Sequence record: KM389302.1 | Length of the DNA: 25,398 nucleotides | Source of the DNA: Escherichia phage CBA6 | Strand: one strand, 5' to 3' | In this document: positions 1 to 25,398 of the stretch, in pieces | How positions within the stretch are numbered: position 1 is the first letter of the stretch | How the letters are laid out: every line of letters begins with the position of its first letter | The notes under the pieces: generated by a model | Databases searched by the model: none | Told to the model about the DNA's origin: nothing | What the model saw: only the letters and a program-made list of their open reading frames with translations | Translations under genes and position numbers: made by a program

Positions 1-19
1 ACCGAACCCAGGGAGATGC

Positions 20-2152
20 TCAGTTCCAGATGGAGTGTCTCCCCACGACTAAACCACCAAATGGGAATACTTGTTGTGACTCAGTCGAAGACATTCTATT
101 TCTCATGTCTTGGGAAATACTGGTAGAAGTCAGATCACTGAACCATTCTTGTTTAACTGCCCAAGAATATAATACCAACGGCATAACGCAGTCGTCGTGA
201 CATCCATCATCTGCTTCATAACGCGCACCACGGAACACGAATGTGCTGAGTTCATCTATCGTGTCTTGATCTTCAATCACCAACATTTCTTTCTCAATAA
301 GCGCTTTCAGGTTAGCACAACCAATAGATCGCACTTTCCTGTTGGTGTTAATGCCTGGCTCTGGTTTACGACCACCAATCCGTTTCCCTGTCCCTTTGTT
401 ATCCGTCGACGTGAATATGATCTCTGGATACTCAATTTCTTGATACAAGATCGTGATAACCTGACCACCAACGTCGTTATTCGTCTCGACAAGGACAGGG
501 CATTCCCCGTATTCAGTACACATATCAGCTATCGTGTATGCATACATCATCGGAGGTATTGTATTGTTCCTGTACTTGGCCGCTATGACATGCGGGTATT
601 CCGTTATATCTAGAATTGTCAGAACCGAATAATCTCCTTCAACACCTTTCCCCGTATCTGCGATCCCGAAGTAGATGCGTTGCGGGTCATATTCCTTGTA
701 AATTTTGGTGAACTCATTAGGCTCTCGATATAACTTGGATGTCATTTTATCCAAGCATTTGGCTGGTATCAATGAACCTACAGAACCACGGAACTTGATT
801 CCAAATTCCTGGTCAAAACGGGCATCCCCCAGACGAGCGCGTTGTTTGGTTTCCCAATCAGGGTCTTTGGTGTACGCCGGAACCTTGTACCAAGGGACTT
901 CGGTAAGATGGAAATCGTTGTATTGTGGATGGCGCGGGTCTGCTTTGGTGACGATATCATAGAACAACCCTCGCTGGCCTTTCGGAGTACTGGTCAGAAT
1001 ACAACGTGAAGTATCGGCAGATGCGATCGCTGGGAATGTTGACTCCCAAAATTCAAAGTCATTTTCGATGAACGCGACTTCGTCCACGTACAAGAGAGAT
1101 ACAGAACGACCACGAATAGAGTCCGAAGACGTTGCATAAGCATATATCTTAGAGCCGTTCTCAAATTCTATCAGTGTAGAACCAAACTTCTCACAACCCT
1201 GCTGAAGGAAGAATGGGAGGTCCTGATACGCTTTCCTGATACGATCAAGAATTTCAATCGCTTGTTTCTCTTTGTTTGCCAGTACCGCGATTTCTTTGTC
1301 TGAGTGGAACATCGCATACCAAAGAAGAAACGCAGCCACGACCGTGGTATTATGGCTGAGGAACCCATTCGTGTAATAACGTTGATCGCTGGACTTGACT
1401 TGCAAGTCATACATGTGGTGGTACTCACCAGTCTCCCAGATCTCAGAGATGAATTCTATTCCCTCCTGGGTCATTATGGCATCTCCGGCCTCCATGTCTT
1501 TAGCAAATACTTCGCGCCCATATTCATTGAAGAACATGTGCTCATCTGCGACATGAATTGTGCGTCCGGTTTCAGTCCTGACCACGTATTCAGCGTATTC
1601 TTTCGTTTTATGAGCGGCAATAACCGGAACCCAGCCAGTGTCGGACTCAACAAAATATCGTTTCCCGAAACGGCTGTCTACAAACTTATTGTGGTTGCCA
1701 ATGGTATTCAGTGGCACAGCATGGTTCGGTCCTTCGAAGCGCTTGTGAAGCTCTTCTATGGTGAGATGCAACTCTTGTTGACTGACTGTATCATAGACAT
1801 AAACAAGAGTATCACCACGGACGCATTTACCGGACTGACGCGCCTGGACAACGGCATTGAAACGATAATCTTGAAAATCGTGAAATAATTGTTTCTGATA
1901 ATCATGCATATCGAAAAGGATAAAGCCTTTATCGATTGTCGTTATCTTGTAGTAATTGGCAGCGAAGTAATGTGCGTCCATTGAACATTCAACAAATTCG
2001 TCTTCTTGTTCATCTGTTAGCATCAACTCGACTCGTGGAGCGCGCACAGAAGGCTTGCGCATGAACGTCTGGTCCATACGCAATTTCACGTCGTCGATTT
2101 TAAACCCCGTTTTTATCGGAGCATATTCTATATCACGCTTCTGATACGCCAT
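20..2152 (-). CDS. terL: Terminase large subunit (T4 gp17-like ATPase/nuclease), interrupted in frame by a mini-intein
   Basis: 710-aa ORF. Walker A reads QARQSGK-[intein]-TTVVAAF, Walker B-like LLYVDEVAF, and LTSTPKGQRGLFYDIV resembles the T4 gp17 TTTPNG region. Start overlaps the end of the upstream small-subunit gene. Confidence 0.9.
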   Translation of the reverse strand: MAYQKRDIEYAPIKTGFKIDDVKLRMDQTFMRKPSVRAPRVELMLTDEQEDEFVECSMDAHYFAANYYKITTIDKGFILFDMHDYQKQLFHDFQDYRFNAVVQARQSGKCVRGDTLVYVYDTVSQQELHLTIEELHKRFEGPNHAVPLNTIGNHNKFVDSRFGKRYFVESDTGWVPVIAAHKTKEYAEYVVRTETGRTIHVADEHMFFNEYGREVFAKDMEAGDAIMTQEGIEFISEIWETGEYHHMYDLQVKSSDQRYYTNGFLSHNTTVVAAFLLWYAMFHSDKEIAVLANKEKQAIEILDRIRKAYQDLPFFLQQGCEKFGSTLIEFENGSKIYAYATSSDSIRGRSVSLLYVDEVAFIENDFEFWESTFPAIASADTSRCILTSTPKGQRGLFYDIVTKADPRHPQYNDFHLTEVPWYKVPAYTKDPDWETKQRARLGDARFDQEFGIKFRGSVGSLIPAKCLDKMTSKLYREPNEFTKIYKEYDPQRIYFGIADTGKGVEGDYSVLTILDITEYPHVIAAKYRNNTIPPMMYAYTIADMCTEYGECPVLVETNNDVGGQVITILYQEIEYPEIIFTSTDNKGTGKRIGGRKPEPGINTNRKVRSIGCANLKALIEKEMLVIEDQDTIDELSTFVFRGARYEADDGCHDDCVMPLVLYSWAVKQEWFSDLTSTSISQDMRNRMSSTESQQVFPFGGLVVGRHSIWN
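1349..1825 (-). other. Mini-intein (159 aa, Hint domain only) inserted in the terminase P-loop
   Basis: Insert begins with Cys straight after GK (codon tgc at 1823-1825 on the minus strand) and ends with His-Asn followed by Thr (codons checked at 1346-1354). C-terminal YDLQVKSSDQRYYTNGFLSHN matches intein blocks F/G. Removing it restores GKT. Too short to hold a homing endonuclease domain. Confidence 0.8.
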
Positions 2153-2813
2153 CGTCTTTTTCCTTCACGTCAACCGTTTCACCGTCGATAATTTCATCTT
2201 CGGTTTGTTGGGTGGCTTTTGCCTGAGCGCGTTCTTCAGCGCGGCGGCGTGCATCTTCGATCGTTTTCAATAAATCGCGCGAAGATCTCGCTTTCTTCCC
2301 AACAGATACTGTTGTGGTCCCGTCGGGTGAAGTGGTAACATCCACGGTTGTGTCATCAGTCGGCGGTTCTTTATCCCCTGTCACAGCTTTGATGGTTTTT
2401 TGGTTTTCCATCAGGTCTTTGTTCAGGCCGCGCATGAGTTCGCCCAATTCACGAAACACGGAAAACGCTCTTGGGGCTTCGGTAGATGCAGCTAATTTAG
2501 CAGCTTGCCCCATCATGAACATCGTGGCTTCCTGCATGGCGTATGTCGTATCGCGTATTCGCTTGTAATCTGTTGTGGCATCAGTATCCGCAAACTCCGG
2601 AACCTTAGATTCTTTGGACGCGATATCTTCCAATGATGGAGGTTCTGGAATCGGCTGATAACCTTCTGGGCGTTCACCAAACCACTCGCCCGTTTTTTCA
2701 TCGAAGTCAATACCTGGACGTGGAGAGACGGCTTCCATCGCCTCCTTACCAACTTCATCTCTGGCAGTCACCGCGTCTAGCGTCGCAAGTAACCTTTCTG
2801 ACATATTGCTCAT
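2133..2813 (-). CDS. Terminase small subunit (gp16-like)
   Basis: Sits immediately upstream of terL and overlaps its start by 20 nt. Acidic and charged composition. The listed ORF start at 2819 is TTG; ATG at 2813 has a GGAGG Shine-Dalgarno 7 nt upstream. Call is by position and size, not sequence motifs. Confidence 0.55.
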   Translation of the reverse strand: MSNMSERLLATLDAVTARDEVGKEAMEAVSPRPGIDFDEKTGEWFGERPEGYQPIPEPPSLEDIASKESKVPEFADTDATTDYKRIRDTTYAMQEATMFMMGQAAKLAASTEAPRAFSVFRELGELMRGLNKDLMENQKTIKAVTGDKEPPTDDTTVDVTTSPDGTTTVSVGKKARSSRDLLKTIEDARRRAEERAQAKATQQTEDEIIDGETVDVKEKDDGVSEA

Positions 2814-2815
2814 GA

Positions 2816-3514
2816 TCAATCCTCCGGATGATGTATGCCATCTTTGTCAACTCGGAACCACTCAGGCAGTTCCGACCATGGCGTGTTCAAATCATTAGAC
2901 ATTTCAATAATTATCTCTTTGATAACGTTCGGATCACCACCGCCAGAGCCATCATCGACCCAATAATCTTCGCCATAAATGTGTCCATGTAATTGAAAAT
3001 TAAAGGTACAATCTATATGGGGTGATTCAGCGGCATCCCCTTCCCAGTTATCGGAAATGGTATGGGATGTCAACATAATCTTCACGTTTTGATCTTGAGA
3101 TAACGTATCGTTGTCTTTTATCTGACAATCAATAGAAGGAGTGAACACAGAATAAATTTGTTCCAACACCTGTAGCATTTCGACCAGTTTCTTCGTTCTG
3201 ATGTTATATTCAAAATCTATAATGATCGGAATTCGTTGTTTGGACCGCGCAGTTGCAGTCGATATCTGATTATGATACGACTTGGTCACTTGTTTATTAA
3301 TTTCGAATTGACCGAAGGACATAGTCGCAAATGGCAGCATATTGGCTGGCACGTTCCTGTTGAGGTCATTGCGACGGCCAATAGCCATATGCAGCGGGAT
3401 TTCCATCAAGCCACGTTCGGTTTTGACTTTTAAATCTGACATGATAGCGTTGAAGACATGAATGTATTTCAACAACGATTCATGGTAGAAATATTTTTCA
3501 AATGGTCTGGCCAT
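2816..3514 (-). CDS. Tail sheath stabiliser / tail completion protein (gp15-like)
   Basis: 232-aa ORF in the T4 gp15 position (between neck gene and terminase). N-terminal FYHESLLKYIHVFNAIMSDLKVK loosely resembles the recalled T4 gp15 N-terminus. GGGGA Shine-Dalgarno; start overlaps the gp14-like stop. Confidence 0.55.
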   Translation of the reverse strand: MARPFEKYFYHESLLKYIHVFNAIMSDLKVKTERGLMEIPLHMAIGRRNDLNRNVPANMLPFATMSFGQFEINKQVTKSYHNQISTATARSKQRIPIIIDFEYNIRTKKLVEMLQVLEQIYSVFTPSIDCQIKDNDTLSQDQNVKIMLTSHTISDNWEGDAAESPHIDCTFNFQLHGHIYGEDYWVDDGSGGGDPNVIKEIIIEMSNDLNTPWSELPEWFRVDKDGIHHPED

Positions 3515-3516
3515 GA

Positions 3517-4158
3517 TTATTCCCCGAAGTCTATCTTCATTTTATTGGGCGAAAGATCTTTCTCTATTTCGTCCGCAAATTGGTTATCTGTCTGTAGACT
3601 GGCATCTTTATAGACACCATCGCCGTCTAGATCTTGTAAACGTTTATCGATGTCGTCAATTTCAGATACACCAGTATCAAAATCTTCATTACCATATTGG
3701 AACAACGTGCACGGTAAGGAATATGTGTACCATTTACCGAATTGCATAAATTCTTCGTCGTTATTCGGGTTATTCACTTTGAATATCTTGTTCGCCATTG
3801 GGAGGTATATCAAATCACCTTCTTGAGGCATCTGCTCAAGTCCTGGCCCATTACCAATCACTTCCGAAAAACGGCGACGAGCAATGGTGAACGTCACTTC
3901 ATCTTGTAATTGAATACCGCCAAACTTCTCCCACATTTGGGTGTTAAAGCCTTGGTAATCTTGCATGTATACTTCGATATCGAACGCCTGGTCGAATTTA
4001 TGTTCAGCCTCGTTTAAAATTGGGTATTTTTCAACGATGGAACGTGGAATATACTTGACGTCAATCCCACGTAGTTGTATCATCTCGACCACCAAGTCGT
4101 CAATTAATTTCTGAGTACCTTGGTGTGCTGTATAGTTGAAATATTTTGAAGTAGCCAT
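3517..4158 (-). CDS. Neck protein (gp14-like)
   Basis: 213-aa ORF in the expected position; GAGGG Shine-Dalgarno 8 nt upstream of the ATG. Called by gene order. Confidence 0.55.
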   Translation of the reverse strand: MATSKYFNYTAHQGTQKLIDDLVVEMIQLRGIDVKYIPRSIVEKYPILNEAEHKFDQAFDIEVYMQDYQGFNTQMWEKFGGIQLQDEVTFTIARRRFSEVIGNGPGLEQMPQEGDLIYLPMANKIFKVNNPNNDEEFMQFGKWYTYSLPCTLFQYGNEDFDTGVSEIDDIDKRLQDLDGDGVYKDASLQTDNQFADEIEKDLSPNKMKIDFGE

Positions 4159-4181
4159 GACTTTACCCTCAATTTTGAAGG

Positions 4182-4188
4182 TATTTAG
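4182..4188 (-). promoter_or_regulatory. Candidate late promoter element CTAAATA (variant of T4 TATAAATA) upstream of the gp14-like gene
   Basis: Minus strand reads tgaCTAAATAcc 23 nt upstream of the ATG at 4158. The same heptamer recurs upstream of five other late genes. Confidence 0.4.
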
Positions 4189-4219
4189 TCAATCATTAAT
4201 TCTTTTGAGGAATTGATAA

Positions 4220-4432
4220 ATGAAGGTTGAAGATATTAAAGAAACTCGTGACGGAAGGCGTGTGAGAATTATCTGTGTGGATGCTAAAGTCGCAAATAAT
4301 TCTTATAACATTGTGGGTCTTATTAAAGGCAAAGATGGGAATGATTTTATTGAATGGTGGGATGAAAAGAACGTGGTTGATGGTTATATTCTAGCAAATT
4401 CAAATCCTTCCGACCGTGACATCAAGTTATAA
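4220..4432 (+). CDS. Hypothetical 70-aa protein on the opposite strand, inserted between the neck genes
   Basis: GAGGA Shine-Dalgarno 9 nt upstream of the ATG at 4220. Stop is followed directly by the hairpin at 4438-4457. It is the only complete plus-strand gene in the module. Confidence 0.55.
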   Translation: MKVEDIKETRDGRRVRIICVDAKVANNSYNIVGLIKGKDGNDFIEWWDEKNVVDGYILANSNPSDRDIKL

Positions 4433-4437
4433 AAAGA

Positions 4438-4457
4438 AAGGCGGGTTATCCCGCCTT
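4438..4457. terminator. Bidirectional intrinsic terminator between convergent genes
   Basis: aaggcggg-ttat-cccgcctt, 8-bp GC-rich stem. On the minus strand it is followed by a U-rich tract (uucuuuuuau), directly after the gp13-like stop at 4461. Confidence 0.6.
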
Positions 4458-4460
4458 CTC

Positions 4461-5213
4461 TTATCCCATCATAAAATCGATAGGGTATTGCTGACCAGTA
4501 CGCAATTCTTCCTCCAACCGCTCTATCTCGGTCTCGGCCTCACTGAACATACTATCACCATCCAGTTCGATACCACCTGGGAGACGGATGCCTCTTGCCT
4601 TCTTAAGCACCTCTGCCCAACGGCGCTTAACCAATGCAGTCGCATACGCTTTCAACCACATGTCATTCCATGCTTCAGCGTTTTCTTCCGATTCGGGGTC
4701 GATATTCTGATAACAACGGAAAGCCAGAGTTTCATCAATGGTGGCAGCAAATTGCGGGTAAAGGCGTCGCTGGAACTTCTTGTACACAAAATTACGACGA
4801 ACATTCAAGACGCTTGTGATATCAGACAGGCGCTGTTGCATGGAAACGTAATCAATGAGACGAATAGACACAAGCGCCGCTTTTGGTACAAGCATGGCTT
4901 GGGCCATTTGCCATTGAGGAGTTGCCCAGTTTCCAATTGACTCAATAGGAGGTCCAGGGATAACTTCAATCACATCGTCAATATCTTCTGGGAATTCAAT
5001 ATAACCCTTGTCGATATCTTCTTGCTTAACTTGGTACAGGAAGAACGCATCTTGGCTACCGTCGCGATGATATTCCCAAAACTTCTGTAGAGCATCATCA
5101 ACAGCATCTTCTACTTGTGAACTGTCAAGGTTAATTTGGATGACCGGAGCGCCCAATTTACGCAAGACATAGTTCATAAAAGATTTCTTGTCGCGAATTT
5201 TATTGACGGCCAT
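4461..5213 (-). CDS. Neck protein (gp13-like)
   Basis: LRKLGAPVIQINL, WLKAYATALVKRRW and RLPGGIELDG...EIERLEEEL resemble recalled T4 gp13 segments. Chosen start is the ATG at 5213 with a GAGGGA Shine-Dalgarno; the longer listed ORF (from 5267) has no ribosome-binding site. Confidence 0.65.
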   Translation of the reverse strand: MAVNKIRDKKSFMNYVLRKLGAPVIQINLDSSQVEDAVDDALQKFWEYHRDGSQDAFFLYQVKQEDIDKGYIEFPEDIDDVIEVIPGPPIESIGNWATPQWQMAQAMLVPKAALVSIRLIDYVSMQQRLSDITSVLNVRRNFVYKKFQRRLYPQFAATIDETLAFRCYQNIDPESEENAEAWNDMWLKAYATALVKRRWAEVLKKARGIRLPGGIELDGDSMFSEAETEIERLEEELRTGQQYPIDFMMG

Positions 5214-5541
5214 TGTTATTCCCTCGTTGCTGCAAATCAGATACAGTAATCCGCAATGTGCGGACATCGTCTGATAGGCTGCTGCTATTGAGTTTTAACT
5301 CAGCCATATTTTGTTTGACATATGCGAGGTCTGTATTCATGATCGCCATGCGCTCACTCATGTCATTCACTTTTTGAAGGACCTGATCCATTTTATTAGA
5401 ATCTCGCTCCAATACATTCACGCGTGTTTCCATCCCACCCATAAACCAAAGGAACGACGCCGCCGAGACCAATGCAGAAGCCACGACAGCAGTCAAGATA
5501 CCACGGATATCAAGCCCAGATCTTTCAGCTTGCGTCGCCAT
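5200..5541 (-). CDS. Small protein with one N-terminal transmembrane helix and a coiled-coil C-terminal region
   Basis: 113 aa. Hydrophobic stretch ILTAVVASALVSAASFLWFMGG, then heptad-like charged sequence. Strong AGGAGG Shine-Dalgarno 5 nt upstream of the ATG. Overlaps the gp13-like start by 14 nt. Confidence 0.55.
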   Translation of the reverse strand: MATQAERSGLDIRGILTAVVASALVSAASFLWFMGGMETRVNVLERDSNKMDQVLQKVNDMSERMAIMNTDLAYVKQNMAELKLNSSSLSDDVRTLRITVSDLQQRGNNNGRQ

Positions 5542-5773
5542 TCTGACCTCCTTCGGGGATTTCTATCCCCAACTTTTCGGCCATCATTTTGATCGTCGCC
5601 TCCAGATTCGATATCTGGTTTGATTGTTCAACAATGGTGGCTTCACGGGTTTCGTTGCGTTGACGGGCTTGCAATGCAGCCATACCTGCAGCATGATCAG
5701 TACAAATGATCGCGCCTGGACAAGAACTGCTTCTCAACATGGATGCGTGCCCCTGTACTTTCATTCCACGCAT
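5525..5773 (-). CDS. Hypothetical small protein (82 aa from the internal ATG)
   Basis: The listed ORF start at 5812 is GTG with no Shine-Dalgarno. The ATG at 5773 (MRGMKVQ...) has GAGGA 6 nt upstream. Its end overlaps the next gene by 17 nt, suggesting translational coupling. Confidence 0.4.
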   Translation of the reverse strand: MRGMKVQGHASMLRSSSCPGAIICTDHAAGMAALQARQRNETREATIVEQSNQISNLEATIKMMAEKLGIEIPEGGQNGDAS

Positions 5774-5825
5774 ATCTTTATCCTCTATTGGTTTGGTGGG
5801 CTTTACGCCCACCTTTCAACATTAT

Positions 5826-8800
5826 TTATGCCAGAGCAATAAGACGGAAGTCTTTGAATGATGGAGGAGCAACGCGGTTCCCCCGTACAAGCGCTCGGAC
5901 TTTCAGGCCAACAAACGGGTTATTGCTCGCCACAGTCTTGTCGTATTCATATTCAAAGAATGTAGAACCGTCGTTGACCAGAGGCGACGTTGGAGTAACA
6001 TCTTCCCAAGCCACACTATCCATCTCCTGACCTGCTCTAAGAAGTTTCACCTGCACCTTCATAGAAGACTGAGATGGGAGCATTGCACCAAAGAACAACT
6101 TCACAGTCGAACATGGGTTATCAAATCCGATGTCTTTTGTAACATATTTGAAGACATCTTCAAATGGATCCACGCCGTATGAGTTGAAGATTACGCTCAG
6201 GTCATCGCCATCAATCATTGGAGCGGTGTACACGTTGTTTTCACTGCGCGTCATGGTGGCTCGGATCTGGAAATCCCCAACCTGACGATAGATCCCTTCA
6301 GTCGGCAACGCCACGTCAGTGTCAGTTTCAAATTCAGCCCAATCAGACATAGAATTGGAAGTAGCATCGCGATAGCGATATTCCAATTTCAGAATTGAAC
6401 CTTCCAGAGCTGAATTGGTGACACTGGCATAAAACATGTCAACCAGATAATTGCCCAAGAATGAAGCATTATCCCCGCCGATTTGCCCGTTGCTGTCTGC
6501 TGCTGAACCGACATCGATCTTGAATGAAGTATAGCTCGCATCTGTCACGGTAAATGTTTTGTTAAGTTGTTCAGGAGTAAATCCACAGCCACCTGTCAAT
6601 TCAGACAGAGTAACATTGTTCCCAGCAACCAAACCGTGACCAGGTGCAAACACGGTCACGACAGAAGACCCGCTCACACAGTTGAGAGTGTTCAATCCCA
6701 ACGGACGTTGTTTCGGTCCAAGTTTCGGATCAAATGTTACAACGTTCTGACCAGCAGCAAAGTTACAACGATAAACACGGAACTTCATATCTGCCATCTG
6801 GTTGGGAGACCATGTTGAACCGTTTGAAGAAGTGAAGAACACCCCTGTATACGGCTGCTTGGCGATATATTCGTTGGACAAAAGGTTTTTCTTGCCCATT
6901 TCCGCGATATATGCGTTGTAATCCTGAGTATTCGCCAACAAAACAATAGCAAACTCAGTCGATGCTTGCAAGTACACCGGATAATCGAAGGTGAACTTCG
7001 TTCCACCGGAAGAGTCTGTAGAGATCGTCACTTCAGACGGGTTCAAAGTTTTACGAGTTATGACGGTATGGGACGGTAATCCATTCTCCATCTCGCGAAT
7101 TTCCAGGGTGATCGGAACATCACGTGACTTGGTGGAGAAGAATACTTCCACGCCTTCGATATATTCACCACCGATCTTAGTTGCCACCATAAACGATTGG
7201 GCAATTGGATCACGCCATTGATCGACCACAACTTCAGAAGTGCTGGTTTCTGTGCTGGTGCTTGCGGTATAACCCAGAACACGAGTATTGACAAAGGTCT
7301 TTTGAATCCCTTGTTTCTTACCGAAAGACTTGTGAACAATTTCAGCATTAGTCAGCGTATCATCTGCAGATTTACTGTCAACAGGGCTATCCGTTAAGCG
7401 GAACACGTTGTCGCCTGTGTTGAATTTGATCGTATCATTCTGAGGAACGCGGAACACGCCTTTGACTGCGCCATTGGCATCAGTGGTGATTGGGTCACCA
7501 AAATTACCACCATTCGGCTTGCAATACAGATTCACATCACGACCTGAGAAGAATGCATACATGCGAGTGAAAGGTCGCAACCCAGAAGCGTCGAAAGAAA
7601 TATCAATTTCGCGCATGTATGGGATAACCTGCGTTTCCACAATCTGTTCGCCAGTCATGGTCGTGGTTGTTTTGTCCGTGTATGTGTATGTGGTGACATC
7701 ACGGGCAGAAACAGTCGTGCGATAGCGGTATCCCCACCACACACCACCAGCGCCATGCGGCTCCCAAACACGATCAGAAACAGAAACAGTACGCCACGTC
7801 CCGTACACCGAACCTTCTTGTACAGTACCACGAGTGTTGATCGTTTCATTGATAACACGCGGGGCGACATAGTAGTTTTCAAACCAGTAATCCGTGGTCG
7901 GGTTAATCTTCAAGAAACCTTCCCAGTTGAATACTGCATACGGGTTAACGTTGATCGTCGTCGTCGCGTATTCTTGGTTCACGGAGATTTCAGGCGTGTA
8001 GTTACAAACCACCATACCATCCATCACTTTGTTCCAGCCTACTGGAGTCATGTCAACGGCGTTCTGTTGAACAAACGGGCGCAAACGTCCATTTTCCGTA
8101 TCGATAGATCCCATCCAATCTTCAGACAGATCATCAATAAGACGGAAGTCTTTGAATGGATCGGCGGCGATACCGTTTTTGAATCGCGGATTACCCGTGA
8201 TTGGATCAAATACCTGTTGTGTCATCGCCGAAGATTCCAGCTGCGACAGAGAGGTGTAGTATTCAACGTTGGAAATACGCGTTTCCAGTTTACCGATATC
8301 ACGCATCGTATAACGACGGTTATCGATGGTGCGAATTTGTATATCATCGATATTCGGCGTGTATGGGGGAATCAACAGTTCATACAAACGCATGGAGTTT
8401 GCAGGTATTGCTGGGGACGCCAGGTTGTTGGAACTGATGCCACGGGCTACACCAAACACGCCATTATCTGCCAGATAAATCGCGTCGATACGAGGCAAAT
8501 AATACTCTGTGTCCAGGATGACAGCCGTATTCGGGCGAACCATATCAGTGTCGGATGTCCCGTTGGTAATTTTCGGACGGAAATCAAGGCTATCGGCCAA
8601 ACCATACACCGCCCCAGATGTAGAGGATGTATAATTCGGGATATCTTTGTAATCCATTGAAGTATACGAATCCGCTGAGAAGAAATCCCCCGAACTATGC
8701 GCGAAGTATTGATACACCACCGTATACGTCCCTGAAATGGCTCCAGCGGTGGATAACAGATTAGCCTTGTAATATCCCGCATCGCGTTGACCACCGTCGA

Positions 8801-10664
8801 GGATGAAGCTCGAAGTCACGTCCGCGCCAGTATCATTTTTGACAGATACCAATTTCCAGCCATCGTGATTTGCCAGAGGTCTACTGGTTTGGGAAGTAAA
8901 AGTCACAGACTCTGTGGTTTCAGTTATCGTCTTCGTTTTGATCGTGGCCGTAGTGCGGATCATCAGTGCCAGCAAATTGATTGACTGGTTAGCATTACCG
9001 CTACCCAGGGAAATCTGCAAAGCCGATCCCACCGGAGAACCAGTCAGTGACAAAGAGCCAGAGATATCAAATTGCGCTTCTGAACCATCGGATTTCGCAG
9101 AAGAATACAACGAAAATTCAGGAGAGAAACTATATCCCAGTGGGGCTGAAATAGAACCAGAACCGCTATTGTCCAGAGTGACTTTGTAAGTTCGGAGAAC
9201 GGTGTAGTTGATATCCACGGAACCTGTTGGCGCTAATGTTTTAACACCGAAGACCGGAAGAGAGAAGATCAGGTCTACCATAGAACTCTGGTTAAACTGG
9301 TTGGATTCCAGTTCAGCAGAGAACATGGTGATACCACTTTCTTCATAAGATACTTTGGTGATAGTGGACGCGTCCCCAGTCACAACCAAATCACGCATGT
9401 ACAGACGGAATTCAGTTGAATTGCGTTCAGCAGATATACACAACGCCGTGGCTTGAGCAGCTCCGGACGCGTTCAATAACTTGTATCGCACAGTGCGAGA
9501 TATTACTGGAACACCTTTGGAGTTCTTGGTGACCAGATAATTCCCTGTAGCGACTGCAACAGGCGTGTTATTCAGGACATCGGTATCCCGTGCCTTGTCA
9601 ACGATCACCAACTCTTCCCCGACGTTTTCGATACGACGACCGCGAACATAGGAAATACCTGGTTTCATTACAGACACGAATTTACTTTCGTCGCCGCCAT
9701 CAGCAGCATTGAATACACCACCATTGTTATTGACTTTCAAGTGTTCGCGGATGTCGATCTGATGCGTTGAAACGTTGTAATCGCCGTTGGTTTCATACGT
9801 CCGTTGAGCCAACGTGTCTTCCAGAATATTATAGGTGGACTGAGTCACCATAGACTGGATTTTACCATCACGAACTTTGGCCAGTTCAACAAAGTCTTCA
9901 ACCACAGCATCATAATCAAATCGAGATAAGACCAGATCTATTCGAAGACGATGAGCGCCTGGGGCTTTGGAATTAATCGTTCCCTGAGCATTTGAATAAA
10001 GGGATTCGTCTTCAGATTCAGTCACGATGGTTTCAGTGACTTTAAACCCGACGCGATGGGAAGAAGTGTTTGAAGTTTTATCGACGATGAGAGTCGCGTC
10101 ATCAACATCAAGGAACATTCCACGAATGAAGTAAACGCCCTTCGTCATACGAGCGACGATAGAACCAGTCACCGCAGCTGCGATACCATAACCAATACGA
10201 ATGAAGTTGTCATTGACGTCATAGGTTTGGAAATACAGATTGTCGTTGACGTGGAAGCCATCTGCATTACCCACTTCTGTCATTTCAAGGATGGCCAACA
10301 TCGTATCCGGAGCAGACAGATCACGTTCAAGAGATAGCACACGCGCTTTGGCGTTATTGTCTTTTCCCAGAACATAAAGTTCAGTAATCCCTTCCAGATC
10401 AGTGAACTCAGTGCCACCAGCCAGGGTGAATTTCATAGACACAGCGGCGTTGGTAATCGTCAGACCGCCAGGAATAACCATAGATCCATCTTTGAACAGA
10501 TGGTTTCCCAGCTTTTCAATCTGGTCTTGCAGAATAGTCTGCATCTGGTTCAGTTCACGTGTCTGAACCTTAATAGGCATCGGGCGAAAAAGAATCCGTG
10601 AAAACCGTTTTCCAGGATTCCAGTCGTCCCAATACGGGCGACGGTTTAGATTTGTAGATTGCAT
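5826..10664 (-). CDS. Very large virion structural protein (1612 aa), probably a tail fibre or baseplate component; function not assigned
   Basis: Uninterrupted 4.8-kb ORF in the late module. GGAG 9 nt upstream of the ATG, with CTAAATA and TATAAAT motifs further upstream. S/T/N/G-rich composition typical of fibrous phage proteins. No confident homologue recalled. Confidence 0.6.
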   Translation of the reverse strand: MQSTNLNRRPYWDDWNPGKRFSRILFRPMPIKVQTRELNQMQTILQDQIEKLGNHLFKDGSMVIPGGLTITNAAVSMKFTLAGGTEFTDLEGITELYVLGKDNNAKARVLSLERDLSAPDTMLAILEMTEVGNADGFHVNDNLYFQTYDVNDNFIRIGYGIAAAVTGSIVARMTKGVYFIRGMFLDVDDATLIVDKTSNTSSHRVGFKVTETIVTESEDESLYSNAQGTINSKAPGAHRLRIDLVLSRFDYDAVVEDFVELAKVRDGKIQSMVTQSTYNILEDTLAQRTYETNGDYNVSTHQIDIREHLKVNNNGGVFNAADGGDESKFVSVMKPGISYVRGRRIENVGEELVIVDKARDTDVLNNTPVAVATGNYLVTKNSKGVPVISRTVRYKLLNASGAAQATALCISAERNSTEFRLYMRDLVVTGDASTITKVSYEESGITMFSAELESNQFNQSSMVDLIFSLPVFGVKTLAPTGSVDINYTVLRTYKVTLDNSGSGSISAPLGYSFSPEFSLYSSAKSDGSEAQFDISGSLSLTGSPVGSALQISLGSGNANQSINLLALMIRTTATIKTKTITETTESVTFTSQTSRPLANHDGWKLVSVKNDTGADVTSSFILDGGQRDAGYYKANLLSTAGAISGTYTVVYQYFAHSSGDFFSADSYTSMDYKDIPNYTSSTSGAVYGLADSLDFRPKITNGTSDTDMVRPNTAVILDTEYYLPRIDAIYLADNGVFGVARGISSNNLASPAIPANSMRLYELLIPPYTPNIDDIQIRTIDNRRYTMRDIGKLETRISNVEYYTSLSQLESSAMTQQVFDPITGNPRFKNGIAADPFKDFRLIDDLSEDWMGSIDTENGRLRPFVQQNAVDMTPVGWNKVMDGMVVCNYTPEISVNQEYATTTINVNPYAVFNWEGFLKINPTTDYWFENYYVAPRVINETINTRGTVQEGSVYGTWRTVSVSDRVWEPHGAGGVWWGYRYRTTVSARDVTTYTYTDKTTTTMTGEQIVETQVIPYMREIDISFDASGLRPFTRMYAFFSGRDVNLYCKPNGGNFGDPITTDANGAVKGVFRVPQNDTIKFNTGDNVFRLTDSPVDSKSADDTLTNAEIVHKSFGKKQGIQKTFVNTRVLGYTASTSTETSTSEVVVDQWRDPIAQSFMVATKIGGEYIEGVEVFFSTKSRDVPITLEIREMENGLPSHTVITRKTLNPSEVTISTDSSGGTKFTFDYPVYLQASTEFAIVLLANTQDYNAYIAEMGKKNLLSNEYIAKQPYTGVFFTSSNGSTWSPNQMADMKFRVYRCNFAAGQNVVTFDPKLGPKQRPLGLNTLNCVSGSSVVTVFAPGHGLVAGNNVTLSELTGGCGFTPEQLNKTFTVTDASYTSFKIDVGSAADSNGQIGGDNASFLGNYLVDMFYASVTNSALEGSILKLEYRYRDATSNSMSDWAEFETDTDVALPTEGIYRQVGDFQIRATMTRSENNVYTAPMIDGDDLSVIFNSYGVDPFEDVFKYVTKDIGFDNPCSTVKLFFGAMLPSQSSMKVQVKLLRAGQEMDSVAWEDVTPTSPLVNDGSTFFEYEYDKTVASNNPFVGLKVRALVRGNRVAPPSFKDFRLIALA
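5837..5860. repeat. 24-nt exact direct repeat, copy 1 (caataagacggaagtctttgaatg), at the 3' end of the 1612-aa gene
   Basis: Identical 24-mer also at 8135-8158. Encodes the FKDFRLI motif at the protein C-terminus. Confidence 0.85.
8135..8158. repeat. 24-nt exact direct repeat, copy 2, internal to the 1612-aa gene
   Basis: Identical to 5837-5860. Encodes the internal DPFKDFRLID motif. Confidence 0.85.
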
Positions 10665-10696
10665 TTTGATGCTCCATCGAGTGCCATTTATAGAGA

Positions 10697-10703
10697 TATT
10701 TAG
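10697..10703 (-). promoter_or_regulatory. Candidate late promoter element CTAAATA (with adjacent TATAAAT) upstream of the 1612-aa gene
   Basis: Minus strand reads tataCTAAATAtctcTATAAATggcactcgatggagcatcaaaATG. Confidence 0.4.
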
Positions 10704-10725
10704 TATACAGCCAACAGACAGATAG

Positions 10726-10750
10726 AAATAAAAACCCCGCCGAAGCGGGG
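10726..10750 (-). terminator. Intrinsic terminator with a UUCG tetraloop, downstream of the 653-aa tailspike gene
   Basis: Minus-strand RNA folds as ccccgc-uucg-gcgggg followed by uuuuuauuu. Confidence 0.65.
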
Positions 10751-10757
10751 GATTTCA

Positions 10758-12719
10758 TCAACCGATTGTGAGATTAAATTCCATTTCTGTTACGACTGCA
10801 GATGGATTGTATAACGTAATTGTCCACGAAAAATCGTTAGTTTTCGAAATGACACAATATCTTCCTGTGCCTGGGGAACTAAAAGATGCCGCTAATTTAT
10901 TCATGCTTGTAAATGAATTTATCACCCAAACACCAGGAGATGTCTTCGTTACCGAACAATTAACTGCACTCGTCAGAGCACCAGAACCATTTACAATCAC
11001 TGATATTGGTTCGTCCAGAATTCTAACCACTCCGGAGTTTAATGAATATGAATTCATAACAGTTCCAATACGATTTCCCTGTAAATATGTGATGGCAGTA
11101 GAAGCCAGTCCCGTTCTATTCAACAATACATTTGTAACTCCCAAACCAGTACAACCCAATATTTGTGTGTCAGACACTAATCCAGACGTGGTGCTGGTTT
11201 GTTCACAAACCGCGTCCACAACATTACTACCGTTGTAACAATTGAAAGATACATTTATCAATTTATTTCGTCGTATTGATTTGCCTGCATTAGATTGTAT
11301 CTGTAATACACGGTTATATTGGCCAGGTGTATTAATCTGCACAAAACAATTTTGAATAACATTGTCATAACTATCAGTTAATGAAACGTTATGGTCAGAA
11401 ATACCGAAAGCAGATTTATAATCTCCATTATTGTTCATTTGAATAAAAACACCTTCAACGGTGTTATTGCTACAACCTTGTATTGCTATGACGTGGTCAT
11501 TCCCGTTAAATGCTCCTGCGGAAATAGAAACAAATTTACCACCAATGATTTTGCAGCCAGAACAACCTCTGGAAAATTTGATATTATTGTTGCCGCCAAC
11601 GACACCACCGACGTCGCCCAAATTAGCAGAACTCATTATTCCTTCACAATTTATGAATTGGAAATCTGTGGTTGGGAATCCAACACCATCTGCTGACGTC
11701 CCATGGAAATTAATCAATAACCCATTTTCCGCATAACCTTCAGATACATAGCCACCTTTACAACCCAGAACCTCCATATTCCCGCCAGCTTGAGAAACTC
11801 CAACGAATCTCGGATATGTGATTTCTGGGTACAATGCACCTATAATAACAAGGTTCCCGTGATTTGGTCCTTTAAAACCTGTATTTTCAAATACACATTT
11901 GTTAGACCTAACCCCAACACGCCGAGAATTATCAGTTGAACCATAAGATGTGTTCCCCAATCTTAATGGGGTTACTGTTGCTGTGGTTGTCGTGAAGACT
12001 ACACCCGAAACTTCAGTATAATTTCCTGTTAATTCGATAGCCCCTTTATTCGTGTCAAACGAATTCCCCAACAAATTGATTTTGTTTCCGTTGCCAATGA
12101 TGCGTTTACTGTCTAAATTGTTCACCACGTTGCTCGACAACCCAACATCTATATCTAAAATGATCGTATTATACACATTTAGAAGATCATTCAATATATT
12201 TGAAACGTCTTCGCCAGAAGAAACCCAATTAGATATGTATGTTTCTTTCTCGCCAATATTATTTTTTACAAAAATCCAAGCTGAACCAGAAATACCACCA
12301 GTATTTTCCAACTTTTGGGTAGAGGGAACAATTTTTGGAAGAGACCCACCCCAACGATAAAAACAATTATTATGGCGTATCATTTCATTCTTAGTACGGA
12401 TTGTAAACCCATCTGAAAACTCTTCCGTCATTTCGATAAATTCGCCGCGCAATACAGCCAGCGCACCCAAATCTACAGTGCCTCCGGAGTGCGTGAGGAT
12501 GCCGTCGACTAAACTAGTGACCGTTACAGCACCAATGTTAGAAGGAAGAGCATAGGCACGTTGGGTCACCTTATCGTAGATCACTTTATAACCAGACAAG
12601 GACTGCCCTGATTTCGCATAAACGACTTCCGACTTTTTACACCCAAATTTACGAGCAATACTGTCTTTGTTCGATTCTTTTGAAGTAGAACCTTTTGGTT
12701 GAGCAAATTGCGGATTCAT
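10758..12719 (-). CDS. Tailspike protein, putative polysaccharide depolymerase (653 aa)
   Basis: N-terminal module (ARKFGCKKSEVVYA...YKVIYDKVTQRAY...YRWGGSLPK) is shared with the other tailspikes. The rest is N/G/S/T-rich with short repeats typical of a parallel beta-helix. AGGAG Shine-Dalgarno. Confidence 0.7.
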   Translation of the reverse strand: MNPQFAQPKGSTSKESNKDSIARKFGCKKSEVVYAKSGQSLSGYKVIYDKVTQRAYALPSNIGAVTVTSLVDGILTHSGGTVDLGALAVLRGEFIEMTEEFSDGFTIRTKNEMIRHNNCFYRWGGSLPKIVPSTQKLENTGGISGSAWIFVKNNIGEKETYISNWVSSGEDVSNILNDLLNVYNTIILDIDVGLSSNVVNNLDSKRIIGNGNKINLLGNSFDTNKGAIELTGNYTEVSGVVFTTTTATVTPLRLGNTSYGSTDNSRRVGVRSNKCVFENTGFKGPNHGNLVIIGALYPEITYPRFVGVSQAGGNMEVLGCKGGYVSEGYAENGLLINFHGTSADGVGFPTTDFQFINCEGIMSSANLGDVGGVVGGNNNIKFSRGCSGCKIIGGKFVSISAGAFNGNDHVIAIQGCSNNTVEGVFIQMNNNGDYKSAFGISDHNVSLTDSYDNVIQNCFVQINTPGQYNRVLQIQSNAGKSIRRNKLINVSFNCYNGSNVVDAVCEQTSTTSGLVSDTQILGCTGLGVTNVLLNRTGLASTAITYLQGNRIGTVMNSYSLNSGVVRILDEPISVIVNGSGALTSAVNCSVTKTSPGVWVINSFTSMNKLAASFSSPGTGRYCVISKTNDFSWTITLYNPSAVVTEMEFNLTIG

Positions 12720-12750
12720 AATAAGAATCTCCTGTTTTTCTCTAGTAAAT

Positions 12751-12767
12751 ACCCTCCGAAGAGGGGT
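12751..12767 (-). terminator. Hairpin with a UUCG tetraloop between the 926-aa and 653-aa genes; possible attenuator or weak terminator
   Basis: Minus-strand RNA folds as accccuc-uucg-gagggu, followed by only a weak U tract. Confidence 0.35.
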
Positions 12768-12773
12768 ATATTT

Positions 12774-15554
12774 TTAAATAGAAGAATCCAATATACGGTA
12801 ACTAATTAACTTATTAGGGTCTACAGGATTAATCAGGTTGTAGTACCGTGAAGCTACATAATCATTCTCAGAAGAGAACATACCAACATACACTTTAGCA
12901 CCTACACCAGAACAGGCATCCCCACCAGCATTGCTATCCGAGAAGAATGTTAATGAAGAAGTTAATCCGAATATAGAATTAAATGGTACAGCTAAATAAG
13001 CGCCTCGGAATGACCGTCTGATTCTCTTACCCGTCTGAATATTAAGAATACTCCACCAGAAATATCCAGGTTTAGCACCAATAGCTATATGATATGGCAC
13101 ACCACTTTGTAGTTTAAGGTCGTTAGGTAAATCCCCAGATAAAATTTGGGTTGTACCATCGCCCCCCAATAGCAAAGCAATTGTTTGTTTTCCGGAAGCG
13201 TCTATAACTAATTGAAGATGAAGACTGTTGGATGTATCACTAAACCCTGAACCAATGGCCATGAAGTTAAATACTTCAGCTCCAGATATGGTAGGTACTA
13301 CAACAGCAGCCATGGTAATACCTTCTGGACCTGCTGTTCTTGAGTACAGTAATTTATCTTTGTTGGCTTGTGATAGTCTCAGACCATTTACTTGCCCTAC
13401 AGAAGATGGGACACTTACATAAACAGGTGTAGTGCTAACACCATCAAATGTAGGGGTCTCGTTCATGGTTTGCAAACCAGTCTTGGAATAATTAACCAAT
13501 CCGTTAATGCTCAGGTCGGAATTTGTGGGGTTGATAATATTGTTATCACCAATAAAGTTAATGCCCATATAACCAGTCTCAACCACACCATTAATGGTGA
13601 CGCTGCAATCATTAGACAGGAACTGAAAATTGCCCGCACTAGAGTTAGCACCTGAACCACTATTCGCGGCATAATTGAGTCCTACGAATCCGTTGATAAC
13701 TGCATCACTTTTGTTAAATACGATGTTGTAGAAAGTGTTGTTAGCGTTGATGCCGTTACGATTGGTGTTCAATCCGTTCATGGAAATTGAATATGAATCG
13801 CTAATCTCAATGCCATTCCCGCCACAATCTTGTACCTCAATACCATTAATAACCATATTCTGGCTATTATTAATAGTAATGCCTGGGAACTGTCCTACTG
13901 TACCATAAGGTTGCCAGTTAGCCCAAATGAATTTACCACCAATAATACGACCATTACCACAACCATCAAGAACCAGACATTGTTTACCGCAGGTATTAAC
14001 CTGGATATTTGTCCAAGTCCAATCAGTAGTAGCACAACGGACGCCCACCTGATTGATGTGGTTGACTAAAAGAGAATCTGTAGTAACACTAAAGTTACCA
14101 CTATCAATATTTAACCCATATTCATCAAAACCTGCTATATGGACCTTAGAAATACACAAGTCGCGTCTTGGGTCTGCGGTAGTGTGGAACGGATAATCAG
14201 CTGAGAGACCTGAAGGAGTTTCTATATAGATACCTGTTGTACCCGCAGTAAATGATGTGCCTTGTTGTGCACCTGTGCCATATACCCCAAAGGAGTCTAA
14301 TACAATAAGGGAGCATGTATCTTTTATGGTAATACAATTCCCAGTAGCAGAAGGCAACTGATGCAACCTGGAGTAATGTAATCCAGACCCATAAATAGAC
14401 GACGTATTATATTTTAACCGGATATTGCTAACGTAATGTACACCAGTTAATTGTGTGGCCTTACCACTGTCCACACAAGATTGTACTGGAATAGTATCAT
14501 CATTAGAACCGCCCAAAGCACCAAACATGAATGGGTTAACTCTATCAGCATTAACACGTAACCAGGCTGCGCCTCCAACAGTTTTGATCACAGTGCCGTT
14601 ATCATCAGTCTTTCCTGTACCATCAATTAACGCACGGAATACCCCTCCACCAAGAAGAGTACCCGCAGTGTGTTGCTTAAGAATAATGCGTTGTCCATCC
14701 ATAGTGGGTTCAGTATTCCTGAGATCAGCAACAGAATGGCATTCTCCGATATACTTGGCACCATCATTGCGCCCCAGAGTGTTTATCACATTAATAAATG
14801 AATCTTCTAAAGGCAACAAATCCACTACAACATTACCTGGATTATAAGTAAGTTGCCCATTACTAACAGAAGAAATCACTGAACCATCAGGGATAGTTGG
14901 TAAACCATAAATAATCTGCGCCGCTGAATCATAAACAACTTTCTTGTCGTCGAGTAAAGATATGGTATCAGTGCTGACAATGACTTCAGAGTCTTTTACG
15001 TTAGCCGAACGGGCAATTTCTTGGATACTGCGATCGAACGCCGGACTGATGTTCGGTTGTTTAACAGACATCTCCGCAACAACCCACACCCCTGCAGTCA
15101 GCGCAGTTTGTAAGGAAACTTTCCCAGTCGTACTGTTGTATGAATATTCTATATCAGGAGTTTTGTACTCACCACCGATATAAAGAGACTGGACACCATA
15201 AGAAGTAAAGTCAGGCGTGAATTCAGTTTCTCCACCCACGGCTTGAAATTTGTATATTCGAATACCTTTAGAAGTATCTTCTGGTGAAAGAATTTTATCG
15301 AATAAGCAATACACAACATCGCCTTTGGACAATGCGCGCCCGAGATTCAACGTATTCCCGTCTATCTCGAAGTTGTCTAACGGAACTTGCATGCCGCCGT
15401 TAATTGTGATAACACCAGTGACAGGATAGAAAGGTAGAGAAAAGAAAGTTTCTCCACCGACACTTGATTTATAAGTGAAAGGAATCTGGTGGGGAGCTGT
15501 GACTACGCCGCCGAATAATTCTTCTACATTTCTGGTCATTTGAAAATACCCCAT
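12774..15554 (-). CDS. Tailspike protein with a T7 gp17-like N-terminal anchor domain and beta-helix body (926 aa)
   Basis: N-terminus IPFTYKSSVGGETFFSLPFYPVTGVITINGGMQVPLDNFEIDGNTLNLG fits the pattern of podovirus tail-fibre N-terminal anchors. Central region has tandem NG-rich beta-helix coils. The start may instead be the second ATG at 15539 (MTRNVEE...). Confidence 0.7.
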   Translation of the reverse strand: MGYFQMTRNVEELFGGVVTAPHQIPFTYKSSVGGETFFSLPFYPVTGVITINGGMQVPLDNFEIDGNTLNLGRALSKGDVVYCLFDKILSPEDTSKGIRIYKFQAVGGETEFTPDFTSYGVQSLYIGGEYKTPDIEYSYNSTTGKVSLQTALTAGVWVVAEMSVKQPNISPAFDRSIQEIARSANVKDSEVIVSTDTISLLDDKKVVYDSAAQIIYGLPTIPDGSVISSVSNGQLTYNPGNVVVDLLPLEDSFINVINTLGRNDGAKYIGECHSVADLRNTEPTMDGQRIILKQHTAGTLLGGGVFRALIDGTGKTDDNGTVIKTVGGAAWLRVNADRVNPFMFGALGGSNDDTIPVQSCVDSGKATQLTGVHYVSNIRLKYNTSSIYGSGLHYSRLHQLPSATGNCITIKDTCSLIVLDSFGVYGTGAQQGTSFTAGTTGIYIETPSGLSADYPFHTTADPRRDLCISKVHIAGFDEYGLNIDSGNFSVTTDSLLVNHINQVGVRCATTDWTWTNIQVNTCGKQCLVLDGCGNGRIIGGKFIWANWQPYGTVGQFPGITINNSQNMVINGIEVQDCGGNGIEISDSYSISMNGLNTNRNGINANNTFYNIVFNKSDAVINGFVGLNYAANSGSGANSSAGNFQFLSNDCSVTINGVVETGYMGINFIGDNNIINPTNSDLSINGLVNYSKTGLQTMNETPTFDGVSTTPVYVSVPSSVGQVNGLRLSQANKDKLLYSRTAGPEGITMAAVVVPTISGAEVFNFMAIGSGFSDTSNSLHLQLVIDASGKQTIALLLGGDGTTQILSGDLPNDLKLQSGVPYHIAIGAKPGYFWWSILNIQTGKRIRRSFRGAYLAVPFNSIFGLTSSLTFFSDSNAGGDACSGVGAKVYVGMFSSENDYVASRYYNLINPVDPNKLISYRILDSSI

Positions 15555-15640
15555 AAAGGATTTGCCAATATGGGGTATTTAGTCTGAACTAATAAAATTT
15601 TATGAACAAAGGTATGATAAAAACCCCGCCGAAGCGGGGT
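15548..15640. repeat. About 90-bp intergenic cassette, copy A
   Basis: Near-identical to 17678-17770. Contains a palindrome (aaatacccca / tggggtattt), the CTAAATA motif, and the UUCG-loop terminator. Confidence 0.8.
15576..15582 (-). promoter_or_regulatory. Candidate late promoter element CTAAATA upstream of the 926-aa tailspike gene
   Basis: Minus strand reads cagaCTAAATAcccc, 21-36 nt upstream of the candidate ATGs. Confidence 0.4.
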
Positions 15641-15647
15641 TTTTATC
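15616..15647 (-). terminator. Intrinsic terminator with a UUCG tetraloop, downstream of the 675-aa tailspike gene
   Basis: Minus-strand RNA folds as ccccgc-uucg-gcgggg followed by uuuuauc. Confidence 0.65.
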
Positions 15648-17673
15648 AATCGGCCGTTTTGATTGGTGAATACAGCCCGCCTCCGCGATGAATCCATGCA
15701 TAAACGTTATCTGTAGTTGGGGTTATCGCCGAACTCCGATAGAACATAAAACCAACAGGAGCACCGCTATAGTTAGGCATGGCATTATGTTTGCCTTTCG
15801 CTTTGTCCCACCCGCAAAACGTTGGCATTGGCGTTGCATGATATGCTGACGCATACACGCCGCCTATAGCAATCGACTTACCAGAATTTGTAGTAATCAT
15901 AATACGAGATGCTTTTGTTCTATCAACAGGTGCTGAAATTTTGTATAATCTCCAGCCATTTCCCATGTCGTAGAACTTAGTAGGATCACCGTAAATAGAA
16001 CCCTGTCCATCTGCCGATTGAATGTAAATGGAGTTAGGCTCACCACGCACAAACAGGGCGGCTCGAACGAAACCTGTAGCTGAACGAAGGCAGTTGATAG
16101 CAAAGTATACTTGTTCCGATACGCTTTCGTACCCTACATATCTACCGCATCCTGAAGGCTCATTTGCATCGGTTCCAAAAACCAAACCAGAATTAAGCCC
16201 ATTGAAGTCTACAGGATATCCGTTATTGTTAATAACACTCCAGTCACCACTTTGGCAAAGGTTTGAACCGCTCATGGATATAAAGTCACCACCCTGCATT
16301 CCAGCAGTATGGTCACTGAACATCGCGTGGTTCATATAGTGCATTGAACTTGCCATCATGCCGAATTGGCAACGATAACCGACAATGGACCACGGACCGC
16401 GGATTTTACCGTTTCCGTTTACTTCGCCATATAGACCAATGACGGTGTTATGCTGCGCAGGTACAGACACGTTGTCTAGAACATACCCCGCCGAACCACT
16501 AGCGTCCAGACCGACGAATGTGTTCGCATTACCTTCAGTATTACCACCTTCTGGAACCCATGTATGAGAACCTTTAATAAGAACTGAACCCACACATTGG
16601 GTGTATACGTTTTGATTACAAGACCCGGAAGATATATCAATAATAATTTGCCCGCCACCGGATGTGGTTCCAGCACGAATACGCGTGAAGTTATTCCAGT
16701 AACTACCACCGCGCCAAGGAATTAAGCCTGTAGGCGTAGTTTCTATACCGCCTTTTAACGTGAAGTTTGCCGAGCAATCTATGTTAGATATGTTATGAAA
16801 TTGTGCACCTTGAACTAACATATTACGACAGCTAATACCCTGTATGTCCAAAGAACGCGCATGAAGTATTAAAAAATCCGCATCAGGGATAATACCAAGA
16901 CACTCCACATTACAACGAACAATAAATTGTGCGTAATAAGCGTGATAGCCGGACAAATTGGCTATTGAAGTTTTGTAAATTCCTTTTGGTATGAATAACT
17001 TTCTTCGGTTTTTACCATACTCAACGAGAGCATTATAATCACTGTTAATCGCATCCAGAGCGGCACAAATAGCTGCTGTGTCATCCGTGACCCCATCCCC
17101 TACGGCACCCCATCCTCGAATGTCACCTTCATCACGCCAGCGAGCCATCTGCAATTCTGGGTAAAGAGTGGCTCCACTTGGATTAGTAATCTGGCTTCTT
17201 AATGACGCATCACCAACACTAACCCATGCACCTAAATCAACGCCGCCTGAGTTATCGGGTGTAGAACCAGCGGCAACTACCTTTGGCAAAGAACCATCCC
17301 ATCGATATTTTTCATCATCGTGAACAAGAAGTTCATTTTTCACATTAATGGTATGGCCGAAATTAAAAGAACCAGGTAAAGTCACATATTCTTCGCGGCT
17401 TACTGCTAATTCCCCAAGGTCTACAGAACCAGCGGAATGAGTGAGGATAGCTCTTTCATCCAGACTAATTGCAGTTGTCCCTGAAACAATACCGGAAGGG
17501 AGAGAATAAGCCCGTTGGGTAGACTCATCATAAATTACTTTAAATCCACTGAGATCAATACCGACAGTGAAATAAACGACTTCGTCTTCTTTGACACCGA
17601 AATTTCGAGCGATAGATTGTTTGTTAACTTCTATGGAAGTAGAGCCGCGTGGTTGATTGAATTGAGAAATCAT
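15646..17673 (-). CDS. Tailspike protein, putative depolymerase of the pectate-lyase-like beta-helix type (675 aa)
   Basis: Shared N-terminal attachment module (ARNFGVKEDEVVYF...FKVIYDESTQRAY...YRWDGSLPK). GWGAVGDGVTDDTAAICAAL matches the hallmark N-terminal motif of pectate-lyase-superfamily beta-helix enzymes. Confidence 0.75.
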   Translation of the reverse strand: MISQFNQPRGSTSIEVNKQSIARNFGVKEDEVVYFTVGIDLSGFKVIYDESTQRAYSLPSGIVSGTTAISLDERAILTHSAGSVDLGELAVSREEYVTLPGSFNFGHTINVKNELLVHDDEKYRWDGSLPKVVAAGSTPDNSGGVDLGAWVSVGDASLRSQITNPSGATLYPELQMARWRDEGDIRGWGAVGDGVTDDTAAICAALDAINSDYNALVEYGKNRRKLFIPKGIYKTSIANLSGYHAYYAQFIVRCNVECLGIIPDADFLILHARSLDIQGISCRNMLVQGAQFHNISNIDCSANFTLKGGIETTPTGLIPWRGGSYWNNFTRIRAGTTSGGGQIIIDISSGSCNQNVYTQCVGSVLIKGSHTWVPEGGNTEGNANTFVGLDASGSAGYVLDNVSVPAQHNTVIGLYGEVNGNGKIRGPWSIVGYRCQFGMMASSMHYMNHAMFSDHTAGMQGGDFISMSGSNLCQSGDWSVINNNGYPVDFNGLNSGLVFGTDANEPSGCGRYVGYESVSEQVYFAINCLRSATGFVRAALFVRGEPNSIYIQSADGQGSIYGDPTKFYDMGNGWRLYKISAPVDRTKASRIMITTNSGKSIAIGGVYASAYHATPMPTFCGWDKAKGKHNAMPNYSGAPVGFMFYRSSAITPTTDNVYAWIHRGGGLYSPIKTAD

Positions 17674-17706
17674 GATAATGCCCCATAAAGGATGACCAAT
17701 ATGGGG

Positions 17707-17713
17707 TATTTAG
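17707..17713 (-). promoter_or_regulatory. Candidate late promoter element CTAAATA upstream of the 675-aa tailspike gene
   Basis: Minus strand reads cagaCTAAATAcccc, 33 nt upstream of the ATG at 17673. Confidence 0.4.
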
Positions 17714-17745
17714 TCTGAACTAATAAAATTTATGAACAAAGGTAT

Positions 17746-17770
17746 GATAAAAACCCCGCCGAAGCGGGGT
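17746..17770 (-). terminator. UUCG-tetraloop hairpin, third copy of the conserved terminator
   Basis: Same ccccgc-cgaa-gcgggg sequence as at 10735-10750 and 15624-15639. Confidence 0.55.
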
Positions 17771-17776
17771 TAATGA

Positions 17777-17929
17777 GAAGCGCATGAACAAGAATATCGC
17801 GCAGAAAAGTCAGGTAAGCGCATAAAGGAACTCGAAGCGGAGAACGCCAGACTACGGCAGCAACTGGACGCGGCGAACGCGCAACTGTATTTTATTCTGG
17901 AGAATCTTAAGACGCAGCAGGTGGATTAA
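17777..17929 (+). other. Start-less 51-codon open frame encoding a coiled-coil-like peptide; possible gene remnant or acquired fragment
   Basis: Frame reads EAHEQEYRAEKSGKRIKELEAENARLRQQLDAANAQLYFILENLKTQQVD and ends at TAA 17927-17929. There is no in-frame ATG/GTG/TTG after the upstream TGA. The segment looks GC-richer than flanking phage DNA and is followed by a strong terminator. Confidence 0.3.
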
Positions 17930-17933
17930 GGAA

Positions 17934-17964
17934 AAGGCCCCGTAAGGGGCCTTAGTTTTATTTT
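17934..17964. terminator. Strong bidirectional intrinsic terminator
   Basis: aaggcccc-gtaa-ggggcctt followed by agttttatttt on the plus strand. It also lies just downstream of the minus-strand core tailspike stop at 17958. Confidence 0.7.
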
Positions 17965-20900
17965 GTACTAACGAAATCAAATTCGTGAAGAGCCATTGAA
18001 CCTGATGATATTCTTGCATCTAGTAAGGTGCCATCAATGGAAATTAACTTTTTATTCGCAATTGTTCCTATAAGAACACCATTACTAAAAAACTGAACTA
18101 TACCAGGTCCTTTACCGTTGTATTTAGCGGTTAAAGCGCCCTTCATTGGAGCTGAAGGTAAAGCAATGACGGTCTCTACTCCAGCAACGGATATAACACC
18201 ACGTATATCACTCCCTGTATTAAATCTGAATCCGAAATAGTTTCCTGATTCGAAACTTCCGGAATGTAATAGTCCTCCTGGTATGTTTTGCATGCTCCAT
18301 GCGATACTAAAGGCGCGGTAGTTGTTTGTCTCAAACTCATACGTTAATCGATGTTTTCTTGTTACACGATACCGACAAGTTCCACCAGAACTTGCTGCTT
18401 GCATATATAACCCATCATCCTCGAAATAAGTAAATGTGTCCGCAGGCTGAACTGTTGTTTTAGTGAATTTATCATGGTCCTGGAAAAGTGTATGGTAATG
18501 CGTTATGTCGTGGCGAGCGAATGCGTTCACACCCATGATTGTTTTAGATGCTTGTTCTATAATAAAACCAGCCATAACGCCATCAGAATACATTTGCGCT
18601 TTTTGACCAATAACAGGATGAAAATCATTCGCGATAATAGCCCCACCAATCGGCAGCGCGACATATTCGGTTAGCACCCCAGATGCTGGTGGTAGATTAT
18701 CAAGTTGGGTGCTGTTATAGTTAATAATACCGCCGTGTTTTGTTACTAATCCTGCCTTATTTATCGCGTTTCCAAATTGCGGCGATTCAACGCTTATTGT
18801 ACTGTTGTAAGCCTCAATGCATTTATCGACGCCTACGCCGTTGAATGATGGTTGAAATACGCCACCGCTGGTGCAGCCATAAAATTCAATGGATGCGTTT
18901 TCGTCAGAATGCGTGCGCCCCTTGAAGTTAATCTGTTCAATAGATGGTGAATATGGGGTTCCGCCACAGTTGAACAGTTGAATAGAGTTAAGGCTAACTT
19001 TGCTTGGGTCTGCTGACCTGCTCCCAATTTTTATTCCGGCTTGCTGGCTTGAACTAGGAGGGAACAATGGCGTACACCCACGCTTACTGCGAACAACGAC
19101 ATCCTCAGGAGTACCGGTGTTGCCGTAATTATCTGCAATACTAATTACAATTCGCTGCCAGTAATTGTTTGGAATGGCATCAACGGCATCTTGTACAGTG
19201 GGGTAATCTTCCGGAACCATGAGTGTTACAGGCATCGTGTAAATACCTGGCACTGTTGACGAGTTAACACCAAATGGGTGAATGTAACCACGATACGGAT
19301 CATTACCTCCGATAGTATTGATAAACCCTTCGATGCGCACTTTTGATGTATCAGTGTACAGATATCCACACTCGCCAATATCTACGCGGAACTTCGCAGG
19401 GATAGTCAGATCTTCTGTAAATTTCACTGGAACATTGACAAAAACACGACCATTACCAGAAGCTATGGCGCGTTTGAAAGCCTGCGTGTAGTCTGGTGCC
19501 GCTGGGTCTCCTGGCTCAACAAATGCGCGAAGGTCATAAAGTCTTTCCTGCTGACCGCCAGGGATTAAAAAACCTTTATCTCCTGTTAATTCAGTTCTTA
19601 ATGATGCATCACCAACGCTAACCCATGCACCTAAACCAACGCCGCCAGTTGTTGTCGGAGTTGAGCCAGGAGCCACAGTTTTAGGAAGTGTCCCATCCCA
19701 ACGATACTTACCGTTCGTATGGGTGAGTAATTCATTTTTAACATTGATAACAGCACCAGAATCAAATGTCCCAGACAAGGTAACATATTCTTCACGAGAT
19801 ACAGCTAATGCGCCCAGATCAACACTACCAGCAGAATGCACAAGTACAGCCGAAGAACTAAGGCTGACTGCCGTGGTTCCAGTCGGTAGCTCTGGAATAA
19901 AATATGATCTCTGTGTTACTTTATCATAGATAACTTTATACCCGCTTAACACCGCACCAACACTAAAATAAACAACCTCTGTATCTTTAACATTGGTTAC
20001 ACGAGCCACTTCCCGCAAAGTATAATCAATTTGATTATAGATGTTTGGCGTTCCATTGATAATTACAACAACTTCATCCTCTGCATCCAGTTCTTGCGCA
20101 AGAGTGATTTTACTGGTTAATGGATCAAATGTGAACCCCAGATTTTTATACTGGCGACTTCCGTTTATATCAATGGCCGGAACATCATCGACAACGATGT
20201 CTAACGTGATTTCGGTTTCACCACCAATCGCAGAACCCCCATTATAGACCCAGGTAATCGTAGAAGAACTAGAACCACCGCCATTACCCAATTGAATAGG
20301 AGTATATTCAATCACCTGAAGTTCTGTGCTGGCTGGCAAAGAAGGACTGAAAGTGATCACATTCCCATCTAGTGAATATTTGGATTCCGCAAGACGTTTT
20401 CCGTCAGCATACACGTCCACGATTGTTGGTGGCGTATTGAGAGTGACAGCGCTTGTTTCAGACGCCAAAATTTGTGTAAAAATCTCACGACTGTAGACAC
20501 GGCCTTGGCCAAGGCCGACGCCGGATGTGACAACCCAACCTTGTTCAGGCCCAGACCAAGTGAAAGTCGCCGACACGTTATCGGTGGATATCGTCATATC
20601 TTCGGTGGAGCCGTAAAGGTTATTTCCCGCTGGAGATACAGTCAATGGGTAAGTGGCGAATTTTCCATAAGCATCACAAATAGTAACGGAATCCCCAACA
20701 CGTGTAGGGGGAGGGAGAACCACTGTAGATGCCCCTGTGGTGTTATTAATGAGATAGCCGCGACCTTCTAACAAATTGCTAGAGGGAGCGTGAGGGAGCG
20801 TTTCCCAGCGTATTCCACCGCCCCCCCAAAGACAACCAACCACCGTTTTCGTAATAACCTTCAAATTCATCGCTATCAGGATTGTAACGTACAGAAGATG

Positions 20901-21051
20901 GAAGACCTGCAACTTCAGTATCTTCAGGGAATGTCATTACGGCACCAGGGGAATGCTCAATAGTGCCGGAGTTGTTGAAGCCTTTTATGTTCGAAGACTC
21001 AGAAGTTTCTAAACCCAAAGGGAAAAGAGGCTGTGTTGGTTTGTTAGCCAT
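17958..21051 (-). CDS. Core tailspike with a T4 gp10-like N-terminal baseplate-attachment domain; reading frame broken at a G7 homopolymer (about 1030 aa if fused)
   Basis: The 90-aa ORF (20779-21051) has a native-looking N-terminus (...VRYNPDSDEFEGYYENGGWLSLGG). After a one-base frame change at the tract it continues into the 984-aa ORF (GGIRWETLP...GRGYLINNTTGASTVVLPP...). The nominal N-terminus of the 984-aa ORF has no ribosome-binding site. Downstream are T7 gp17-like modules, a complete copy of the shared tailspike attachment module, and a beta-helix body. Confidence 0.65.
20821..20827. repeat. G7 (plus-strand C7) homopolymer tract at the frame junction of the core tailspike gene
   Basis: Minus strand reads TTG GGG GGG CGG. 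Deleting one G gives the in-frame fusion ...GGWLSLGGGGIRWETLP... Confidence 0.9.
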
Positions 21052-21088
21052 TTGTAATACCCCTAAATGTATTCATGTCATCTAGGGG

Positions 21089-21095
21089 TATTTAG
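21089..21095 (-). promoter_or_regulatory. Candidate late promoter element CTAAATA upstream of the gp10-like core tailspike gene
   Basis: Minus strand reads aaaaCTAAATAcccctagatgacatgaatacatttaggggtattacaaATG, with a tacccct(a) / (t)aggggta palindrome. Confidence 0.4.
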
Positions 21096-21097
21096 TT

Positions 21098-22288
21098 TTA
21101 GAAATAAGCTGCAATAGAATAATCGACAGAACAAGCGGTTGTTGTATTTGCATTAACAACGGAAATTCTCAATTTGCCACCCACCACAGACCCTGTGAAC
21201 GTCACTGTACCGCTCGTACTTTTCTGAACCAACAACTCTGATTTGATCGTTCCGTCACGAGTTATGGTTACTCGATATGTGTCAACAACGTTACCTGTCC
21301 CCCATTGCGCAGTTACCAGTATTTGACAAAGGTTTACCAAATCAAAATCTGGAAGAGCCGTCGTTCCCGAAGCCGAAACCGTGTATGACGACAAATTCGT
21401 TTTGGTACGATAAACTGCGTTCCCTAAACTGTTATCAATTGTGGTCATTTTGGCATTATACGTTGATACATCGACCTTACCAGTCGTGAGAGAACTGATA
21501 CTGCCGTCCAAGGAAGTCATCTTCGTATTATATGTGCTGACCTCGACTTTATTACCCAGAGACGTGTTGATATTGGAGATACTCAAATCCAACGACGCCA
21601 TCTTAGTGTTGTAAGTTGAGGTGTTGACTTTCCCGTTCAACGACGTGTTGATGTTATTAATCTGGGACTCTAGACTCAGCATATCTGCGTCATACGCTGT
21701 CGTTGTCACATATCCATTAAATCGGTTGTCTGCAAACAACGCATCAAAAAATGCAGTCATTGTCCAATAACGCGCTCCAGAATCTGTCTGTACAGGAACT
21801 GAAGTCGGCAACGTTGGTCCGGTATACGCAGACAATCTGGTGAAATCCAAATTGAATTTGTAATATCCGGATGTCAACAACTCCCCAGCCAAACCAGAAC
21901 CAGGCGGGGTAGTGTCTTCACTGACGCCATGCTTTCTCAACATGCTCAGGTTAACACCATCTGTCGAGTTCGTTGGTTCATCTGTGATTGAAACGGATTT
22001 TCCAGCGGGGACTTGTATGCCCCCATTGGTCACCAACAAAGCATTGAAAGTCTTTTTGCCATTGATTGTTTGTTCACCACTATCTGTCCGAATAACTTTG
22101 TTGGCCAGAGTATCATTGATTGTGTCAACAGATCTTTTCAACTCATATGTCAGACGAGCAGATGGTGGAAACAACGGGTCGTTAACTTCAAAATCGTTAA
22201 TAACGTCATTTTTACTTACTTTGTCATCAACAGAACCCAATATCTGATCTATCTGCTGACCTGTATATTGACTCAGGAAATCGGCCAT
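21098..22288 (-). CDS. Fibrous protein with tandem ~24-residue repeats (fibritin- or tail-fibre-like)
   Basis: 396 aa. Repeats STYNTKMASLDLSISNINTSLGNKVEV / STYNTKMTSLDGSISSLTTGKVDV / STYNAKMTTIDNSLGNAVYRT (about nt 21390-21680). TINGKKTF...GGIQVP is a tail-fibre-like motif. AAGGAG Shine-Dalgarno. Confidence 0.6.
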   Translation of the reverse strand: MADFLSQYTGQQIDQILGSVDDKVSKNDVINDFEVNDPLFPPSARLTYELKRSVDTINDTLANKVIRTDSGEQTINGKKTFNALLVTNGGIQVPAGKSVSITDEPTNSTDGVNLSMLRKHGVSEDTTPPGSGLAGELLTSGYYKFNLDFTRLSAYTGPTLPTSVPVQTDSGARYWTMTAFFDALFADNRFNGYVTTTAYDADMLSLESQINNINTSLNGKVNTSTYNTKMASLDLSISNINTSLGNKVEVSTYNTKMTSLDGSISSLTTGKVDVSTYNAKMTTIDNSLGNAVYRTKTNLSSYTVSASGTTALPDFDLVNLCQILVTAQWGTGNVVDTYRVTITRDGTIKSELLVQKSTSGTVTFTGSVVGGKLRISVVNANTTTACSVDYSIAAYF

Positions 22289-22290
22289 TT

Positions 22291-23145
22291 TTAGCTCCTT
22301 GTGCTTTCTAGGAATACAGTAAATCCAGCAGGATGGAAATGCTGACGGAAGACGCGCTCAAACACACCTTCAAAATCAGATACGTCGCCTGGGACTCCTA
22401 TAACATAAGTGTATTCATCATAATAGTAATCATCACGCATCCCTGTCGTGCCGTCACATTCAAAATTTCCGTCCAGACCGCCTATGTCTTCTTTCGTAAA
22501 ATAGACGCTGACTGGACAACCGAAATATATCCAAAAGAACAATTCAATCGCTTTCTTTGTTCCACGTATTTTATAGATGTGTTTCAACAATTTCAGCCAA
22601 CGCGGATGATCCAGAGTTCTTCGTTTAGTTCCTTCGATATAAACAGAGAACGTATCGCCCGTGGCCGTCAATAAAGAATCCGAACCGACTGGGATAAAAT
22701 GTCCAAATTCTTGAAATGATTTATCGACAGTTCGTTGAAACCCAAAATCATTATACCAGTCGTCTATCTGCTTGTTCTTGTCTTCAATAGAAAGCAACGG
22801 CCTTCCATCAGCGTCTAGCAGCGTCTCGGCATCAAGAGCCATCATGTTCTCAAATGTTCTGACCAAAAATTTATCTGACAAATAATCTTTGGCTTCAGAG
22901 CCTGGCGTTTTGTCGGCCTTTAAATCTATGAGTTGTTTAACAGGAGAATCTTCACTCTCAGGATTCATCCAACTCGAAGTGTCTGCCAGATATGCCAAAA
23001 TTTCTTCTTGAGTGAAGCCCTGCTGCCGATACAGCCAATTAAAGAACGTGTCCATGAACTCGATGAACAGAGGAAAATCGTTTTGGTAAAACAACGGGGT
23101 TTCATACTTAACCCCATTGTGACCATTATTAAGATCTTTGGACAT
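22291..23145 (-). CDS. Hypothetical baseplate-associated protein (284 aa from the ATG at 23145)
   Basis: Located between the gp6-like and fibrous genes. GAGG Shine-Dalgarno 8 nt upstream of the ATG at 23145. Start overlaps the gp6-like end by 17 nt. Confidence 0.5.
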   Translation of the reverse strand: MSKDLNNGHNGVKYETPLFYQNDFPLFIEFMDTFFNWLYRQQGFTQEEILAYLADTSSWMNPESEDSPVKQLIDLKADKTPGSEAKDYLSDKFLVRTFENMMALDAETLLDADGRPLLSIEDKNKQIDDWYNDFGFQRTVDKSFQEFGHFIPVGSDSLLTATGDTFSVYIEGTKRRTLDHPRWLKLLKHIYKIRGTKKAIELFFWIYFGCPVSVYFTKEDIGGLDGNFECDGTTGMRDDYYYDEYTYVIGVPGDVSDFEGVFERVFRQHFHPAGFTVFLESTRS

Positions 23146-24910
23146 AGCGCACCTCTGGCGTAACAACCACATCACCGATTTTGAATACCTGGTTTTGTGA
23201 AGCCTGTATATTCTGATTCAGGCCATCTGGTAGCACAACGATCGTTACTCCTTCAGTATTATAGTTTGAAACCGTAATCTGCTGAAGATCTACGACGCCG
23301 TTGGCGTAATCCACAACACCAGTCTTTTGAACCAAAAATTCTTTAGTGGTGTCGTTGTTGTTCACTTTATACATGTTCAAATCGCCATTGTCATCGCGCA
23401 TATAATAAGTGAAATCAACTTCGGCCGGAAGCGGTTTAAACCCTGTTATTTTCACAGAACCAGGTTTAATGCTTCTCCCATAACTGAAAGTAAAGCTATC
23501 CAACACACCATAATCAGGTTTGAAATGACGTTTATAACCGACAGACGTGATATTTGAGTTAATGGAACGTTCCATTTTCGTAATTGCTTCCTGCAATATC
23601 TCTTTGTCGAATAACTGATCAAAACCACCGAGATTGTTTTCACCCCATTTGGTGATACTATTACCCACCACCACTTTCATTTGTTCTTCAACATAAACCG
23701 TTGAAGTCGGATCCCAAAATATAGTCGTGGCGACTTGGATATATGTGATCTCAGAATCTACCACTTTGGGGGTGATGGACCCAACGTTGTATTTGTCCAA
23801 CGCGGCAACGATATCAGCCTTCTCTGCGTCTGAAAGAGTCTCCCCAACAGATGGTATCACAGCGATATAAACGTAACCAGAATCCGGAGGGGAAAGCGTA
23901 TCACCCCCATATGATTTAGCACGGGCAACGTTAGAAAACAAGCGTTCAGTTAAAACACCGTAATCGGTTTCCGTAACGGCAGCGCCATCAGCCTGATAAG
24001 CCAAAGGTGCCAGACGCTTCGTATCTTCAATAGATTCCGGATCTCCCCCACCCGCACTGCGTTCGGAAACCAATTCTATATCAACCTGGTTAAACCCGCC
24101 TATCGAAGATGCGGAAGATAAACTAGTGATGTCATTACCTTCAGCGCCAGAAGTTTCTAAATACTGGAGGAAAATAACGTTGCCATCTTCTACTCGGCGA
24201 GACAGATAACCATCTCCGAACTCAAACACATACAGGCCATCTATCCCTAATTCCACAAAATAGAGATATGCATATTGATTCAGGTCGAACGGACTGTTGT
24301 ATCTCTGGTATGTCGTTGAAACATCAGAGGACTCTGATTCCTGTACCTGTACGACCAGATGATTGATATCAACATTTTCCGAAGGTATCGTATAAGTCGA
24401 AATCGCGCTTCCTTCAACATCATATGTCTTGTACAACCAGTTACCCTGAATCAGTTTCACGTTGTTGAACATGTAATAACCGTCTGTTGTCAACGTGGCG
24501 GACACGGGTTTTTCAACAGTAAAGTTGTAGGAACTCCCATCCTTCGCCCCAACGAACATCACACGGCGGTCCATAATGATCTCATTAGGAGCTGTACTGG
24601 CGTCATACGGCGTTACTTTGATGTTGGCATACATGTATGCCGCCCGATAGTTGTCGGGGGTATAAGAAAGAAAAGCAGCAGACAAACCAACATTAGAACG
24701 TTGATTTGCTGTTTTTAAATGGCCTTCACCATTAAGCATGTTCTGCATAAAGGCTATGGCGTTCGCATCAGATGCCAACAAACGAATAATAGCACTAAGA
24801 CCGGAACCTTCAAAGTCATAATCTTTAAAGGTGGGATCAGCTTTCATTCGCTGTTTGATAATGTACTCAAAGGCTCTGACGTCGAGTGAAGGAACTGTTT
24901 GCGTGGCCAT
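23129..24910 (-). CDS. Baseplate wedge protein (gp6-like)
   Basis: DYDFEGSGLSAIIRLL and GGGDPESIEDTKRLAP resemble recalled T4 gp6 motifs. The listed ORF start at 24961 is TTG; the ATG at 24910 has GGAG 7 nt upstream. Confidence 0.65.
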   Translation of the reverse strand: MATQTVPSLDVRAFEYIIKQRMKADPTFKDYDFEGSGLSAIIRLLASDANAIAFMQNMLNGEGHLKTANQRSNVGLSAAFLSYTPDNYRAAYMYANIKVTPYDASTAPNEIIMDRRVMFVGAKDGSSYNFTVEKPVSATLTTDGYYMFNNVKLIQGNWLYKTYDVEGSAISTYTIPSENVDINHLVVQVQESESSDVSTTYQRYNSPFDLNQYAYLYFVELGIDGLYVFEFGDGYLSRRVEDGNVIFLQYLETSGAEGNDITSLSSASSIGGFNQVDIELVSERSAGGGDPESIEDTKRLAPLAYQADGAAVTETDYGVLTERLFSNVARAKSYGGDTLSPPDSGYVYIAVIPSVGETLSDAEKADIVAALDKYNVGSITPKVVDSEITYIQVATTIFWDPTSTVYVEEQMKVVVGNSITKWGENNLGGFDQLFDKEILQEAITKMERSINSNITSVGYKRHFKPDYGVLDSFTFSYGRSIKPGSVKITGFKPLPAEVDFTYYMRDDNGDLNMYKVNNNDTTKEFLVQKTGVVDYANGVVDLQQITVSNYNTEGVTIVVLPDGLNQNIQASQNQVFKIGDVVVTPEVRYVQRS

Positions 24911-24950
24911 GATAATCTCCATCACCTGAGTTTGAATATGGTGTTGAAGA

Positions 24951-24957
24951 TATTTAG
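24951..24957 (-). promoter_or_regulatory. Candidate late promoter element CTAAATA upstream of the gp6-like gene
   Basis: Minus strand reads ctttggCTAAATAtcttc, about 40 nt upstream of the ATG at 24910. Confidence 0.35.
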
Positions 24958-25273
24958 CCAAAGGGAATCAAAACGCTCTCGCGCGTTAATTTATTCGAAT
25001 ATACTCGCGAGGGGGCTGACGCCCTCGCTCGTAACACCGCCTTGACAGGCAGTCCCATTCCGCAGCCATGGAGGCTGCTTCTCGTTGTTCGTTAACACTC
25101 ACAACTCGAAGGGCACCGCGTTAAGATACAGTTTCTTGATGTTGTAGAAAAGTAGTTTTTACCTATTAATAATCGCTGTCATTATTTTATTGGCCTTTCT
25201 TGGGGTTATATTCAATAAACATATTCCCAATATAATAGTGGGGACATTTAATTAATTTGACGAGGCTCAGGAA

Positions 25274-25398
25274 ATGCACATTAATACAGCAATAATGAAA
25301 CACATCATCCCTTTGTTAGCAAAATACGAAGGGGAACGTGCTACAAAAATTCCTTTCGGAACAATTACAGAAGAAGTGAAACGTCTGACTGGCAAAAA
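25274..25398 (+). CDS. Hypothetical protein, 5' fragment (runs off the window edge), divergent from the structural module
   Basis: ATG at 25274 preceded by gaggctcAGGAa. Open frame MHINTAIMKHIIPLLAKYEGERATKIPFGTITEEVKRLTGK continues to the window end. Confidence 0.4.
   Translation, partial: MHINTAIMKHIIPLLAKYEGERATKIPFGTITEEVKRLTGK

Follow-up and report, generated by a model that had tools for sequence, protein, structure and literature searches.

The DNA analysed here (hereafter the window; 25,398 nucleotides from Escherichia phage CBA6, sequence record KM389302.1) begins with a gene for the large terminase subunit, in which the ATP-binding loop of the packaging ATPase is split by 159 additional residues. 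This raises the question of what the insert is, and how a functional enzyme is to be obtained from a gene interrupted at such a point. The explanation we strongly favour, and regard as highly probable, is that it is a class-1 mini-intein lying in the Walker A motif (between Lys109 and Thr) of the terminase, whose canonical splicing would restore a functional protein. Over its first 6 kb the window shares 99.7% identity with Salmonella phage vB_Sen_ST2 and 99.5% with phage Vi01, and judged by this identity the window is that of a Vi01-like phage (Ackermannviridae, Kuttervirus).

The terminase gene and its interrupted Walker A motif

The large terminase (TerL, T4 gp17-type) precursor is encoded by an open reading frame of 710 codons at 20..2152 on the minus strand (the sequence-only reading, which had proposed an intein here, left the strand unstated). 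It is the first large gene of the window, and its translation matches the Pfam family Terminase_6N in a profile scan (E 2.7e-16), with the RNaseH-like family Terminase_6C scoring marginally below its cut-off. The N-extein (residues 1–109; 1826..2152, minus strand), delimited by translation and by alignment to T4 gp17, closes with the opening residues of the Walker A motif, namely the RQSGK encoded at 1826..1840 (minus strand). The C-extein (20..1348, minus strand, including the stop codon at 20..22) contains the remaining ATPase domain and the RNaseH-like nuclease domain, as judged from Pfam and the T4 gp17 structures. When the intein is removed in silico the window TerL has 551 residues; its match to Terminase_6N improves to E 1.3e-21, Terminase_6C again falls narrowly under the cut-off, and the T4 gp17 structures 3ezk and 3cpe are matched at E 4e-76 over residues 28–516. 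By these comparisons the host protein is a T4-type large terminase (Terminase_6), predicted to combine an ASCE ATPase carrying the Walker A motif with an RNaseH-like nuclease. The TerL of all close relatives has 736 codons, compared to 710 in the window because of one extra base at 41..44, a G near the 3' end of the gene that truncates the C-terminus.

Across the insert the TerL translation reads NAVVQARQSGK–C110VRGDTLV…YDLQVKSSDQRYYTNGFLSHN268–T269TVVAAFLLW, and thus contains all of the motifs quoted in the sequence-only reading (GK-[C…HN]-T and YDLQV…GFLSHN). The junction peptide of the TerL spliced in silico is …ARQSGKTTVVAAF…, and the spliced ARQSGKTTVVAAFL aligns without gaps opposite SRQLGKTTVVAIFL of T4 gp17, a segment that we take to be the Walker A motif of that protein. 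This gap-free alignment places the insert where it had been claimed to lie, in the Walker A motif of a large terminase.

Homologous terminases had to be collected with the whole precursor as query, a search with the isolated intein returning only two matches. Some homologues carry inteins of 150–183 or 443–451 residues at the same GK|T position, in exteins with identities down to 37%, while others have no intein. The latter include P0015 (576 aa, 86.5% extein identity), P0016–19 (76–79%), Vibrio phages such as K485 (58%) and T4-like phages (approximately 43%), and RQSGKTTVVAA is contiguous in P0015, P0016–19, Vibrio phage K485 and the T4-like TerLs. The closest intein-free alleles are metagenomic. 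The P0015 and P0016 contigs are syntenic, with the gene order gp15-gp16-gp17-gp18, and at the insertion site both carry the 20-residue peptide AVVQARQSGKTTVVAAFLLW, which splicing of the window TerL in silico reproduces exactly, in keeping with the earlier claim that removal of the insert restores GKT. The sequence-only reading would have been undermined had homologous terminases carried the insert as ordinary sequence; this is not the case, because the intein-free homologues show a contiguous GKT. On the evidence of these alignments, the insert is an in-frame intein between the Lys and the Thr of the TerL Walker A motif.

Intein anatomy, fold and predicted splicing

The intein occupies 1349..1825 on the minus strand (C110 to N268), exactly the interval reported previously, and its length of 159 residues, also as reported, was confirmed from the translation of the TerL reading frame. 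Same-site inteins were extracted from homologous terminases and 23 of them, from exteins reaching down to 37% identity, were aligned for residue conservation; the invariant residues are C1, A93, D94, H96, D140, H158 and N159. Cys1, the block A nucleophile, is C110 of the precursor (1823..1825). Block B (intein A93-D94-E95-H96; 1538..1549) was located by aligning the insert with the inteins gp41-1 and CDC21, where H96 falls opposite the block B His; the block reads A-D-x-H throughout the intein family, with an invariant Ala where the TxxH consensus has Thr. Blocks F and G (M138-YDLQVKSSDQRYYTNGFLSH-N159; 1349..1414) include the invariant D140, H158 and N159, the last being the terminal Asn of the intein (N268 of the precursor; 1349..1351). 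T269 (1346..1348), the first residue of the C-extein, is both the predicted junction nucleophile (Thr+1) and the Thr of the Walker A GKT; all of these features lie on the minus strand. Thr is rarer than Cys or Ser as a +1 nucleophile, and at this TerL site the +1 residue is Thr in all of the other inteins save two with Ser. Cys1 is the only Cys among the 159 residues.

Profile searches with the isolated insert gave a score above cut-off for the NCBIfam family intein_Nterm (TIGR01445; 26.8 bits, cut-off 24.5), and scores below it for intein_Cterm (TIGR01443; 11.9 versus 15.6) and for the Pfam family Intein_splicing (PF14890; E 3.9e-8, 33.7 bits versus a gathering threshold of 35.8), although PF14890 is assigned to the homologues P0001 and P0003 in the precomputed Pfam table of the homologue database. 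Comparison with known inteins, which had been proposed as a check, gave the gp41-1 intein as the best sequence match in the PDB, a CDC21 intein, the consensus Cat intein and VidaL also being among the best, with blocks B, F and G aligned. An alignment-based AlphaFold2 model of the intein (mean pLDDT 95.2, pTM 0.87) consists of a single all-beta domain with two short helices. Among its best 50 Foldseek matches in the PDB, 46 are inteins and the other four are chains of one BIL2 domain, which also has the Hint fold and appears at rank 42 and lower; VidaL leads (E 3e-11), followed by the CDC21, RecA, DnaB, gp41-1, RadA and TFIIB mini-inteins. In this model the insert has the Hint (horseshoe beta) fold. 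Its match to the intein pattern is far beyond chance, and the TIGR01445 score, the modelled fold and the Foldseek matches uphold its original identification as an intein.

No homing endonuclease was detected in the insert by Pfam and profile scans, the sole Pfam match being Intein_splicing. At 159 residues, modelled as a single domain, the intein is too small to house one, and it contains no conserved open reading frame in an alternative frame; the description of the element as lacking a homing endonuclease domain is thus accurate. Assignment to class 3 was rejected, since the intein has Cys1, carries Asp140 at the block F position and contains a single Cys. A BIL or Hedgehog Hint domain was likewise rejected, given the location in the Walker A motif, the presence of H-N|T and the existence of empty-site alleles.

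In the proposed pathway, a 736-residue precursor would be translated in which the intein splits the ATP-binding loop. An N–S acyl shift at Cys1 would be followed by attack on the thioester by the hydroxyl of Thr+1, giving a branched intermediate; Asn159 would then cyclise with the help of His158 to release the intein, and an O–N shift would leave a normal peptide bond between the exteins. Splicing is predicted to yield a TerL of 577 residues whose GKT loop is intact, together with the free intein (159 residues, approximately 18 kDa), and DNA packaging, like the binding and hydrolysis of ATP, would be possible for the spliced TerL only. The sequence-only reading held that the packaging ATPase needs splicing in order to be active, and we infer the same. 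Five other TerL inteins splice efficiently in a reporter, and splicing has been argued to be a prerequisite both for a working ATPase and for the assembly of the pentamer (Kelley et al. 2016, PMC5050341). The intein, having no endonuclease of its own, would be passed on together with TerL while purifying selection acts on it, and its alleles would now and then be exchanged by recombination.

Distribution, allele history and competing explanations

Dozens of database records contain an intein protein with 100% identity to that of the window. About 276 phage records match the extein junction at 80% identity or more, the intein itself is present in 278 at no less than 60% identity, and among the isolates of enterobacterial Ackermannviridae searched the element seems to be fixed. 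Its GC content (46.5%) is near that of the remaining TerL gene (44.7%) and of the window (43.7%), and so gives no sign of recent foreign origin. In every pairwise comparison pN/pS of the intein is far below 1, indicating purifying selection, which is the pattern to be expected of an intein on whose splicing an essential gene depends.

Within this group the intein and its exteins appear to differ in history. Compared to CBA120, a phage of the same genus, the window is 98.9% identical at the amino acid level in the exteins and 78.6% in the intein, whereas compared to Klebsiella phage Magnus, of a different genus, the values are 88.7% and 84.3%. At 43 extein amino acid sites the window agrees with CBA120 against Magnus and at none with Magnus against CBA120, while in the intein the corresponding counts are 12 and 21 for amino acids and 47 and 73 for nucleotides (p = 0.02). 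In the comparison of the window with CBA120, the extein shows a non-synonymous divergence of 0.004 and the intein one of 0.146; Nei-Gojobori pS is 0.55 and 0.78, respectively, and divergence at four-fold degenerate sites (0.42 in the extein, 0.56 in the intein) does not differ significantly (p = 0.11). Because of this last result, the evidence for incongruence is taken from the amino acid and nucleotide site patterns and not from dS. We provisionally propose that within Kuttervirus the history of the intein is incongruent with that of its exteins, and that two old intein alleles may circulate in the genus by recombinational allele exchange without a resident endonuclease, the exchange being provisional since the four-fold site test is not significant.

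The apparent fixation of the intein in the isolates searched of the enterobacterial Ackermannviridae, and its persistence under purifying selection without an endonuclease, might reflect domestication, with conditional splicing acting as a post-translational switch (sensing, for example, redox, temperature or assembly state) through which activation of the packaging ATPase is timed to the late phase of infection; a role for P-loop inteins as possible sensors has been discussed (PMC5050341). However, the intein has no second Cys for a redox trap, and a disulfide is impossible with only one. There is also no regulatory hint in the sequence, intein-free relatives are evidently viable, and persistence is equally explained by the rarity with which an intein is precisely deleted from an essential gene. 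We regard such a switch as unlikely, and hold it to be just as unlikely that the intein is kept as a post-translational gate on the TerL ATPase while being exchanged between lineages, possibly aided by free-standing TerL-adjacent endonucleases (F-LimIX, Limestonevirus). A different concern is that the insert might be a splicing-dead, Hint-like element that the mature terminase keeps and tolerates as a loop domain: we infer splicing of this protein from its sequence, the Pfam score is slightly under the cut-off and the block B Thr is absent. This is very unlikely, as the GK|T of the Walker A motif would then stay split, C1, H96, D140, H158, N159 and T+1 are kept in very divergent copies, which would not be expected of a dead element, and it has been argued from modelling of the TerL pentamer that assembly could not accommodate a P-loop intein left unspliced (PMC5050341).

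A further possibility is that a second gene, such as an antisense homing endonuclease, is hidden within the insert. The window does contain an open reading frame of 194 codons (1304..1888, plus strand) that spans the whole intein; antisense and out-of-frame endonucleases have been reported in inteins, and out-of-frame reading frames occur in distant relatives of the present one. However, the 194-codon frame is codon-aligned antisense to TerL and is open simply through the rarity of TTA, CTA and TCA among the sense codons (1.7%), other parts of TerL genes show open runs of 146 to 256 codons, and antisense stops fall within the intein in all six of the other alleles examined. We reject it as an endonuclease gene, considering it an artefact of codon usage and the chance of a hidden antisense gene negligible. 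A class-1 mini-intein that splices canonically remains by far the most probable explanation.

The long same-site inteins of 443–451 residues (P0054, P0084, P0087 and P0110) are of separate interest. Their approximately 290 extra residues sit in the loop equivalent to EGPNHAVPLNTIGNHN of the window intein, and as in-frame inserts matched no Pfam family. In both of the large relatives examined as DNA (P0054 and P0084), the TerL frame stays open through the insert, and a long open reading frame also runs in the +1 frame. That of P0054, at L014 1748..2686, has the architecture of an HNH + NUMOD3 homing endonuclease, with both domains above the Pfam cut-offs, and that of P0084 shows weak similarity to the PD-(D/E)xK restriction-endonuclease family. 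Out-of-frame and antisense endonucleases inside inteins of actinobacteriophages were described in a 2025 preprint, and a 2025 report described a phage methylase with a 'hidden' HNH lying out of frame; the nested frames of P0054 and P0084 would add cases from T4-type terminases. On this evidence, the window mini-intein may belong to a lineage that owes, or once owed, its mobility to nested out-of-frame reading frames.

Relation to known inteins

The element, its boundaries and its nature were already known, having been annotated and published since 2013. In GenBank record KF669654 (phage Maynard) the gene is annotated 'intein-containing terminase large subunit', with the remark 'intein from Cys110-Asn268', and the intein and the spliced terminase are each given as mat_peptide features. 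Similar annotation is present for phages Marshall (KF669653) and Mooltan (MH688040) and Klebsiella phage Magnus (MN045230), and the 2013 genome announcements of Marshall and Maynard state that an intein interrupts the large terminase. The homologous TerL intein of Campylobacter phages was published in 2012. Terminase inteins have been described as the most abundant phage inteins, and the 'classic' P-loop insertion lies between the invariant Lys and the nucleophilic Thr (GK|T) (PMC5050341). The finding is therefore not new, and its discovery value is small, given the public records and the fact that P-loop TerL inteins are a described class. The literature searched (Kuttervirus, CBA120, Ackermannviridae) yielded genome announcements only and no experimental work on this particular intein, and the word 'intein' is absent from a 2024 Ackermannviridae review. 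Most Ackermannviridae records say just 'terminase large subunit', and annotators should mark the intein. This is a compact, single-Cys, Thr+1 mini-intein from well-studied biocontrol phages, which could be tested as a protein-engineering tool. The TerL site is also a reasonable system in which to study the intein life cycle (invasion, fixation and endonuclease loss), because it combines apparent fixation without an endonuclease, two deeply diverged alleles in a single genus and, in distant relatives, out-of-frame endonuclease reading frames in the same loop.

The TerL intein of Maynard, Marshall and Mooltan is the same element as that of the window, in the same gene and at the same site, with 100% amino acid identity and, in Maynard, the same boundaries (Cys110-Asn268). 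Relative to the annotated Vi01-like TerLs the window shows no difference within the intein, the extra G truncating the window TerL only. Magnus carries an allele that is 84% identical and likewise annotated. More distant are the homologous inteins of Campylobacter phages vB_CcoM-IBB_35 and CP21, which are 33% identical over the C-terminal 73% of the query; these phages, and other T4-type phages, resemble the window in both intein and host gene (a T4 gp17-like terminase), but the TerL gene of IBB_35 also contains an intron bearing an HNH endonuclease, unlike that of the window.

The small phage- and metagenome-derived inteins gp41-1 (6qaz) and VidaL (6vgv) share a compact Hint fold with the intein modelled here. 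The best sequence match is gp41-1 (E 8e-4, with blocks B, F and G aligned), and VidaL is the best match to the model in structure (E 3e-11, TM 0.76–0.83). However, both are naturally split, reside in other host proteins and are only approximately 20% identical to the window intein, which is contiguous and in the model has an extra helical excursion at about residues 23–46. A parallel in position is provided by the TerL1-a inteins of mycobacteriophages (PMC5050341), which occupy the same Lys|Thr site of the Walker A motif and must splice to rebuild the ATPase site. Their host family is Terminase_1, compared to the T4-type Terminase_6 of the window, and in that study Terminase_6 inteins occur only at another site (TerL6-f, in the C-motif). 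Many of the TerL inteins described there have active endonucleases, whereas the window intein has none, and the likeness between them is one of insertion site.

Intein alleles and their exteins

Comparison of the mini-intein of the CBA6 large terminase gene TerL (window 1349..1825, minus strand) with its counterparts in CBA120 (locus L003, 2501..2977) and the Klebsiella phage Magnus (locus L005, 2501..2977) showed that the genus Kuttervirus contains two intein alleles that have diverged deeply. The window and CBA120 inteins display 78.6% amino-acid identity, compared to 98.9% between the exteins that flank them. The Magnus allele, from a Klebsiella phage of the genus Taipeivirus, is nearer to the window intein than the CBA120 allele is, at 84.3% amino-acid identity. 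This incongruence between the intein and extein sequences suggests that alleles have been exchanged through recombination, although the intein carries no endonuclease.

A free-standing homing endonuclease gene, F-LimIX, lies between gp16 and gp17 (TerL) in Dickeya phage XF4 (locus L004, 1309..2187), where it overlaps the start of TerL approximately 330 nt upstream of the intein site. No F-LimIX-like gene is present between gp16 and gp17 in the window, where the two genes overlap directly (2133..2152).

Two further records are irregular in length. The intein match in Klebsiella phage TTM-TASP117 (PV588649, 52532..53211) is broken into two parts that together extend over 680 nt compared to 477 nt, and its annotation is that of two hypothetical proteins. 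In Salmonella phage vB_Hercules_SET (OP423032, 44123..51057) the gp13–gp17 region exceeds that of the window by approximately 935 nt. These length differences may be insertions or assembly problems.

An extra base and an antisense reading frame in the window

Relative to every close relative, the window TerL gene is shifted in frame by one additional G in a homopolymer near its 3' end (41..44, CCCC on the plus strand and GGGG in the minus-strand gene). The predicted protein consequently stops 26 codons early (710 aa compared to 736 aa), with the new tail RHSIWN*. None of the best 160-nt matches listed for the phage collection has the additional G (identity 159/160). A homopolymer sequencing error is the probable cause, the alternative being a frameshift private to this phage.

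An antisense open reading frame of 194 codons (1304..1888, plus strand) covers the whole intein and is codon-aligned with TerL; it owes its openness only to the rarity of the codons TTA, CTA and TCA. In each of the six other alleles examined (CBA120, XF4, Magnus, Ag3, 3M and VP-1) the frame is interrupted, and it was therefore rejected as a gene.

Additional insertions and nested frames in other TerL genes

In Vibrio phage VP-1 (locus L008, 1985..5327), TerL contains a 179-aa intein at the same Walker A site (between GK and T) and a GIY-YIG domain at aa 506–589, C-terminal to the ATPase domain. A CDS of its own, 'terminase like family protein', is annotated for the nuclease half. It seems that a GIY-YIG homing endonuclease has split the gene, and the same Pfam combination is found in three other homologues (P0052, P0080 and P0111). 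Two more TerL proteins, P0099 (970 aa) and P0050 (838 aa), have been invaded multiple times, each carrying a mini-intein at GK/T together with additional sequence at other points in the ATPase domain, which in P0099 includes a SegE-type GIY-YIG match at aa 373–449 (22.6 bits, slightly under the 25-bit cut-off).

Inteins of 443–451 aa occupy the same GK/T site in metagenomic T4-type phages. Those of P0054 and P0084 maintain an uninterrupted TerL frame over approximately 290 codons, a stretch with no recognisable in-frame domain. Each also contains a long +1-frame ORF, that of P0054 (locus L014, 1748..2686) encoding HNH plus NUMOD3 and that of P0084 (locus L013, 1841..2746) being weakly PD-(D/E)xK-like; these are putative homing endonucleases nested out of frame within the inteins.

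Follow-up and report, generated by a model that had tools for sequence, protein, structure and literature searches.

The heptamer CTAAATA very probably acts as the -10-like element of late promoters in Escherichia phage CBA6, a ViI/CBA120-like phage, and at most of its promoter-position copies here it adjoins a hairpin that encloses the Shine-Dalgarno (SD) sequence of the gene it precedes. We examine a stretch of 25,398 nucleotides (record KM389302.1; hereafter the window), a structural-gene block of a Kuttervirus (Ackermannviridae) in which all genes lie on the minus strand. The combined reading, a CTAAATA late promoter together with hairpin gating of the ribosome-binding site, is likely. The late-promoter part is supported but not new, because Aeromonas phage Aeh1 has the same predicted heptamer and the record of Dickeya phage LIMEstone1 marks orthologous sites; the new point is the hairpin-embedded layout of the promoters. 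Conceptually, the T4 paradigm is extended and nothing is overturned.

For the promoter, the evidence is motif placement, enrichment, and conservation. A preliminary description of this DNA listed six intergenic copies and one coding copy of the motif, and all lie where it put them. The minus strand holds exactly seven copies of CTAAATA, read on the plus strand as TATTTAG at 4182, 10697, 15576, 17707, 21089, and 24951, with the coding copy at 18121. Six of the seven stand 5' of the start codons of the gp14-like, VrlC-like, TSP2, TSP3, TSP4, and gp6-like genes, with gaps from motif end to start codon of 23, 32, 36, 33, 37, and 40 nt, respectively; the range of 23–40 nt agrees with the 20–40 nt first described. 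The seventh, within the TSP4 coding sequence (18121..18127, minus strand), has neither start codon nor SD downstream and is most likely a chance copy. Plus-strand CTAAATA occurs twice, at 12992 and 24157, both within coding sequence.

The strong signal is the placement of CTAAATA, not its number. Chance predicts 3.7 copies on both strands of the window (sd 1.9; about 1.8 per strand), and 9 copies are reached in 1 of 100 shuffles; at about 2.4 times expectation, the number by itself is just slightly out of the ordinary. Placement is another matter: the non-coding 4.7% of the window holds six of the seven coding-strand copies (binomial P = 7e-8), which bears out the intergenic concentration claimed earlier, and the zone 15–50 nt 5' of start codons, 2.1% of window positions, gives P = 6e-10. 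The canonical T4 late motif TATAAATA has no copy anywhere in the window. Intrinsic terminators were flagged at 15615-15648, 17752-17771, 10735-10750, and 4437-4458; three of the six promoter-position copies come after such terminators, and, by the terminator scan, a terminator followed by a promoter is the usual arrangement in this part of the genome.

The genome-wide count by strand and position that had been proposed as a check was run on phage CBA120; where a 5.8-kb stretch of the window matches this genome, identity is about 94%. In the complete CBA120 genome, CTAAATA is the top-ranked enriched 7-mer upstream of genes, and 17 copies precede a start on their own strand, where 0.79 are expected (P = 2e-17). 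The heptamer is far from equally common in coding sequence: the non-coding 8.9% of the genome accounts for 18 of the 25 copies. Variation at the first base is graded, with promoter-position counts of 17/25 for CTAAATA, 8/17 for ATAAATA, 4/17 for TTAAATA, and 1/15 for GTAAATA; one-mismatch control heptamers reach 0–3, and canonical TATAAATA has 4 of its 5 copies in promoter position. A profile of 29 CBA120 sites confines the information to [C/A/T]TAAATA; no -35 element or extended -10 is conserved upstream of the motif in these sites, and an A-rich patch lies 5–8 nt 3' of it, where a T4-type start site would fall. The genes served are of late type: gp48, gp2, gp54, hub, gp5, endolysin, gp22, gp18, gp14, VrlC, TSP2-4, gp6, and a RuvC-like resolvase. 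Between the divergent genes gp2 and gp54, a region of 54 nt carries one motif per strand, at distances of 33 and 34 nt to the two start codons.

CTAAATA keeps orthologous positions across Ackermannviridae clades. At the gp14-like site it is kept in 19/19 IMG/VR relatives, at the gp6-like site it is kept in all clades, and at the VrlC-like site it is likewise kept in all clades while the leader around it is divergent. In the distant Vibrio phage K356 (gp14 38% identical), 16 kb hold 4 plus-strand copies, each of them intergenic. It is extremely improbable that the motif recurs by chance or was carried along with a duplicated intergenic cassette. The modest bare count would suit such an origin, and the TSP2 and TSP3 copies do sit in repeats of a single cassette of about 90–95 nt, but the other four window sites share the motif alone, the placement statistics are extreme in both the window and CBA120, and the motif is kept in a phage whose proteins are about 40% identical.

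CTAAATA, or less often ATAAATA or TTAAATA, would thus be the late-promoter -10-like recognition element, with no -35. As in T4, its reader would be the host RNA polymerase core with a phage gp55-type late sigma, the gp33 co-activator, and the gp45 sliding clamp, and transcription would start about 6 nt 3' of the motif by analogy with T4 and Aeh1. T4 late promoters (TATAAATA; gp55, gp33, and gp45) are alike in having a single AT-rich -10-like element without a -35 ahead of virion and lysis genes. Both have TAAATA as their core, and the family of CBA6 encodes homologues of gp55, gp33, and gp45. The two differ at the 5' end, where T4 has TA and the CBA120 sites have C (17), A (8), or T (4). All available computational tests agree with a T4-type late promoter with C replacing TA, which supports the earlier proposal of a variant late promoter. 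The genes for gp55, gp33, and gp45 lie outside the window, and their presence in CBA6 is deduced from genomes 94–98% identical. The CBA120 gp33 homologue matches Pfam Trans_coact (4.6e-19), and its gp45 gives a weak gp45-slide_C match. A gp55 homologue of 263 aa is present in relatives; it matches annotated cyanophage gp55 by tblastn, at about 27% identity over roughly half its length. It matched no Pfam family, and neither Aeh1 nor T4 gp55 is among the 60 of 873 tblastn matches listed for it.

A host reader is very unlikely. Were the motif the -10 of sigma-70 holoenzyme promoters rather than the target of a phage late sigma, the resemblance of CTAAAT to TATAAT (4/6 positions) would be accounted for; the lack of -35 or extended -10 conservation would not, and sigma-70-like matches in the window are at chance level (44 found vs 44.6 expected). 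A reader of the gp55 class suits the invariant final A, the preference for C or A as first base, and the confinement of the motif to late-type genes, and the late genes of Aeh1 yielded the identical motif.

The predicted late promoter of Aeh1 is CTAAATA, starting at -12 (Nolan et al. 2006, PMC1524935). The two heptamers match down to the unusual C, and that of Aeh1 likewise came from regions 5' of late-gene orthologues; Aeh1, however, belongs to Straboviridae and not to Ackermannviridae. LIMEstone1 is the other precedent. Its record (HE600015) carries minus_10_signal features, labelled "putative late promoter", on the orthologous gp14, VrlC-like, and tailspike (including TSP4) sites, but as 6-mers in shifting register (TAAATA, ACTAAA, AACTAA). 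The accessible part of the accompanying paper reports 33 late promoters by T4 similarity and, within that part, states no CTAAATA consensus, statistics, or hairpins (Adriaenssens et al. 2012, PMC3296691). Among 60 sampled Kuttervirus GenBank records, none has a promoter feature at the TSP2 site. The abstract of the 2012 Viunalikevirus genus paper from Adriaenssens and colleagues reportedly mentions "conserved regulatory sequences", and that paper may already state the consensus. According to the 2011 CBA120 paper, the recognition sequence of the late transcription complex had not been identified for ViI-like phages, and the words "promoter" and "transcription" are absent from the 2024 family review. 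The literature searched yielded nothing for the family on a CTAAATA late promoter or on transcription start sites, and no transcript 5' ends, time-course expression, or in-vitro transcription for Ackermannviridae phages.

The second feature of these sites is structural. Strong hairpins stand at five of the six window sites (dG -9.2 to -18.8, z -3.7 to -6.8), and the VrlC-like site is weak. Stems are 8–14 bp. The 5' arm consists of the last motif bases plus the next 5–11 nt (ATACCCC..., ACCTTC..., TCTTC...), beginning from 3 nt before to 2 nt after the last motif base, and the SD lies in the 3' arm. The CCCC that the preliminary description had seen after the motif is indeed there, in the 5' arm; it is an anti-SD hairpin arm and not a mere extension of the promoter.

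At the gp14-like head-closure gene (ATG 4158), the motif occupies 4182..4188 on the minus strand, where the other motifs and hairpins described below also lie. Its post-motif bases pair with the SD GAGGG in the hairpin ACCTTCAA/TTGAGGGT at 4164..4183 (dG -9.2, z -4.1), which falls to -0.4 if folded from the predicted start site 4176. A 70-aa plus-strand ORF lies opposite this gene across a 61-nt divergent intergenic region. The 1612-aa VrlC-like gene (ATG 10664) has its motif at 10697..10703, about 30 nt past the terminator at 10735-10750, and a weak 6-bp stem at 10672-10695 (dG -3.0, z 0.2). TATAAAT is present beside it at 10686-10692, as was reported earlier, but is probably incidental: close relatives have TATAAAA, TATAAT, or nothing at this place, and it was rejected as a second promoter.

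For TSP2 (926-aa ORF; likely ATG 15539), the motif at 15576..15582 lies 32 nt past the terminator at 15615-15648, and the hairpin AATACCCCATA/TATGGGGTATT at 15545..15579 encloses the SD (dG -17.5, z -6.3; -4.5 from the predicted start site 15570). For TSP3 (675 aa; ATG 17673), the motif at 17707..17713 follows the terminator at 17752-17771, in the cassette that is repeated upstream of TSP2. The TSP3 hairpin, CCCCATA/TATGGGG at 17681..17706, again encloses the SD (dG -14.7, z -5.0; -3.1 from 17701) and is shortened by a T-to-C change (GGGGCATT). Both hairpin sites stand directly after strong terminators, and little read-through is expected there. The TSP4 motif (21089..21095; ATG 21051) begins 2 nt past the stop codon of a 396-aa gene, with no terminator in between. 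Its 14-bp hairpin AATACCCCTAGATG/CATTTAGGGGTATT at 21056..21092, with the SD enclosed, reaches dG -18.8 (z -6.8) and drops to -2.4 from 21083; across clades the arms are kept, and loop and spacer are variable.

At the gp6-like baseplate wedge gene, the motif is at 24951..24957. The ORF as listed runs over this copy; the real ATG is 24910, per the CBA120 annotation. The hairpin TCTTCAACACC/GGTGATGGAGA at 24915..24951 encloses the SD GGAGA (dG -11.6, z -3.7; -3.7 from the predicted start site 24945), and in another clade the stem shows a U.G to C-G change. The site carries its hairpin despite a divergent upstream neighbour. The window also holds an ATAAATA variant at 5823..5829, overlapping the VrlC stop codon and 49 nt 5' of an 82-aa virion-protein gene (5525-5773). 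The arrangement recurs in CBA120 and other clades, and the variant is a possible weaker late promoter.

The link between hairpin and promoter lies in gene-specific arm complementarity and in the loss of structure from the predicted start site, a position assumed from T4 and Aeh1. Folding from that position leaves 0 to -5 kcal/mol. Removing the first 9 nt costs at least 6 kcal/mol at 13/29 CBA120 sites, as against 79/758 controls. In an arm-swap test, 5' arms paired with their own 3' arm at -8.5 kcal/mol and with the arms of other sites at -4.6 kcal/mol (permutation p <= 5e-5). This test, made across paralogous sites, replaced a covariation test, for which orthologue sequence differences are too few: orthologue stems are mostly invariant, and true double compensatory changes are few. 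Arm conservation could partly reflect separate constraints on promoter and SD. About half of the CBA120 candidate promoters are without a hairpin, and hairpins tend to favour sites with a co-directional upstream neighbour (a trend, p = 0.07). A search against Rfam 15 gave no match at or above the gathering score in the whole window.

T4 again provides the precedent. For T4 e, soc, 49, and I-TevI, an SD-sequestering leader hairpin with an embedded late promoter has been shown experimentally; Aeh1 gene e is listed without a leader hairpin (Uzan and Miller 2010, PMC3014915). The layout is alike, with the 5' arm in or next to the late -10 and the SD in the 3' arm; T4 late transcripts lack the 5' arm, as is predicted here. 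The T4 gene e arms AATACCTTC...GGAGGTATT nearly match the CBA120 endolysin arms AATACCTTCGCA...TGCGGAGGTATT, and the CBA120 resolvase gene has such a hairpin, as does T4 gene 49. Frequency and targets set the two phages apart. One pipeline, which recovered the known T4 gene e hairpin, found the design at 41% of CBA120 candidate sites versus 5% in T4 (p = 0.003), and the CBA120 share of candidate late promoters is put at 41–50%. In T4 the genes concerned are lysis, accessory, and homing-endonuclease genes, whereas here major structural genes are included (tailspikes, gp6, gp14).

We propose that the hairpin gates translation, exposing the ribosome-binding site solely on transcripts from the gene's own late promoter; we judge the chances to be even or slightly better. 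A transcript from the own promoter would have a free ribosome-binding site, since it would begin 3' of the anti-SD bases. On a read-through transcript from upstream, the hairpin would fold, and translation would be poor.

The hairpins might instead be weak terminators or attenuators, 5' stabilisers, or DNA-level structures next to a genuine late promoter, which we regard as unlikely. T-rich tails follow several stems, e.g., GGGGTATTTTC and GGGGGTATTTTTATG, and the prevalence of terminator-then-promoter cassettes in the region would suit a role in termination, but the T-run is missing from many promoter hairpins, e.g., GGGGTATTACAA, GGAGATTATC, and GAGGGTAAAG, and the terminator scan flagged none of them. 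On this ground the promoter hairpins were rejected as intrinsic terminators, which have a GC-rich stem, a short loop, and a U-run immediately after it. A 5'-stabiliser would require a start site within the -10-like element itself. What all promoter hairpins have in common is an SD in the 3' arm, whose end lies 2–10 nt before the start codon, and the T4 gene e hairpin, with almost identical arms, acts experimentally on translation (PMC3014915).

An AU-rich heptamer immediately 5' of a stable stem also recalls known RNase E contexts, and the motif could be a signal in the RNA, for instance a site at which RNase E-type cleavage divides polycistronic late RNA. We consider this most doubtful. The adjoining stem is missing at half of the sites, and many of the sites stand behind terminators or in divergent regions without upstream same-strand RNA to cut (gp2/gp54, gp48, hub, and the gp14 site of the window); cleavage would leave these genes without any promoter.

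Recognition of CTAAATA as a late promoter would have practical reach. With the consensus [C>A>T]TAAATA and its spacing, annotation could place late genes and the limits of operons in several hundred genomes of Ackermannviridae. Biocontrol, detection, and tailspike engineering all make wide use of these phages, and a tailspike swap or reporter insertion made without the promoter and its complementary arm could silence or deregulate translation. The hairpin-promoter would also be a compact natural part, translated solely from its own promoter. For Kuttervirus and its enterobacterial relatives, it is an evenly balanced proposition that about half of the late promoters are fused to an anti-SD hairpin and that translation is licensed solely on own-promoter transcripts. 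If true, tailspike, baseplate, neck, endolysin, and resolvase genes would have genome-wide translational insulation from early and upstream read-through, the C-rich extension of the family promoter consensus would be explained, and the mechanism of a few T4 genes would become a general design rule.

The window, in which all long open reading frames (ORFs) lie on the minus strand, is a Kuttervirus structural-gene block (Ackermannviridae; ViI/CBA120-like) by megablast, with 94-98% identity to many Salmonella and E. coli phages across the matching parts; its differences from these relatives cluster in the receptor-binding parts of the tailspikes. In the direction of transcription, it carries genes for a gp6-like wedge protein, proteins of 294 and 396 aa, the tailspikes TSP4, TSP3, TSP2, and TSP1, a VrlC-like protein (1612 aa), small virion proteins, gp13, gp14, gp15, and terminase. 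A G-run in TSP4 (20821-20827; C7 on the plus strand, G7 in the gene) is one base longer than in orf213 of the related phage CBA120 (G6), which divides the gene into ORFs of 90 aa (21051-20779) and 984 aa. The added G is either a sequencing error in a homopolymer or real, in which case the tailspike anchor gene is frameshifted or phase-variable. Database records labeled "Pseudomonas phage Pa-sanjiao" and "Enterococcus phage Efm 3-10" are 95-99.6% identical to Kuttervirus sequence and are probably mislabeled or contaminated entries.

The heptamer CTAAATA occurs 9 times in the window; 7 copies are on the coding strand, and a rescan placed them exactly where the preliminary description had (plus-strand 4182, 10697, 15576, 17707, 18121, 21089, and 24951). 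This count by itself is weak evidence, because shuffling predicts 3.7 (sd 1.9). Placement is the stronger evidence: the 6 copies described as intergenic and upstream of genes all fall in non-coding DNA, which makes up 4.7% of the window (P = 7e-8), at 23 nt from the start codon of the gp14-like gene, 32 nt from that of the VrlC-like gene, 36, 33, and 37 nt from those of TSP2, TSP3, and TSP4, and 40 nt from that of the gp6-like gene. The remaining coding-strand copy (18121) and 2 plus-strand copies lie in coding sequence and fit chance expectation. The canonical T4 late-promoter element, TATAAATA, is absent from the window. Textbook-type terminators stand about 30 nt upstream of 3 of the 6 sites, and the gp14 site lies within a 61-nt divergent region facing a 70-aa ORF. 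This plus-strand ORF (MKVEDIKETRDGRRV..., 4220-4432), divergent from gp14, has a good Shine-Dalgarno (SD) sequence, ends at a bidirectional terminator (4437-4458), and has no NTAAATA motif ahead of it; the corresponding region is an unannotated 302-nt gap in CBA120 and holds 2 plus-strand ORFs in Dickeya phage LIMEstone1.

Ahead of TSP2 (15555-15650) and TSP3 (17684-17775), the window contains a near-exact repeat of about 90-95 nt, a cassette comprising, in order, a terminator (CCCCGCTTCGGCGGGG), a spacer, CTAAATA, and a hairpin. The terminator core recurs ahead of the VrlC promoter (10735-10750). These repeats could act as recombination points for swapping tailspike modules. Between TSP4 and the TSP3 cassette lies a 182-nt non-coding stretch (17776-17957; GC 50.5% versus 43.7% for the whole window) that includes a bidirectional terminator (17934-17953) and may be the remnant of an inserted or lost gene.

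The complete CBA120 genome (203 annotated CDS) was assembled for genome-wide counts. Coding sequence is not equally rich in the heptamer: 18 of 25 CTAAATA copies lie within the non-coding 8.9% of the genome, and 17 precede a same-strand start codon (0.79 expected). No other 7-mer is as enriched ahead of genes (P = 2e-17). When the first base varies, counts in promoter position are graded: 8 of 17 for ATAAATA (including 4 of 5 TATAAATA copies), 4 of 17 for TTAAATA, and 1 of 15 for GTAAATA; heptamers with one mismatch beyond the first base have 0 to 3. Most genes served are expected to be late (gp48, gp2, gp54, hub, gp5, endolysin, gp22, gp18, gp14, VrlC, TSP2-4, gp6, and a RuvC-like resolvase), and a few, such as a DNA helicase and a starvation-inducible regulator, are not obviously so. 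A second upstream-enriched family (TTCAATA, TCAATAA, CAATAAA; 11-15 seen versus about 2 expected) suggests a motif like TTATTCAATAAATA before non-structural genes (for example, at CBA120 134040 and 144093), which is possibly a promoter element of the early or middle class, a kind that, according to Kutter et al. 2011, informatics could not identify.

IMG/VR genomes from at least 3 further clades, one of which includes LIMEstone1, keep the motif at the orthologous positions, with intergenic flanks that vary among them. The motif extends to Vibrio phage K356, whose gp14 is 38% identical to that of the window and whose close relatives encode a gp55 homologue 44% identical to that of CBA120. In 16 kb of K356, all 4 plus-strand copies are intergenic, lying after terminators and before the VrlC-like, tail-fibre, and gp14 genes, among others. 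The annotated K356 gp14 start (13965-14015) is probably wrong: its ATG is 5 nt past CTAAATA, and a second ATG (ATGGCTACT..., 29 nt past the motif) fits the conserved MATS... N-terminus. Together, the CBA120 enrichment, the K356 placement, and the window placement statistics exclude chance, or hitch-hiking on a cassette, as the origin of the motif.

The profile of 29 candidate CBA120 promoters (C, A, or T at the first base) has no conservation upstream of the motif, and therefore no -35 element; this argues against a host sigma-70 promoter, as do sigma-70-like matches that occur only at chance level. Downstream, the profile has an A-rich patch at 5-8 nt, where a T4-type start site would lie. 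An RNA-processing signal does not account for the sites that lie in divergent regions or follow terminators. In the 54-nt divergent region between CBA120 gp2 and gp54, each strand carries the motif, 33 and 34 nt from the 2 start codons, and there is little else that could be a promoter.

The late-promoter interpretation offered in the preliminary description is supported by this enrichment and conservation, as well as by the family's transcription machinery and by precedent. Genes of the family include ones for a gp45-like clamp and a gp33 homologue (Pfam Trans_coact, 4.6e-19); a further product, 263 aa long and carrying a late-sigma-factor annotation, matches cyanophage gp55 by tblastn and no Pfam model. 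The predicted late promoter of Aeromonas phage Aeh1, whose gp55 was called divergent, is the same heptamer, beginning at -12 (Nolan et al. 2006, PMC1524935). Publications on ViI-like phages differ: according to Kutter et al. 2011, the sequence recognized late "has not yet been identified", and the AG3 paper searched for TATAAATA with one mismatch allowed. The LIMEstone1 paper (PMC3296691) gives 33 late promoters found through similarity to T4, and the GenBank record (HE600015) places "minus_10_signal, putative late promoter" features precisely on the orthologous sites, as TAAATA before the VrlC-like and tailspike genes and as ACTAAA or AACTAA before another tailspike and gp14. The CTAAATA consensus with its statistics is unstated in the ViI-like literature consulted, although the Viunalikevirus genus paper may already give it. 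Given the Aeh1 heptamer and the LIMEstone1 annotation, reading the motif as a promoter has good support and had, in substance, been proposed before for a sister genus; CTAAATA is very probably the form that the T4-type late promoter takes in Ackermannviridae and is not new in kind.

The CCCC that had been noted after the motif is present as a C-rich tail, which is explained as part of an inverted repeat. The 5' arm comprises the last 1-4 motif bases and the next 5-11 nt, and the 3' arm holds the SD, ending 2-10 nt ahead of the start codon. Five window hairpins are strong (z -3.7 to -6.8 versus shuffles): gp14 (ACCTTCAA / TTGAGGGT, dG -9.2 kcal/mol), TSP2 (AATACCCCATA / TATGGGGTATT, -17.5), TSP3 (CCCCATA / TATGGGG, -14.7), TSP4 (AATACCCCTAGATG / CATTTAGGGGTATT, -18.8), and gp6 (TCTTCAACACC / GGTGATGGAGA, -11.6); VrlC has a weak 6-bp stem (-3.0 kcal/mol). 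When refolding begins at the sixth nucleotide past the motif, where transcription is predicted to start, the 5 retain -0.4 to -4.5 kcal/mol. Such truncation costs at least 6 kcal/mol at 13 of 29 CBA120 sites versus 79 of 758 geometry-matched intergenic controls. Arm pairing is gene-specific rather than a generic attraction of C-rich to G-rich segments, with means of -8.5 kcal/mol for cognate and -4.6 for swapped pairs (permutation p <= 5e-5; this holds without the TSP3 paralogue). Among orthologues, the arms are kept, the loops and the spacer before ATG vary, and a U.G pair at one stem position is replaced by C-G. Neither the terminator scan nor the tails that follow most stems support the hairpins as terminators, and the window has no Rfam family matches. 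TSP1 (10758-12719) has no CTAAATA and is probably transcribed together with TSP2. Its leader (54 nt) includes a hairpin (ATACCCCTC-TTCG-GAGGGTAT, 12749-12769) resembling a promoter-type arm pair minus the CTAA part, followed by a separate SD (AGGAG).

In T4, the longer transcripts made early fold so that the ribosome-binding site is hidden, and late-promoter transcripts, which lack the 5' strand, are translated (Uzan and Miller 2010, PMC3014915). The identical pipeline, applied to T4, returned both the soc structure and the gene e hairpin known from experiment (AATACCTTC...GGAGGTATT, dG -13.0). The threshold was passed at 1 of 22 T4 TATAAATA sites (5%) versus 12 of 29 CBA120 sites (41%; Fisher p = 0.003; Mann-Whitney p = 2e-4), making the device about eight times less frequent in T4. 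T4 genes e and 49 are paralleled by the CBA120 endolysin and resolvase, both with such hairpins.

The analysis demonstrates the motif statistics, the conservation, and the complementarity and geometry of the arms; from these patterns, we infer promoter activity, start-site position, and a translational effect. [C>A>T]TAAATA would be recognized by a late RNA polymerase consisting of the core with gp55, gp33, and gp45, and transcription would start about 6 nt downstream. The anti-SD bases, those of the 5' arm that pair with the SD, would then fall in the untranscribed -8 to -1 region, so that the gene's own late mRNA would have an open ribosome site; RNA from upstream would hold both arms and be translationally muted. 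Counting against the hairpin half of this mechanism, a hairpin is missing from about half of the sites, strong terminators already precede TSP2 and TSP3, and gp6 has a hairpin although its upstream neighbor is divergent; the association of hairpins with co-directional upstream genes does not go beyond a trend (mean loss -6.9 versus -2.7 kcal/mol, p = 0.07). What these phages add to knowledge of T4-type late promoters is their frequent fusion to anti-SD hairpins, which accounts for the C-rich tail and is directly testable.

Follow-up and report, generated by a model that had tools for sequence, protein, structure and literature searches.

A conserved reverse-oriented gene between the gp13-like and gp14-like neck genes of enterobacterial Ackermannviridae and its predicted SH3-like product

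The gene and its neighbours

The window, by which we mean the whole 25,398-nucleotide stretch of Escherichia phage CBA6 (KM389302.1) that was analysed, carries a plus-strand ORF for a 70-aa protein between the genes for the gp13-like and gp14-like neck proteins (Table 1). A 2-kb stretch around the ORF shows 99.8% identity to Escherichia phage KEP4 and 99.5% to Salmonella phage Vi01. With this stretch as query, similar DNA was found in 238 phage records, nearly all from Ackermannviridae, which identifies the window as late structural DNA of a Kuttervirus. The minus-strand gene order begins with the large terminase, small terminase, gp15, gp14 and gp13 genes and continues with two small virion genes, the gene for a 1612-aa VrlC-like protein, and the tailspike and baseplate genes. 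The 302-nt gap at 4159..4460 is the only large break between minus-strand genes in that part of the window. The ORF fills it and is therefore not a shadow ORF; it is the sole credible plus-strand gene of the window.

Table 1. Positions of the neck genes, the ORF and the predicted control elements in the window
Feature	Position	Strand	Remarks
gp14-like neck protein gene (head closure Hc2)	3517..4158	-	PF11649, E 1.2e-26; PHROG 679; adjoins the start side of the ORF
Divergent control region between the gp14 and ORF start codons, 61 nt	4159..4219		Nearly invariant across genera
Predicted 5'-terminal stem-loop of the gp14 late mRNA	4165..4182	-	-7.8 kcal/mol
Late-promoter motif CTAAATA, predicted to drive gp14	4182..4188	-	Motif match
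Shine-Dalgarno sequence GAGGA of the ORF	4207..4211	+	8 nt before the ATG of the ORF
ORF, 70-aa protein-coding gene, ATG to TAA (stop codon included)	4220..4432	+	Product identical to Vi01_165; PHROG 4466
Bidirectional intrinsic terminator hairpin common to the ORF and the gp13 operon	4437..4458	both	Folding
gp13-like neck protein gene (head-tail adaptor Ad2)	4461..5267	-	PHROG 211; longest ORF given, the Vi01 annotation being a 250-aa form that starts at ~5213
Stem-loops following CTAAATA	4165..4182, ~15548..15576, ~17680..17707, ~21059..21089, ~24915..24951	-	Folding

The ORF is the same gene as Vi01_165 (YP_004327536.1), whose protein is 100% identical and which has the same position and orientation. 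It matches the PHROG 4466 HMM over its full length (E 5.5e-43, residues 1-70 on profile positions 1-70 of 70). Between genera, pS for the ORF is 0.77-0.91 and pN 0.14-0.34, i.e., the synonymous sites are saturated whereas the protein is conserved, and dN/dS is 0.16 between Kuttervirus and Taipeivirus, the sole unsaturated comparison. These values show that the ORF is coding and under purifying selection. In the family of 31 homologues, 29 residues are invariant, most of them within the N-terminal 47. Invariant positions at the surface are E4, D5, K7, E8, R10, R14, R16, K23, K36, E45, W46, W47, D67 and K69. The Shine-Dalgarno stretch of the ORF, TTGAGGAAT, is invariant across four genera. Short ORFs are common, and the window holds 72 ORFs of at least 60 aa in its six frames. 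The chance that this one is spurious, an accidental open frame or an annotation artefact, is nevertheless practically nil: the dN/dS value together with saturated synonymous sites effectively refutes such a reading, and the conserved ribosome-binding site, the confident AF2 fold and the 85 representative homologue clusters described below also speak against it. The plus-strand gene, its own ribosome-binding site and a shared terminator, all proposed in an earlier note on the same DNA, were thus confirmed.

Several other features of the region deserve mention. The large terminase gene, at 20..2152 on the minus strand, contains a mini-intein-like insert of ~159 aa (1349..1825, minus strand) that spans C110 to N268, is followed by T269, and interrupts the Walker A motif as QSGK/T. 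Its Pfam Intein_splicing match, at 27.2 bits, is below threshold. The large terminase of Erwinia phage Bue1 is without the insert and is 80% identical on both flanks of the insert site. In SenALZ1/selz, a NUMOD3 homing-endonuclease gene (1..433 of the stretch taken from that phage) stands beside the small terminase gene, at the place that the large terminase gene takes in the window, and Vi01 has a GIY-YIG gene between its tube and sheath genes. In Ackermannviridae, the terminase region thus seems to be a favoured site of selfish elements. Two more lone plus-strand genes, Vi01_136 and Vi01_141, were seen at 7600..7944 and 11281..11901 of the 85-135 kb stretch of Vi01, both inside the same 48-kb minus-strand block as the ORF. 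Reverse-oriented single genes at operon boundaries therefore recur in the Vi01 genome.

Transcription signals around the gene

The convergent stop codons of the ORF and gp13 are 28 nt apart, and a GC-rich hairpin occupies almost all of this space. Its folding energy is -17.7 kcal/mol on the plus strand and -18.9 kcal/mol on the minus strand, no shuffled sequence was as stable, and it is flanked by an A-run and, on the opposite side, a T-rich run. The hairpin is found at the same place in every genus with differing stem sequences, GGCGGG/CCCGCC in the window, GCCGGG/CCCGGC in Taipeivirus and Limestonevirus, and GAGGGGC/GCCCCTC in Bue1. An Rfam search over the ORF region returned no family at the gathering score, its sub-threshold matches being to the terminator hairpin only.

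The motif CTAAATA, often followed by CCCC, lies directly upstream of six minus-strand genes of the window, including gp14, and fits a T4-type late promoter. For five of the six, a stem-loop starts at the last A of the motif (Table 1). These stem-loops typically have the form ACCCC...GGGGU, with energies of -7.8 to -15.5 kcal/mol compared with about -5 for shuffled sequences, and they are probably the 5'-terminal hairpins of late mRNAs. The one at gp14 has the gp14 Shine-Dalgarno sequence, GAGGG (4166..4170), as its 3' arm. Within the 61-nt region between the gp14 and ORF start codons, the block TACCCTCAATTTTGAAGGTATTTAGTC does not vary among four genera with saturated synonymous sites, because the late promoter of gp14 and the 5' stem-loop containing its Shine-Dalgarno sequence occupy it. 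With the hairpin closing the gp13 unit and a late promoter of its own opening the gp14 unit, the two genes are placed in separate late transcription units.

A promoter for the ORF itself was sought and not located, the sigma-70-like candidates being weak or overlapping conserved gp14 codons. The ORF strand has no CTAAATA; the intergenic region has one copy, on the minus strand, serving gp14. A sigma-70-like pair read by eye, TTGAAG at 4175..4180 and AATTCT at 4198..4203, is weak and would leave almost no leader. A promoter scan gave, as a further candidate, TTGACG-17-TATCAT at 4055..4083, inside gp14; its -10 element differs from genus to genus and coincides with conserved codons of gp14. No motif common to the upstream regions of the ORF and of Vi01_136 and Vi01_141 was found. 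Nor could the strand serve as a proxy for the timing of ORF expression, the minus strand of Vi01 carrying both the late genes and the genes for replication (gp45, clamp loader, helicase, UvsY).

Distribution and insertion history

The ORF has an unchanged position and orientation in Kuttervirus (Vi01, Sajous1, SenALZ1), Agtrevirus (Gloob), Taipeivirus (Magnus), Limestonevirus (phiD3), phage CRW-SP2, which is an unclassified member of the Aglimvirinae, and the distant Nezavisimistyvirus Bue1 of Erwinia. At the distance of Bue1, the largest tested, gp14 is 56% and the core of the ORF product 49% identical. Using tblastn, the ORF was detected in 289 phage records; with Vibrio and Erwinia records removed, there are ~271, against 272 records with a gp14 of at least 80% identity. 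Its orthologues, assembled in PHROG 4466 ("unknown function"), include Sajous1 gp144, SenALZ1/selz gp045, LIMEstone1 ORF153 and Magnus_056, and none of the records examined assigns a function to them. The gap between the neck genes had been described in the earlier note as a typical site for accessory genes. The distribution of the ORF is not that of a variable accessory gene: its record count matches that of gp14, it is present in Bue1, and it is kept in eight of eight genome-reduced derivatives of selz (see below). The gene is indeed present in all enterobacterial relatives, and no housekeeping homologue was found.

The gene content of Vibrio phage D528, whose record names no family and which we class as Ackermannviridae-like by its conserved neck-gene order, bears on the origin of this arrangement. 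Its gp13 and gp14 genes are adjacent without the ORF, and the 60-bp gap between them holds a strong terminator followed directly by CCTAAATAT, giving the order terminator, then late promoter. Because both elements are present in D528 without the ORF, the junction between them predates it. By this comparison, the ORF was inserted exactly between the gp13 terminator and the gp14 late promoter, and now uses the terminator from the opposite direction. We propose that an ancestor of the enterobacterial Ackermannviridae acquired it, in reversed orientation, at this slot between the gp13 and gp14 operons, and that it has since stayed fixed there. The earlier note had also attributed the division of gp13 and gp14 into separate transcripts to the ORF; the division itself agrees with the CTAAATA motif before gp14, and its attribution to the ORF does not agree with D528, where terminator and promoter already adjoin.

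The same comparison bears on whether the ORF has any role through its protein. It might instead act in cis, its transcription or its spacing insulating or tuning the gp13 and gp14 units, or be a near-neutral passenger locked in place by the adjacent terminator and promoter. The tight packing would be compatible with this, with the hairpin filling the space between the convergent stops and the divergent region overlapping the gp14 promoter, 5' hairpin and Shine-Dalgarno sequence. However, selection acts on the protein sequence and not on the DNA alone, and the terminator-promoter pair of D528 exists without any ORF, which makes a cis role or passenger status highly improbable.

A gene insertion between the neck genes of LIMEstone1 was noted in 2012 by Adriaenssens et al. 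(PMC3296691). It is at the same locus, and the ORF of the window corresponds to the second of the two genes there. Limestonevirus thus has an additional upstream gene, whereas Kuttervirus has a single gene in the gap. In Dickeya phage phiD3, this extra plus-strand gene, at 725..1432 of the stretch taken from that genome, lies between gp14 and the ORF and encodes CapR and MUG113/T5orf172 (GIY-YIG-like) domains. After it, at 1425..1500, the gp14 start codons and the conserved intergenic block recur as a duplicated remnant. The extra gene together with the duplicated block looks like the footprint of a mobile-gene insertion. The extra gene entered the gap later than the ORF did, and the single-gene form of Kuttervirus is probably ancestral.

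In base composition, the ORF of Vi01 has the lowest GC3 (0.32) and the lowest GC (0.37) among the 50 genes analysed in a 50-kb region, a rank that places it beside the tailspike and homing-endonuclease genes. Elsewhere, in Agtrevirus, Limestonevirus and Taipeivirus, the GC3 of the ORF follows that of the adjoining genes, and recent transfer, as the low GC3 of Vi01 might suggest, was therefore rejected.

A weakly similar domain (E 1e-4 to 4e-3) was seen in Campanilevirus phages of Vibrio, where it forms the C-terminus of a 210-aa protein. The gene for this protein, at 4614..5246 of the stretch from Vibrio phage GR28A and 4584..5216 of that from Vibrio phage YC, is directly upstream of a phage GroEL gene and distant from the neck genes. 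The N-terminal 130 residues of the protein gave no family match.

Predicted product and possible role

The product of the ORF has a mass of 8.0 kDa and a pI of 5.3, values that set it apart from strongly acidic DNA mimics and from basic nucleic-acid binders. An AF2 model built from a 31-sequence alignment is all-beta, with a pLDDT of 89 and a pTM of 0.74, and the product is predicted from it to be an SH3/Tudor-like beta-barrel. Small barrels of this kind that bind proteins or nucleic acids, i.e., the RNA-polymerase-interacting domain of CarD/Mfd, the KOW domain of NusG, and PipX, would be the nearest comparison by fold class. With the model as query, Foldseek found nothing at E <1 in the PDB, and among viral models (BFVD) it found other uncharacterised phage proteins only. 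A profile search of PDB sequences gave chance-level matches only (E 0.28 or worse). Pfam gave no match for the ORF, nor for P0037, a protein annotated with PF26890, so that the Pfam set used was probably without a PF26890 model. No weak Pfam family recurred consistently over 40 domain instances at E up to 5, and no nuclease or DNA-binding domain (GIY-YIG, HNH, LAGLIDADG, T5orf172) was found in the ORF by Pfam. PADLOC and the PDB sequence and fold searches gave no link to a known defence or anti-defence family.

A profile search with the ORF family returned 85 representative clusters with a domain of ~75 aa, which occurs alone, in tandem two to three times, or with other extensions. Many of these wider relatives are annotated PF26890.1 (Phage_HP1_YO09), an uncharacterised family named for an ORF of Haemophilus phage HP1 that is itself uncharacterised; for all Ackermannviridae ORF clusters, the precomputed Pfam entry is blank. 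Searching with the ORF-family profile alone recovers proteins annotated PF26890 at E 2e-10, and alignment of both groups with hhalign gave 98.7% probability and E 3e-16 over 56 columns of the N-terminal domain. The likeness includes the motif T-R-D-G-R-x-V-R-I ... Y-P-I-V-G-L ... D-L. Judged by these profile matches, the ORF appears to be a remote stand-alone copy of the PF26890 N-terminal domain. PF26890 proteins have ~115-135 residues with a C-terminal half of ~55, whereas the ORF is without this half and ends at the DL, at residue 70. The earlier note had stated that no function can be read from the sequence, which is so for the biochemical role; fold and family, by contrast, are now defined.

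The genomic setting of the wider relatives differs from that of the ORF. They are co-directional with their neighbours and lie in replication or early regions, whereas the ORF is reversed between neck genes. Their neighbours encode DnaB/primase, PolA, 5'-3' exonuclease, UvrD helicase, SSB, integrase, HTH regulators and hmdU kinase, and none of the contexts examined placed a wider relative in a structural module.

The virion proteomes of two phages bear on whether the protein is part of the particle. In Sajous1, gp142, gp143, gp145 and gp146 were detected and gp144, the ORF product, is not listed (PMC10892097). In LIMEstone1, ORF151 and ORF154 (gp14 and gp13) were found and the inserted ORF152 and ORF153 were not (PMC3296691). 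The product is predicted to give four tryptic peptides of 7-16 residues. From this negative evidence for an 8-kDa protein in two proteomes, we infer that it is not a virion protein.

The position of the gene raises the alternative that it encodes an assembly factor for the neck or head completion, acting on gp13/gp14 as a chaperone or in timing, or else a virion component of low copy number, encoded beside its clients. Its linkage to gp13 and gp14 is unbroken in all enterobacterial genera despite saturated synonymous sites, its near-invariant control region is held in common with gp14 and overlaps the late promoter of that gene, and its core is about as conserved as gp14 in the comparison with Bue1. 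The stable linkage in all genera could thus reflect a neck-related role. Against this are the lack of the late-promoter motif on the ORF strand, the absence of the product from two virion proteomes in which both neighbours were detected, the Vibrio members that build the same neck module without the ORF, and the location of all wider relatives in replication or early modules. We consider a role in the neck distinctly unlikely.

Evidence on the requirement for the gene comes from a CRISPR-based genome reduction of phage selz, in which 179 of 201 genes were targeted, annotated structural genes being excluded, and 64 of the 201 were deleted or disrupted in isolated mutants (PMC9825161). Phage selz is identical to SenALZ1, where the ORF is gene 45. 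In all eight GenBank records of genome-reduced selz/SenALZ1 derivatives, of 118.6-143.6 kb, the ORF is retained with 100% identity. As support for a role in growth, this retention is suggestive only, and it could mean no more than that the ORF was not targeted or was not editable. Searches of the literature for transcriptomics or anti-defence screens of Ackermannviridae found nothing relevant.

A further alternative is that the ORF encodes an accessory anti-defence or host-takeover factor, expressed apart from the late genes and neutralising a host immunity or housekeeping protein. A small, non-virion protein encoded in reverse within an inter-operon gap, with its own signals and with relatives in arrays of small early genes, would suit such a role, as would the GC3 value in Vi01 and the second, selfish-looking gene that the Limestonevirus gap has taken in. 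However, the ORF is universal and keeps its synteny across at least five genera, whose hosts include Salmonella, Escherichia, Klebsiella, Dickeya and Erwinia, and the N-terminal two-thirds of its product are near-invariant, whereas counter-defence genes are usually variable and patchy. It was kept in every minimised selz phage, all of them propagated on a single laboratory host, a search with the defence-system models of PADLOC gave no match, and the tracking of neighbouring GC3 in other genera argues against a recent import. The anti-defence reading is unlikely and weakly supported.

We tentatively favour the reading that the product is a conserved, non-structural, cytoplasmic SH3-like binding protein encoded by a fixed core gene of the enterobacterial Ackermannviridae. 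On this reading, the ORF is a genuine monocistronic gene, and its product, an 8-kDa, near-neutral, all-beta barrel of SH3/Tudor type with a single PF26890-type N-terminal domain, would act outside the virion as a cytoplasmic binding module. Its partner would be either conserved across many host genera or encoded by the phage. By analogy with the wider relatives, a role on the replication or early side of infection may be more likely than one in the particle, and the gene would probably aid ordinary lytic growth and not strain-specific counter-defence. The descriptive part, namely that the gene is real, its anatomy, its synteny, its fold class and its family link, is held with high confidence; we infer the non-structural role, the binding mechanism and the importance for growth.

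A stronger form of this reading, in which the ORF is an essential, clade-specific, non-structural core factor of the enterobacterial Ackermannviridae, is very unlikely. One possibility within it would be an SH3/Tudor-like adaptor binding host RNA polymerase, or some other host machine that is universally conserved; another would be a factor by which the neck operons are coupled to the expression of late genes. If either were true, the PF26890-type domain, widespread in phage early regions, would gain its first function.

Hypothetical-protein annotation in hundreds of records, a PHROG of unknown function and the 2012 remark on the insertion were already known. The reconstructed insertion into an ancestral terminator-promoter gap, the clade-wide fixation, the predicted fold class and the N-terminal link to PF26890 are new. 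The finding is real but ordinary, and no surprising system is involved.

Kutterviruses and their relatives are widely used candidates for biocontrol and therapy against Salmonella, E. coli O157, Klebsiella and Dickeya. The ORF is universal in the clade and was kept in every sequenced minimised derivative, which makes it a reasonable target for knockout and interaction studies. Any function found for it would at the same time provide an annotation for the PF26890-type domain family of many phages and prophages. The gp13-gp14 gap has taken one gene in most genera and two in Limestonevirus, and is thus a candidate payload site for engineered phages.

Follow-up and report, generated by a model that had tools for sequence, protein, structure and literature searches.

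In phage T4 the genes of the late neck and packaging module follow the order 12-wac-13-14-15-16-17, and the record for wac, which encodes fibritin, states that the protein aids tail-fibre attachment. Phages of the family Ackermannviridae, including Vi01, CBA120, LIMEstone and their relatives, are widely used for biocontrol and therapy. Under the electron microscope, ViI-like phages have a collared neck, the collar measuring 20 x 2 nm in LIMEstone1 and having no protein assigned to it; a literature search found no cryo-EM structure of an Ackermannviridae neck. Mass spectrometry of LIMEstone1 virions identified 39 proteins, among them gp13, gp14 and the large protein VrlC, and VrlC was also detected in AG3 virions and in those of Sajous1, where it yielded 311 spectra and gp13, a 12-copy protein, yielded 33. 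Of the lysis genes, the spanins of Marshall have been curated by Kongari et al. as Marshall_94/95 (228 aa and 108 aa, 82,196-83,208), while the paper describing Sa157lw found no holin gene in Sa157lw, ECML-4 or ViI, and the AG3 paper did not find one either. The locus described here touches two of the questions raised by these phages, the identity of the neck-collar protein and the location of the holin.

The stretch analysed, hereafter the window, comprises 25,398 nucleotides of Escherichia phage CBA6 (KM389302.1). It is of the genus Kuttervirus, with 99.6-99.8% identity to Vi01 and Sa157lw and 99.3% identity to Marshall, and its gene order is tailspikes-VrlC-s1-s2-gp13-gp14-gp15-terS-terL, where s1 and s2 denote two small genes encoding proteins of 82 and 113 aa, respectively. 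As recognized in the first-pass annotation, the pair sits where T4 has fibritin, the order being VrlC-s1-s2-gp13 here and 12-wac-13 in T4. The features of this region are as follows:

10750-10735, minus strand: intrinsic terminator ahead of the CTAAATA motif
10697..10703, minus strand: late-promoter-like CTAAATA motif; the VrlC start lies 33 nt downstream and the intrinsic terminator directly ahead
5826..10664, minus strand: VrlC (VriC), a 1612-aa DUF4815 virion protein and first gene of the putative operon (Pfam DUF4815, E 5e-60)
5525..5773, minus strand: s1, 82 aa, ATG start (phrog_4322, matched along the full 82 aa at E 4e-47; phrog_473, E 3e-5)
5555..5570, minus strand: GGGGAU-AGAA-AUCCCC hairpin of the RNA, within the 3'-terminal part of s1 and separated by 2 nt from the s2 Shine-Dalgarno sequence that follows (dG -8.3 kcal/mol)
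5547..5552, minus strand: AGGAGG Shine-Dalgarno sequence of s2, read from the sequence and spaced 5 nt from the start codon (ATG, 5541)
5200..5541, minus strand: s2, 113 aa (Vi01_167c, CBA120 orf206, Marshall_44; phrog_3961, E 8e-62, residues 2-113)
5431..5502, minus strand: s2 residues 14-37, transmembrane-like or SAR-like segment GILTAVVASALVSAASFLWFMGGM, uncharged, weakly hydrophobic, 50% G/A/S/T
5227..5430, minus strand: s2 residues 38-105, heptad coiled coil ending 8 residues before the C-terminus
4461..5213, minus strand: gp13-like neck protein, head-tail adaptor Ad2 (phrog_211, E 2e-43)
4437..4458, minus strand: intrinsic terminator closing the VrlC-s1-s2-gp13 unit, with a 9-bp stem, 6 of its pairs G-C, and a T-run after it

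Judging from these signals, VrlC, s1, s2 and gp13 look like a four-gene late operon in which s1 and s2 are the second and third genes. The CTAAATA motif occurs nine times in the window, with seven copies on the coding strand and six of those seven just upstream of a gene start, and for the relative EspM4VN a regulatory motif CTAAATAcCcc has been described (PMC7283392). Marshall and Magnus have a terminator annotated at the same place as that at 4437..4458, as well as a ribosome-binding site where the window has the AGGAGG of s2. The counterpart of the last gene carries the gp13 annotation in Vi01, CBA120 and Marshall; for DUF4815, the domain of the first gene product, the literature search found no function. 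The genes s1 and s2 overlap by 17 nt (s1 stop codon at 5527-5525, s2 ATG at 5541) and s2 and gp13 by 14 nt (s2 stop codon at 5202-5200, gp13 ATG at 5213), and the overlap of the s2 stop with the gp13 start is kept in every lineage examined, namely Kuttervirus, Taipeivirus, Miltonvirus and two Vibrio phages. The s2 gene is predicted to be strongly expressed late.

Both s1 and s2 are real, family-wide conserved small genes of Vi01-like (Ackermannviridae) phages, predicted to be late. The matches to phrog_4322 and phrog_3961, together with the recovery of each gene by tblastn in the same number of Ackermannviridae phage records (282), indicate that they are not chance ORFs, and the first-pass description of two small overlapping genes between the 1612-aa gene and gp13 is borne out. 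A membrane protein in a neck module had there been called unexpected; the family-wide conservation of the pair softens that view.

The s1 product could also be read as a 95-aa GTG-extended form starting at 5812; its homologues and the PHROG profile all begin at MRG. It is predicted by AF2 (pLDDT 83) to fold as a three-stranded beta-meander (residues 3-24) followed by a helix (residues 27-68). Foldseek comparison of this model with the PDB returned 0 hits, and its matches in BFVD were only uncharacterised phage proteins, in other T4-superfamily phages. A comparison with T4 wac revealed no relation. The protein has neither a hydrophobic leader (Kyte-Doolittle maximum 0.91) nor a lipobox, in agreement with the earlier remark that it is no obvious o-spanin. 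Its family is annotated 'virion structural protein'; in many T4-superfamily phages the gene comes after a giant fibre or baseplate protein, this being the giant fibre protein in cyanophages and Xanthomonas phages. The proteins of phrog_473, small and likewise annotated 'virion structural protein', come from cyanophages, Xanthomonas X1-like phages and Vibrio Ackermannviridae, and s1 shares with them an N-terminal K-V-x-G-H/Y...R...G-A/V-I/V-V/I-N/C-T-D/N beta-meander succeeded by a helix, as well as a gene position directly after a giant fibre or DUF4815 protein and ahead of gp13. The Kuttervirus form differs in being longer (82 aa), in carrying a pair of conserved cysteines and in ending with the tail LGIEIPxGG.

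The hairpin that the first-pass annotation placed just upstream of an AGGAGG site at 5541 is indeed present, at 5570-5555; position 5541, however, is the A of the s2 ATG, the Shine-Dalgarno sequence itself lying at 5552-5547. It is real but statistically unremarkable, as 6-bp hairpins of this kind number 68 per strand in the window and 41 +/- 8 in shuffled sequences. A stem of 5-6 bp is retained in Kuttervirus, Taipeivirus, Agtrevirus and Limestonevirus; the sequence also codes for the conserved G-I-E-I-P of s1, and four of the six stem pairs are invariable and fall within codons of the conserved peptide. Covariation amounts to one G-C/C-G swap, which is not significant (95/500 shuffles), and a role for the hairpin as a selected RNA element is unproven.

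The s2 protein is specific to the Ackermannviridae: a profile search against 1.8 billion representatives gathered only four clusters at 50% identity, and word-indexed searches returned close relatives only. Other profile matches were mixed 'DVxxLK' heptad coiled coils and were not taken as homologues, and beyond phrog_3961 the Pfam, PHROGs and NCBIfam collections gave just generic coiled-coil noise (COG3_N, Prominin, SpiroCoCo, Rad50). A 396-aa protein of LIMEstone1 called 'fibritin' proved unrelated to s2. The N-terminal hydrophobic helix and coiled coil described in the first-pass annotation are both recovered: residues 14-37 reach a 19-residue Kyte-Doolittle mean of 2.06 with a summed Hessa dG of about 0, and an unbroken a/d heptad core extends over residues 16-103, running through the hydrophobic segment. 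The transmembrane assignment was made by hydropathy alone, and s2 may on that basis be inserted in the membrane. All 20 homologues examined have an uncharged N-terminal segment of 20-24 residues containing 45-54% G/A/S/T, with flanks of net charge about 0 on either side in all and no positive-inside bias; V25, S26, W32, M34 and G35 of the segment are invariant. Outside the anchor the protein is modelled as a single helix (H12-108 in AF2, with a low pLDDT of 59), and s2 as a whole is read as one helix of ~90 residues.

Conservation is concentrated towards the end of this coiled coil, where 24 of 31 columns (residues 74-104) are invariant across the closer genera aligned, the identity of the whole protein being 60-70%. 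This conservation points to a conserved partner. Both the hydrophobic segment and the coiled coil persist even where gp13 is just 40-48% identical. The top matches of the s2 profile in the PDB, T4 fibritin at E 0.006, a weak match, followed by a trimeric autotransporter adhesin at E 0.018, are both trimeric coiled coils, and the s2 coiled coil is probably oligomeric, as a trimer. In the virion data, s1 and s2 are both absent from the 39 LIMEstone1 proteins despite good tryptic peptides in s2 (for example MAIMNTDLAYVK, LNSSSLSDDVR and ITVSDLQQR), and Sajous1 yielded 2 spectra for 'gp142', a label that could mean either s1 or s2. Absence from LIMEstone1 and at most 2 spectra in Sajous1 fit a protein of which most does not stay in the virion.

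Among the holin, superinfection-exclusion and assembly-factor roles listed in the first-pass annotation, the context favours assembly or morphogenesis. The most likely role of s2 is in morphogenesis, as an accessory coiled-coil protein of the neck/fibre module, a tentative reading with a probability of about 0.38. The protein would be made in step with gp13 via the stop/start overlap, its hydrophobic end would tether it, either to the inner membrane or within a protein complex, and the conserved end of its coiled coil would bind a conserved phage partner, which may be gp13/gp14, s1 or VrlC. It could then aid neck or fibre/tailspike assembly, with little or none of it kept in the virion, as a functional counterpart of the fibre-assembly helpers found in the same slot of relatives. 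We infer both the binding partner and the assembly role from the setting of the gene: a late operon, bounded by the CTAAATA motif before VrlC and the terminator past gp13, that contains two abundant virion proteins; a gp13 overlap kept in every lineage examined; a partner, s1, annotated as a virion structural protein; and a variable slot between s1 and gp13 that holds wac in T4 and genes annotated as tail-fibre assembly proteins in cyanophage ACG-2014f and Sinorhizobium phage phiM7. The trimeric coiled coils among the solved structures, the near absence from virions and the spanins accounted for elsewhere agree with this assignment. However, no experiments on s2 were found in the literature searched, the argument from gene position is weak, the fibre-assembly labels of the relatives are annotations too, the fibritin match is short (28 residues) and may be generic coiled coil, and a neck/fibre assembly factor has no obvious need for a membrane anchor; no T4 parallel for such an anchor in assembly is known other than the membrane-associated start of head assembly. 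The Kuttervirus annotations also lack a holin, and the annotation of the phiMAM1 homologue as 'putative capsid protein', along with the possible Sajous1 detection, would allow for a low-copy virion component. In a rival reading s2, possibly with s1, would be virion collar material, a miniature fibritin analogue in which trimeric coiled coils ring the gp13/gp14 neck and the hydrophobic N-terminus packs into a protein interface instead of a membrane. Such a role is possible but unlikely: it would supply the protein of the collar seen on Vi01-like necks from a gene exactly at the wac position, whose product has T4 fibritin as its best PDB match, heptads continuous through the hydrophobic segment and no positive-inside bias in any homologue, and the annotation of s1 as a virion structural protein agrees with it, yet s2 has neither a foldon nor the fibritin N-terminal domain, both s1 and s2 are missing from LIMEstone1 virions, the Sajous1 entry has few spectra and an ambiguous label, and an uncharged 24-residue helix of this hydropathy is more typical of a membrane anchor.

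A further candidate role is in lysis, either as a single-TMD, T4 T-like (class III) holin of Kuttervirus or as a SAR-like-anchored antiholin or lysis-timing regulator, with late expression from the neck operon comparable to that of T4 gene t, which comes after the tail-fibre genes. The curated spanin pair of Marshall lies about 37 kb from the s2 homologue. No holin was found beside the 264-aa endolysin, the three ORFs upstream of which have no TM segment. Dispersed lysis genes, papers that report no holin, and a late-expressed candidate with one TM-like segment and a strong Shine-Dalgarno sequence are all compatible with a lysis protein, as is the resemblance of its segment to SAR domains; a weakly hydrophobic TMD rich in G/A/S/T is the SAR criterion drawn from SAR endolysins and RI. 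The homologue in YX22 is even named 'Holin' in UniRef, but this name is automatic and unverified, and s2 matches no holin family in Pfam (to E 1), PHROGs (to E 0.01) or NCBIfam (to E 1). The gene is not beside an endolysin, holins are not typically coupled to a neck protein, nor do they typically have a coiled coil whose end is largely invariant, and 2-TMD proteins elsewhere in the genome (69 aa near the spanin/LysM cluster, 63 aa and 98 aa) look more holin-like, making a lysis protein distinctly unlikely and the more specific proposal, that s2 is the missing Kuttervirus holin or its lysis-timing partner, SAR-like anchored and coupled to gp13, improbable. Still less probable is a late protective factor of the inner membrane or periplasm, acting in superinfection exclusion or against lysis from without by progeny. 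Restriction to one phage family would suit it, and the bitopic topology of T4 Sp and HK97 gp15 resembles that predicted for s2; such genes are, however, usually early or moron-like and variable, whereas s2 belongs to the core of all 282 genomes, is late and is coupled to gp13, and another gene of these phages is already annotated for superinfection exclusion. The i-spanin (Rz-like) reading, with s1 or another gene as partner, had been raised in the first-pass annotation from the topology of s2, in which an N-terminal TM-like segment and a coiled coil would fit i-spanin architecture, and the homologue P0042 weakly matches phrog_739, 'Rz-like spanin' (E 2e-4). It is effectively refuted and was rejected here: the curated pair of Marshall lies separately at 82.2-83.2 kb, the Rz-like spanin of vB_Sen_ST2 is also annotated away from the locus, and the s2 of the window has no spanin PHROG match at E <= 0.01. 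A lipoprotein partner is likewise missing, as the coding strand within s2 contains no other ORF of at least 30 aa, no ORF with a lipobox is embedded in, overlapping or adjacent to s2, and s1 has no signal sequence.

As a core, family-specific late protein with a membrane-type anchor in the fibritin slot, s2 is a concrete candidate for either collar protein or holin. Were it a membrane-tethered assembly helper, it would tie the inner membrane to neck/fibre assembly, an unusual connection in a T4-type phage, and were it the holin or its lysis-timing partner, lysis competence would be tied to the expression level of late structural genes. Should neither role apply, s2 would simply join the other conserved hypothetical genes.

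Among known systems, s2 resembles the lambda Rz-type i-spanins in being small, with an N-terminal TM-like helix followed by a helical coiled coil (as judged from hydropathy and heptads), but is unlike them in having no o-spanin gene, no lysis locus and no family match. PBSX XhlA (PF10779) and the 'DVxxLK' proteins are similarly short and combine a heptad coiled coil with a single TM-like helix, and they give weak profile matches; the TM helix is C-terminal in XhlA and N-terminal in s2, the likeness is at the coiled-coil level only, and the XhlA Pfam family is not matched by s2 up to E 1 (relative P0042, E 0.047). With the T4 holin T (class III), s2 has in common one N-terminal hydrophobic segment, which would leave the rest of the protein on one side of the membrane, predicted late expression and dispersed lysis genes in a T4-like genome, and with the SAR-anchored antiholin RI a G/A/S/T-rich anchor. 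It differs from T and RI in lacking sequence or family similarity, in an extramembrane part that is plain coiled coil and in its coupling to a neck protein, and it is much smaller than T. In comparison with T4 fibritin, s2 is short (113 aa versus 487 aa), begins with a TM-like hydrophobic region not present in fibritin, and is without the N-terminal neck-binding domain and foldon, the alignment stopping at fibritin residue 455, before the foldon. Residues 70-97 of s2 are identical at 12 of 28 positions to fibritin residues 428-455, its last coiled-coil segment (pairwise E 0.007; hhalign probability 1.8%), a similarity that may be generic coiled-coil resemblance. What s2 shares with fibritin is the position of its gene, directly ahead of gp13 in a late module of T4 type, and a parallel coiled coil whose core contains polar (N/S) layers.

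The 2-kb stretch around the two small genes s1 (82 aa) and s2 (113 aa) shares 99.6-99.8% identity with Escherichia phage Sa157lw, Salmonella phage Vi01 and other Kuttervirus phages (Ackermannviridae). Apart from one small opposite-strand ORF, this region is encoded entirely on the minus strand, with the transcription order gp6, a gp7-like wedge protein, a 396-aa protein, four tailspike/fibre genes, VrlC/VriC (1612 aa, DUF4815), s1, s2, gp13, the small opposite-strand ORF, gp14, gp15, terS and an intein-containing terL. The features discussed here are as follows.

10750-10735, minus strand: terminator upstream of VrlC, with CTAAATA after it
10703-10697, minus strand: CTAAATA, 33 nt ahead of the VrlC start
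5773-5525, minus strand: s1, 82 aa
5570-5555, minus strand: hairpin GGGGAT-AGAA-ATCCCC, dG -8.3
5552-5547, minus strand: AGGAGG, Shine-Dalgarno sequence of s2
5541-5200, minus strand: s2, 113 aa
4458-4437, minus strand: intrinsic terminator directly after the gp13 stop, the next on the strand after VrlC-s1-s2-gp13
4182-4188, 10697-10703, 15576-15582, 17707-17713, 18121-18127, 21089-21095 and 24951-24957, minus strand: the coding-strand copies of CTAAATA

CTAAATA occurs nine times in the window against 3.7 expected, with 7/9 copies on the coding strand and six of those just 5′ of gene starts; gp14 is also preceded by a copy. A CTAAATAcCcc regulatory motif has been reported in the relative EspM4VN (PMC7283392), and CTAAATA looks like the late promoter core of the family, which would mark out the units of late transcription in the tailspike/neck module. 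Given the terminator and CTAAATA layout and the placement of the motif before gene starts, VrlC-s1-s2-gp13 would form a single late operon, as judged from motifs rather than RNA data. Both VrlC and gp13 are abundant in virions in published data. The opposite-strand ORF (70 aa, ~4226-4438, plus strand; Vi01_165, Marshall_46) splits gp13 from gp14, where the LIMEstone1 authors described an insertion that carries a promoter and a terminator of its own, and the terminator at 4437-4458 flanking it is bidirectional according to the Magnus annotation. The large terminase ORF (710 aa, 20-2152, minus strand) carries a Pfam Intein_splicing match between its N-terminal parts, and the Marshall genome paper describes the same intein.

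The profile matches of s1 (phrog_4322, E 4e-47) and s2 (phrog_3961, E 8e-62), together with tblastn matches in 282 phage records for each, identify both as real genes; counterparts include Vi01_168c/167c, CBA120 orf208/orf206 and Marshall_43/44. A 95-aa GTG-extended ORF exists for s1, but homologues and the PHROG profile start at MRG. Neighbouring ends overlap: s1 and s2 share 17 nt (s1 stop, s2 ATG), and s2 and gp13 share 14 nt (s2 stop, gp13 ATG at 5213). The first-pass annotation, which had described two overlapping small genes, an N-terminal hydrophobic segment plus coiled coil in the larger product, and a partner without signal peptide or lipobox, is confirmed in its observations and partly supported in its interpretation: s1 has neither a hydrophobic leader nor a lipobox, and the comparison of this position with that of T4 fibritin is correct, since T4 wac stands directly 5′ of gene 13. 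The pair is a core Ackermannviridae feature, already sequenced and uncharacterised.

The hairpin was also correctly described as lying upstream of an AGGAGG site; that site had been put at 5541, which is the s2 ATG. A 5-6-bp stem is present in Kuttervirus, Taipeivirus, Agtrevirus and Limestonevirus and missing in Miltonvirus and the Vibrio phages. The outer pair shows a G-C to C-G swap in which both sites are synonymous, while 4/6 stem pairs are invariant and lie within codons of a conserved G-I-E-I/L-P peptide. The covariation score was equalled in 95/500 shuffles, and perfect 6-bp hairpins number 68 per strand in the window against 41 expected. The hairpin is real; it may present the s2 Shine-Dalgarno sequence or tune coupling, and its structure may or may not be under selection. 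In Serratia phage Kevin (Miltonvirus), which lacks the Kuttervirus hairpin, another predicted stem (dG -8.1; ~1090-1122 of locus L008, 5′ of the s2 start) takes in part of the s2 Shine-Dalgarno sequence by base pairing, a hint that the coupling of s2 translation to s1 is lineage-specific.

Residues 14-37 of s2 are uncharged (Kyte-Doolittle 19-residue mean 2.06, summed Hessa dG ~0), and heptads continue in one register through residues 16-103 with hydrophobic residues at nearly all a/d positions; an AF2 model gives a single low-confidence helix (12-108). In an alignment of 16 homologues (60-70% overall identity, one at 96%), V25, S26, W32, M34 and G35 are invariant, the hydrophobic character of the segment is kept, and residues 74-104 (YVKQN..LK.NS.SLSDDVRTLR.TV...Q) are invariant in 24/31 columns. 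The pair also occurs in Miltonvirus, Nezavisimistyvirus and two Vibrio phages, where gp13 is just 40-48% identical; there, s2 retains an uncharged 20-24-residue N-terminal segment (KD 1.5-2.1), the coiled coil and the overlap with gp13. The Gly/Ala/Ser/Thr share of the segment (45-54% in 20/20 homologues) resembles that of SAR domains, and membrane orientation cannot be read from the flanks because the net charge of both is ~0. An exhaustive search of 1.8 billion representatives with the s2 profile returned only four clusters of true relatives, with weaker matches to generic 'DVxxLK' heptad coiled coils, part TM-anchored and part XhlA-like, and no family was assigned from Pfam, PHROGs or NCBIfam beyond phrog_3961; on these searches s2 is therefore an Ackermannviridae-specific protein without family assignment.

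Such a topology had been read as i-spanin- or holin-like. The Marshall spanins, a separated pair of 228-aa i-spanin and 108-aa o-spanin curated by Kongari et al. and matched by the GenBank record, lie at 82.2-83.2 kb, and the s2 homologue at 45.3 kb. Since none of the ORFs at the s2 locus encodes a lipoprotein partner, the spanin reading is rejected as scarcely credible. Another lysis role is improbable: one UniRef entry labels an s2 homologue 'Holin', an unverified label, but s2 matches no holin family in Pfam, PHROGs or NCBIfam. No holin was found by the authors of the AG3 paper, nor in Sa157lw, ECML-4 or ViI by those of the Sa157lw paper. Hydropathy was surveyed over the first 150 kb of the vB_Sen_ST2 genome (OR710291.1; 156 kb). 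The 264-aa endolysin has no TM neighbour, and three small proteins, each with two TM-like segments, look more holin-like than s2 and are candidates for the Kuttervirus holin.

138923-139132: 69 aa
50553-50744: 63 aa
12574-12870: 98 aa

The 69-aa protein, confined to Kuttervirus records and never annotated as a holin, clusters with the spanins, a LysM protein, a 'superinfection exclusion' gene and an SPFH lipoprotein. Superinfection exclusion by s2 itself is more improbable still than lysis.

A true collar component is a likelier reading, though an unlikely one. ViI-like phages have a neck with collar, to which no protein is assigned in the searchable literature, and the phiMAM1 s2 homologue is annotated 'putative capsid protein'. 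Mass spectrometry of LIMEstone1 found gp13, gp14 and the 177-kDa VrlC homologue among 39 virion proteins, with ORF155 and ORF156, the counterparts of the s1/s2 pair, both missing. In the Sajous1 data, 2 spectra are credited to 'gp142 putative virion structural protein' (gp13, 33; VrlC, 311), a label that is ambiguous because GenBank gives gp142 as a 113-aa 'hypothetical protein' and gp141 as 'putative structural protein'. In vB_Sen_ST2, a 189-aa 'virion structural protein' (60186-60755) carries a strong TM-like segment at its N-terminus (KD 2.67), so a hydrophobic anchor alone is compatible with virion-protein annotation in the family.

We tentatively place first, at a probability of roughly 0.4, a role for s2 in neck/fibre morphogenesis, as an accessory coiled-coil protein that is hydrophobically anchored, probably trimeric and co-produced with gp13, mainly because helpers of fibre assembly recur in its slot. 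The AF2 model of s1 (28 sequences, pLDDT 83) is a three-stranded beta-meander (3-24) plus helix (27-68); Foldseek returned 0 PDB matches, and its BFVD matches come from cyanophages, Delftia PhiW-14, Pseudomonas pf16, Acidovorax ACP17 and Vibrio VAP7, all of them small and uncharacterised. Vibrio phage D510 and Xanthomonas X1-like phages encode sequence relatives (phrog_473). The s1-like gene of cyanophage ACG-2014f, X1 and an X1-like metagenomic contig stands between gp13 and a giant structural or DUF4815-neighbour protein, which it follows directly.

1453-1677 of locus L027: s1-like protein of cyanophage ACG-2014f, after giant virion protein, before gp13
1653-1853 of locus L012: the same in Xanthomonas X1
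1439-1627 of locus L010: the same in Vibrio D510

These proteins of distant T4-superfamily phages share a KV.G...R...G.(I/V)VNT(D/N) beta-meander plus helix; the s1-like protein is widespread and uncharacterised, with the giant fibre or DUF4815 protein as candidate partner. The content of the gap between s1 and gp13 differs by lineage: s2 in Ackermannviridae, a gene annotated 'L-shaped tail fiber protein assembly' plus an 85-aa ORF in the cyanophage, and a non-TM ORF of 69-72 aa in X1. In Sinorhizobium phiM7 the gene immediately ahead of gp13 is annotated 'tail fiber assembly like protein', and the slot in T4 holds wac, whose record states that it aids long tail-fibre attachment. Position and the annotations of others would favour a morphogenetic role.

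A 396-aa protein adjoining the gp7-like wedge gene (21098-22288, minus strand; sub-threshold BppL_N as its only Pfam match) is, by wedge-side position and size, the apparent counterpart of the LIMEstone1 protein named 'Fibritin (T4 Wac)' by its authors (50% mass-spectrometry coverage); it shows no relation to s2, and its fibritin label looks doubtful. For s2, the top match of its profile among all PDB sequences is T4 fibritin (1avy, E 0.006), with a trimeric autotransporter adhesin next (E 0.018), and BLASTP aligns s2 70-97 with fibritin 428-455 (12/28 identical, E 0.007). The hhalign probability is just 1.8%, and s2 lacks both the foldon and the fibritin N-terminal domain. The match would support a trimeric, polar-core coiled coil in s2 and an analogy of position, not homology, with T4, in which wac adjoins gene 13 upstream just as s2 adjoins gp13.

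Follow-up and report, generated by a model that had tools for sequence, protein, structure and literature searches.

The tsp1-tsp4 cluster of Escherichia phage CBA6 very probably encodes a branched four-tailspike receptor-binding complex of the Kuttervirus type

Positions 10758 to 21051 of the window (the whole stretch of Escherichia phage CBA6 DNA analyzed here, 25,398 nucleotides of record KM389302.1) very likely contain the tsp1-tsp4 cluster of a Kuttervirus of the CBA120, ViI, and Det7 type, which, judged by its similarity to these phages, would encode a branched four-tailspike receptor-binding complex. The four-tailspike module is already well-known biology, and the interpretation of the region as a branched complex, reached in an earlier sequence-only reading, is right but not new. 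The CBA6 copy is a new member of this known kind: besides the E. coli O157 spike it has three further heads for sugar binding, and for two of these no sequenced phage has a counterpart.

As a whole, the window represents structural genes of a Kuttervirus (Ackermannviridae) in the same order as CBA120 orf198-orf217, and outside the spike genes it shares 99.2% identity with phage ViI over the flank 1-10700. Four consecutive tsp genes sit between a DUF4815 (VriC-like) gene and baseplate wedge genes, in an order shared with CBA120, Guerrero, sal1, and AV101. The downstream border of the cluster is formed by the gene for the 1612-aa DUF4815 protein (5826..10664, minus strand; PF16075, E = 5e-60), which corresponds to CBA120 orf209 (“VriC/VrlC-like”) and is colinear in the same four phages. 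The upstream border (21098..23175; Pfam match to PF23786, E = 6e-154) consists of the genes for a 396-aa orf215-like protein (21098-22288) and a baseplate wedge subunit (22291-23175), both on the minus strand and both colinear with CBA120. Next to the wedge gene is a gp6-like gene (23129-24961) with the gp6 domains PF21379 and PF21387. The spikes had been placed between gp6-like and gp13-like genes, and they do lie there, although not as sole occupants: two small ORFs share the interval with them, as do the baseplate-wedge gene and the genes for the 396-aa protein and for the DUF4815 protein of 1612 aa. Of the four large proteins first proposed, those of 653, 926, and 675 aa are intact minus-strand ORFs, but the one of ~1030 aa is not intact as sequenced and is split into ORFs of 90 and 984 aa.

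TSP2 is encoded by an intact 926-aa ORF (12774..15554, minus strand). With its start at Met6 (window 15539), as in the CBA120 annotation, it has 921 aa, over which it is 97% identical to the O157-specific spike of CBA120 (orf211, TSP2), and it matches PDB 6W4Q with 2027 bits. Its receptor-binding part (beta-helix and C-terminal domain, 12777-14789) is 98.7% identical to the crystal structure, and the catalytic residues D506, E568, D571, R594, and Y623 are conserved (5/5). At this level of identity, TSP2 can be taken to be the CBA120 E. coli O157 enzyme, a beta-helix protein with its catalytic site intact. TSP1 (10758..12719, minus strand; 653 aa, intact ORF) comprises a D1-D2 head (12255-12719) and a receptor-binding domain (RBD; 10761-12254) that is 92% identical to those of phages sal1 and SeF3a and 65% identical to that of AV101 TSP1; over the full length, sal1 TSP1 is 90% identical. 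On these values, TSP1 falls within the sal1/SeF3a subtype and is a relative of the O8-specific TSP1 of AV101. For its fold, we infer a beta-helix solely from the 65%-identical published homologue.

TSP3 (15646..17673, minus strand; 675 aa, intact ORF) has a D1-D2 head (17179-17673) that is 88% identical to that of CBA120 TSP3, while the remainder, including the RBD (15649-17178), is unrelated. A pectate-lyase-type signature had been attributed to this protein. The motif, GAVGDGVTDDTAAI, is present (residues 189-202; window 17068-17109, minus strand), but the match to PF12708 (Pect-lyase_RHGA_epim, formerly Pectate_lyase_3) scores 17.7-18.2 bits, below the gathering threshold of 27, and spans only residues 187-233 around GAVGDGVTDDTAAI. 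The GAVGDG motif is evidence for a beta-helix fold resembling that of pectate lyases but does not speak for lyase chemistry. The AF2 model of TSP3 (pLDDT 84) has Foldseek matches to beta-helix tailspikes with a probability of 1.00, and TSP3 is thus a predicted beta-helix despite its subthreshold PF12708 score. TSP4 is likewise a predicted beta-helix. Structure prediction had been suggested as a check on the spikes and returned beta-helices, each followed by a C-terminal beta-sandwich, for TSP3 and TSP4; both are monomer models with moderate confidence (pLDDT 83-84) and, owing to their multidomain make-up, with low Foldseek TM-scores (0.3-0.4). The claim of four beta-helix proteins is carried by crystal-structure identity for TSP2, by prediction for TSP3 and TSP4, and by a homologue for TSP1.

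The four RBDs show no profile similarity to one another in hhalign (probability, ≤1%) and are, by this comparison, mutually unrelated. For the RBDs of TSP3 and TSP4, no close relative was found in 50,697 phage genomes (none above ~34% identity), and in IMG/VR, TSP4 has a single relative (60% identity). The prophage homologues of both RBDs are tailspikes from E. coli, Citrobacter, and Enterobacter, with 50-80% identity; one of the prophage contexts is P22-like, and one is lambdoid. Deacetylating spikes are present in phages ViI and G7C, and one or more of the new RBDs, especially that of TSP4, might similarly be a carbohydrate esterase (deacetylase), or a pure binding domain, instead of a glycosidase or lyase. 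We consider this unlikely. Some homologues have precomputed pectinesterase (PF01095) matches and an O-antigen acetyltransferase gene adjoins the closest prophage homologue, but TSP4 of the window has no PF01095 match even at E = 10, the best Foldseek match is the glycosidase CBA120 TSP2, and D216, E217, and E222 of the domain (numbered within the RBD), acidic residues that are invariant or nearly so, would suit the carboxylate pair typically seen in tailspike glycosidases. Of the features of CE8 pectin methylesterases (PF01095), this RBD showed neither the Pfam match nor, on inspection by eye, the motifs QDT and DFIFG. On the preferred reading, every spike would terminate in a beta-helix domain of its own that recognizes and cuts one surface polysaccharide, which would let a single virion use four receptors.

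The attachment module noted as common to three spikes is confirmed. It comprises residues 1-155 of TSP1, 1-165 of TSP3, and 341-490 of TSP4 (window 19581-20030), with pairwise identities of 42-60%, and all three copies match PF18668 (Tail_spike_N) at E = 3e-12 to 9e-29 (TSP1, 46.7 bits; TSP3, 99.8 bits and E = 9e-29; cut-off, 25 bits). The TSP1 copy also matches PDB entries 4QNL, 5W6F, and 4OJ5 (E = 1e-36 to 1e-43), and the TSP3 copy likewise has PDB matches. The module is the known D1-D2 (TD1-TD2) head domain, which stands at the very start of TSP1 and TSP3. The weaker match reported for the 926-aa protein was recovered as well, as a partial copy at about residues 173-250 of TSP2 with 27-35% identity; it represents the D1 domain alone (PMC7506556).

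In TSP4 (17958..21051, minus strand; 1030 aa after removal of one G), the head is internal. The protein begins with an anchor domain (20827-21051, encoded by the 90-aa ORF), followed by XD1 (20517-20813), XD2 (20304-20486), XD3 (20046-20258), the D1-D2 head (19581-20030), and the RBD (17961-19580). Residues 1-335 of CBA120 TSP4 (anchor and gp10-like XD1-3) are 97.3% identical to the window protein, and the crystallized CBA120 TSP4-N (PDB 7REJ) matches it at E = 2e-165. TSP2 has the architecture of CBA120 TSP2, with N-terminal XD2-XD3 (~15036-15539) and a single D1 head domain (~14790-15035).

For CBA120, experiments have shown a complex of this branched kind: further spikes sit on a gp10-like core protein and equip a T4-like chassis with several glycan specificities (Plattner 2019; PMC8825819). 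Physical assembly of the four trimers on the baseplate and activity on host polysaccharide have been established for CBA120 and a few relatives. The proposal of such a complex for the window accords with the colinearity of the two loci and with the 95-97% identity to CBA120 in every assembly domain, from which we infer, by homology, the assembly, virion location, and enzyme activity in this phage. Following the mechanism described for CBA120 (PMC8825819, PMC11721090), the TSP4 trimer would be anchored to the baseplate by its N-terminal anchor domain, its gp10-like XD2 would bind XD2 of TSP2, and its XD3 would dock the D1-D2 head of TSP1. The last step is less certain, since the TSP1 head is just 48% identical to its CBA120 counterpart. 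TSP2, with its own XD2-XD3, is best regarded as a second branching node that carries TSP3 and not as a weakly attached accessory.

In its literal form, the earlier model gave the VKDxEVVYF...YRWDGxLPK module the role of attaching spikes and treated the internal copy in the core as one more site where accessory spikes dock or branch off. The N-terminal module of TSP1 and TSP3 is indeed the part that contacts the core (PMC8825819), and the module is conserved whereas the C termini vary. However, the CBA120 core docks its partners via XD2 and XD3: deletion of XD3 abolishes TSP1 binding, and deletion of XD2 of TSP2 abolishes TSP2 binding (PMC8825819). The internal copy exists as described but is no extra one: it serves as the head of TSP4 itself and precedes the beta-helix of this protein, an arrangement also seen in TSP1 and TSP3. 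The second branch point is TSP2, with an XD2-XD3 of its own. The literal model is thus very improbable, and the docking surfaces of the core are, on this domain analysis, taken to be the gp10-like XD2 and XD3 of TSP4 (window 20046-20486).

No intact tsp4 reading frame was found in the window, whereas the other three tsp ORFs are intact. The gene is split into ORFs at 20779-21051 (90 aa) and 17958-20912 (984 aa) by a +1 frameshift at a G7 homopolymer (20821..20827, minus strand; C7 on the plus strand) in the linker (Gly76-Gly79) that joins the anchor domain to XD1. The run is G6 in CBA120 and Guerrero, and deletion of one G restores 1030 aa. An independent Logan assembly of this phage (run SRR547957) has G6 at the site but A3 for A4 in an AAAA run ~20 nt upstream, and these two indels are its only differences from the window over 7.3 kb. 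Another +1 homopolymer indel occurs in terL, cutting the product to 710 aa (736 aa in ViI). Because the independent assembly has G6 and terL carries a similar indel, a homopolymer sequencing error almost certainly accounts for the frameshift, the gene in the phage itself being intact, a judgment drawn from assemblies and relatives. A real frameshift, by which the phage or part of its population would produce TSP4 in unanchored form along with an anchor fragment of 90 aa, with the complex lost or toggled by G-run slippage, is very improbable: both assemblies are frameshifted within ~25 nt of the Gly76-79 linker, a pattern (G7 in one, A3 in the other) that could in principle come from a mixed population, but they disagree on which homopolymer is off while being otherwise identical, tsp4 is in frame in all relatives examined, the essential large terminase is truncated by the same kind of indel, and all receptor-binding proteins would be detached if the anchor domain were lost. 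Since it is judged an artefact, the frameshift does not speak against a CBA120-type complex in the actual phage.

The tsp genes form self-contained cassettes: each has its own terminator, tsp2-4 have a late-promoter-like motif in addition, and the domain swaps fall just after the conserved head/neck motif GAWVSVGDASLR. The late-promoter-like motif CTAAATACCCC is found without mismatch at three minus-strand sites (0.27 expected by chance), upstream of tsp4 (21085..21095), tsp3 (17703-17713), and tsp2 (15572-15582). It may correspond to the Kuttervirus late-promoter consensus known from the CBA120 and AG3 genomes. A conserved intergenic terminator element (17725..17771, minus strand) is a 47-nt direct repeat, 98% identical, of 15595-15641 (after tsp3), and hairpins resembling terminators are found at 17752-17771 and 15615-15648. 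Directly 3' of the tsp4 stop codon, a GC-rich hairpin, AAGGCCCCGTAAGGGGCCTT (17934..17953), resembles the MA12 hairpin between the tailspike and a small gene. Downstream of tsp4 there is also a remnant of a small coiled-coil gene (17777..17929, plus strand), 5'-truncated and without a start codon, which by tblastn matches 443 phage records, mostly of Jerseyvirus or Kagunavirus, with up to 87.5% identity. In Jerseyvirus siphophages (context, phage MA12), this gene is convergent and lies just after the tailspike gene. A truncated Jerseyvirus-type gene at this position suggests that the spike cassette was imported; the remnant is probably a recombination scar of that import of the tsp4 RBD cassette, which would have retained a fragment of the donor's neighboring gene. 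The TSP4 RBD was not found in any Jerseyvirus of the phage collection.

Among known systems, CBA120 (Kuttervirus; PDB 4OJ5, 5W6P/6W4Q, 5W6F, 5W6H, and 7REJ) has the same gene order and flanks, and its D1-D2 heads match those of TSP3 (88%) and TSP4 (92%). However, CBA120 and the window have unrelated RBDs in TSP1, TSP3, and TSP4, the targets of the CBA120 domains being Salmonella O21, E. coli O77, and O78. In addition, tsp4 of CBA120 is in frame (G6) where that of the window is frameshifted as sequenced, and the window has 185 extra nucleotides after tsp4. The Salmonella phages sal1 and SeF3a (Kuttervirus) share the TSP1 subtype, sal1 TSP1 being of the same length (653 aa). AV101 (Agtrevirus) has a TSP1 that degrades the E. 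coli O8 antigen and is a predicted beta-helix, but with just 65% identity between the domains its O8 specificity is not transferable to CBA6. In their remaining three spikes, sal1 and AV101 differ from CBA6. The Jerseyvirus (Guernseyvirinae) cassette, e.g., in Salmonella phage MA12, has the same order of tailspike gene, GC hairpin, and small convergent coiled-coil gene, with ~90% DNA identity over ~85 nt of the small gene, although the window keeps only the 5'-truncated remnant of that gene. The P22-like and lambdoid prophage tailspikes have N termini of the Head_binding (PF09008) or Tail_spike_N type, with attachment modules that are wholly different (P22 head-binding domain or siphovirus context), and are single spikes of temperate phages outside any branched complex. 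In T4 gp10, with a sequence identity given in the literature as ~10%, and in G7C gp66/gp63.1, trimeric XD2/XD3 jelly-roll domains are likewise docking platforms for trimeric fibers or spikes (PMC8825819), but the partners of T4 gp10 are gp11 and gp12, not enzymatic spikes, and G7C has two branches only.

The large open reading frames (ORFs) of the window all read from the minus strand, and each gene has a colinear counterpart in Escherichia phage CBA120, a Kuttervirus, between orf198 (large terminase) and orf217 (gp6 baseplate wedge). Across the first 10.7 kb, identity to both Salmonella phage ViI and phage Sa157lw is 99.2%, which, together with the colinearity, places the phage by sequence within Kuttervirus (Ackermannviridae). 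The region 10758-21051 is the counterpart of CBA120 orf210 to orf213, encoding the tailspikes TSP1 (10758-12719), TSP2 (12774-15554), TSP3 (15646-17673), and TSP4 (17958-21051). The sequence-only reading had located this cluster between a gp6-like and a gp13-like gene, which is loosely right, although five other genes lie in the same interval. On the downstream side, a gene for a 1612-aa DUF4815 protein (5826-10664) is followed by two small ORFs and the gp13 neck gene; on the upstream side, a gene for a 396-aa orf215-like protein (21098-22288) comes first, then one for a baseplate wedge subunit (PF23786), and beyond it the gp6-like gene. In all of the Ackermannviridae loci examined, the tsp cluster is bordered by the DUF4815 protein (“virulence-associated” VriC/VrlC in the annotation of relatives). 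The 396-aa protein contains ~3 tandem copies of a ~22-residue unit (..VSTYNTKMxSLDxSISxxxTSLGxKV..) and has a weak, sub-threshold match (18.9 bits) to the N-terminal domain of the lactococcal-phage protein BppL; it is possibly a fibrous component of the baseplate.

The ORFs of 653, 926, and 675 aa are present as originally described, and the attachment module proposed to be shared among the spikes is real. It corresponds to the D1-D2 head at residues 1 to 155 of TSP1, 1 to 165 of TSP3, and 341 to 490 of TSP4 (19581-20030), with pairwise identities of 42 to 60%. PF18668 (“Tail spike TSP1/Gp66 N-terminal domain”) is above threshold in all three proteins, and the modules match the crystallised head domains of CBA120 TSP1, TSP3, and TSP4. 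The weaker copy suggested for the 926-aa TSP2 was also found, but the alignment, over residues ~173 to 250, is confined to the module's first half (27 to 35% identity). This fits the published architecture of TSP2, which has D1 without D2 (PMC7506556).

The interpretation of the cluster as a branched complex is supported, as the architecture and assembly logic are known for Kuttervirus and the assembly domains are 95 to 97% identical to those of CBA120. For example, residues 1 to 335 of the restored TSP4 (translated after deletion of one G), which comprise the anchor domain and the gp10-like domains XD1, XD2, and XD3, are 97.3% identical to CBA120 TSP4, and the D1-D2 head is 91.6% identical. 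In CBA120, the anchor domain of TSP4 binds the baseplate, XD2 of TSP4 binds XD2 of TSP2, the TSP1 head docks on XD3 of TSP4, and TSP3 joins only once TSP4:TSP2 has formed, most likely on XD3 of TSP2 (PMC8825819, PMC11721090). Because of the high identity of the assembly domains, the same scheme would be expected to operate in this phage. Two details of the proposed complex need revision. The internal module copy had been taken as the docking site of the core, but docking takes place on the gp10-like XD domains (20046-20486), and the copy is TSP4's own head. Furthermore, TSP2 would not be a weakly attached accessory but, by analogy with CBA120, a second branching node.

The receptor-binding domains (RBDs) differ in how much can be said about their targets. 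TSP2 shares 97% identity with CBA120 TSP2 across 921 residues (PDB 6W4Q, 2027 bits), rising to 98.7% from residue 250 on, and it keeps every one of the catalytic and auxiliary residues D506, E568, D571, R594, and Y623, which were identified by mutagenesis (PMC7506556). Of the functional predictions for the locus, E. coli O157 O-antigen specificity of TSP2 is therefore the most secure. The head of TSP1 is only 48% identical to that of CBA120 TSP1; over its full length the protein has 90% identity to TSP1 of Salmonella phage sal1, and its RBD is 65% identical to TSP1 of the Agtrevirus AV101, which degrades the E. coli O8 antigen and has a predicted beta-helix (PMC10791037).

Similarity between TSP4 and CBA120 TSP4 stops ~15 residues past the motif GAWVSVGDASLR, and none is seen over the last 540 residues. 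TSP3, which has a head 88% identical to that of CBA120 TSP3, likewise loses similarity shortly past GAWVSVGDASLR. No close relative of either RBD was found among 50,697 phage genomes, in which the best matches were Vibrio phage proteins with 24 to 34% identity. A scan of IMG/VR with the TSP3 RBD found no relative, and a scan with the TSP4 RBD found one, at 60% identity, encoded at 6001-7587 of an 8.3-kb contig (UViG_3300028481_000082).

Full-length relatives of both RBDs were found in a collection of 5.8 billion proteins. Those of TSP3 (71% and ~50% identity) mostly have a P22-type head-binding domain and come from E. coli, Enterobacter hormaechei, Citrobacter, and Morganella, while those of TSP4 are a Citrobacter werkmanii cluster (80%) and proteins from C. 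cronae (70%) and E. coli (67%). Gene context (Arc, tailspike, and integrase for a TSP3 relative; GpJ, tailspike, O-antigen acetyltransferase, and integrase for a TSP4 relative) confirms that these are prophage tailspikes. On the metagenome scaffold that encodes the 80% TSP4-RBD homologue (6049-8019), the tailspike gene is followed directly by genes for an Acyl_transf_3 plus SGNH O-antigen acetyltransferase and an integrase, a seroconversion module beside a spike that presumably recognises the same antigen.

Pfam searches with the isolated RBDs of TSP1, TSP3, and TSP4 (E values up to 10) returned no match at threshold. AlphaFold2 models of TSP3 and TSP4, built on homologue alignments, have mean pLDDT values of 84 and 83, respectively, and for both of them Foldseek finds beta-helix tailspike depolymerases, at a probability of 1.00. 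The matches include K2-2 TSP, CBA120 TSP4, CBA120 TSP2, DpK2, Depo32, and the Sf6 tailspike, and both models also contain a C-terminal beta-sandwich. The models and their matches thus support a predicted beta-helix fold for the two RBDs, which does not decide among hydrolase, lyase, and esterase chemistry. The beta-helix folds that the sequence-only reading had attributed to the spikes were therefore recovered by structure prediction for TSP3 and TSP4, but for TSP1 a profile of the domain alignment had head domains as its sole matches among PDB sequences, with no beta-helix match. A Pfam scan of all homologues of the TSP1 domain likewise returned N-terminal domains only. The pectate-lyase signature claimed for TSP3 is present as the motif GAVGDGVTDDTAAI at residues 189 to 202, but PF12708 is sub-threshold (17.7 bits versus a Pfam cut-off of 27). 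A role for TSP4 as a pectin-methylesterase-like esterase was also considered; the evidence for it is at the level of the fold only. Candidate catalytic acids of TSP4 are D716, E717, and E722 in the restored numbering.

The possibility that the RBDs of TSP1, TSP3, and TSP4 are diverged copies of one another was rejected because profile-profile comparison (hhalign) found no similarity among them. Trimmed alignments were used for this comparison, since untrimmed ones aligned only the N termini of the homologues. Counting TSP2, there are four distinct RBDs, presumably with four distinct receptors.

The intergenic sequences suggest a cassette structure. The motif CTAAATACCCC, which looks like a late-promoter element, has exactly three exact copies in the window (0.27 expected by chance), all on the minus strand and 17 to 33 nt upstream of the start codons of tsp2 (15572-15582), tsp3 (17703-17713), and tsp4 (21085-21095), so that each of these genes would have its own promoter; no exact copy precedes tsp1. 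Terminator-like hairpins are found 3′ of all four genes. A 47-nt direct repeat (98% identical) that contains the terminator hairpin AAAACCCCGCCGAAGCGGGGTT follows both tsp3 (15595-15641) and tsp4 (17725-17771) and could serve as a homology arm for swapping whole tsp cassettes.

The spacer between tsp4 and tsp3 is 284 nt, compared with ~100 nt in CBA120 and phage Guerrero. The extra 185 nt (17773-17957) include a second GC hairpin immediately 3′ of the tsp4 stop codon and, on the strand opposite tsp4, a 50-codon frame that lacks a start codon and ends in RIKELEAENARLRQQLDAANAQLYFILENLKTQQVD at its stop codon. A small gene matching this peptide is present in 443 phage records, most of them from Jerseyvirus or Kagunavirus, with identity of up to 87.5%. 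In Jerseyvirus phages such as Salmonella phage MA12, this gene (55 aa in MA12; ANN86084) lies convergent just downstream of the tailspike gene; in MA12 a similar hairpin separates the two, and the DNA here is ~90% identical over ~85 nt. The frame is a 5′-truncated remnant of this small coiled-coil gene and a likely recombination scar of cassette import. In the simplest reading, the imported segment would have comprised the tsp4 RBD cassette, its terminator, and the 3′ portion of the adjoining donor gene, and its source would be a phage with a Jersey-like tailspike arrangement. Such an import agrees with the published exchange of receptor-binding modules between Ackermannviridae and both prophages and unrelated virulent phages (PMC8432352, PMC10791037). 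A blastn search of 5,426 complete E. coli genomes with the tsp4 3′ end and the scar gave no match, so this search identified no E. coli prophage donor.

The fourth protein had been described as an open frame of ~1030 aa, which does not hold for the window sequence: tsp4 is split into a 90-aa ORF (20779-21051) and a 984-aa ORF (17958-20912), and the 1030-aa product is restored only when one G is deleted. The cause is a G7 run at 20821-20827, which is G6 in CBA120 and Guerrero, in the linker (Gly76-Gly79) that joins the anchor domain to XD1. The same phage is present in an independent Logan assembly of run SRR547957, in which one contig shows 100% identity across 2.1 kb and another 99.97% across 7.3 kb, with two single-base gaps as the sole differences. 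That assembly has G6 at the tsp4 run, as in relatives, and A3 at an AAAA run ~20 nt upstream, where the window and relatives have A4. Disagreement only in homopolymer length, at different sites in the two assemblies, is a signature of homopolymer miscalls. We also considered that the G run might mediate programmed frameshifting or phase variation, and rejected this because the two assemblies differ in which homopolymer is off.

A comparable +1 homopolymer indel is found in terL (minus strand, ORF 20-2152), where C4 at 38-41 (indel at 41) replaces the C3 of ViI. It is the only indel of window positions 1 to 10700 relative to ViI, and it shifts the frame at the 3′ end to give a large terminase of 710 aa ending in GGLVVGRHSIWN, versus 736 aa. 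As with tsp4, a sequencing error is the probable cause. From the assembly match, the differing homopolymer sites, and this +1 indel in the essential terL, we infer that the tsp4 frameshift is a sequencing error. Flagging both sites in the deposited contig matters, as annotation would otherwise report a disrupted tailspike gene and a truncated terminase.

The TSP3 and TSP4 RBDs may represent two undescribed Kuttervirus tailspike subtypes acquired from phages, temperate or Jersey-like, that infect E. coli, Citrobacter, or Enterobacter, a fragment of the donor gene being still on the tsp4 cassette; we give this about an even chance. If so, an O157-infecting phage would also recognise two further O- or K-antigens, possibly of another genus. 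The practical value is modest: two RBDs and one four-spike combination are added to the catalogue for predicting and engineering Kuttervirus host range, for example, by means of chimeric spikes for detection of STEC or Salmonella. The locus also offers a concrete footprint of how an RBD might arrive, as a whole cassette with its terminator and part of the donor's adjoining gene.

The architecture is textbook for Ackermannviridae and answers no open question. The assembly logic, modular exchange, and recombination-prone head region, like the architecture, have all been described previously for Kuttervirus; the sequence-only reading is thus supported, yet it rediscovers known biology. Specific to this phage are the donor-gene scar likely left after tsp4, the two probable homopolymer errors, and the combination of a sal1-type TSP1 and a CBA120 O157-type TSP2 with two RBDs absent from sequenced phage genomes.

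Follow-up and report, generated by a model that had tools for sequence, protein, structure and literature searches.

The two cassettes of ~95 nt that flank the tailspike gene TSP3 are probably ordinary intergenic control units, from which the next gene would be translated only from its own late transcript. We infer the translational effect from the sequence elements of the cassettes, their geometry and conservation, their predicted folding and the covariation of their pairing arms. The window, which is the whole stretch of 25,398 nt that was analysed, contains the TSP1-4 cluster of a Kuttervirus (four tailspikes, matched to the clusters of relatives), and the source phage is a ViI/CBA120-like member of the Ackermannviridae. 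The cassettes are not a new kind of element.

Tailspike genes and cassettes

The minus strand carries all genes around the cassettes (Table 1). TSP2 was conserved at 93-97% among relatives. In TSP3 the N-terminal 159 aa were conserved, and the C-terminal module spans 15646-17196. PF18668 was present in TSP1, TSP3 and TSP4, and matches in the PDB were to CBA120 TSP2 and TSP3. The TSP2 reading frame of 926 aa has an in-frame upstream ATG at 15554 and its next ATG at 15539; annotations in relatives use either one, and the solved CBA120 TSP2 chain starts at 15539 (MTRNVEE...). In the phage collection, the C-terminal module of TSP4 (17958-19585) had no DNA match, and that of TSP3 gave one short, marginal match only (~165 nt, 17072-17235), which lies at the TSP3 domain junction and whose partners are podovirus tailspike genes. 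The only other DNA match in the search for donors of the two modules was to the fragment 17816-17963. The bidirectional terminator of the foreign insert lies at 17934-17953. The VSiP protein, encoded beside the matching small gene, was considered as kin of the TSP4 C-terminus and was unrelated by blastp.

Table 1. Positions of genes and intergenic elements in the window.
Feature	Position	Strand	Remarks
TSP1	10758..12719	-	653 aa
TSP2	12774..15539	-	921 aa counted from second ATG
TSP3	15646..17673	-	675 aa
TSP4	17958..21051	-	broken by 1-nt homopolymer frameshift
Intrinsic terminator after TSP3, upstream end of cassette 1	15615..15648	-	core CCCCGC-UUCG-GCGGGG and U-run
32-nt spacer ATACCTTTGTTCATAAAATTTTATTAGTTCAGA	15583..15614	-	cassette 1
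CTAAATA, putative gp55-type late promoter of TSP2	15576..15582	-	family motif CTAAATAcCcc
Inverted repeat before TSP2	15544..15580	-	5' arm AAATACCCCATA 15580-15569; 3' arm TATGGGGTATTT 15555-15544
Intrinsic terminator, upstream end of cassette 2	17752..17771	-	terminator pattern scan
CTAAATA, putative late promoter of TSP3	17707..17713	-	motif match
Inverted repeat before TSP3 (start 17673)	17677..17710	-	3' arm TATGGGGCATT with SD GGGG
Foreign insert between TSP4 stop and cassette 2	17772..17957	+	siphophage small-gene 3' fragment and bidirectional terminator
CTAAATA (21095-21089) and 14-bp hairpin AAUACCCCUAGAUG/CAUUUAGGGGUAUU before TSP4 (start 21051)	21056..21095	-	
Hairpin CTAAAUACCUUCA-aaau-UGAGGGUA before gp14-like neck gene (start 4158)	4164..4188	-	design as in tailspike cassettes
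CTAAATA and imperfect hairpin before gp6-like baseplate gene	24911..24957	-	AUCUUCA pairs with SD UGGAGAU
Third terminator copy (10750-10735) and CTAAATA (10703-10697)	10697..10750	-	before 1612-aa VrlC-like gene
Terminator-like UUCG hairpin after TSP2, upstream of TSP1	12746..12771	-	hairpin 12765-12752

The cassettes (15548-15641 and 17678-17771) were ~97% identical when aligned on the minus strand, 15641-15548 against 17771-17678, with three substitutions and two one-base indels over ~95 nt. Each consists of AACCCCGC-TTCG-GCGGGGTTTTT, a 32-nt spacer, CTAAATACCCC and the palindrome AAATACCCCATA-N13-TATGGGGTATTT, and this confirms the two near-identical copies of a UUCG terminator, CTAAATA and a palindrome described in the original prediction. 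They are paralogues flanking TSP3 that have been kept nearly identical. In the 17678 copy the 3' arm reads GGGGCATT, with a single A.C mismatch (17680) that only this phage has. The 5' arm before TSP2 overlaps the promoter, and the 3' arm includes the Shine-Dalgarno sequence (SD) GGGGT at 15552-15548; in general the 3' arm covers GGGG(T), 7-8 nt ahead of the likely start codon. The palindrome had been said to enclose the start codon, which did not hold: before TSP2 only the upstream ATG at 15554 is enclosed, and in the 17678 copy the TSP3 start lies 4 nt past the 3' arm.

Three terminators were called by the pattern scan (15648-15615, 17771-17752 and the predicted third copy, 10750-10735). All three have the G+C-rich stem-loop and U-run of a Rho-independent terminator just past a stop codon. 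Among relatives the loop and stem differ (TTCG, TTTG, TTCA, TAAT) and the pairing is retained. The spacer is kept in both cassettes of Kuttervirus and Agtrevirus and is not kept in Limestonevirus, Taipeivirus or the Yersinia phage; it was weighed as a functional element and set aside for this limited conservation. Inspection of the conserved spacer by eye gave only a poor match to a -35/-10 pair, and sigma-70 promoters were not enriched in the window (22 found versus 27 expected). Rfam returned nothing at the gathering threshold over the whole window, and the weak sub-threshold hits to RsmY, istR and the Leu leader (15540-15716) were terminator look-alikes. A MITE or mobile repeat was also rejected: only two full copies exist, their syntenic positions are fixed in every relative, the inverted repeats form internal hairpins, and the cassettes have no terminal repeats.

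The elements predicted upstream of two other tailspikes fared differently. The one before TSP4, with both CTAAATA and a hairpin, is a true relative; it reads CTAAATACCCCTAGATG-N9-CATTTAGGGGTATT-acaa-ATG and starts 2 nt past the preceding gene's stop codon, and no terminator intervenes. Before TSP1 (12719) the UUCG terminator-like hairpin is present, but CTAAATA is absent upstream of the gene, which has an ordinary AGGAG ribosome-binding site instead. The unit before the VrlC-like gene has no SD-masking hairpin.

A putative late promoter within a predicted SD-masking hairpin

CTAAATA occurred nine times in the window versus 3.7 expected. Seven of the nine were on the coding strand, and six of these seven were intergenic (~5% of the window) and immediately upstream of ORFs. 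The longer form, CTAAATAcCcc, was reportedly first described by Adriaenssens et al. in 2012, in Arch Virol 157:2035. It is a published Ackermannviridae regulatory motif (PMC7283392) and resembles the T4 late promoter TATAAATA: the TAAATA core agrees with T4 at 6 of 8 positions, with a C in front. Promoters of the T4 late type are TATAAATA-like boxes that have no -35 element and lie a short way upstream of late genes. TAAATA sits 29-48 nt ahead of the start codons of genes for tailspikes, neck, baseplate, sheath and scaffold, and in CBA120 it lies 18-75 nt upstream of 30 of the 202 genes, many of them structural. Homologues of gp55, gp33 and gp45 are annotated in CBA120 (orf120, orf084 and orf163), outside this window, and likewise in UPM2146. 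T4 late promoters precede the start site by about one helical turn and are AT-rich downstream of the box (PMC2988020). In 2011 the late promoter of the ViI group was not yet identified (Kutter et al. 2011), and our literature search found no transcript 5' ends, transcript maps or promoter assays for any Ackermannviridae phage. By analogy with T4, CTAAATA would be used by the gp55 homologue, with RNA starting ~6 nt past TAAATA.

The 5' arm of the palindrome is the promoter itself. In the mechanism that we propose, the Rho-independent terminator would end the upstream tailspike transcript, and CTAAATA(CCCC), as the Ackermannviridae version of the T4 late promoter dependent on gp55, gp33 and gp45, would start a new one a few bases downstream. 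The putative promoter box, together with the bases just behind it (AAATACCCCATA), is the reverse complement of the region downstream where the ribosome binds (TATGGGGTATTT). Because the 5' arm is the -10 box of the promoter, the late mRNA of the gene itself would not have the hairpin at its 5' end; it would be unstructured and, lacking that arm, would have its SD free. RNA arriving from upstream would carry both arms and form a stable hairpin that hides the SD, so that translation would be essentially confined to the gene's own late-promoter transcript and insulated from upstream transcription. Such RNA may come from leak-through of the terminator or, for TSP4, from a polycistronic baseplate mRNA; with no terminator between TSP4 and the upstream ORF, long RNAs would be expected. 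The original prediction of a fold at the mRNA 5' end that regulates translation is thus kept as to the SD-masking fold, which is predicted, and corrected as to its place, which would be in upstream transcripts only and not at the 5' end of the late mRNA.

Some observations speak against this mechanism. For TSP2 and TSP3 a strong terminator lies 35 nt upstream, so little read-through RNA may exist there to repress, and the hairpin is found on only about a third of candidate late promoters. At TSP4 the hairpin could be unfolded by a ribosome that terminates 2 nt ahead of it, and its role there might be to impose translational coupling instead of shutting the gene off.

Pairing was scored in CBA120 with one point per base pair and half a point for G.U. 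A helix of at least 7 was found in 10 of 30 promoter-gene pairs, and nearly all such helices have a 5' arm that starts 1-3 nt into TAAATA and a 3' arm, containing GGGG(T) or GGAGG, that lies within -17..-1 of the ATG. Cognate pairing exceeded non-cognate pairing: 0 of 20,000 permutations reached the observed mean, and the count of helices of at least 7 was also higher (p = 0.003). Only 1.6% of pairings with the ribosome-binding regions of non-promoter genes reached 8. An annotation-free scan found the design at 13.5% of TAAATA sites in CBA120 and 14.5% in Taipeivirus UPM2146, versus 0.7-4.2% of the sites of nine control hexamers.

Predicted folding energies were -15 to -22 kcal/mol for read-through leaders, with z from -2.1 to -4.2, and -3.7 to -7.2 kcal/mol (z -1.0 to +1.0) for leaders begun 6 nt past TAAATA; the comparison is trivial in part, since folding always weakens as an RNA gets shorter. 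The values for read-through and predicted late start were -21.9 (z -2.85) and -4.5 kcal/mol (z +1.0) for TSP2, -16.2 and -3.7 kcal/mol for TSP3, and -20.4 (z -4.2) and -3.7 kcal/mol for TSP4. The leaders of the gp14-like neck gene and the gp6-like baseplate gene gave -14.9 (z -3.0) and -19.4 kcal/mol (z -2.6). The probability of an unpaired SD was below 0.25 in 11 of 30 promoter genes with long leaders, as compared to 6.4% of the remaining 172 genes (Mann-Whitney p = 5e-4); none of the 30 late-start RNAs had a value this low.

The arms differ by gene (CCCC/GGGG, CCTTCGC/GCGGAGG, TCCTCGCT/AGTGAGGA, CCCATAAC/GTTATGGG). Covariation was compared between two full genomes only, those of CBA120 and a Taipeivirus, where the RuvC-like gene shows a double change from A-U to U-A, the peptidoglycan-binding gene a shifted wobble and TSP4 a change from G.U to G-C. 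One Taipeivirus orthologue masks its SD with another arm, of 12 nt, that lies ahead of the promoter and leaves the promoter in the loop. Part of the complementarity falls on invariant promoter bases (AAATA/TATTT), and that part therefore cannot covary. Across five lineages of Ackermannviridae the stems are kept while the loops vary (effective loop ~4 to 13 nt), and the part conserved family-wide runs from promoter to ATG and does not include the terminator or spacer. The design is not specific to tailspikes, since it precedes about a third of the TAAATA-preceded genes of CBA120 and orthologous Taipeivirus genes. Our literature search found no description of a promoter-embedded hairpin for Ackermannviridae. 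The evidence is evenly poised on the wider proposal that throughout the family about a third of late promoters form the 5' arm of an SD-masking hairpin, with the 11-mer CTAAATAcCcc a composite of promoter core and anti-SD and translation promoter-dependent genome-wide, including at three of the four tailspikes. The four tailspikes must assemble into one branched complex.

Module boundaries and other readings of the cassettes

Boundaries were compared in seven Kutterviruses and in a survey of ~270 phage records. In cassette 1, alignments from the downstream gene stop at 15644/5 (where similarity ends in most Kuttervirus records), 15639, 15588-15600 or 15582-4, and in cassette 2 at 17771/2, 17733-6 or 17713; none in either set crosses into the C-terminal domain of the preceding gene. 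Similarity thus ends within the cassettes, between stop codon and promoter and next to hypervariable modules, which on the alignments places them at the 3' edge of swappable receptor-binding modules. The other edge of the variable blocks is intragenic, just past PF18668/TD1 (17197; 19586-19606), and the TD1 'GTTAVSL' has been proposed as a tailspike recombination site (Sorensen et al. 2021, PMC8432352).

It is nevertheless unlikely that the cassettes serve mainly as homology arms, that is, as docking sequence for swapping receptor-binding modules or tailspike genes between phages or positions. That role would agree with the several distinct junctions between stop codon and promoter, with an opposite boundary at a domain common to TSP1, TSP3 and TSP4, and with the import of the TSP4 module and donor debris right to the cassette edge. 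The two copies in the window also have the derived bases GGGGTTtTTATcATACC in common, which orthologous copies in relatives lack, and this suggests gene conversion between them. However, the conserved flank runs on for 575 to ~2900 nt, over the entire downstream gene or N-domain, so the cassette adds little to it, and the one import with a visible footprint (17772-17957) joins the cassette without homology, at 17771/2. Modules were not shared across positions: among nine loci no HSP of at least 500 bp at 80% identity or more linked different TSP positions. The promoter-hairpin unit also precedes non-tailspike, non-variable genes across genome and genera, family-wide conservation falls on that unit and not on terminator and spacer, and a similarity boundary marks the edge of a variable block rather than a crossover site. 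Of the predicted homology arms, what survives alignment of the relatives is the position of the boundaries; the cassette is probably not a dedicated recombination arm.

We also regard as rather improbable that the palindrome is some other RNA element of upstream-derived transcripts, either a fail-safe terminator or attenuator (a stem, then UAUUUU) or a 3'-end stabiliser. Its 3' arm does lead into a U-rich tract (GGGGUAUUUUC), short-loop CBA120 versions such as AAAUACCCCCAAAAUUGGGGGUAUUUUU are terminator-like, and a palindrome-like hairpin (12765-12752) acts as the TSP2 terminator. The tailspike versions, however, combine loops of 9-13 nt with only four G-C pairs, and the terminator scan did not call them; the 3' arm consistently covers the SD, at -17..-1 relative to the ATG, and the Taipeivirus redesign retains the SD pairing without the U-tract. 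Very improbable is an action of the inverted repeat in DNA (as the site of a dimeric late-gene regulator or as promoter structure), or its origin as a by-product of a C-rich promoter consensus and a G-rich SD: the 5' arm does coincide with the published 11-nt consensus and invariant bases make up part of the complementarity, but arm spacing ranges from ~2 to 17 nt and arms that vary by gene stay complementary, so that a hairpin fits and a fixed protein site does not; two thirds of TAAATA sites have no inverted repeat, which is therefore not needed for promoter function; cognate pairing exceeds non-cognate; and, T4 late promoters being AT-rich past the box, CCCC is better explained as an anti-SD arm.

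Under the preferred reading, that of intergenic control units, the choice of intergenic bases to keep matters in tailspike and module swaps, and the four exchangeable tailspikes are what the Ackermannviridae (CBA120, ViI, Det7, S117 and relatives) are studied and engineered for. The unit from promoter to ATG always goes along with the downstream gene, natural junctions are located on the terminator side of the cassette, and the hairpin would probably keep an inserted gene from being expressed from read-through RNA.

Comparison with known systems

The terminators resemble other C(UUCG)G-tetraloop terminators, with a G+C-rich stem of 6-8 bp, a UUCG loop and a U-run, and none of the three copies is unusual. 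The 5' boundaries of the variable blocks lie at the end of PF18668, the domain of the exchange site proposed by Sorensen et al. 2021 (PMC8432352); that account describes an intragenic site and conserved flanking genes, with the words 'intergenic' and 'promoter' absent, and the cassettes add a matching 3' boundary. The motif itself is identical to the published CTAAATAcCcc and occupies the same places ahead of TSP2, TSP3, TSP4 and further genes. The accounts consulted give the bare, unexplained motif; our comparison suggests a testable reading, in which CTAAATA is the promoter core and 'cCcc' the anti-SD arm, the latter in the hairpin-bearing subset only.

The closest parallel is found in T4, where the genes e (lysozyme), soc, 49 and I-TevI have a hairpin that sequesters the SD or AUG and a late promoter in its 5' strand, and where translation from late transcripts only has been established by experiment (Uzan & Miller 2010, PMC3014915). 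As in these genes, a TATAAATA-like late promoter lies in or beside the 5' arm and the SD in the 3' arm, and long upstream transcripts can fold, whereas late transcripts would lack the 5' arm (here by geometry, with the start taken from T4). Among the CBA120/Taipeivirus examples, one stands before the gene of a RuvC-like resolvase, which is functionally analogous to T4 gene 49, and another before a peptidoglycan-binding protein gene. Unlike in T4, the -10 box itself makes up most of the 5' arm, and the design, predicted here from sequence, is found on about a third of candidate late promoters, including those of three of four tailspike genes and of neck and baseplate genes in late operons, whereas in T4 a handful of genes, lying within early regions, have the hairpin. 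This suggests a much wider use of the T4 'late transcript only' switch in the Ackermannviridae and, if true, would make a mechanism known from a few genes of T4 a general means of insulating late and structural genes.

Tailspike locus and intergenic cassettes

All long ORFs of the window lie on the minus strand. The region matches ~255 Ackermannviridae genomes, Kuttervirus for the most part, and any single record covers at most 52% of 10600-21200. Gene order was set by comparison with the annotated CBA120 locus and six other Kutterviruses, and runs on the minus strand from a gp6-like baseplate gene through two conserved genes, the tailspike genes TSP4, TSP3, TSP2 and TSP1, and a VrlC-like gene to the neck genes. 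Pfam placed the tailspike N-terminal domain PF18668 in TSP1, TSP3 and TSP4, and the N-termini match the solved structures of CBA120 TSP2 and TSP3. TSP4 is present as two overlapping ORFs (21051-20779 and 20912-17958), split by a 7-G run on the minus strand (20821-20827) that has 6 G in SJ2, Guerrero and CBA120; the split reflects either a sequencing error in the homopolymer or a true frameshift within the N-terminal domain. Between the gp13-like and gp14-like neck genes, what appears to be a gap of 300 nt is occupied by an opposite-strand 70-aa ORF (4220-4432, plus strand). The matching gap is unannotated in CBA120, and Klebsiella phage UPM 2146 has an annotated opposite-strand 70-aa gene at that place.

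Genes and conserved blocks of the window. Blocks are conserved versus seven Kutterviruses. MFE and z are predictions for read-through leaders, which include the promoter, as in RNA coming from upstream.
Feature	Coordinates	Strand	Remark	MFE (kcal/mol)	z
gp6-like gene	24957 (hairpin unit before the gene)	minus		-19.4	-2.6
TSP4	21051-17958	minus		-20.4	-4.2
TSP3	17673-15646	minus		-16.2	-2.1
TSP2	15539-12774	minus		-21.9	-2.85
TSP1	12719-10758	minus			
VrlC-like gene		minus	1612 aa; between TSP1 and neck genes		
gp14-like gene	4188 (hairpin unit before the gene)	minus		-14.9	-3.0
Conserved block	7600-10737/10750				
Conserved block	12451, 12569 or 12721-15644/5				
Conserved block	17197-17771/2		to 17733/6 in CBA120 and SJ3		
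Conserved block	19586..19606 onward				

The cassettes before TSP2 and TSP3 are near-identical, as originally predicted, with 3 substitutions and 2 one-base indels over ~95 nt in the minus-strand alignment of 15641-15548 and 17771-17678. Both carry the UUCG-loop terminator (AACCCCGC-UUCG-GCGGGGUUUUU), called by a terminator scan, followed by a 32-nt spacer, CTAAATACCCC, an inverted repeat (AAATACCCCATA ... TATGGGGTATTT), 4-8 nt and the ATG. The third terminator copy was confirmed at 10750-10735, with another CTAAATA after it, as was the related element before TSP4 (21051), which reads CTAAATACCCCTAGATG-N9-CATTTAGGGGTATT-acaa-ATG. The CTAAATA motif has 9 copies in the window versus 3.7 expected, and 6 of the 7 coding-strand copies fall in intergenic DNA (~5% of the window). 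The element proposed before TSP1 (12719) has a terminator-like hairpin (12765-12752) but no CTAAATA. The palindrome, said to enclose the start codon, covers the Shine-Dalgarno sequence (SD) instead of the working start: ATG 15554 inside it is an upstream in-frame ATG without an SD, the solved CBA120 TSP2 chain begins at the next ATG (equivalent to 15539), and the corresponding ATG of the TSP3 copy is out of frame. The cassette observation is real and well described, and its parts are of known kinds: the terminator, a motif already published for the family, and an SD mask embedded in a promoter in the manner of T4.

The TSP1 leader (12720-12773; equivalents in loci L012-L016) had no CTAAATA promoter in any genus examined. 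Ahead of TSP1 there was in every case a hairpin whose U-tract is poor and whose stem shows covariation between genera (CCCCTC/GAGGGG, GCCCTCT/AGAGGGC, GGGGG/CCCCC), and a conserved ACTAGAAAAACA…AGG leader comes after it. Together these features suggest that TSP2 and TSP1 share a transcript, with the hairpin between them acting as an attenuator or stabiliser.

Module borders around the cassettes

The original prediction took the cassettes for homology arms used in swapping tailspike modules, with exchange breakpoints inside them. Alignment of ~270 records showed that similarity does end in the cassettes, but the one visible import junction (17771/2) was without homology. In cassette 1, before TSP2, alignments entering from TSP2 ended at 15644 in most Kutterviruses; the other end points were 15639, 15588-15600 and 15582-4. 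Of these, 15582-4 coincides with the 5' edge of CTAAATA and is the typical end point for genera other than Kuttervirus. None of the ~270 records gave an alignment extending past 15646. In cassette 2, before TSP3, alignments to the same records stopped at 17771, 17733-6 or 17713. Judged by these stop positions, the promoter-to-ATG unit is always kept with its downstream gene, and the junctions are scattered between stop codon and promoter. The opposite edge of each variable block falls directly after PF18668/TD1, the site proposed for module exchange by Sorensen et al. 2021, who make no mention of intergenic DNA (PMC8432352).

Two derived bases are common to both cassettes of the window and are not found in relatives, which suggests conversion between the two copies and lends something to the reading of the cassettes as dedicated arms. 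We rank that reading as secondary, given that the conserved flank runs hundreds to thousands of bases past the cassette, that the promoter-hairpin unit is equally conserved at non-variable genes, that the one visible import junction lacks homology, and that cross-position module sharing was not seen among nine loci. Because they are conserved regulatory DNA, the cassettes form the 3' border of exchangeable modules, but exchange is not their purpose.

Between the TSP4 stop and cassette 2 lies a 186-nt insert (17772-17957). Its plus strand carries part of a small coiled-coil gene, of which the final 50 codons (…KELEAENARLRQQLDAANAQL…) are present, together with a bidirectional terminator (AAGGCCCCGTAAGGGGCCTT). 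Both match the tailspike-adjoining region of Guernseyvirinae siphophages (VSiP, K1-type Kagunavirus), and the insert looks like debris from import of the TSP4 receptor-binding module from a siphophage of that type. At the TSP3 domain junction, ~165 nt (17072-17235) match tailspike genes of Kayfunavirus/K1F-like podoviruses at ~78%. For the C-terminal, receptor-binding parts of TSP3 (15646-17196) and TSP4 (17958-19585), 50,697 phage records yielded practically no match at the DNA level, and the phage therefore probably carries two undescribed tailspike specificities.

The CTAAATA box and the predicted hairpin over the SD

The CTAAATAcCcc motif reportedly goes back to Adriaenssens et al. 2012. 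A published account quotes it, with one other regulatory motif, as unique to Ackermannviridae (PMC7283392). Its core, TAAATA, is also that of the T4 late promoter TATAAATA; the T4 promoter works without a -35 element and lies roughly one helical turn before the start site (PMC2988020). Both CBA120 and a Taipeivirus have annotated gp55, gp33 and gp45, proteins of late transcription. Across the complete CBA120 genome, TAAATA was found 18-75 nt upstream of 30 of 202 genes, many of them structural (gp48, gp5, gp26, gp19, gp18, gp22, gp14, gp6, VrlC, TSP2-4). Kutter et al. 2011 stated the late promoter of the ViI group to be unidentified, and no transcript mapping for Ackermannviridae phages was found in the literature; CTAAATA is therefore treated as a putative late promoter.

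At 40455-40510 of CBA120 (L008), two TAAATA boxes that overlap and are complementary to each other lie within ~55 bp (TATAAATA on one strand, TTTAAATA on the other) and serve the divergent genes gp2 and tail-tube-like orf081, in what looks like a pair of late promoters set back to back. Upstream of the gp6-like promoter, 24962-25160 (minus strand) is G+C-rich, palindrome-rich non-coding DNA (…GCGAGGGCGTCAGCCCCCTCGCGAG…AACGCGCGAGAGCGTT…), partially conserved across genera and with no Rfam match; it may encode a structured RNA or bind protein.

Helices pairing the promoter segment with the bases immediately ahead of the ATG were scored at 1 point per base pair and half a point for G.U. Ten of the 30 TAAATA-gene pairs of CBA120 scored at least 7, and in nearly all of these the 5' arm begins 1-3 nt inside TAAATA and the 3' arm lies on the SD, at -17 to -1 of the ATG. 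The arms differ from gene to gene with complementarity kept (CCCC/GGGG; CCTTCGC/GCGGAGG; CCCCCAA/TTGGGGG; TCCTCGCT/AGTGAGGA; CCCATAAC/GTTATGGG; CCCCTAGAT/ATTTAGGGG). Cognate promoter-SD pairs exceeded shuffled ones, both in mean score (reached by 0 of 20,000 permutations) and in the count of helices scoring at least 7 (p = 0.003); the ribosome-binding regions of motif-less genes gave a score of 8 in only 1.6% of pairings. In an annotation-free scan the arrangement, a promoter box forming one arm of an SD-masking hairpin, accompanied 13.5% of the TAAATA sites of CBA120 and 14.5% of those of Taipeivirus UPM2146, versus 0.7-4.2% for nine same-composition control hexamers. Within the window it precedes TSP2, TSP3, TSP4 and the gp14-like and gp6-like genes, with the CTAAATA boxes at 15576, 17707, 21089, 4182 and 24951 respectively, and is absent before the VrlC-like gene.

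The SD was predicted to lie within a stem in all five read-through leaders, whereas the same leaders started 6 nt after TAAATA reached just -3.7 to -7.2 kcal/mol (z -1.0 to +1.0). For 75-nt leaders genome-wide in CBA120, the SD was predicted to be mostly paired (unpaired probability <0.25) in 11 of the 30 promoter-proximal genes versus 6.4% of the other 172 (Mann-Whitney p = 5e-4); among RNAs begun at the predicted late start the count was 0 of 30. The contrast between long and short RNAs is partly trivial, because short RNAs fold less; that between promoter-proximal and other genes is not. The TSP3 hairpin of this phage has C at 17680 (minus strand) versus T in all relatives examined, giving an A.C mismatch that lowers predicted stability to -16 kcal/mol.

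The TSP2, TSP3 and TSP4 hairpins were found in Kuttervirus, Agtrevirus (AV101), Limestonevirus (RC-2014), Taipeivirus (UPM2146) and a Yersinia phage, with stems preserved and loop sequences variable. Between CBA120 and UPM2146 (~65% DNA identity), the RuvC-like gene changes from AAATACCCATAAC/GTTATGGGTATTT to AAATACCCATATC/GATATGGGTATTT, a full A-U to U-A compensation; a G.U wobble is shifted by one position at the peptidoglycan-binding gene, and a G.U pair becomes G-C at TSP4. In the UPM2146 orthologue of CBA120 orf229 the arrangement is replaced by TGATCCTCAGTG-[tggCTAAATAccccataatc]-CACTGAGGATCA, where the SD (GAGGA) is still buried, by sequence upstream of the late start, and the promoter is now in the loop. 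This redesign and the variable arm spacing argue for an RNA hairpin selected for SD masking in upstream-derived RNA, and against the inverted repeat being a duplex protein site. They also speak against the complementarity having arisen by accident where a C-rich promoter faces a G-rich SD. The 'cCcc' of the published consensus was found in the hairpin-bearing subset of CBA120, and T4 late promoters are AT-rich at that place (PMC2988020); because of this confinement and the T4 composition, we read cCcc as the anti-SD arm and not as part of promoter recognition.

Proposed action and comparison with T4

RNA arriving from upstream would carry the promoter arm, and the hairpin would then mask the SD. 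The idea that the palindrome folds in mRNA and regulates translation thus appears right in modified form, with the SD predicted to be masked in upstream-derived RNA but the start codon not covered. At TSP4 the hairpin follows the stop codon of the preceding gene (21098) with no intervening terminator, and polycistronic RNA must therefore carry the structure, which could be opened by a terminating ribosome (translational coupling). A strong terminator precedes the TSP2 and TSP3 hairpins, where the mask would act on leak-through RNA only, and for this reason the functional argument is weaker for these two genes. The added value is evidence for a family-wide design that explains the 'cCcc' of the motif.

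In T4, long early transcripts of e, soc, 49 and I-TevI hide the SD or AUG in a structure whose 5' strand contains a late promoter; the late transcripts do not include this strand and are efficiently translated (PMC3014915). The Ackermannviridae arrangement is the same, except that the -10 box itself is an arm, that about one third of candidate late promoters have the hairpin, and that it precedes structural genes, including three of the four tailspikes.

Follow-up and report, generated by a model that had tools for sequence, protein, structure and literature searches.

A spacer behind a Kuttervirus tailspike gene as a probable recombination scar of Guernseyvirinae-type DNA

Introduction

What is a GC-richer segment, holding a coiled-coil reading frame without a start codon and ending in a terminator-like hairpin, doing between two tailspike genes? 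This question is raised by positions 17773-17957 of the DNA analysed here, a 25,398-nt stretch of Escherichia phage CBA6 (record KM389302.1), hereafter called the window. An original prediction, made from the letters alone, offered three answers: a remnant of an acquired gene, a peptide made from a non-canonical start, or a small RNA. We show below which parts of the segment have relatives elsewhere, where the borders of the foreign DNA lie, and why we favor the first of these answers.

The window covers the tailspike (TSP) genes of a Kuttervirus (family Ackermannviridae), and its closest relative is Salmonella phage vB_Sen_ST2, with 98.3% identity over 77% of the window. The large genes of the cluster lie on the minus strand throughout, and the segment under study (the island) lies in the spacer from the TSP4 stop to the TSP3 start. 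The tailspike genes are:

10758-12719, minus strand, TSP1-like gene
12774-15554, minus strand, TSP2-like gene, 926 aa
15646-17673, minus strand, TSP3-like gene, 675 aa
17958-20912, minus strand, TSP4-like gene, 984-aa ORF
20779-21051, separate TSP4 N-terminal ORF, 90 aa

There are thus four tailspike genes in 10758-20912 of the window and three in vB_Sen_ST2 (L014 11328-19572), which is devoid of a TSP3-like gene. It needs to be mentioned that a homopolymer at 20815-20821 carries a +1 frameshift that splits TSP4; the coding strand has G7 in the window versus G6 in Mutine and vB_Sen_ST2. This leaves the 90-aa N-terminal ORF and a 984-aa ORF without a proper start; either the sequence is in error here or TSP4 is genuinely inactivated. 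Near position 41 (ORF 20-2152) there is a C4 run versus C3 in vB_Sen_ST2, which shifts the large terminase ORF at its 3' end (710 aa in the window versus 736 aa annotated in ST2); a further homopolymer indel is found at about 10687 (T3 versus T4). An independent assembly was sought for checking such indels. A protein identical to TSP3 was found on a single 2.1-kb Logan contig, SRR547957, which ends before the island, and no record of the 984-aa TSP4 product was found.

Results

The island is GC-richer than its surroundings and carries a frame without a start codon

The GC content of 17773-17957 is 0.503, while the window as a whole has 0.437 and the adjacent spacer (17674-17772) 0.384, and so the GC-richer segment of about 185 nt that had been described between the start of the 675-aa gene and the tailspike stop does exist. 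Yet its value is only about 1.5 sd over the mean (sd 0.043; 6.7% of 185-nt windows have at least this GC content), and by composition alone the island is not striking. Translation of the plus strand gives a frame with no internal stop:

17777-17926, plus strand, relic frame, 50 sense codons EAHEQEYRAEKSGKRIKELEAENARLRQQLDAANAQLYFILENLKTQQVD, followed by TAA at 17927-17929

A TGA at 17774-17776 closes this frame upstream. The encoded peptide reads KRIKELEAENARLR... and includes the segments IKELEAENAR and QQLDAANAQLYFILENLK. There is neither an ATG nor a TTG in 17777-17926, and the single GTG is the penultimate codon; the frame had been predicted to be start-less, and with 50 codons plus TAA at 17777-17929 and no canonical start this proved correct. 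The listing of ORFs contained none of at least 20 aa on the plus strand inside the island. ATG triplets are present at 17773 and 17784, in the two other frames.

The island is related to a small gene of Guernseyvirinae phages and to the hairpin behind it

We compared the spacer by blastn with a collection of 50,697 phage records (2.3 Gb), and the best match, with E = 5e-30, goes far past what chance would give. Between about 17816 and 17963 the window resembles, at 70-94% identity, siphophages of Guernseyvirinae with genomes of 40-45 kb, among them Cornellvirus VSiP, Kagunavirus K1G, K1H and phiWAO78-1, and Jerseyvirus. Altogether 218 phage records match the relic in DNA, and among the matches listed all but one are 40-45 kb Guernseyvirinae-type genomes with a complete gene. 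The best DNA match among the fetched loci is the metagenomic contig L010 (92.8% over 139 nt, 17822-17960), while the identity is 89% for L011 and L012 and 83% for VSiP. On L010 an SNF2 helicase gene is followed by a 78-aa small gene and then by a convergent 821-aa product in the tailspike position, for which a Pfam search gave no match. Representative loci of the small gene, whose proteins are numbered P0001-P0163, are:

L001, 3905-4105, Guernseyvirinae small gene
L002, 3968-4105, Guernseyvirinae small gene
L010, 1595-1831, Guernseyvirinae small gene
L017, 5001-5255, Guernseyvirinae small gene

The same relationship is found at the protein level. A search with the relic frame in a set of 5.8 billion protein sequences gave E = 1.3e-11, and the profiles phrog_5915 (E = 6.8e-19) and phrog_13851 (E = 1.9e-13), both of unknown function, were matched; Pfam gave only sub-threshold coiled-coil matches (bZIP_2, DUF1192). 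More than 300 cluster representatives of the family, 46-88 aa in length, are present in the 5.8-billion protein set; where they come with long contigs, these mostly measure about 40-45 kb. The relic matches the consensus of the conserved family core IKELEAENARLRQQRDAANAQLDFILE at 25 of 27 residues, and its two deviations, R15L and D23Y, are present in 4 and 2 of 108 family members, respectively. Its C-terminal tail is ENLKTQQVD, to be compared with ENLKTQQAD or ENLKTTQVD in members of the VSiP/phiWAO78-1 type.

As to the family itself, the 27-aa core is almost invariant across 108 representatives, and the N-termini, of 13 to about 50 residues, show little or no similarity between subgroups. 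Some records label family members as 'exonuclease subunit' or 'RNA polymerase II subunit'.

In the home genomes the small plus-strand gene follows helicase, HNH or primase genes as the last gene of a replication operon, and it abuts or overlaps the stop of the preceding gene. Wherever enough flanking DNA was fetched, it converges on a tailspike gene, from which it is separated by the hairpin GAAAAGGCCCCGTAAGGGGCCTT alone. Two named members are Salmonella virus VSiP gp32 (AXQ70217.1, ...MKRIKELEAENARLRQQRDAANAQLDFILESQENG) and Escherichia phage phiWAO78-1 gp36 (QQV88056.1, ...QKRIKELEEEVLRLRQQRDAANAQLAFVLEKLSEE). The relic resembles both in its core, in the type of its tail, in the hairpin and in its convergence on a tailspike stop; the family layout, with a shared GC-rich hairpin between the two convergent genes, is thus found in the window. 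On the other hand, only the last 50 codons are present here, with no start codon and no replication operon upstream. What lies upstream on the plus strand is a Kuttervirus terminator and, in antisense, the start of TSP3. The carrier also differs, being an Ackermannviridae myovirus, whereas the VSiP and phiWAO78-1 genes sit in siphoviruses of 40-45 kb.

The GC content of the relic (0.50) agrees with that of the Guernseyvirinae-like loci (0.49-0.52) and not with that of Kuttervirus (0.42-0.44), which supports an import. A search of 5,426 complete E. coli genomes with 17773-17931 gave no match, and the host was therefore rejected as the source. The proposal that the island is the remnant of an acquired gene is thus borne out by homology to both the Guernseyvirinae gene and its terminator, with another phage group, not the host, as the origin; of the two kinds of database that had been suggested for BLAST, it was the phage records that gave the match.

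The small gene is cut at its 5' end, exactly behind the resident terminator

The relic frame aligns without gaps and in frame with residues 35-84 of the 84-aa P0051, P0145 and P0146 (members of this type have 81-84 aa). It is identical to P0051 at 37 of 50 positions and to P0145 at 37 of 49, the N-proximal EAHEQE.RAE...KRIKELE included. These proteins read MAIDETAAKTAFKALDI...RGWT-EAHEQEARAESAEKRIKELEAENARLRQQRDAANAQLDF..., and in the DNA alignment homology to the small gene extends right to 17777. It follows from this in-frame alignment that the gene is cut at its 5' end, with codons 1-34 missing; judged from the alignment, the relic is the 3' 60% of a small gene that lacks its 34 N-terminal codons and its start codon. 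A complete ORF with a start codon, as members of 46-88 aa have, is absent, and the relic is thus a fragment of a member and not a member gene.

On the other side of the junction, 17674-17771 is an ordinary Kuttervirus TSP4/TSP3 spacer, 93-99% identical in many kutterviruses. This homology stops at 17771, which is the end of the stem of the resident terminator and marks the left junction. A three-way alignment of the window, Mutine and L017/L018/L021 leaves a few bases between the two homologies:

17772-17776, plus strand, junction bases AATGA

They have no counterpart in the Kuttervirus backbone or in the Guernseyvirinae gene, and they contain the closing TGA. No record among the 50,697 phage records spans at least 80% of 17674-17966, and so there is no other listed Kuttervirus with this insert.

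An intact but frameshifted gene was also considered, namely a 48-aa ORF that would run from the ATG at 17784 with one extra A in an A4 run (MNKNIAQKSQVSA*), since the distance from this ATG to the core equals that of short-form members. This candidate was rejected, as the 13 codons upstream of the core match the 84-aa members in frame. The ATG at 17784 falls within conserved Ala-His-Glu codons and, on this alignment, is fortuitous.

Two hairpins of different origin flank the relic

The terminator scan and folding gave one hairpin on each side of the relic:

17752-17771, minus strand, resident Kuttervirus intrinsic terminator AACCCCGCTTCGGCGGGGTT, followed by TTTAT
17934-17953, both strands, imported bidirectional hairpin AAGGCCCCGTAAGGGGCCTT, with tail AGTTTTATTT to 17963

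The resident terminator folds at -15.1 kcal/mol (z = -3.3), and the scan flags it on the minus strand. In Mutine, where this hairpin carries a terminator annotation, the TSP4 stop adjoins it directly. The hairpin AAAACCCCGCCGAAGCGGGGTT follows three tailspike genes of the window (the other copies are at 15620-15641 and 10731-10752) and is also present in many kutterviruses. The spacers 15565-15641 (upstream of TSP2, after the TSP3 stop) and 17696-17771 (upstream of TSP3) are near-identical, sharing copies of 36 nt and 47 nt that include terminator AAAACCCCGCCGAAGCGGGGTT. This terminator fits the published description of 'motif three', a conserved terminator of about 20 nt that lies directly after each Kuttervirus tailspike CDS and has been proposed as a recombination hotspot (PMC10408124), and it is a candidate for that motif.

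The imported hairpin has, on the plus strand, an 8-bp stem with 6 GC pairs and a 4-nt loop followed by AGTTTTATTT, and it folds at -17.2 kcal/mol (z = -2.55). It is flagged by the scan on this strand, where it has the GC-rich stem-loop and the U tract of an intrinsic terminator. On the minus strand the fold has -15.4 kcal/mol and is followed by UUUUCCUU (UUUUCC, four U), and the scan does not flag it. The strong terminator of the original prediction is thus real on the plus strand, but not on the minus strand, from which the tailspike genes are transcribed and where there are only four U.

The TSP4 stop codon (17958-17960) lies within the tail of the imported hairpin, 4 nt past the stem. A tailspike stop 4 nt past the stem is likewise found in L010, L017 and L018, and VSiP, phiWAO78-1, L010, L017 and L018 all have this hairpin where the small gene and the tailspike gene converge.

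The coding part of the island is probably inert

As the first 34 codons, the start codon and the operon have been lost, the coding part of the scar is probably an inert pseudogene fragment. Could it nevertheless be a live small gene? Translation might begin at a non-canonical start, or an ATG (17784 or 17773) might be masked by a 1-nt indel, be it real or a sequencing error. It is true that no stop interrupts the intact 27-aa core, that a 1-nt change would join either ATG to the relic frame, and that the window contains the G7/G6 frameshift in the TSP4 homopolymer and the indel near 41, so that indel errors are conceivable. However, the codons that precede the core, EAHEQEYRAEKSG, align in frame with residues 35-47 of the 84-aa proteins, so that the ATG at 17784 is a chance triplet and the 34 N-terminal codons are truly absent. 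No Shine-Dalgarno-like sequence is evident by eye for the relic, and the sole plus-strand promoter-like match (17591-17618) is a plain consensus inside TSP3, of a kind that occurs at chance frequency. Moreover, the upstream gene that the copies in the home genomes abut or overlap is missing here. We thus regard a live gene as very improbable, and the suggested peptide from a non-canonical start finds no footing in a frame deprived of its N-terminal codons, of a ribosome-binding site and of its parent operon.

A small regulatory RNA would be a discrete plus-strand transcript ending at the strong plus-strand terminator. Such a terminator is indeed present, and the segment lies between two hairpins. 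But a search of Rfam 15 gave at best 20.4 bits against a gathering threshold of 55, with all E-values at least 0.2, which is nowhere near the gathering score of any family. The conservation is of a protein type, as core changes are synonymous and the amino-acid sequence is invariant; a credible promoter is absent, and the terminator is accounted for by its role in the donor genome. This part of the original prediction found no support, and we consider a small RNA here hardly credible at all.

Since the imported hairpin has only four U on the minus strand, TSP4 transcripts probably read through it and cross the relic as an antisense 3' UTR, and they would stop only 160 nt later, at the resident terminator. 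The hairpin itself may provide partial termination or 3' end stability for the TSP4 mRNA, and on the plus strand it would halt antisense transcripts before they reach TSP4.

The foreign DNA includes the receptor-binding part of TSP4

The foreign DNA does not end with the island. Homology to Kuttervirus (vB_Sen_ST2), which stops at 17771, restarts only at 19596, and the two limits define a replaced block of about 1.8 kb, approximately 17772-19595, composed of the TSP4 receptor-binding module (RBD), the imported hairpin and the gene fragment. The features of its right side are:

17958-19595, minus strand, TSP4 receptor-binding module, replaced segment of the Kuttervirus backbone
19595-19709, minus strand, conserved stretch at the anchor/RBD border, with a TSP3 copy at 17196-17310 (direct repeat D1, 75% identity)

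The stretch 19595-19709 is the likely site of the 5' crossover. The closest protein to the RBD is P0121 (77-78% aa identity; 77% over 612 aa; 75% in DNA over 17958-19584), followed by P0123 with 70%. The RBD homology to L006 ends at 19584 on the right and at 17956-17958 on the left, while the Guernseyvirinae-like homology takes in the hairpin and its tail and ends at about 17961. By tblastn the 50,697 phage records gave as RBD relatives only six Vibrio phage records with less than 60% identity (27-34% in the table), and IMG/VR gave one 56% relative, located beside an integrase-like gene end as read from the downstream translation.

The nearest RBD relatives (54-78% aa identity) belong to tailspikes that are encoded on temperate siphophage contigs or by prophages of E. 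coli and Citrobacter. The two contigs that were fetched, those of P0121 and P0123, resemble temperate siphophages and have, downstream, an O-antigen acyltransferase gene and a different hairpin, and the small gene is not the neighbor of the RBD. These relatives and the acyltransferase neighbor are hints of an unusual O-antigen target.

The hunt for the donor by way of its RBD, in phages, IMG/VR and the 5.8-billion protein set, yielded no Guernseyvirinae donor, and none of the fetched Guernseyvirinae-like loci has a related RBD. Exact patterns of the left part and of the right junction were absent from viral and metagenome contig collections, and that of the right junction also from a genome contig collection.

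Discussion

The island as a probable scar of a tailspike exchange

In our opinion, the island is very probably a recombination scar, left when the TSP4 RBD was replaced by Guernseyvirinae-type foreign DNA, and it most likely arrived during that swap of the receptor-binding part of the tailspike. In the proposed scenario, a Kuttervirus exchanged the receptor-binding part of its fourth tailspike gene for DNA of a Guernseyvirinae-type siphophage, in which a tailspike gene and a small gene on the opposite strand would share one hairpin terminator. The 5' crossover would have taken place at the conserved anchor/RBD border (about 19590). The imported block would then comprise the RBD, its stop codon, the shared hairpin and the last 50 codons of the neighbor gene. 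At the 3' end the join would be illegitimate, inside the small gene of the donor and at the resident terminator of the recipient (17771/17777).

The direction of transfer, from Guernseyvirinae to Kuttervirus, appears clear, given that the genes are complete in Guernseyvirinae-type genomes and that no other listed Kuttervirus has the insert. The relic shows no decay, as it has no stops and both of its core changes also occur in intact members. This fits a recent transfer and is no proof of selection.

As no donor was found, the RBD and the scar may have come in two steps. In that case, the relic and its hairpin would stem from an earlier RBD of Guernseyvirinae origin. The present P0121-like RBD would have taken its place later, out of a temperate siphophage or a prophage, and the 3' crossover would lie at the stop codon or in the terminator tail. 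The closest RBD relatives do lie in lambda-like temperate contigs and prophages with different genes and hairpins downstream, the ends of the L006 homology and of the Guernseyvirinae flank are within a few bases of each other, and the Guernseyvirinae-like loci that were fetched have unrelated RBDs. However, this would require two rare events at one site, and a Kuttervirus with the relic and another RBD is absent from the 50,697 phage records. Furthermore, a stop codon inside the hairpin tail is the native arrangement of Guernseyvirinae, and these phages swap RBDs among themselves, which makes a donor with this RBD plausible. We therefore find two separate steps rather unlikely, although a real chance should be left to them. 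The sequence itself shows the homology, the truncation, the two junctions and the structure of the terminators; we infer that a single event brought in both the RBD and the scar, that the donor was of the Guernseyvirinae type, and that the relic is not expressed.

Relation to known tailspike exchanges

Kutter- and Kagunaviruses have been reported to exchange RBDs, which are preceded and followed by conserved motifs (Virol J 2023;20:174, PMC10408124), and these motifs, including the post-tailspike Kuttervirus terminator, were proposed as hotspots of recombination between Kutter-, Kaguna- and other lytic genera (PMC10408124). The present case resembles those exchanges, as far as they are described in the passages on RBD exchange, in that the replaced segment reaches from the anchor/RBD border to the conserved Kuttervirus terminator. 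The partner lineage also appears on the exchange list of that paper, as Kagunavirus belongs to Guernseyvirinae. It differs from what those passages describe in that the 3' crossover overshot the tailspike, so that a second terminator and a piece of the adjoining gene were imported; the same passages make no mention of a passenger gene fragment.

A comparable piece of the small gene was found in Agtrevirus, between two tailspike genes:

L003, 4001-4056, 56-nt Agtrevirus relic
L015, 3945-4000, 56-nt Agtrevirus relic
L025, 6337-6392, 56-nt Agtrevirus relic

The carriers are Salmonella phages P46FS4 and pSal-SNUABM-02 and the 160-kb IMG/VR contig UViG_3300045988_142553. As in the window, a piece of the core (ENARLRQQRDAANAQLDFIL, 89% DNA identity) lies in the spacer after an Ackermannviridae tailspike gene; unlike in the window, it is shorter, cut at both ends and without the Guernseyvirinae hairpin. 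Because the subfamily (Aglimvirinae), the RBD and the junctions are all different, the Agtrevirus relic is most likely an independent event, which suggests that the same kind of overshoot occurred at least twice. The nearest relative of the Agtrevirus tailspike outside Ackermannviridae is found in the 44-kb Salmonella phage Shemara (38% aa identity).

It is tempting to speculate that the small-gene core and the hairpin form a portable homology arm at the 3' side of tailspike cassettes, which would also work across phage families. If this were true, the pieces found after tailspike genes in two Ackermannviridae subfamilies, with their differing junctions, would mark a recurrent crossover site and would not be passengers by chance; at present we hold this idea to be doubtful. 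In a weaker variant, a truncated coiled-coil peptide may still be expressed and interfere with co-infecting Guernseyvirinae.

Significance

Modular tailspike exchange that leaves debris on its flanks is well known, and the scar reveals no new mechanism; this instance is new and unusually well resolved. For annotators the scar is a caution, since neither a gene nor a small RNA should be called at this place. Its value is that of a base-level record of one cross-family tailspike swap with both junctions mapped, in which the passenger DNA allows the donor lineage to be named, although the RBD has no close relative among sequenced phages. Such a record is useful for picking cut sites in engineered tailspike swaps and for tracing the evolution of host range in Ackermannviridae.

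Follow-up and report, generated by a model that had tools for sequence, protein, structure and literature searches.

The closest described system is tailspike protein 4 (TSP4) of phage CBA120, whose N-terminal region (TSP4-N) comprises four parts: a baseplate anchor domain (AD; approximately the first 80 residues) and the domains XD1, XD2, and XD3 (Chao et al., PMC8825819). All three XD domains are T4 gp10-like, with XD2 docking TSP2 and XD3 docking TSP1 (PMC8825819), and a second study agrees that the XD domains serve as docking sites for the other tailspikes (PMC11414711). The AD of TSP4 holds the whole tailspike complex on the baseplate (PMC8825819), and the mounting of TSP1-3 depends, in the CBA120 model, on both the AD and the XD domains (PMC8825819, PMC11414711). 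The window analyzed here, a 25,398-nt sequence of Escherichia phage CBA6 (KM389302.1), represents a Kuttervirus structural module. At the DNA level it is most similar to Salmonella and Escherichia phages, among them vB_Sen_ST2, Sa157lw, STML-13-1, and CBA120. Read along the minus strand, it carries a gp6-like baseplate wedge gene, a gene of 284-294 aa, a gene of 396 aa, and a split tsp4 gene, followed by three tailspike genes (675, 926, and 653 aa), a VriC-like gene of 1612 aa, neck genes, and terminase genes. This order matches that of CBA120 from orf217 to orf198. In both phages tsp4 is the first member of a four-gene tailspike cluster and lies downstream of the baseplate wedge genes; in CBA6 it comes after the gp6-like wedge gene and the 396-aa gene. 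According to the list of open reading frames, the other three tailspike genes of the CBA6 sequence are intact.

Direct reading of the sequence confirmed the original prediction that tsp4 is split by a run of seven Gs (G7) at 20821-20827 of the minus strand (C7 on the plus strand), in the minus-strand context ...GGTTGGTTGTCTTTGGGGGGGCGGTGGAATACG.... Among the mononucleotide runs of the whole window it is the longest; only 16.5% of the bases fall in runs of at least three, and the only other C or G run of at least six is a C6 at 13162-13167. Both the 90-aa ORF that had been described as running into the tract and the continuation of ~950 residues in the adjacent frame appear in the list of reading frames. 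As deposited, tsp4 has no single continuous reading frame, and a six-G run (G6) brings the frame back. With one G deleted, the corrected translation gives a single uninterrupted ORF, predicted to be ~1030 aa and exactly 1030 aa long, whose junction reads GGWLSLGGGGIRWE. No further lesion besides G7 was found in the corrected translation of the 3.1-kb gene. At the protein level the frame is lost at residues 76-79, where the anchor domain reaches its C-terminal end. The gene call in the public record starts at residue 110, downstream of the frameshift, and yields a product of 921 aa. The features of the split gene, and two further runs that bear on its interpretation, are as follows.

17958..21051, minus strand: tsp4 as deposited, 3094 nt with one extra base; 1030 aa with G6 (ORFs, corrected translation, match to 7REJ/7RFO, synteny with tail spike 4/orf213)
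20821..20827, minus strand: G7 frameshift site; here relatives and the second assembly (Logan, see below) carry either G6 or interrupted Gly codons that add up to the same length
20779..21051, minus strand: 90-aa ORF with an ATG start; native TSP4 over residues 1-77, which make up most of the anchor domain, and out of frame for the last 13 residues before the stop
17958..20912, minus strand: 984-aa mechanical ORF that opens with TTG in the adjacent frame; the first ~29 residues are out of frame, and from GGGGIRWE onward it has native TSP4 residues 76-1030
20846..20849, minus strand: A4 run (T4 on the plus strand), 22 nt upstream of the G tract; A4 in the CBA6 sequence and relatives, A3 in Logan, where it causes a different frameshift
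41..44, minus strand: G4 run (C4 on the plus strand) in the large terminase gene; second +1 homopolymer insertion specific to the CBA6 sequence

Judged by sequence and structure alignments, the split gene is the Kuttervirus (Ackermannviridae) orthologue of TSP4, the scaffold tailspike. The original prediction had named it as the scaffold for the whole receptor-binding complex, an identification that proved correct: it is the scaffold tailspike of a branched receptor-binding complex. Residues 1-338 of the corrected protein align end to end with the CBA120 TSP4-N structures 7REJ, 7RFO, and 7RFV, with ~97% identity and E=1.4e-217 to 7REJ. This match is identical across the frameshift site, through GGWLSLGGGGIRWETL, and holds for the G6-corrected reading only. 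The in-frame reading therefore corresponds to a folded and experimentally characterized domain. Further downstream, residues 344-496 match the head domains of CBA120 TSP4 (5W6H), and a Pfam match to PF18668 covers residues 416-481 (E=1.2e-22). The resulting domain layout of the corrected protein is as follows.

20811..21051, minus strand: baseplate anchor domain (AD), ~residues 1-80 (structure alignment; limits from PMC8825819)
20046..20810, minus strand: T4 gp10-like XD1-XD3, ~residues 81-335 (~97% identical to CBA120 TSP4-N335; PMC8825819)
19608..19805, minus strand: PF18668 Tail_spike_N (TD/head), residues 416-481 (Pfam)
17961..19601, minus strand: variable C-terminal receptor-binding module, ~residues 484-1030 (alignment breakpoints, protein matches)

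Since the first ~80 residues constitute the AD and XD1-XD3 come after it, the N-terminus itself is the anchor domain and not the gp10-like domain that had been proposed; the gp10-like character belongs to the XD domains at residues ~81-335 (PMC8825819). The T7 gp17-like modules that had also been proposed found no counterpart in Pfam, even at E<=10, and PF18668 is the sole Pfam match of the corrected protein. Likewise, no Pfam beta-helix domain was detected in the C-terminal part, even at E<=10. Among 50,697 phage records, the best protein matches of the C-terminal module have ~28-34% identity and belong to Vibrio phages; one of them carries the annotation 'pectin lyase fold protein'. The ~30% identity to these Vibrio phage proteins is the single indication of a putative beta-helix.

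At the DNA level, the homology to the closest relatives ends at ~19596-19603, and the receptor-binding module has no near-DNA match in the same 50,697 phage records. The neighboring 675-aa tailspike is also mostly devoid of near-DNA matches in this collection. Compared with CBA120 TSP4 (orf213), the CBA6 protein has the AD, XD1, XD2, XD3, the head domains, and the position in the cluster in common. It differs in that its C-terminal module (~484-1030) is unrelated to that of CBA120 and in that the gene as deposited has one extra G. Modular exchange of tailspikes is ordinary for this family (PMC8432352). The divergent receptor-binding module of TSP4 and the 675-aa tailspike represent such ordinary exchange but may point to host specificities that are as yet uncharacterized.

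The comparison with homologues in related phages, which had been suggested in the original prediction, found every relative examined to be one base shorter at the tract and in frame. A 131-base query across the G tract retrieved 154 matching phage records, which were inspected in two listings that overlap, one of the 60 top-ranked rows and one of 60 rows spread along the ranking. The match span was one base shorter than the query in 60/60 of the best and in 60/60 of the spread rows, and none of the 154 records showed 100% identity to the G7 query. In the 16 relatives and assemblies whose tract was read directly, it was invariably a 12-nt stretch encoding four glycines; no other length was seen among them, and the CBA6 sequence alone has 13 nt. 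The stretch contains GGGGGC in vB_Sen_ST2, STML-13-1, and S117 and GGGGGT in CBA120 and PhaxI. In 7 of the 16 (Sa157lw, AR2819, ISTP3, KEP4, UTK0004, GEC_vB_N6, and phage 241) the Gly codons are interrupted (GGTGGTGGC, GGTGGCGGC, GGTGGTGGT, or GGCGGCGGT). As these synonymous variants break the G run and keep the four glycines, selection maintains Gly-Gly-Gly-Gly and not a slippery tract. Consistently, an exact 29-mer search of IMG/VR returned no match for the G7 version and three for the G6 version. A single CDS extends over the tract in all annotated records inspected, namely those of vB_Sen_ST2, Sa157lw, STML-13-1, AR2819, S117, barely, ISTP3, PhaxI, UTK0004, GEC_vB_N6, phage 241, and CBA120; the KEP4 record has no annotation. 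The phages FSL SP-029 and FSL SP-063 are 99.6% identical to CBA6 tsp4 over its N-terminal 500 bases; the study behind these Cornell phages, sequenced on Illumina GAIIx, contains no link to the CBA6 sequence.

A second assembly of the same phage was found in the Logan assembly of SRA run SRR547957. The protein search recovered the CBA6-specific proteins (the 675-, 926-, and 653-aa tailspikes and the 1612-aa protein) solely in this sample. Three Logan contigs were aligned to the CBA6 sequence and cover its positions 1-15594, 15612-17725, and 17742-25056, respectively. Over these ~25 kb there are no substitutions and exactly three differences, all of them single-base changes in homopolymer length:

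41-44, terminase large subunit: C4 on the plus strand of the CBA6 sequence, C3 in Logan; relatives side with Logan
20821-20827, tsp4: C7 on the plus strand of the CBA6 sequence, C6 in Logan; relatives side with Logan
20846-20849, tsp4: T4 on the plus strand of the CBA6 sequence, T3 in Logan; relatives side with the CBA6 sequence

The Logan contig over tsp4 has G6 and no substitution across 7.3 kb. A Logan protein of 956 aa, which starts with MGGGGIRWE, clusters with the 921-aa product of the public record. Thus, tsp4 is frameshifted in each of the two assemblies, at different runs 22 nt apart, and the majority calls combined give an intact gene. Because Logan contains an error of its own in tsp4 (A3 for A4), its G6 is treated as supporting evidence and not as a gold standard. 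The difference at positions 41-44 affects the large terminase subunit (TerL), a protein indispensable for packaging. Through the C4 insertion, the TerL of the CBA6 sequence diverges at residue 705 and stops at 710 aa, whereas Logan and the listed TerL proteins of relatives have the full 736 aa. At the terminase run, 60/60 of the listed relatives have one base fewer than the CBA6 sequence.

The extra G is thus unique to the CBA6 sequence among the relatives inspected, the second assembly lacks it, and the terminase gene contains a second error of the same type. In all likelihood, the seventh G is a homopolymer overcall introduced during sequencing or assembly and not a biological switch, because the second assembly and all relatives examined have G6 or the in-frame length at the tract. 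Sequencing error had been among the possibilities listed in the original prediction, and it is the one favored by the relatives, by the Logan G6, and by the second homopolymer insertion in TerL. The two insertions that are specific to this sequence, in TerL and in TSP4, are both absent from the second assembly and point to read or consensus noise. Other errors of the same kind fall in genes that are intact elsewhere (C4 versus C3 in TerL, and the reciprocal A3/A4 difference in Logan). This pattern resembles the errors of flow-based (454 or Ion Torrent type) or low-coverage sequencing in that only single-base length changes in mononucleotide runs occur, with no substitutions over ~25 kb. Further similarities are that assemblies of the same sample differ in their errors and that the frameshifts hit genes whose frame is unbroken in every relative. 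Homopolymer noise of the flow type or from low coverage is the probable technical cause. The seventh G would have arisen as an overcall, either at read level or in the consensus, and the phage genome itself would have G6 and its gene would code for one 1030-aa TSP4. The function of this protein we infer from homology with CBA120. By that analogy, the baseplate would hold the branched tailspike complex through the N-terminal anchor domain of TSP4, the other tailspikes would dock on its gp10-like XD domains, and its variable C-terminal module would bind, and probably degrade, a host polysaccharide. No switching would take place at the G tract.

The disagreement between the two assemblies, G6 versus G7, might alternatively reflect real heterogeneity. 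Replication slippage on G6 could have generated a G7 subpopulation of non-functional TSP4 mutants, and one assembler could have taken the minority or co-dominant form; this would be an incidental mutational load and not a regulated switch. A G6/G7 mixture in the sample would likewise make two assemblers disagree, and G6 is the most slippage-prone site in tsp4 because it is the longest run there. However, the same assemblies also differ at the C3/C4 run of the terminase gene and at an A3/A4 run, both of which are too short to be slippage hotspots, and each variant represents a lethal or severe frameshift. Three frameshift polymorphisms at intermediate frequency in essential virion and packaging genes are far less likely than read noise. 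Moreover, G7 was observed in no deposited relative (154 records with the listed rows inspected, and 16 tracts read). We therefore regard heterogeneity as unlikely. A more elaborate version would have G6 as a real slippage hotspot and the stock as containing a substantial G7 subpopulation with particles devoid of the tailspike complex. This stochastic bald-virion state, or a low-level rescue by +1 frameshifting, would then act as a phage-encoded throttle on receptor-binding display. Such a scenario appears very unlikely.

The original prediction also envisaged an on/off switch of host range. In this case the G tract would be maintained as a contingency locus, where slippage toggles TSP4 and with it the whole receptor-binding complex. 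The locus shares with bacterial and phage contingency loci, which undergo phase variation by strand slippage, a run in the 5' portion of a gene for a surface or receptor-binding protein where a one-base change toggles the frame. In addition, the anchor domain of TSP4, which in CBA120 holds the whole complex on the baseplate (PMC8825819), ends at the tract, so that a phage in the off state would be strongly affected in phenotype. The CBA6 tract differs from such loci in that it is not conserved, with interrupted Gly codons in 7/16 tracts, and in that isolates display no length polymorphism, G7 having no match in IMG/VR. Furthermore, by analogy with CBA120, the off state would leave every tailspike without its anchor and so abolish receptor binding instead of altering host range, and such a bald state would have no obvious selective value for a lytic phage. 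The assemblies also differ equally at runs that are not hotspots. With the extra G unique to one sequence, the second assembly at G6, and the companion insertion in TerL, phase variation is extremely improbable. If G7 were genuine, full-length TSP4 could also be produced by programmed recoding, either through +1 ribosomal frameshifting on GGG GGG C or through transcriptional slippage with the loss of one G. The geometry would allow a glycine tRNA to move from GGG to the overlapping GGG and pair again, and in the 0 frame the run is followed by CGG, which enterobacteria use infrequently. Conservation is the mark of real recoding sites, however, and neither the split-ORF arrangement nor the slippery site is conserved in any relative, all annotated relatives inspected having single CDSs. 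Recoding would also be an inefficient way to make a structural virion protein that is needed in many copies. Given in addition the G6 of the second assembly and the TerL insertion, the chance that ribosomal frameshifting or a related mechanism operates here is close to negligible. Since conservation is lacking for the tract as well as for the split arrangement, both programmed frameshifting and phase variation were rejected. Finally, the deposited frameshift could mean that the phage has lost TSP4 function and that tsp4 is a fixed pseudogene, as the original prediction had considered. Pseudogene decay was rejected because tsp4 contains no second lesion in 3.1 kb, and the long downstream frame is intact. 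In the CBA120 model TSP1-3 cannot be mounted without the AD and XD domains, and the genes of the other three tailspikes are intact in CBA6. As the extra G is confined to the CBA6 sequence and the second assembly has G6, a fixed pseudogene is exceedingly unlikely.

A homopolymer overcall in tsp4, the preferred explanation, has consequences for the use of the deposited sequence, which leads to mis-annotated products: a 921-aa tailspike without its anchor domain and a 710-aa terminase. Such truncated TSP4 and TerL products can mislead the prediction of host range from tailspike typing. If G7 were real, the anchor of the four-tailspike complex on the baseplate would, by analogy with CBA120, be lost. 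The CBA6 phage, however, almost certainly possesses an ordinary intact TSP4.

The window is a complete public contig of 25,398 bases whose end falls within the terminase gene, so the assembly from which the phage derives is fragmented. SRA run SRR547957 also contains this phage, and its Logan assembly recovers it in contigs of 2-19 kb. Next to the contig start, the terminase gene itself carries an extra base.

20-2152, minus strand: large terminase gene, extending past the window start

At 41-44 this gene reads C4 instead of C3, a difference specific to this contig, and the encoded protein, divergent from residue 705 onwards, ends at residue 710 rather than 736. The additional base is absent from the Logan assembly of SRR547957 and from the relatives (60 of 60 among the matches listed), and is probably a second homopolymer error, after the very likely G7 overcall in tsp4, the scaffold tailspike gene.

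Two further single-base length differences from four related phages lie in a repeated intergenic element.

15555-15640 and 17674-17770: repeated intergenic cassette, upstream of two tailspike genes
near 10665-10760 and 21052-21097: elements similar to the cassette

Directly ahead of the ATG start codon of the 926-aa tailspike gene, positions 15555-15557 read A3 versus A2 in the four relatives, and this looks like a genuine difference because the Logan assembly shares the A3. At 15598-15601, the plus strand reads T4, one base more than the T3 found both in the four relatives and in the paralogous copy at 17728-17730. This site is intergenic and outside every Logan contig; its extra base may be either a genuine difference or a third overcall. 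In each cassette, a GC hairpin terminator (CCCCGCTTCGGCGGGG with a T run after it) precedes ATCATACCTTTGTTCATAAA(A)TTTTATTAGTTCAGACTAAATACCCC. The motif ACTAAATACCCC, which resembles a late-promoter motif described in ViI-like phages, recurs ahead of tsp4, and a variant precedes the VriC-like gene. The breaks between the Logan contigs fall at these intergenic repeats.

The region 10758-21051 contains four tailspike genes (1030, 675, 926, and 653 aa), whereas over the same region vB_Sen_ST2, the closest overall relative in the collection, has only three annotated and lacks the gene at the TSP3 position. The spacer behind the tsp4 stop (17674-17957) is unusually long at 284 nt, of which 187 nt occur in the CBA6 phage alone. 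Two tailspike segments had no near-DNA match in the collection of 50,697 phages.

17961-19601: C-terminal module of TSP4, the tsp4 product
~15646-17196: the bulk of the 675-aa tailspike gene, lying downstream of the conserved N-terminal portion

At the protein level, the top matches of the TSP4 module in this collection were Vibrio phage proteins (~28-34% identity), one of them annotated as pectin-lyase-fold, and its nearest counterpart in a large protein database was a 701-aa protein from Logan (P0002, 71% identity). The TSP4 module and the 675-aa tailspike stretch may confer uncharacterised host specificities.

Follow-up and report, generated by a model that had tools for sequence, protein, structure and literature searches.

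Two adjacent tailspike genes of Escherichia phage CBA6 share a 51-nt tract that most probably acts as a conserved exchange junction for receptor-binding domains (RBDs), with the exchanged cassette bounded by this tract and by a terminator hairpin. The tract is the joint at which the virion-attachment module meets the module for binding and cleavage of host polysaccharide. Numerous lytic enterobacterial phages that are not related to one another conserve this joint as DNA, down to the synonymous sites, in their tailspike and tail-fibre genes. The feature is already known from phage biology rather than new, since a published motif marks the joint between attachment and receptor-binding modules in many lytic phages. 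Current understanding is unchanged by these findings, and much of the identity between the two copies stems from this cross-genus, already published junction motif.

Tailspike cluster and position of the tract

The window analyzed here (25,398 nt of record KM389302.1) holds a cluster of four tailspike genes from a Kuttervirus (Ackermannviridae), in the CBA120 layout. Its closest DNA matches are the Kutterviruses Guerrero, UTK0005, STML-13-1 and CBA120, with gene order orf210–213. The cluster was judged by CBA120 and Guerrero gene order and annotation, by PDB matches, and by the Pfam families Tail_spike_N, Baseplate_wedge and Gp6-like. Four tandem tailspike genes extend from a VriC-like gene to the baseplate wedge genes, with XD domains in TSP4 and TD1–TD2 in TSP1, TSP3 and TSP4. 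Gene order and anchor domains are the same as in the CBA120-type TSP1–4 branched complex. The 675-aa gene is tsp3 and the gene annotated as a 984-aa open reading frame (ORF) is tsp4. Both are orthologues of phage CBA120 genes, with PDB matches to CBA120 TSP3 (6NW9) and TSP4 (7REJ and 5W6H).

Coordinates are those of the plus strand; the tract copies, the equivalent tsp1 site, the anchors, the cassettes and the terminator hairpins after tsp3 and tsp4 lie on the minus strand. The tsp3 anchor (TD1 and most of TD2) occupies 17248–17673 and matches PDB 6NW9/5W6F over aa 1–166. It is 91–96% identical to the tsp3 anchors of eight Kutterviruses and 87% identical to that of Agtrevirus AV101. Its neck and receptor-binding cassette follow at 15646–17196, and homology to the CBA120 TSP3 structure 6NW9 stops at about aa 160–166. 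The tsp4 anchor, comprising the baseplate-attachment region, XD domains, TD1 and TD2 (PDB 7REJ and 5W6H), spans 19647–21052 and is likewise 91–96% identical to tsp4 of other Kutterviruses. One extra G at 20821–20827 breaks the reading frame of this anchor; the real tsp4 start is therefore near 21052, not 20912. The tsp4 receptor-binding cassette lies at 17958–19595.

The near-identical tract of about 50 nt reported in the initial annotation is present in both genes, with 47/50 matching nucleotides (3 mismatches), although its positions had been misplaced by about 6–13 nt. The 50-mers lie at 17198–17247 and 19597–19646. In codon register the tract comprises 51 nt with 48/51 matches: 17197–17247 in tsp3 (codons 143–159, GGVDLGAWVSVGDASLR) and 19596–19646 in tsp4 (codons 423–439 of the ORF, GGVGLGAWVSVGDASLR). 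Its core sequence is TGGGTTAGTGTTGGTGATGC, and the canonical tsp3-type tract reads TGGTTGAGTGTTGGTGACGC... The encoded peptide, GGV(D/G)LGAWVSVGDASLR, forms the end of Tail_spike_N (TD2) and the first neck residues, directly before the RBD. Pfam Tail_spike_N matches stop inside the tract in both proteins, at aa 155 in tsp3 and aa 435 in tsp4. The equivalent site in the tsp1-like gene (12249–12299, GGISGSAWIFVKNNIGE) is degenerate, matching the two copies at 19/51 and 18/51 nt. No copy at 31/51 or above was found in tsp2 of this genome or of eight Kutterviruses. A by-eye comparison with the Chi site of E. coli, GCTGGTGG, led to rejection of the tract as a Chi candidate: its GTTGGTGA has 2 mismatches in 8 positions.

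Codon alignment of the shared module (477 nt; tsp3 aa 8–167 against tsp4 aa 289–447) gave only 60% DNA identity and 62% protein identity, and the tract is its best 50-nt window. Under a uniform 60% model the probability of at least 47/50 matches is 5e-8 per window, or about 2e-5 after correction for all windows. Identity in the tract exceeds the module average (47/50 against 60%), so the initial annotation withstands comparison with the rest of the module. Its figure of about 80% protein identity over YRWDG...GDASLR also agrees with the 30/37 residues counted in the alignments. Where both proteins have the same residue and its codon is degenerate, the two genes use the same codon at 13 of 15 positions within the tract and at 27 of 80 outside it (Fisher p = 2.8e-4).

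Fit of the tract to a published junction motif, and breakpoints

Searches of phage records with a 71-nt query around the tract returned 401 matches, and 63-nt queries returned 411–413. Carriers include Kayfunavirus (K1F, LI10P1), Justusliebigvirus (PHB05), Skatevirus, Agtrevirus AV101, the ~72-kb phage ST4, phages Bas78/79/82 and Kagunavirus-like phages. Many third positions open to synonymous change are near-invariant across the 32 tract copies compared, which come from 17 phages. Serine is encoded by AGT in 31/32 of these copies across genera, yet AGT accounts for 15% of serine codons in this genome. The rare codons AGA, TTA and TCA are common to the tsp3 and tsp4 copies.

Pas et al. (2023, Virol J 20:174, PMC10408124) described 'motif one' (44 nt), 'motif two' (95 nt) and 'motif three', and proposed motif one as an RBD-swapping hotspot. 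The tract fits motif one by position, length and taxon distribution rather than base by base, the published motif existing as images. Like motif one, it lies at the 3' end of the anchor coding sequence, immediately 5' of the RBD. It is also more conserved than the surrounding anchor sequence, occurs in Kuttervirus tailspike genes, all but TSP2, and is accompanied by a conserved downstream terminator ('motif three'). The genera reported for motif one are Kayfuna-, Kaguna-, Justusliebig-, Nouzilly-, Gamaleya- and Kuttervirus (PMC10408124). This spread is mostly reproduced for the tract: copies from Kayfunavirus, Justusliebigvirus, Skatevirus, Agtrevirus, ST4 and Bas78/82 were aligned, and Nouzillyvirus and Gamaleyavirus are not among the carriers named. 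In the present genome the two copies are 94% alike, in contrast to a mean identity of 63 ± 9% for the motif-one set (PMC10408124).

All similarity breakpoints in tsp3 and tsp4 coincide with the tract or the hairpins, and on the far side the relatives are foreign. Similarity of tsp3 stops at 17197/17198 in 9/9 Ackermannviridae comparators and that of tsp4 at 19588–19606 in 8/8. The 3' similarity boundaries sit on hairpins, at 15639–15648 for tsp3 and 17768–17772 for tsp4. The tsp1-like gene breaks at about 12448–12454, upstream of its tract position, so the tract is not the sole junction in use.

The RBDs of tsp3 and tsp4 each have different foreign relatives. Positions 17072–17319 of tsp3, which include the first ~125 nt of the cassette (17072–17196) and the tract, are 75–79% identical to Kayfunavirus gp17, K1F included. 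No DNA relatives of either RBD were found in the phage collection beyond the neck regions, and a protein scan of IMG/VR with the tsp3 RBD gave neck-level matches only. The corresponding scan with the tsp4 RBD returned one P22-like relative. Positions 19149–19584 of tsp4 show 89% DNA identity to a P22-like tailspike gene with a Head_binding anchor (IMG/VR locus L025), and also match an E. coli prophage tailspike gene (NZ_CP178642). The P22-like homology ends at 19584, which is 12 nt beyond the tract on its 3' side; the codons that directly follow ...SLR align there with ...DQLRQEL of the P22-like protein. A T7-like contig (L026) carries the tract and, downstream of its tail fibre gene, an exact match to the 29-nt stretch 15622–15650; the two flank its own RBD.

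Most likely the tract, which codes for the final strand of TD2/Tail_spike_N and the start of the neck, serves as a short homology patch. An in-frame crossover there would exchange all the sequence 3' of it, and the conserved terminator hairpin that follows the gene (motif three of the published set) would be the site, or close to the site, of a second crossover. The RBD would then be an exchangeable cassette. We infer that recombination initiates in the tract, although breakpoints at its 3' edge are also expected from illegitimate crossovers followed by selection for in-frame, anchor-preserving products. The breakpoints mapped here, like published experiments (PMC11414711, PMC9965104), are in line with the suggestion in the initial annotation that the tract offers homology for further rearrangement. 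Recombination between tsp4 and tsp5 has been observed (PMC11414711), and functional chimeras were joined after Ala157 of CBA120 TSP3 (PMC9965104). This residue aligns inside the tract (numbering from the PDB-match alignment), and the junction has already been used by engineers for chimeric Ackermannviridae tailspikes. The tract is the natural site for cutting and pasting tailspike specificity, and the present cluster a clean natural example in which the RBDs of two adjacent genes were each replaced from a different source.

RBD swapping among TSP1, TSP3 and TSP4 was reported by Sørensen et al. (2021, PMC8432352), and the present arrangement resembles their idea that conserved 5' sequence allows exchange of receptor-binding modules among these genes. 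The TD1-end recombination site 'GTTAVSL' of that study is represented here by GTTAISL/GTTAVSL in tsp3 and tsp4. In contrast to that site, the tract marks the TD2/neck boundary, ~80 codons nearer the 3' end; it is the breakpoint of tsp3 and tsp4, whereas tsp1 breaks further upstream.

The modularity of P22, Det7 and HK620 tailspikes (head-binding domain plus exchangeable beta-helix) is also comparable, the relative of the tsp4 RBD being carried on a P22 Head_binding anchor. Unlike tsp3 and tsp4, the P22-like genes are without the tract, and the motif is absent from Lederberg- and Uetakeviruses (Pas et al., PMC10408124).

The proteins, fold and phage group of this cluster differ from those of T-even tail fibres, which share with it short conserved motifs flanking a hypervariable adhesin segment, proposed to swap host specificity. 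Distal tail fibre genes of T-even phages reportedly recombine at such conserved motifs, in work attributed to Tétart et al. in 1998 (cited in PMC11414711 and PMC10408124).

Origin of the identity between the two copies

The 48/51 identity probably records a recent exchange with a tsp4-type tract, either through conversion between the paralogues or through imports from donors with similar variants. Gene conversion, as proposed in the initial annotation, is a fair reading of the excess identity, yet it is inseparable from two RBD imports carrying similar variants. A recent tsp4/tsp3 conversion (ectopic exchange) in this lineage would have homogenized the tract alone, atop general motif conservation; we regard this as plausible, at somewhat less than an even chance. 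Inside the tract each paralogue resembles the other more than it resembles its orthologues, and the flanks follow the orthologues at 91–96%. The tsp3 copy matches nine tsp3 orthologues at 40–44/51 and the tsp4 copy matches eight tsp4 orthologues at 35–44/51. Paralogue pairs within nine other genomes reach just 35–42/51, and 48/51 is the highest value among 400 non-orthologous pairs (mean 38.7, sd 3.0). Among 50,697 phage records, the best whole-tract match to either copy was 87–92%. The tsp3 gene follows its orthologues to ~10 nt before the tract and then takes on a tsp4-type variant, its tract copy matching the tsp4 tract of Guerrero and STML-13-1 without a difference over 41 nt. Phage EP75 carries a tsp4-like patch in tsp3 just upstream of its tract, and paralogue exchange therefore does happen in this region.

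Several observations weigh against conversion. The 3' 30 nt of the tract (TGGGTTAGTGTTGGTGATGCATCATTAAGA) occur exactly in the unrelated T7-like contig, and the 5' 41 nt are found in tsp4 of other phages. Both copies could therefore have come from a circulating pool at RBD import. Conversion would also require a patch ending exactly where homology ends, donor/recipient polarity cannot be established, and the base-by-base comparison took in only 17 genomes. A broader version, in which Kutterviruses keep both the anchor-end motif and the terminator hairpin homogenized among tsp genes by frequent intragenomic conversion, seems to us a long shot. If true, each RBD would lie between two standardized 'docking' sequences. 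The cluster would then be a cassette array, with RBD shuffling, deletion and capture at high frequency within one co-infection.

Purifying selection on a structurally critical peptide combined with codon bias, the DNA sequence itself having no role, is an unlikely explanation. The peptide is near-invariant (GAW[VLI]SVGD) and sits at a domain boundary, and GGT, GTT and GAT among the tract codons are preferred codons of this genome. However, the window's own codon usage predicts 4.2 identical synonymous codons of 15, against the 13 observed. Residues of equal conservation in the rest of the module have the same codon in just the 27/80 given above, and rare codons are retained (AGT in nearly every copy; AGA, TTA and TCA in both). 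We infer that the synonymous sites stay alike through repeated exchange, not through selection on the DNA itself.

Conservation of synonymous sites across genera would also suit a function of the tract as a nucleic acid, for example as an RNA structure, as a regulatory site within the gene or as a sequence recognized by a site-specific enzyme. This is very improbable: neither copy gave an Rfam match even at E <= 1, predicted folding was no better than that of shuffled sequence (z = -0.56 and -0.12), and the ORF and Pfam surveys showed no recombinase or nuclease gene with the cluster.

Recent intragenomic duplication was the other origin proposed in the initial annotation. As a duplication of the whole attachment module, with the tract as its best-preserved remnant, it can be practically dismissed: both genes share the TD1–TD2 architecture in the same order, but the modules are ~60% identical outside the tract, where a third of synonymous codons match, and each copy is far closer to its own orthologue in the eight Kutterviruses, the tsp3 anchor also to that of AV101. 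With modules ~60% identical to each other and each 91–96% identical to its own orthologue, tsp3 and tsp4 are, judged by sequence, old paralogues. Their split predates the genus, because the anchors follow their orthologues, the AV101 tsp3 anchor included.

Terminator hairpins and repeats

The two tract copies are direct repeats with a spacing of 2,399 bp and a common codon phase. They could recombine with each other, with loss of the tsp4 RBD and the tsp3 anchor, and the product would join the tsp4 anchor in frame to the tsp3 RBD. Such a possible repeat-mediated deletion bears on the genetic stability of these phages in production.

A family of hairpins occurs at four sites in the window (10728–10755, 12744–12771, 15617–15644 and 17747–17774). 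The conserved terminator hairpin downstream of tsp3 (15617–15644, AAAAACCCCGCCGAAGCGGGG) forms the 3' boundary of its swapped cassette, and that downstream of tsp4 (17747–17774) the 3' boundary of the swapped tsp4 cassette. Weak Rfam matches, under gathering thresholds, were to the terminator hairpin only. The intergenic repeats 15541–15644 and 17673–17774 were considered as a second sign of homogenization and rejected as not unusually similar: they are 94% identical here, and the same pair in eight other Kutterviruses is 74–92% identical (Guerrero 91%).

Motif three is described as ~20 nt of conserved noncoding sequence, starting 0–19 nt after the stop codon and predicted to be a terminator (PMC10408124). 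The tsp3 hairpin fits this description. In contrast, the tsp4 hairpin starts 184 nt past the stop codon because an extra, probably imported segment intervenes. This segment (183 nt, 17775–17957) separates the stop codon of tsp4 from the conserved terminator, has a hairpin of its own (GGCCCCTTACGGGGCC) and holds a plus-strand fragment of a small convergent gene. Positions 17816–17960 are homologous to a small convergent gene adjoining the tailspike gene of Kagunavirus-like siphoviruses, and the fragment therefore probably came along with the imported tsp4 cassette.

A shared tailspike tract and its distribution

The closest relatives of the tailspike region are Kutterviruses (Ackermannviridae) such as Guerrero, UTK0005, STML-13-1 and CBA120. 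Its genes, all on the minus strand, follow the order of CBA120 orf210-213 (TSP1 to TSP4) and are flanked by a VriC-like gene and baseplate wedge genes. The 675-aa protein is TSP3, with residues 1-166 aligning to the CBA120 TSP3 structure 6NW9, and the '984-aa' ORF is TSP4, matching XD-domain structure 7REJ and TSP4 structure 5W6H.

The initial annotation described a near-identical tract of ~50 nt in these two genes. A 50-mer was located exactly at 17198-17247 and 19597-19646, with 47/50 identity and three differences (+ strand). Read in the coding direction and in register with the codons, the tract spans 51 nt (17197-17247 and 19596-19646), matches at 48/51 positions and encodes GGV(D/G)LGAWVSVGDASLR. 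The surrounding shared module (477 nt by codon-anchored alignment; aa 8-167 of the 675-aa protein and aa 289-447 of the 984-aa ORF) shows just 60% DNA identity and 62% protein identity. Comparison of the tract with the rest of this module confirmed the former as its best 50-nt window. If identity were a uniform 60%, a 47/50 window would arise somewhere in the module with a probability of ~2e-5. Identical degenerate residues shared the same codon at 13/15 positions inside the tract versus 27/80 outside (Fisher p = 2.8e-4), where the window's own codon usage predicts 4.2/15 inside. The tract is therefore real, beyond chance, protein conservation alone or codon bias.

The Pfam domain Tail_spike_N covers aa 90-155 of TSP3 and aa 370-435 of TSP4, limits by which the tract encodes the domain's last 13 residues (TD2 in CBA120 nomenclature) plus four neck residues. 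The receptor-binding domain (RBD) follows directly in both genes.

Searching with 71 nt spanning the tsp3 copy retrieved 401 phage records, and 63-nt queries spanning either copy retrieved 411-413. Matches beyond Kutterviruses included Kayfunaviruses (T7-like, including K1F gp17), Justusliebigvirus PHB05, Skatevirus and other ~45-kb Salmonella and E. coli siphoviruses, the ~72-kb phage ST4, Agtrevirus AV101, and Providencia and Klebsiella phages. Among 32 tract copies from 17 phages set side by side, many synonymous third positions were near-invariant. The tract Ser codon was AGT in 31 copies, a codon used for only 15% of serines in the window. A purely protein-level explanation fails on these synonymous codons (13/15 versus 27/80; AGT in 31/32). 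Neither copy matched an Rfam family, even at E <= 1, or folded better than shuffled sequence (z = -0.56 and -0.12).

Pas et al. (2023) reported a 44-nt DNA motif, motif one, kept in receptor-binding protein (RBP) genes of Kaguna-, Kayfuna-, Justusliebig-, Nouzilly-, Gamaleya- and Kutterviruses, the last comprising 'all Kuttervirus RBPs except CBA120 RBP2'. Motif two is a 95-nt extension in some genes and motif three a 20-nt terminator 3' of the gene; the authors proposed that each of the three serves as a hotspot of recombination (PMC10408124). The tract fits motif one, likened by distribution and gene position rather than base by base with the logo. The tsp2 gene lacks a tract copy, as published for CBA120 RBP2. 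A hairpin family (AAAAACCCCGCCGAAGCGGGG) 3' of each of the four tsp genes resembles motif three, and the extended homology of the tsp3 copy to Kayfunavirus gp17 recalls motif two. On these likenesses, the tract appears to be an already known junction motif of a well-studied tailspike system.

Mosaic boundaries and foreign RBD relatives

Breakpoints were mapped by comparison with eight Kutterviruses and an Agtrevirus. In tsp3, high similarity stops at 17197 or 17198 (9/9 comparisons), and in tsp4 at 19588-19606 (8/8). It returns at terminator hairpins, at 15639-15648 on the tsp3 side and 17768-17772 on the tsp4 side. The segments between these boundaries have foreign relatives, different for each gene. 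Positions 17072-17319 of tsp3 share 75-79% identity with gp17 genes of Kayfunaviruses; for the remaining tsp3 RBD, the searched collections gave no relative at the DNA level. The tsp4 segment 19149-19584 shares 89% DNA identity with a tailspike gene with a P22 Head_binding anchor (IMG/VR L025), and this homology stops 12 nt 3' of the tract. The segment also matches a tailspike gene from an E. coli prophage.

The conserved hairpin is separated from the tsp4 stop codon by a further 183 nt (17775-17957), missing in other Kutterviruses. They hold a separate terminator hairpin (GGCCCCTTACGGGGCC) and, on the + strand, part of an ORF (...KRIKELEAENARLRQQLDAANAQLYFILENL...). This fragment has homology to a convergent gene of 45 aa that adjoins the tailspike gene in Bas75 and other Kagunavirus-like siphoviruses. 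The segment looks like a donor hitchhiker.

Both borders also occur in an unrelated T7-like IMG/VR contig, 2534682223_000005 (L026). Its tail fiber gene carries the tract at 6362-6412, matching the window tsp4 copy at 45/51 positions (85% over 117 nt), and 29 nt directly after the tail fiber stop codon (7857-7885) match the window tsp3 terminator exactly. Tract and terminator thus flank this contig's own RBD.

Breakpoints and foreign relatives form the pattern expected if RBDs were exchanged as cassettes by paired crossovers, in the tract and at or near the terminator hairpin. We infer that crossover initiates in the tract. Functional TSP3 chimeras joined after Ala157 of CBA120 TSP3 (PMC9965104), which aligns inside the tract (numbering from the TSP3 structure alignment), and the directly observed replacement of an RBD by tsp-gene recombination in phage S117 (PMC11414711) fit this picture. 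The suggestion that the tract offers homology for rearrangement agrees with both the breakpoints and the literature. One modest new point is that the window offers a clear natural case of neighboring genes that have both had their RBD replaced, with motif and terminator as the bounds.

Origin of the excess identity

The two tract copies are unusually homogeneous in the CBA6 genome, the other modest new point. Corresponding tsp3/tsp4 pairs in nine other Ackermannviridae genomes match at 35-42/51, versus 48/51 here. The window tsp3 tract matches nine tsp3 orthologues at 40-44/51, and the tsp4 tract matches eight tsp4 orthologues at 35-44/51. The pair is the maximum of 400 non-orthologous tract pairs (mean 38.7, sd 3.0), and no phage record matched either copy at full length above 87-92%. 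This excess goes beyond general motif conservation.

Window tsp3 tracks its orthologues up to ~10 nt ahead of the tract. Within the tract it lacks the usual tsp3 variant (TGG TTG AGT GTT GGT GAC GC...); 41 nt are instead identical to the tsp4 tract that Guerrero and STML-13-1 carry, and the final nine nt are common to the window's own tsp4. This switch is a paralogue-exchange signature. In EP75, tsp3 carries ~40 nt of tsp4 type just upstream of the tract before returning to tsp3 type (alignment columns 263-300), indicating that paralogue exchange occurs in this region of another Kuttervirus.

Gene conversion between tsp3 and tsp4, raised in the initial annotation, would add to RBD cassette movement and not replace it. 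It draws support from the 48/51 identity (35-44/51 to orthologues), the tsp4-type variant in tsp3 and the EP75 patch. However, L026 contains the tract's 3' 30 nt exactly, other phages contain its 5' 41 nt, and we regard conversion as possible, if somewhat doubtful. Those same matches are compatible with import from a shared pool, which would also account for the excess: each cassette may have brought a similar tract variant with it. Recent duplication of the module, the other origin put forward, is excluded by the ~60% identity outside the tract, where only a third of synonymous codons are shared, and by the 91-96% identity of each module to its own Kuttervirus orthologue.

Other features of the region

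The tsp4 frame is broken at 20821-20827 (poly-C on the + strand, poly-G in the gene), with seven G versus six in CBA120 and Guerrero. A CBA120-like N-terminus (MANKPTQPLF...) is intact upstream in another frame, starting near 21052, and the '984-aa' ORF from TTG 20912 is thus an artefact of the shift. A homopolymer sequencing error could account for the extra G; the other possibility is a real frameshift, which would affect the protein anchoring the whole spike complex.

Along its entire length, the tsp2 gene (12774-15554) shares 94-97% identity with its counterparts in CBA120, Guerrero, EP75 and S117. Since CBA120 TSP2 is the spike specific for E. coli O157 (PMC9965104), this phage probably recognizes O157 too. 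For the RBDs of tsp1, tsp3 and tsp4, the phage collection contained no close relative at the DNA level.

The tsp1-like gene (10758-12719) shares only its first ~90 codons with tsp1 of four Kutterviruses (STML-13-1, PM10, Mutine and dinky). Similarity breaks at 12448-12454 (~12450), upstream of the tract position, indicating that tsp1 used another junction, possibly related to the TD1-end site that Sørensen et al. 2021 proposed (PMC8432352). The tract equivalent (12249-12299) is degenerate (19/51).

An intergenic repeat of ~100 nt is present both upstream of tsp2 (15541-15644) and upstream of tsp3 (17673-17774), the copies being 94% identical. It comprises a terminator hairpin, a spacer, a ribosome-binding region and the first codons. 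The same pair occurs in other Kutterviruses at 74-92% and is therefore not special to the CBA6 genome.

The large terminase gene (20-2152) contains an apparent 159-aa mini-intein (aa 110-268; 1349-1825, minus strand) right after ...ARQSGK (...SGK|CVRGD...FLSHN|TTVV). Its Pfam Intein_splicing match is below threshold (27 bits, E = 4e-6), and the Terminase_6N match resumes only at aa 269.
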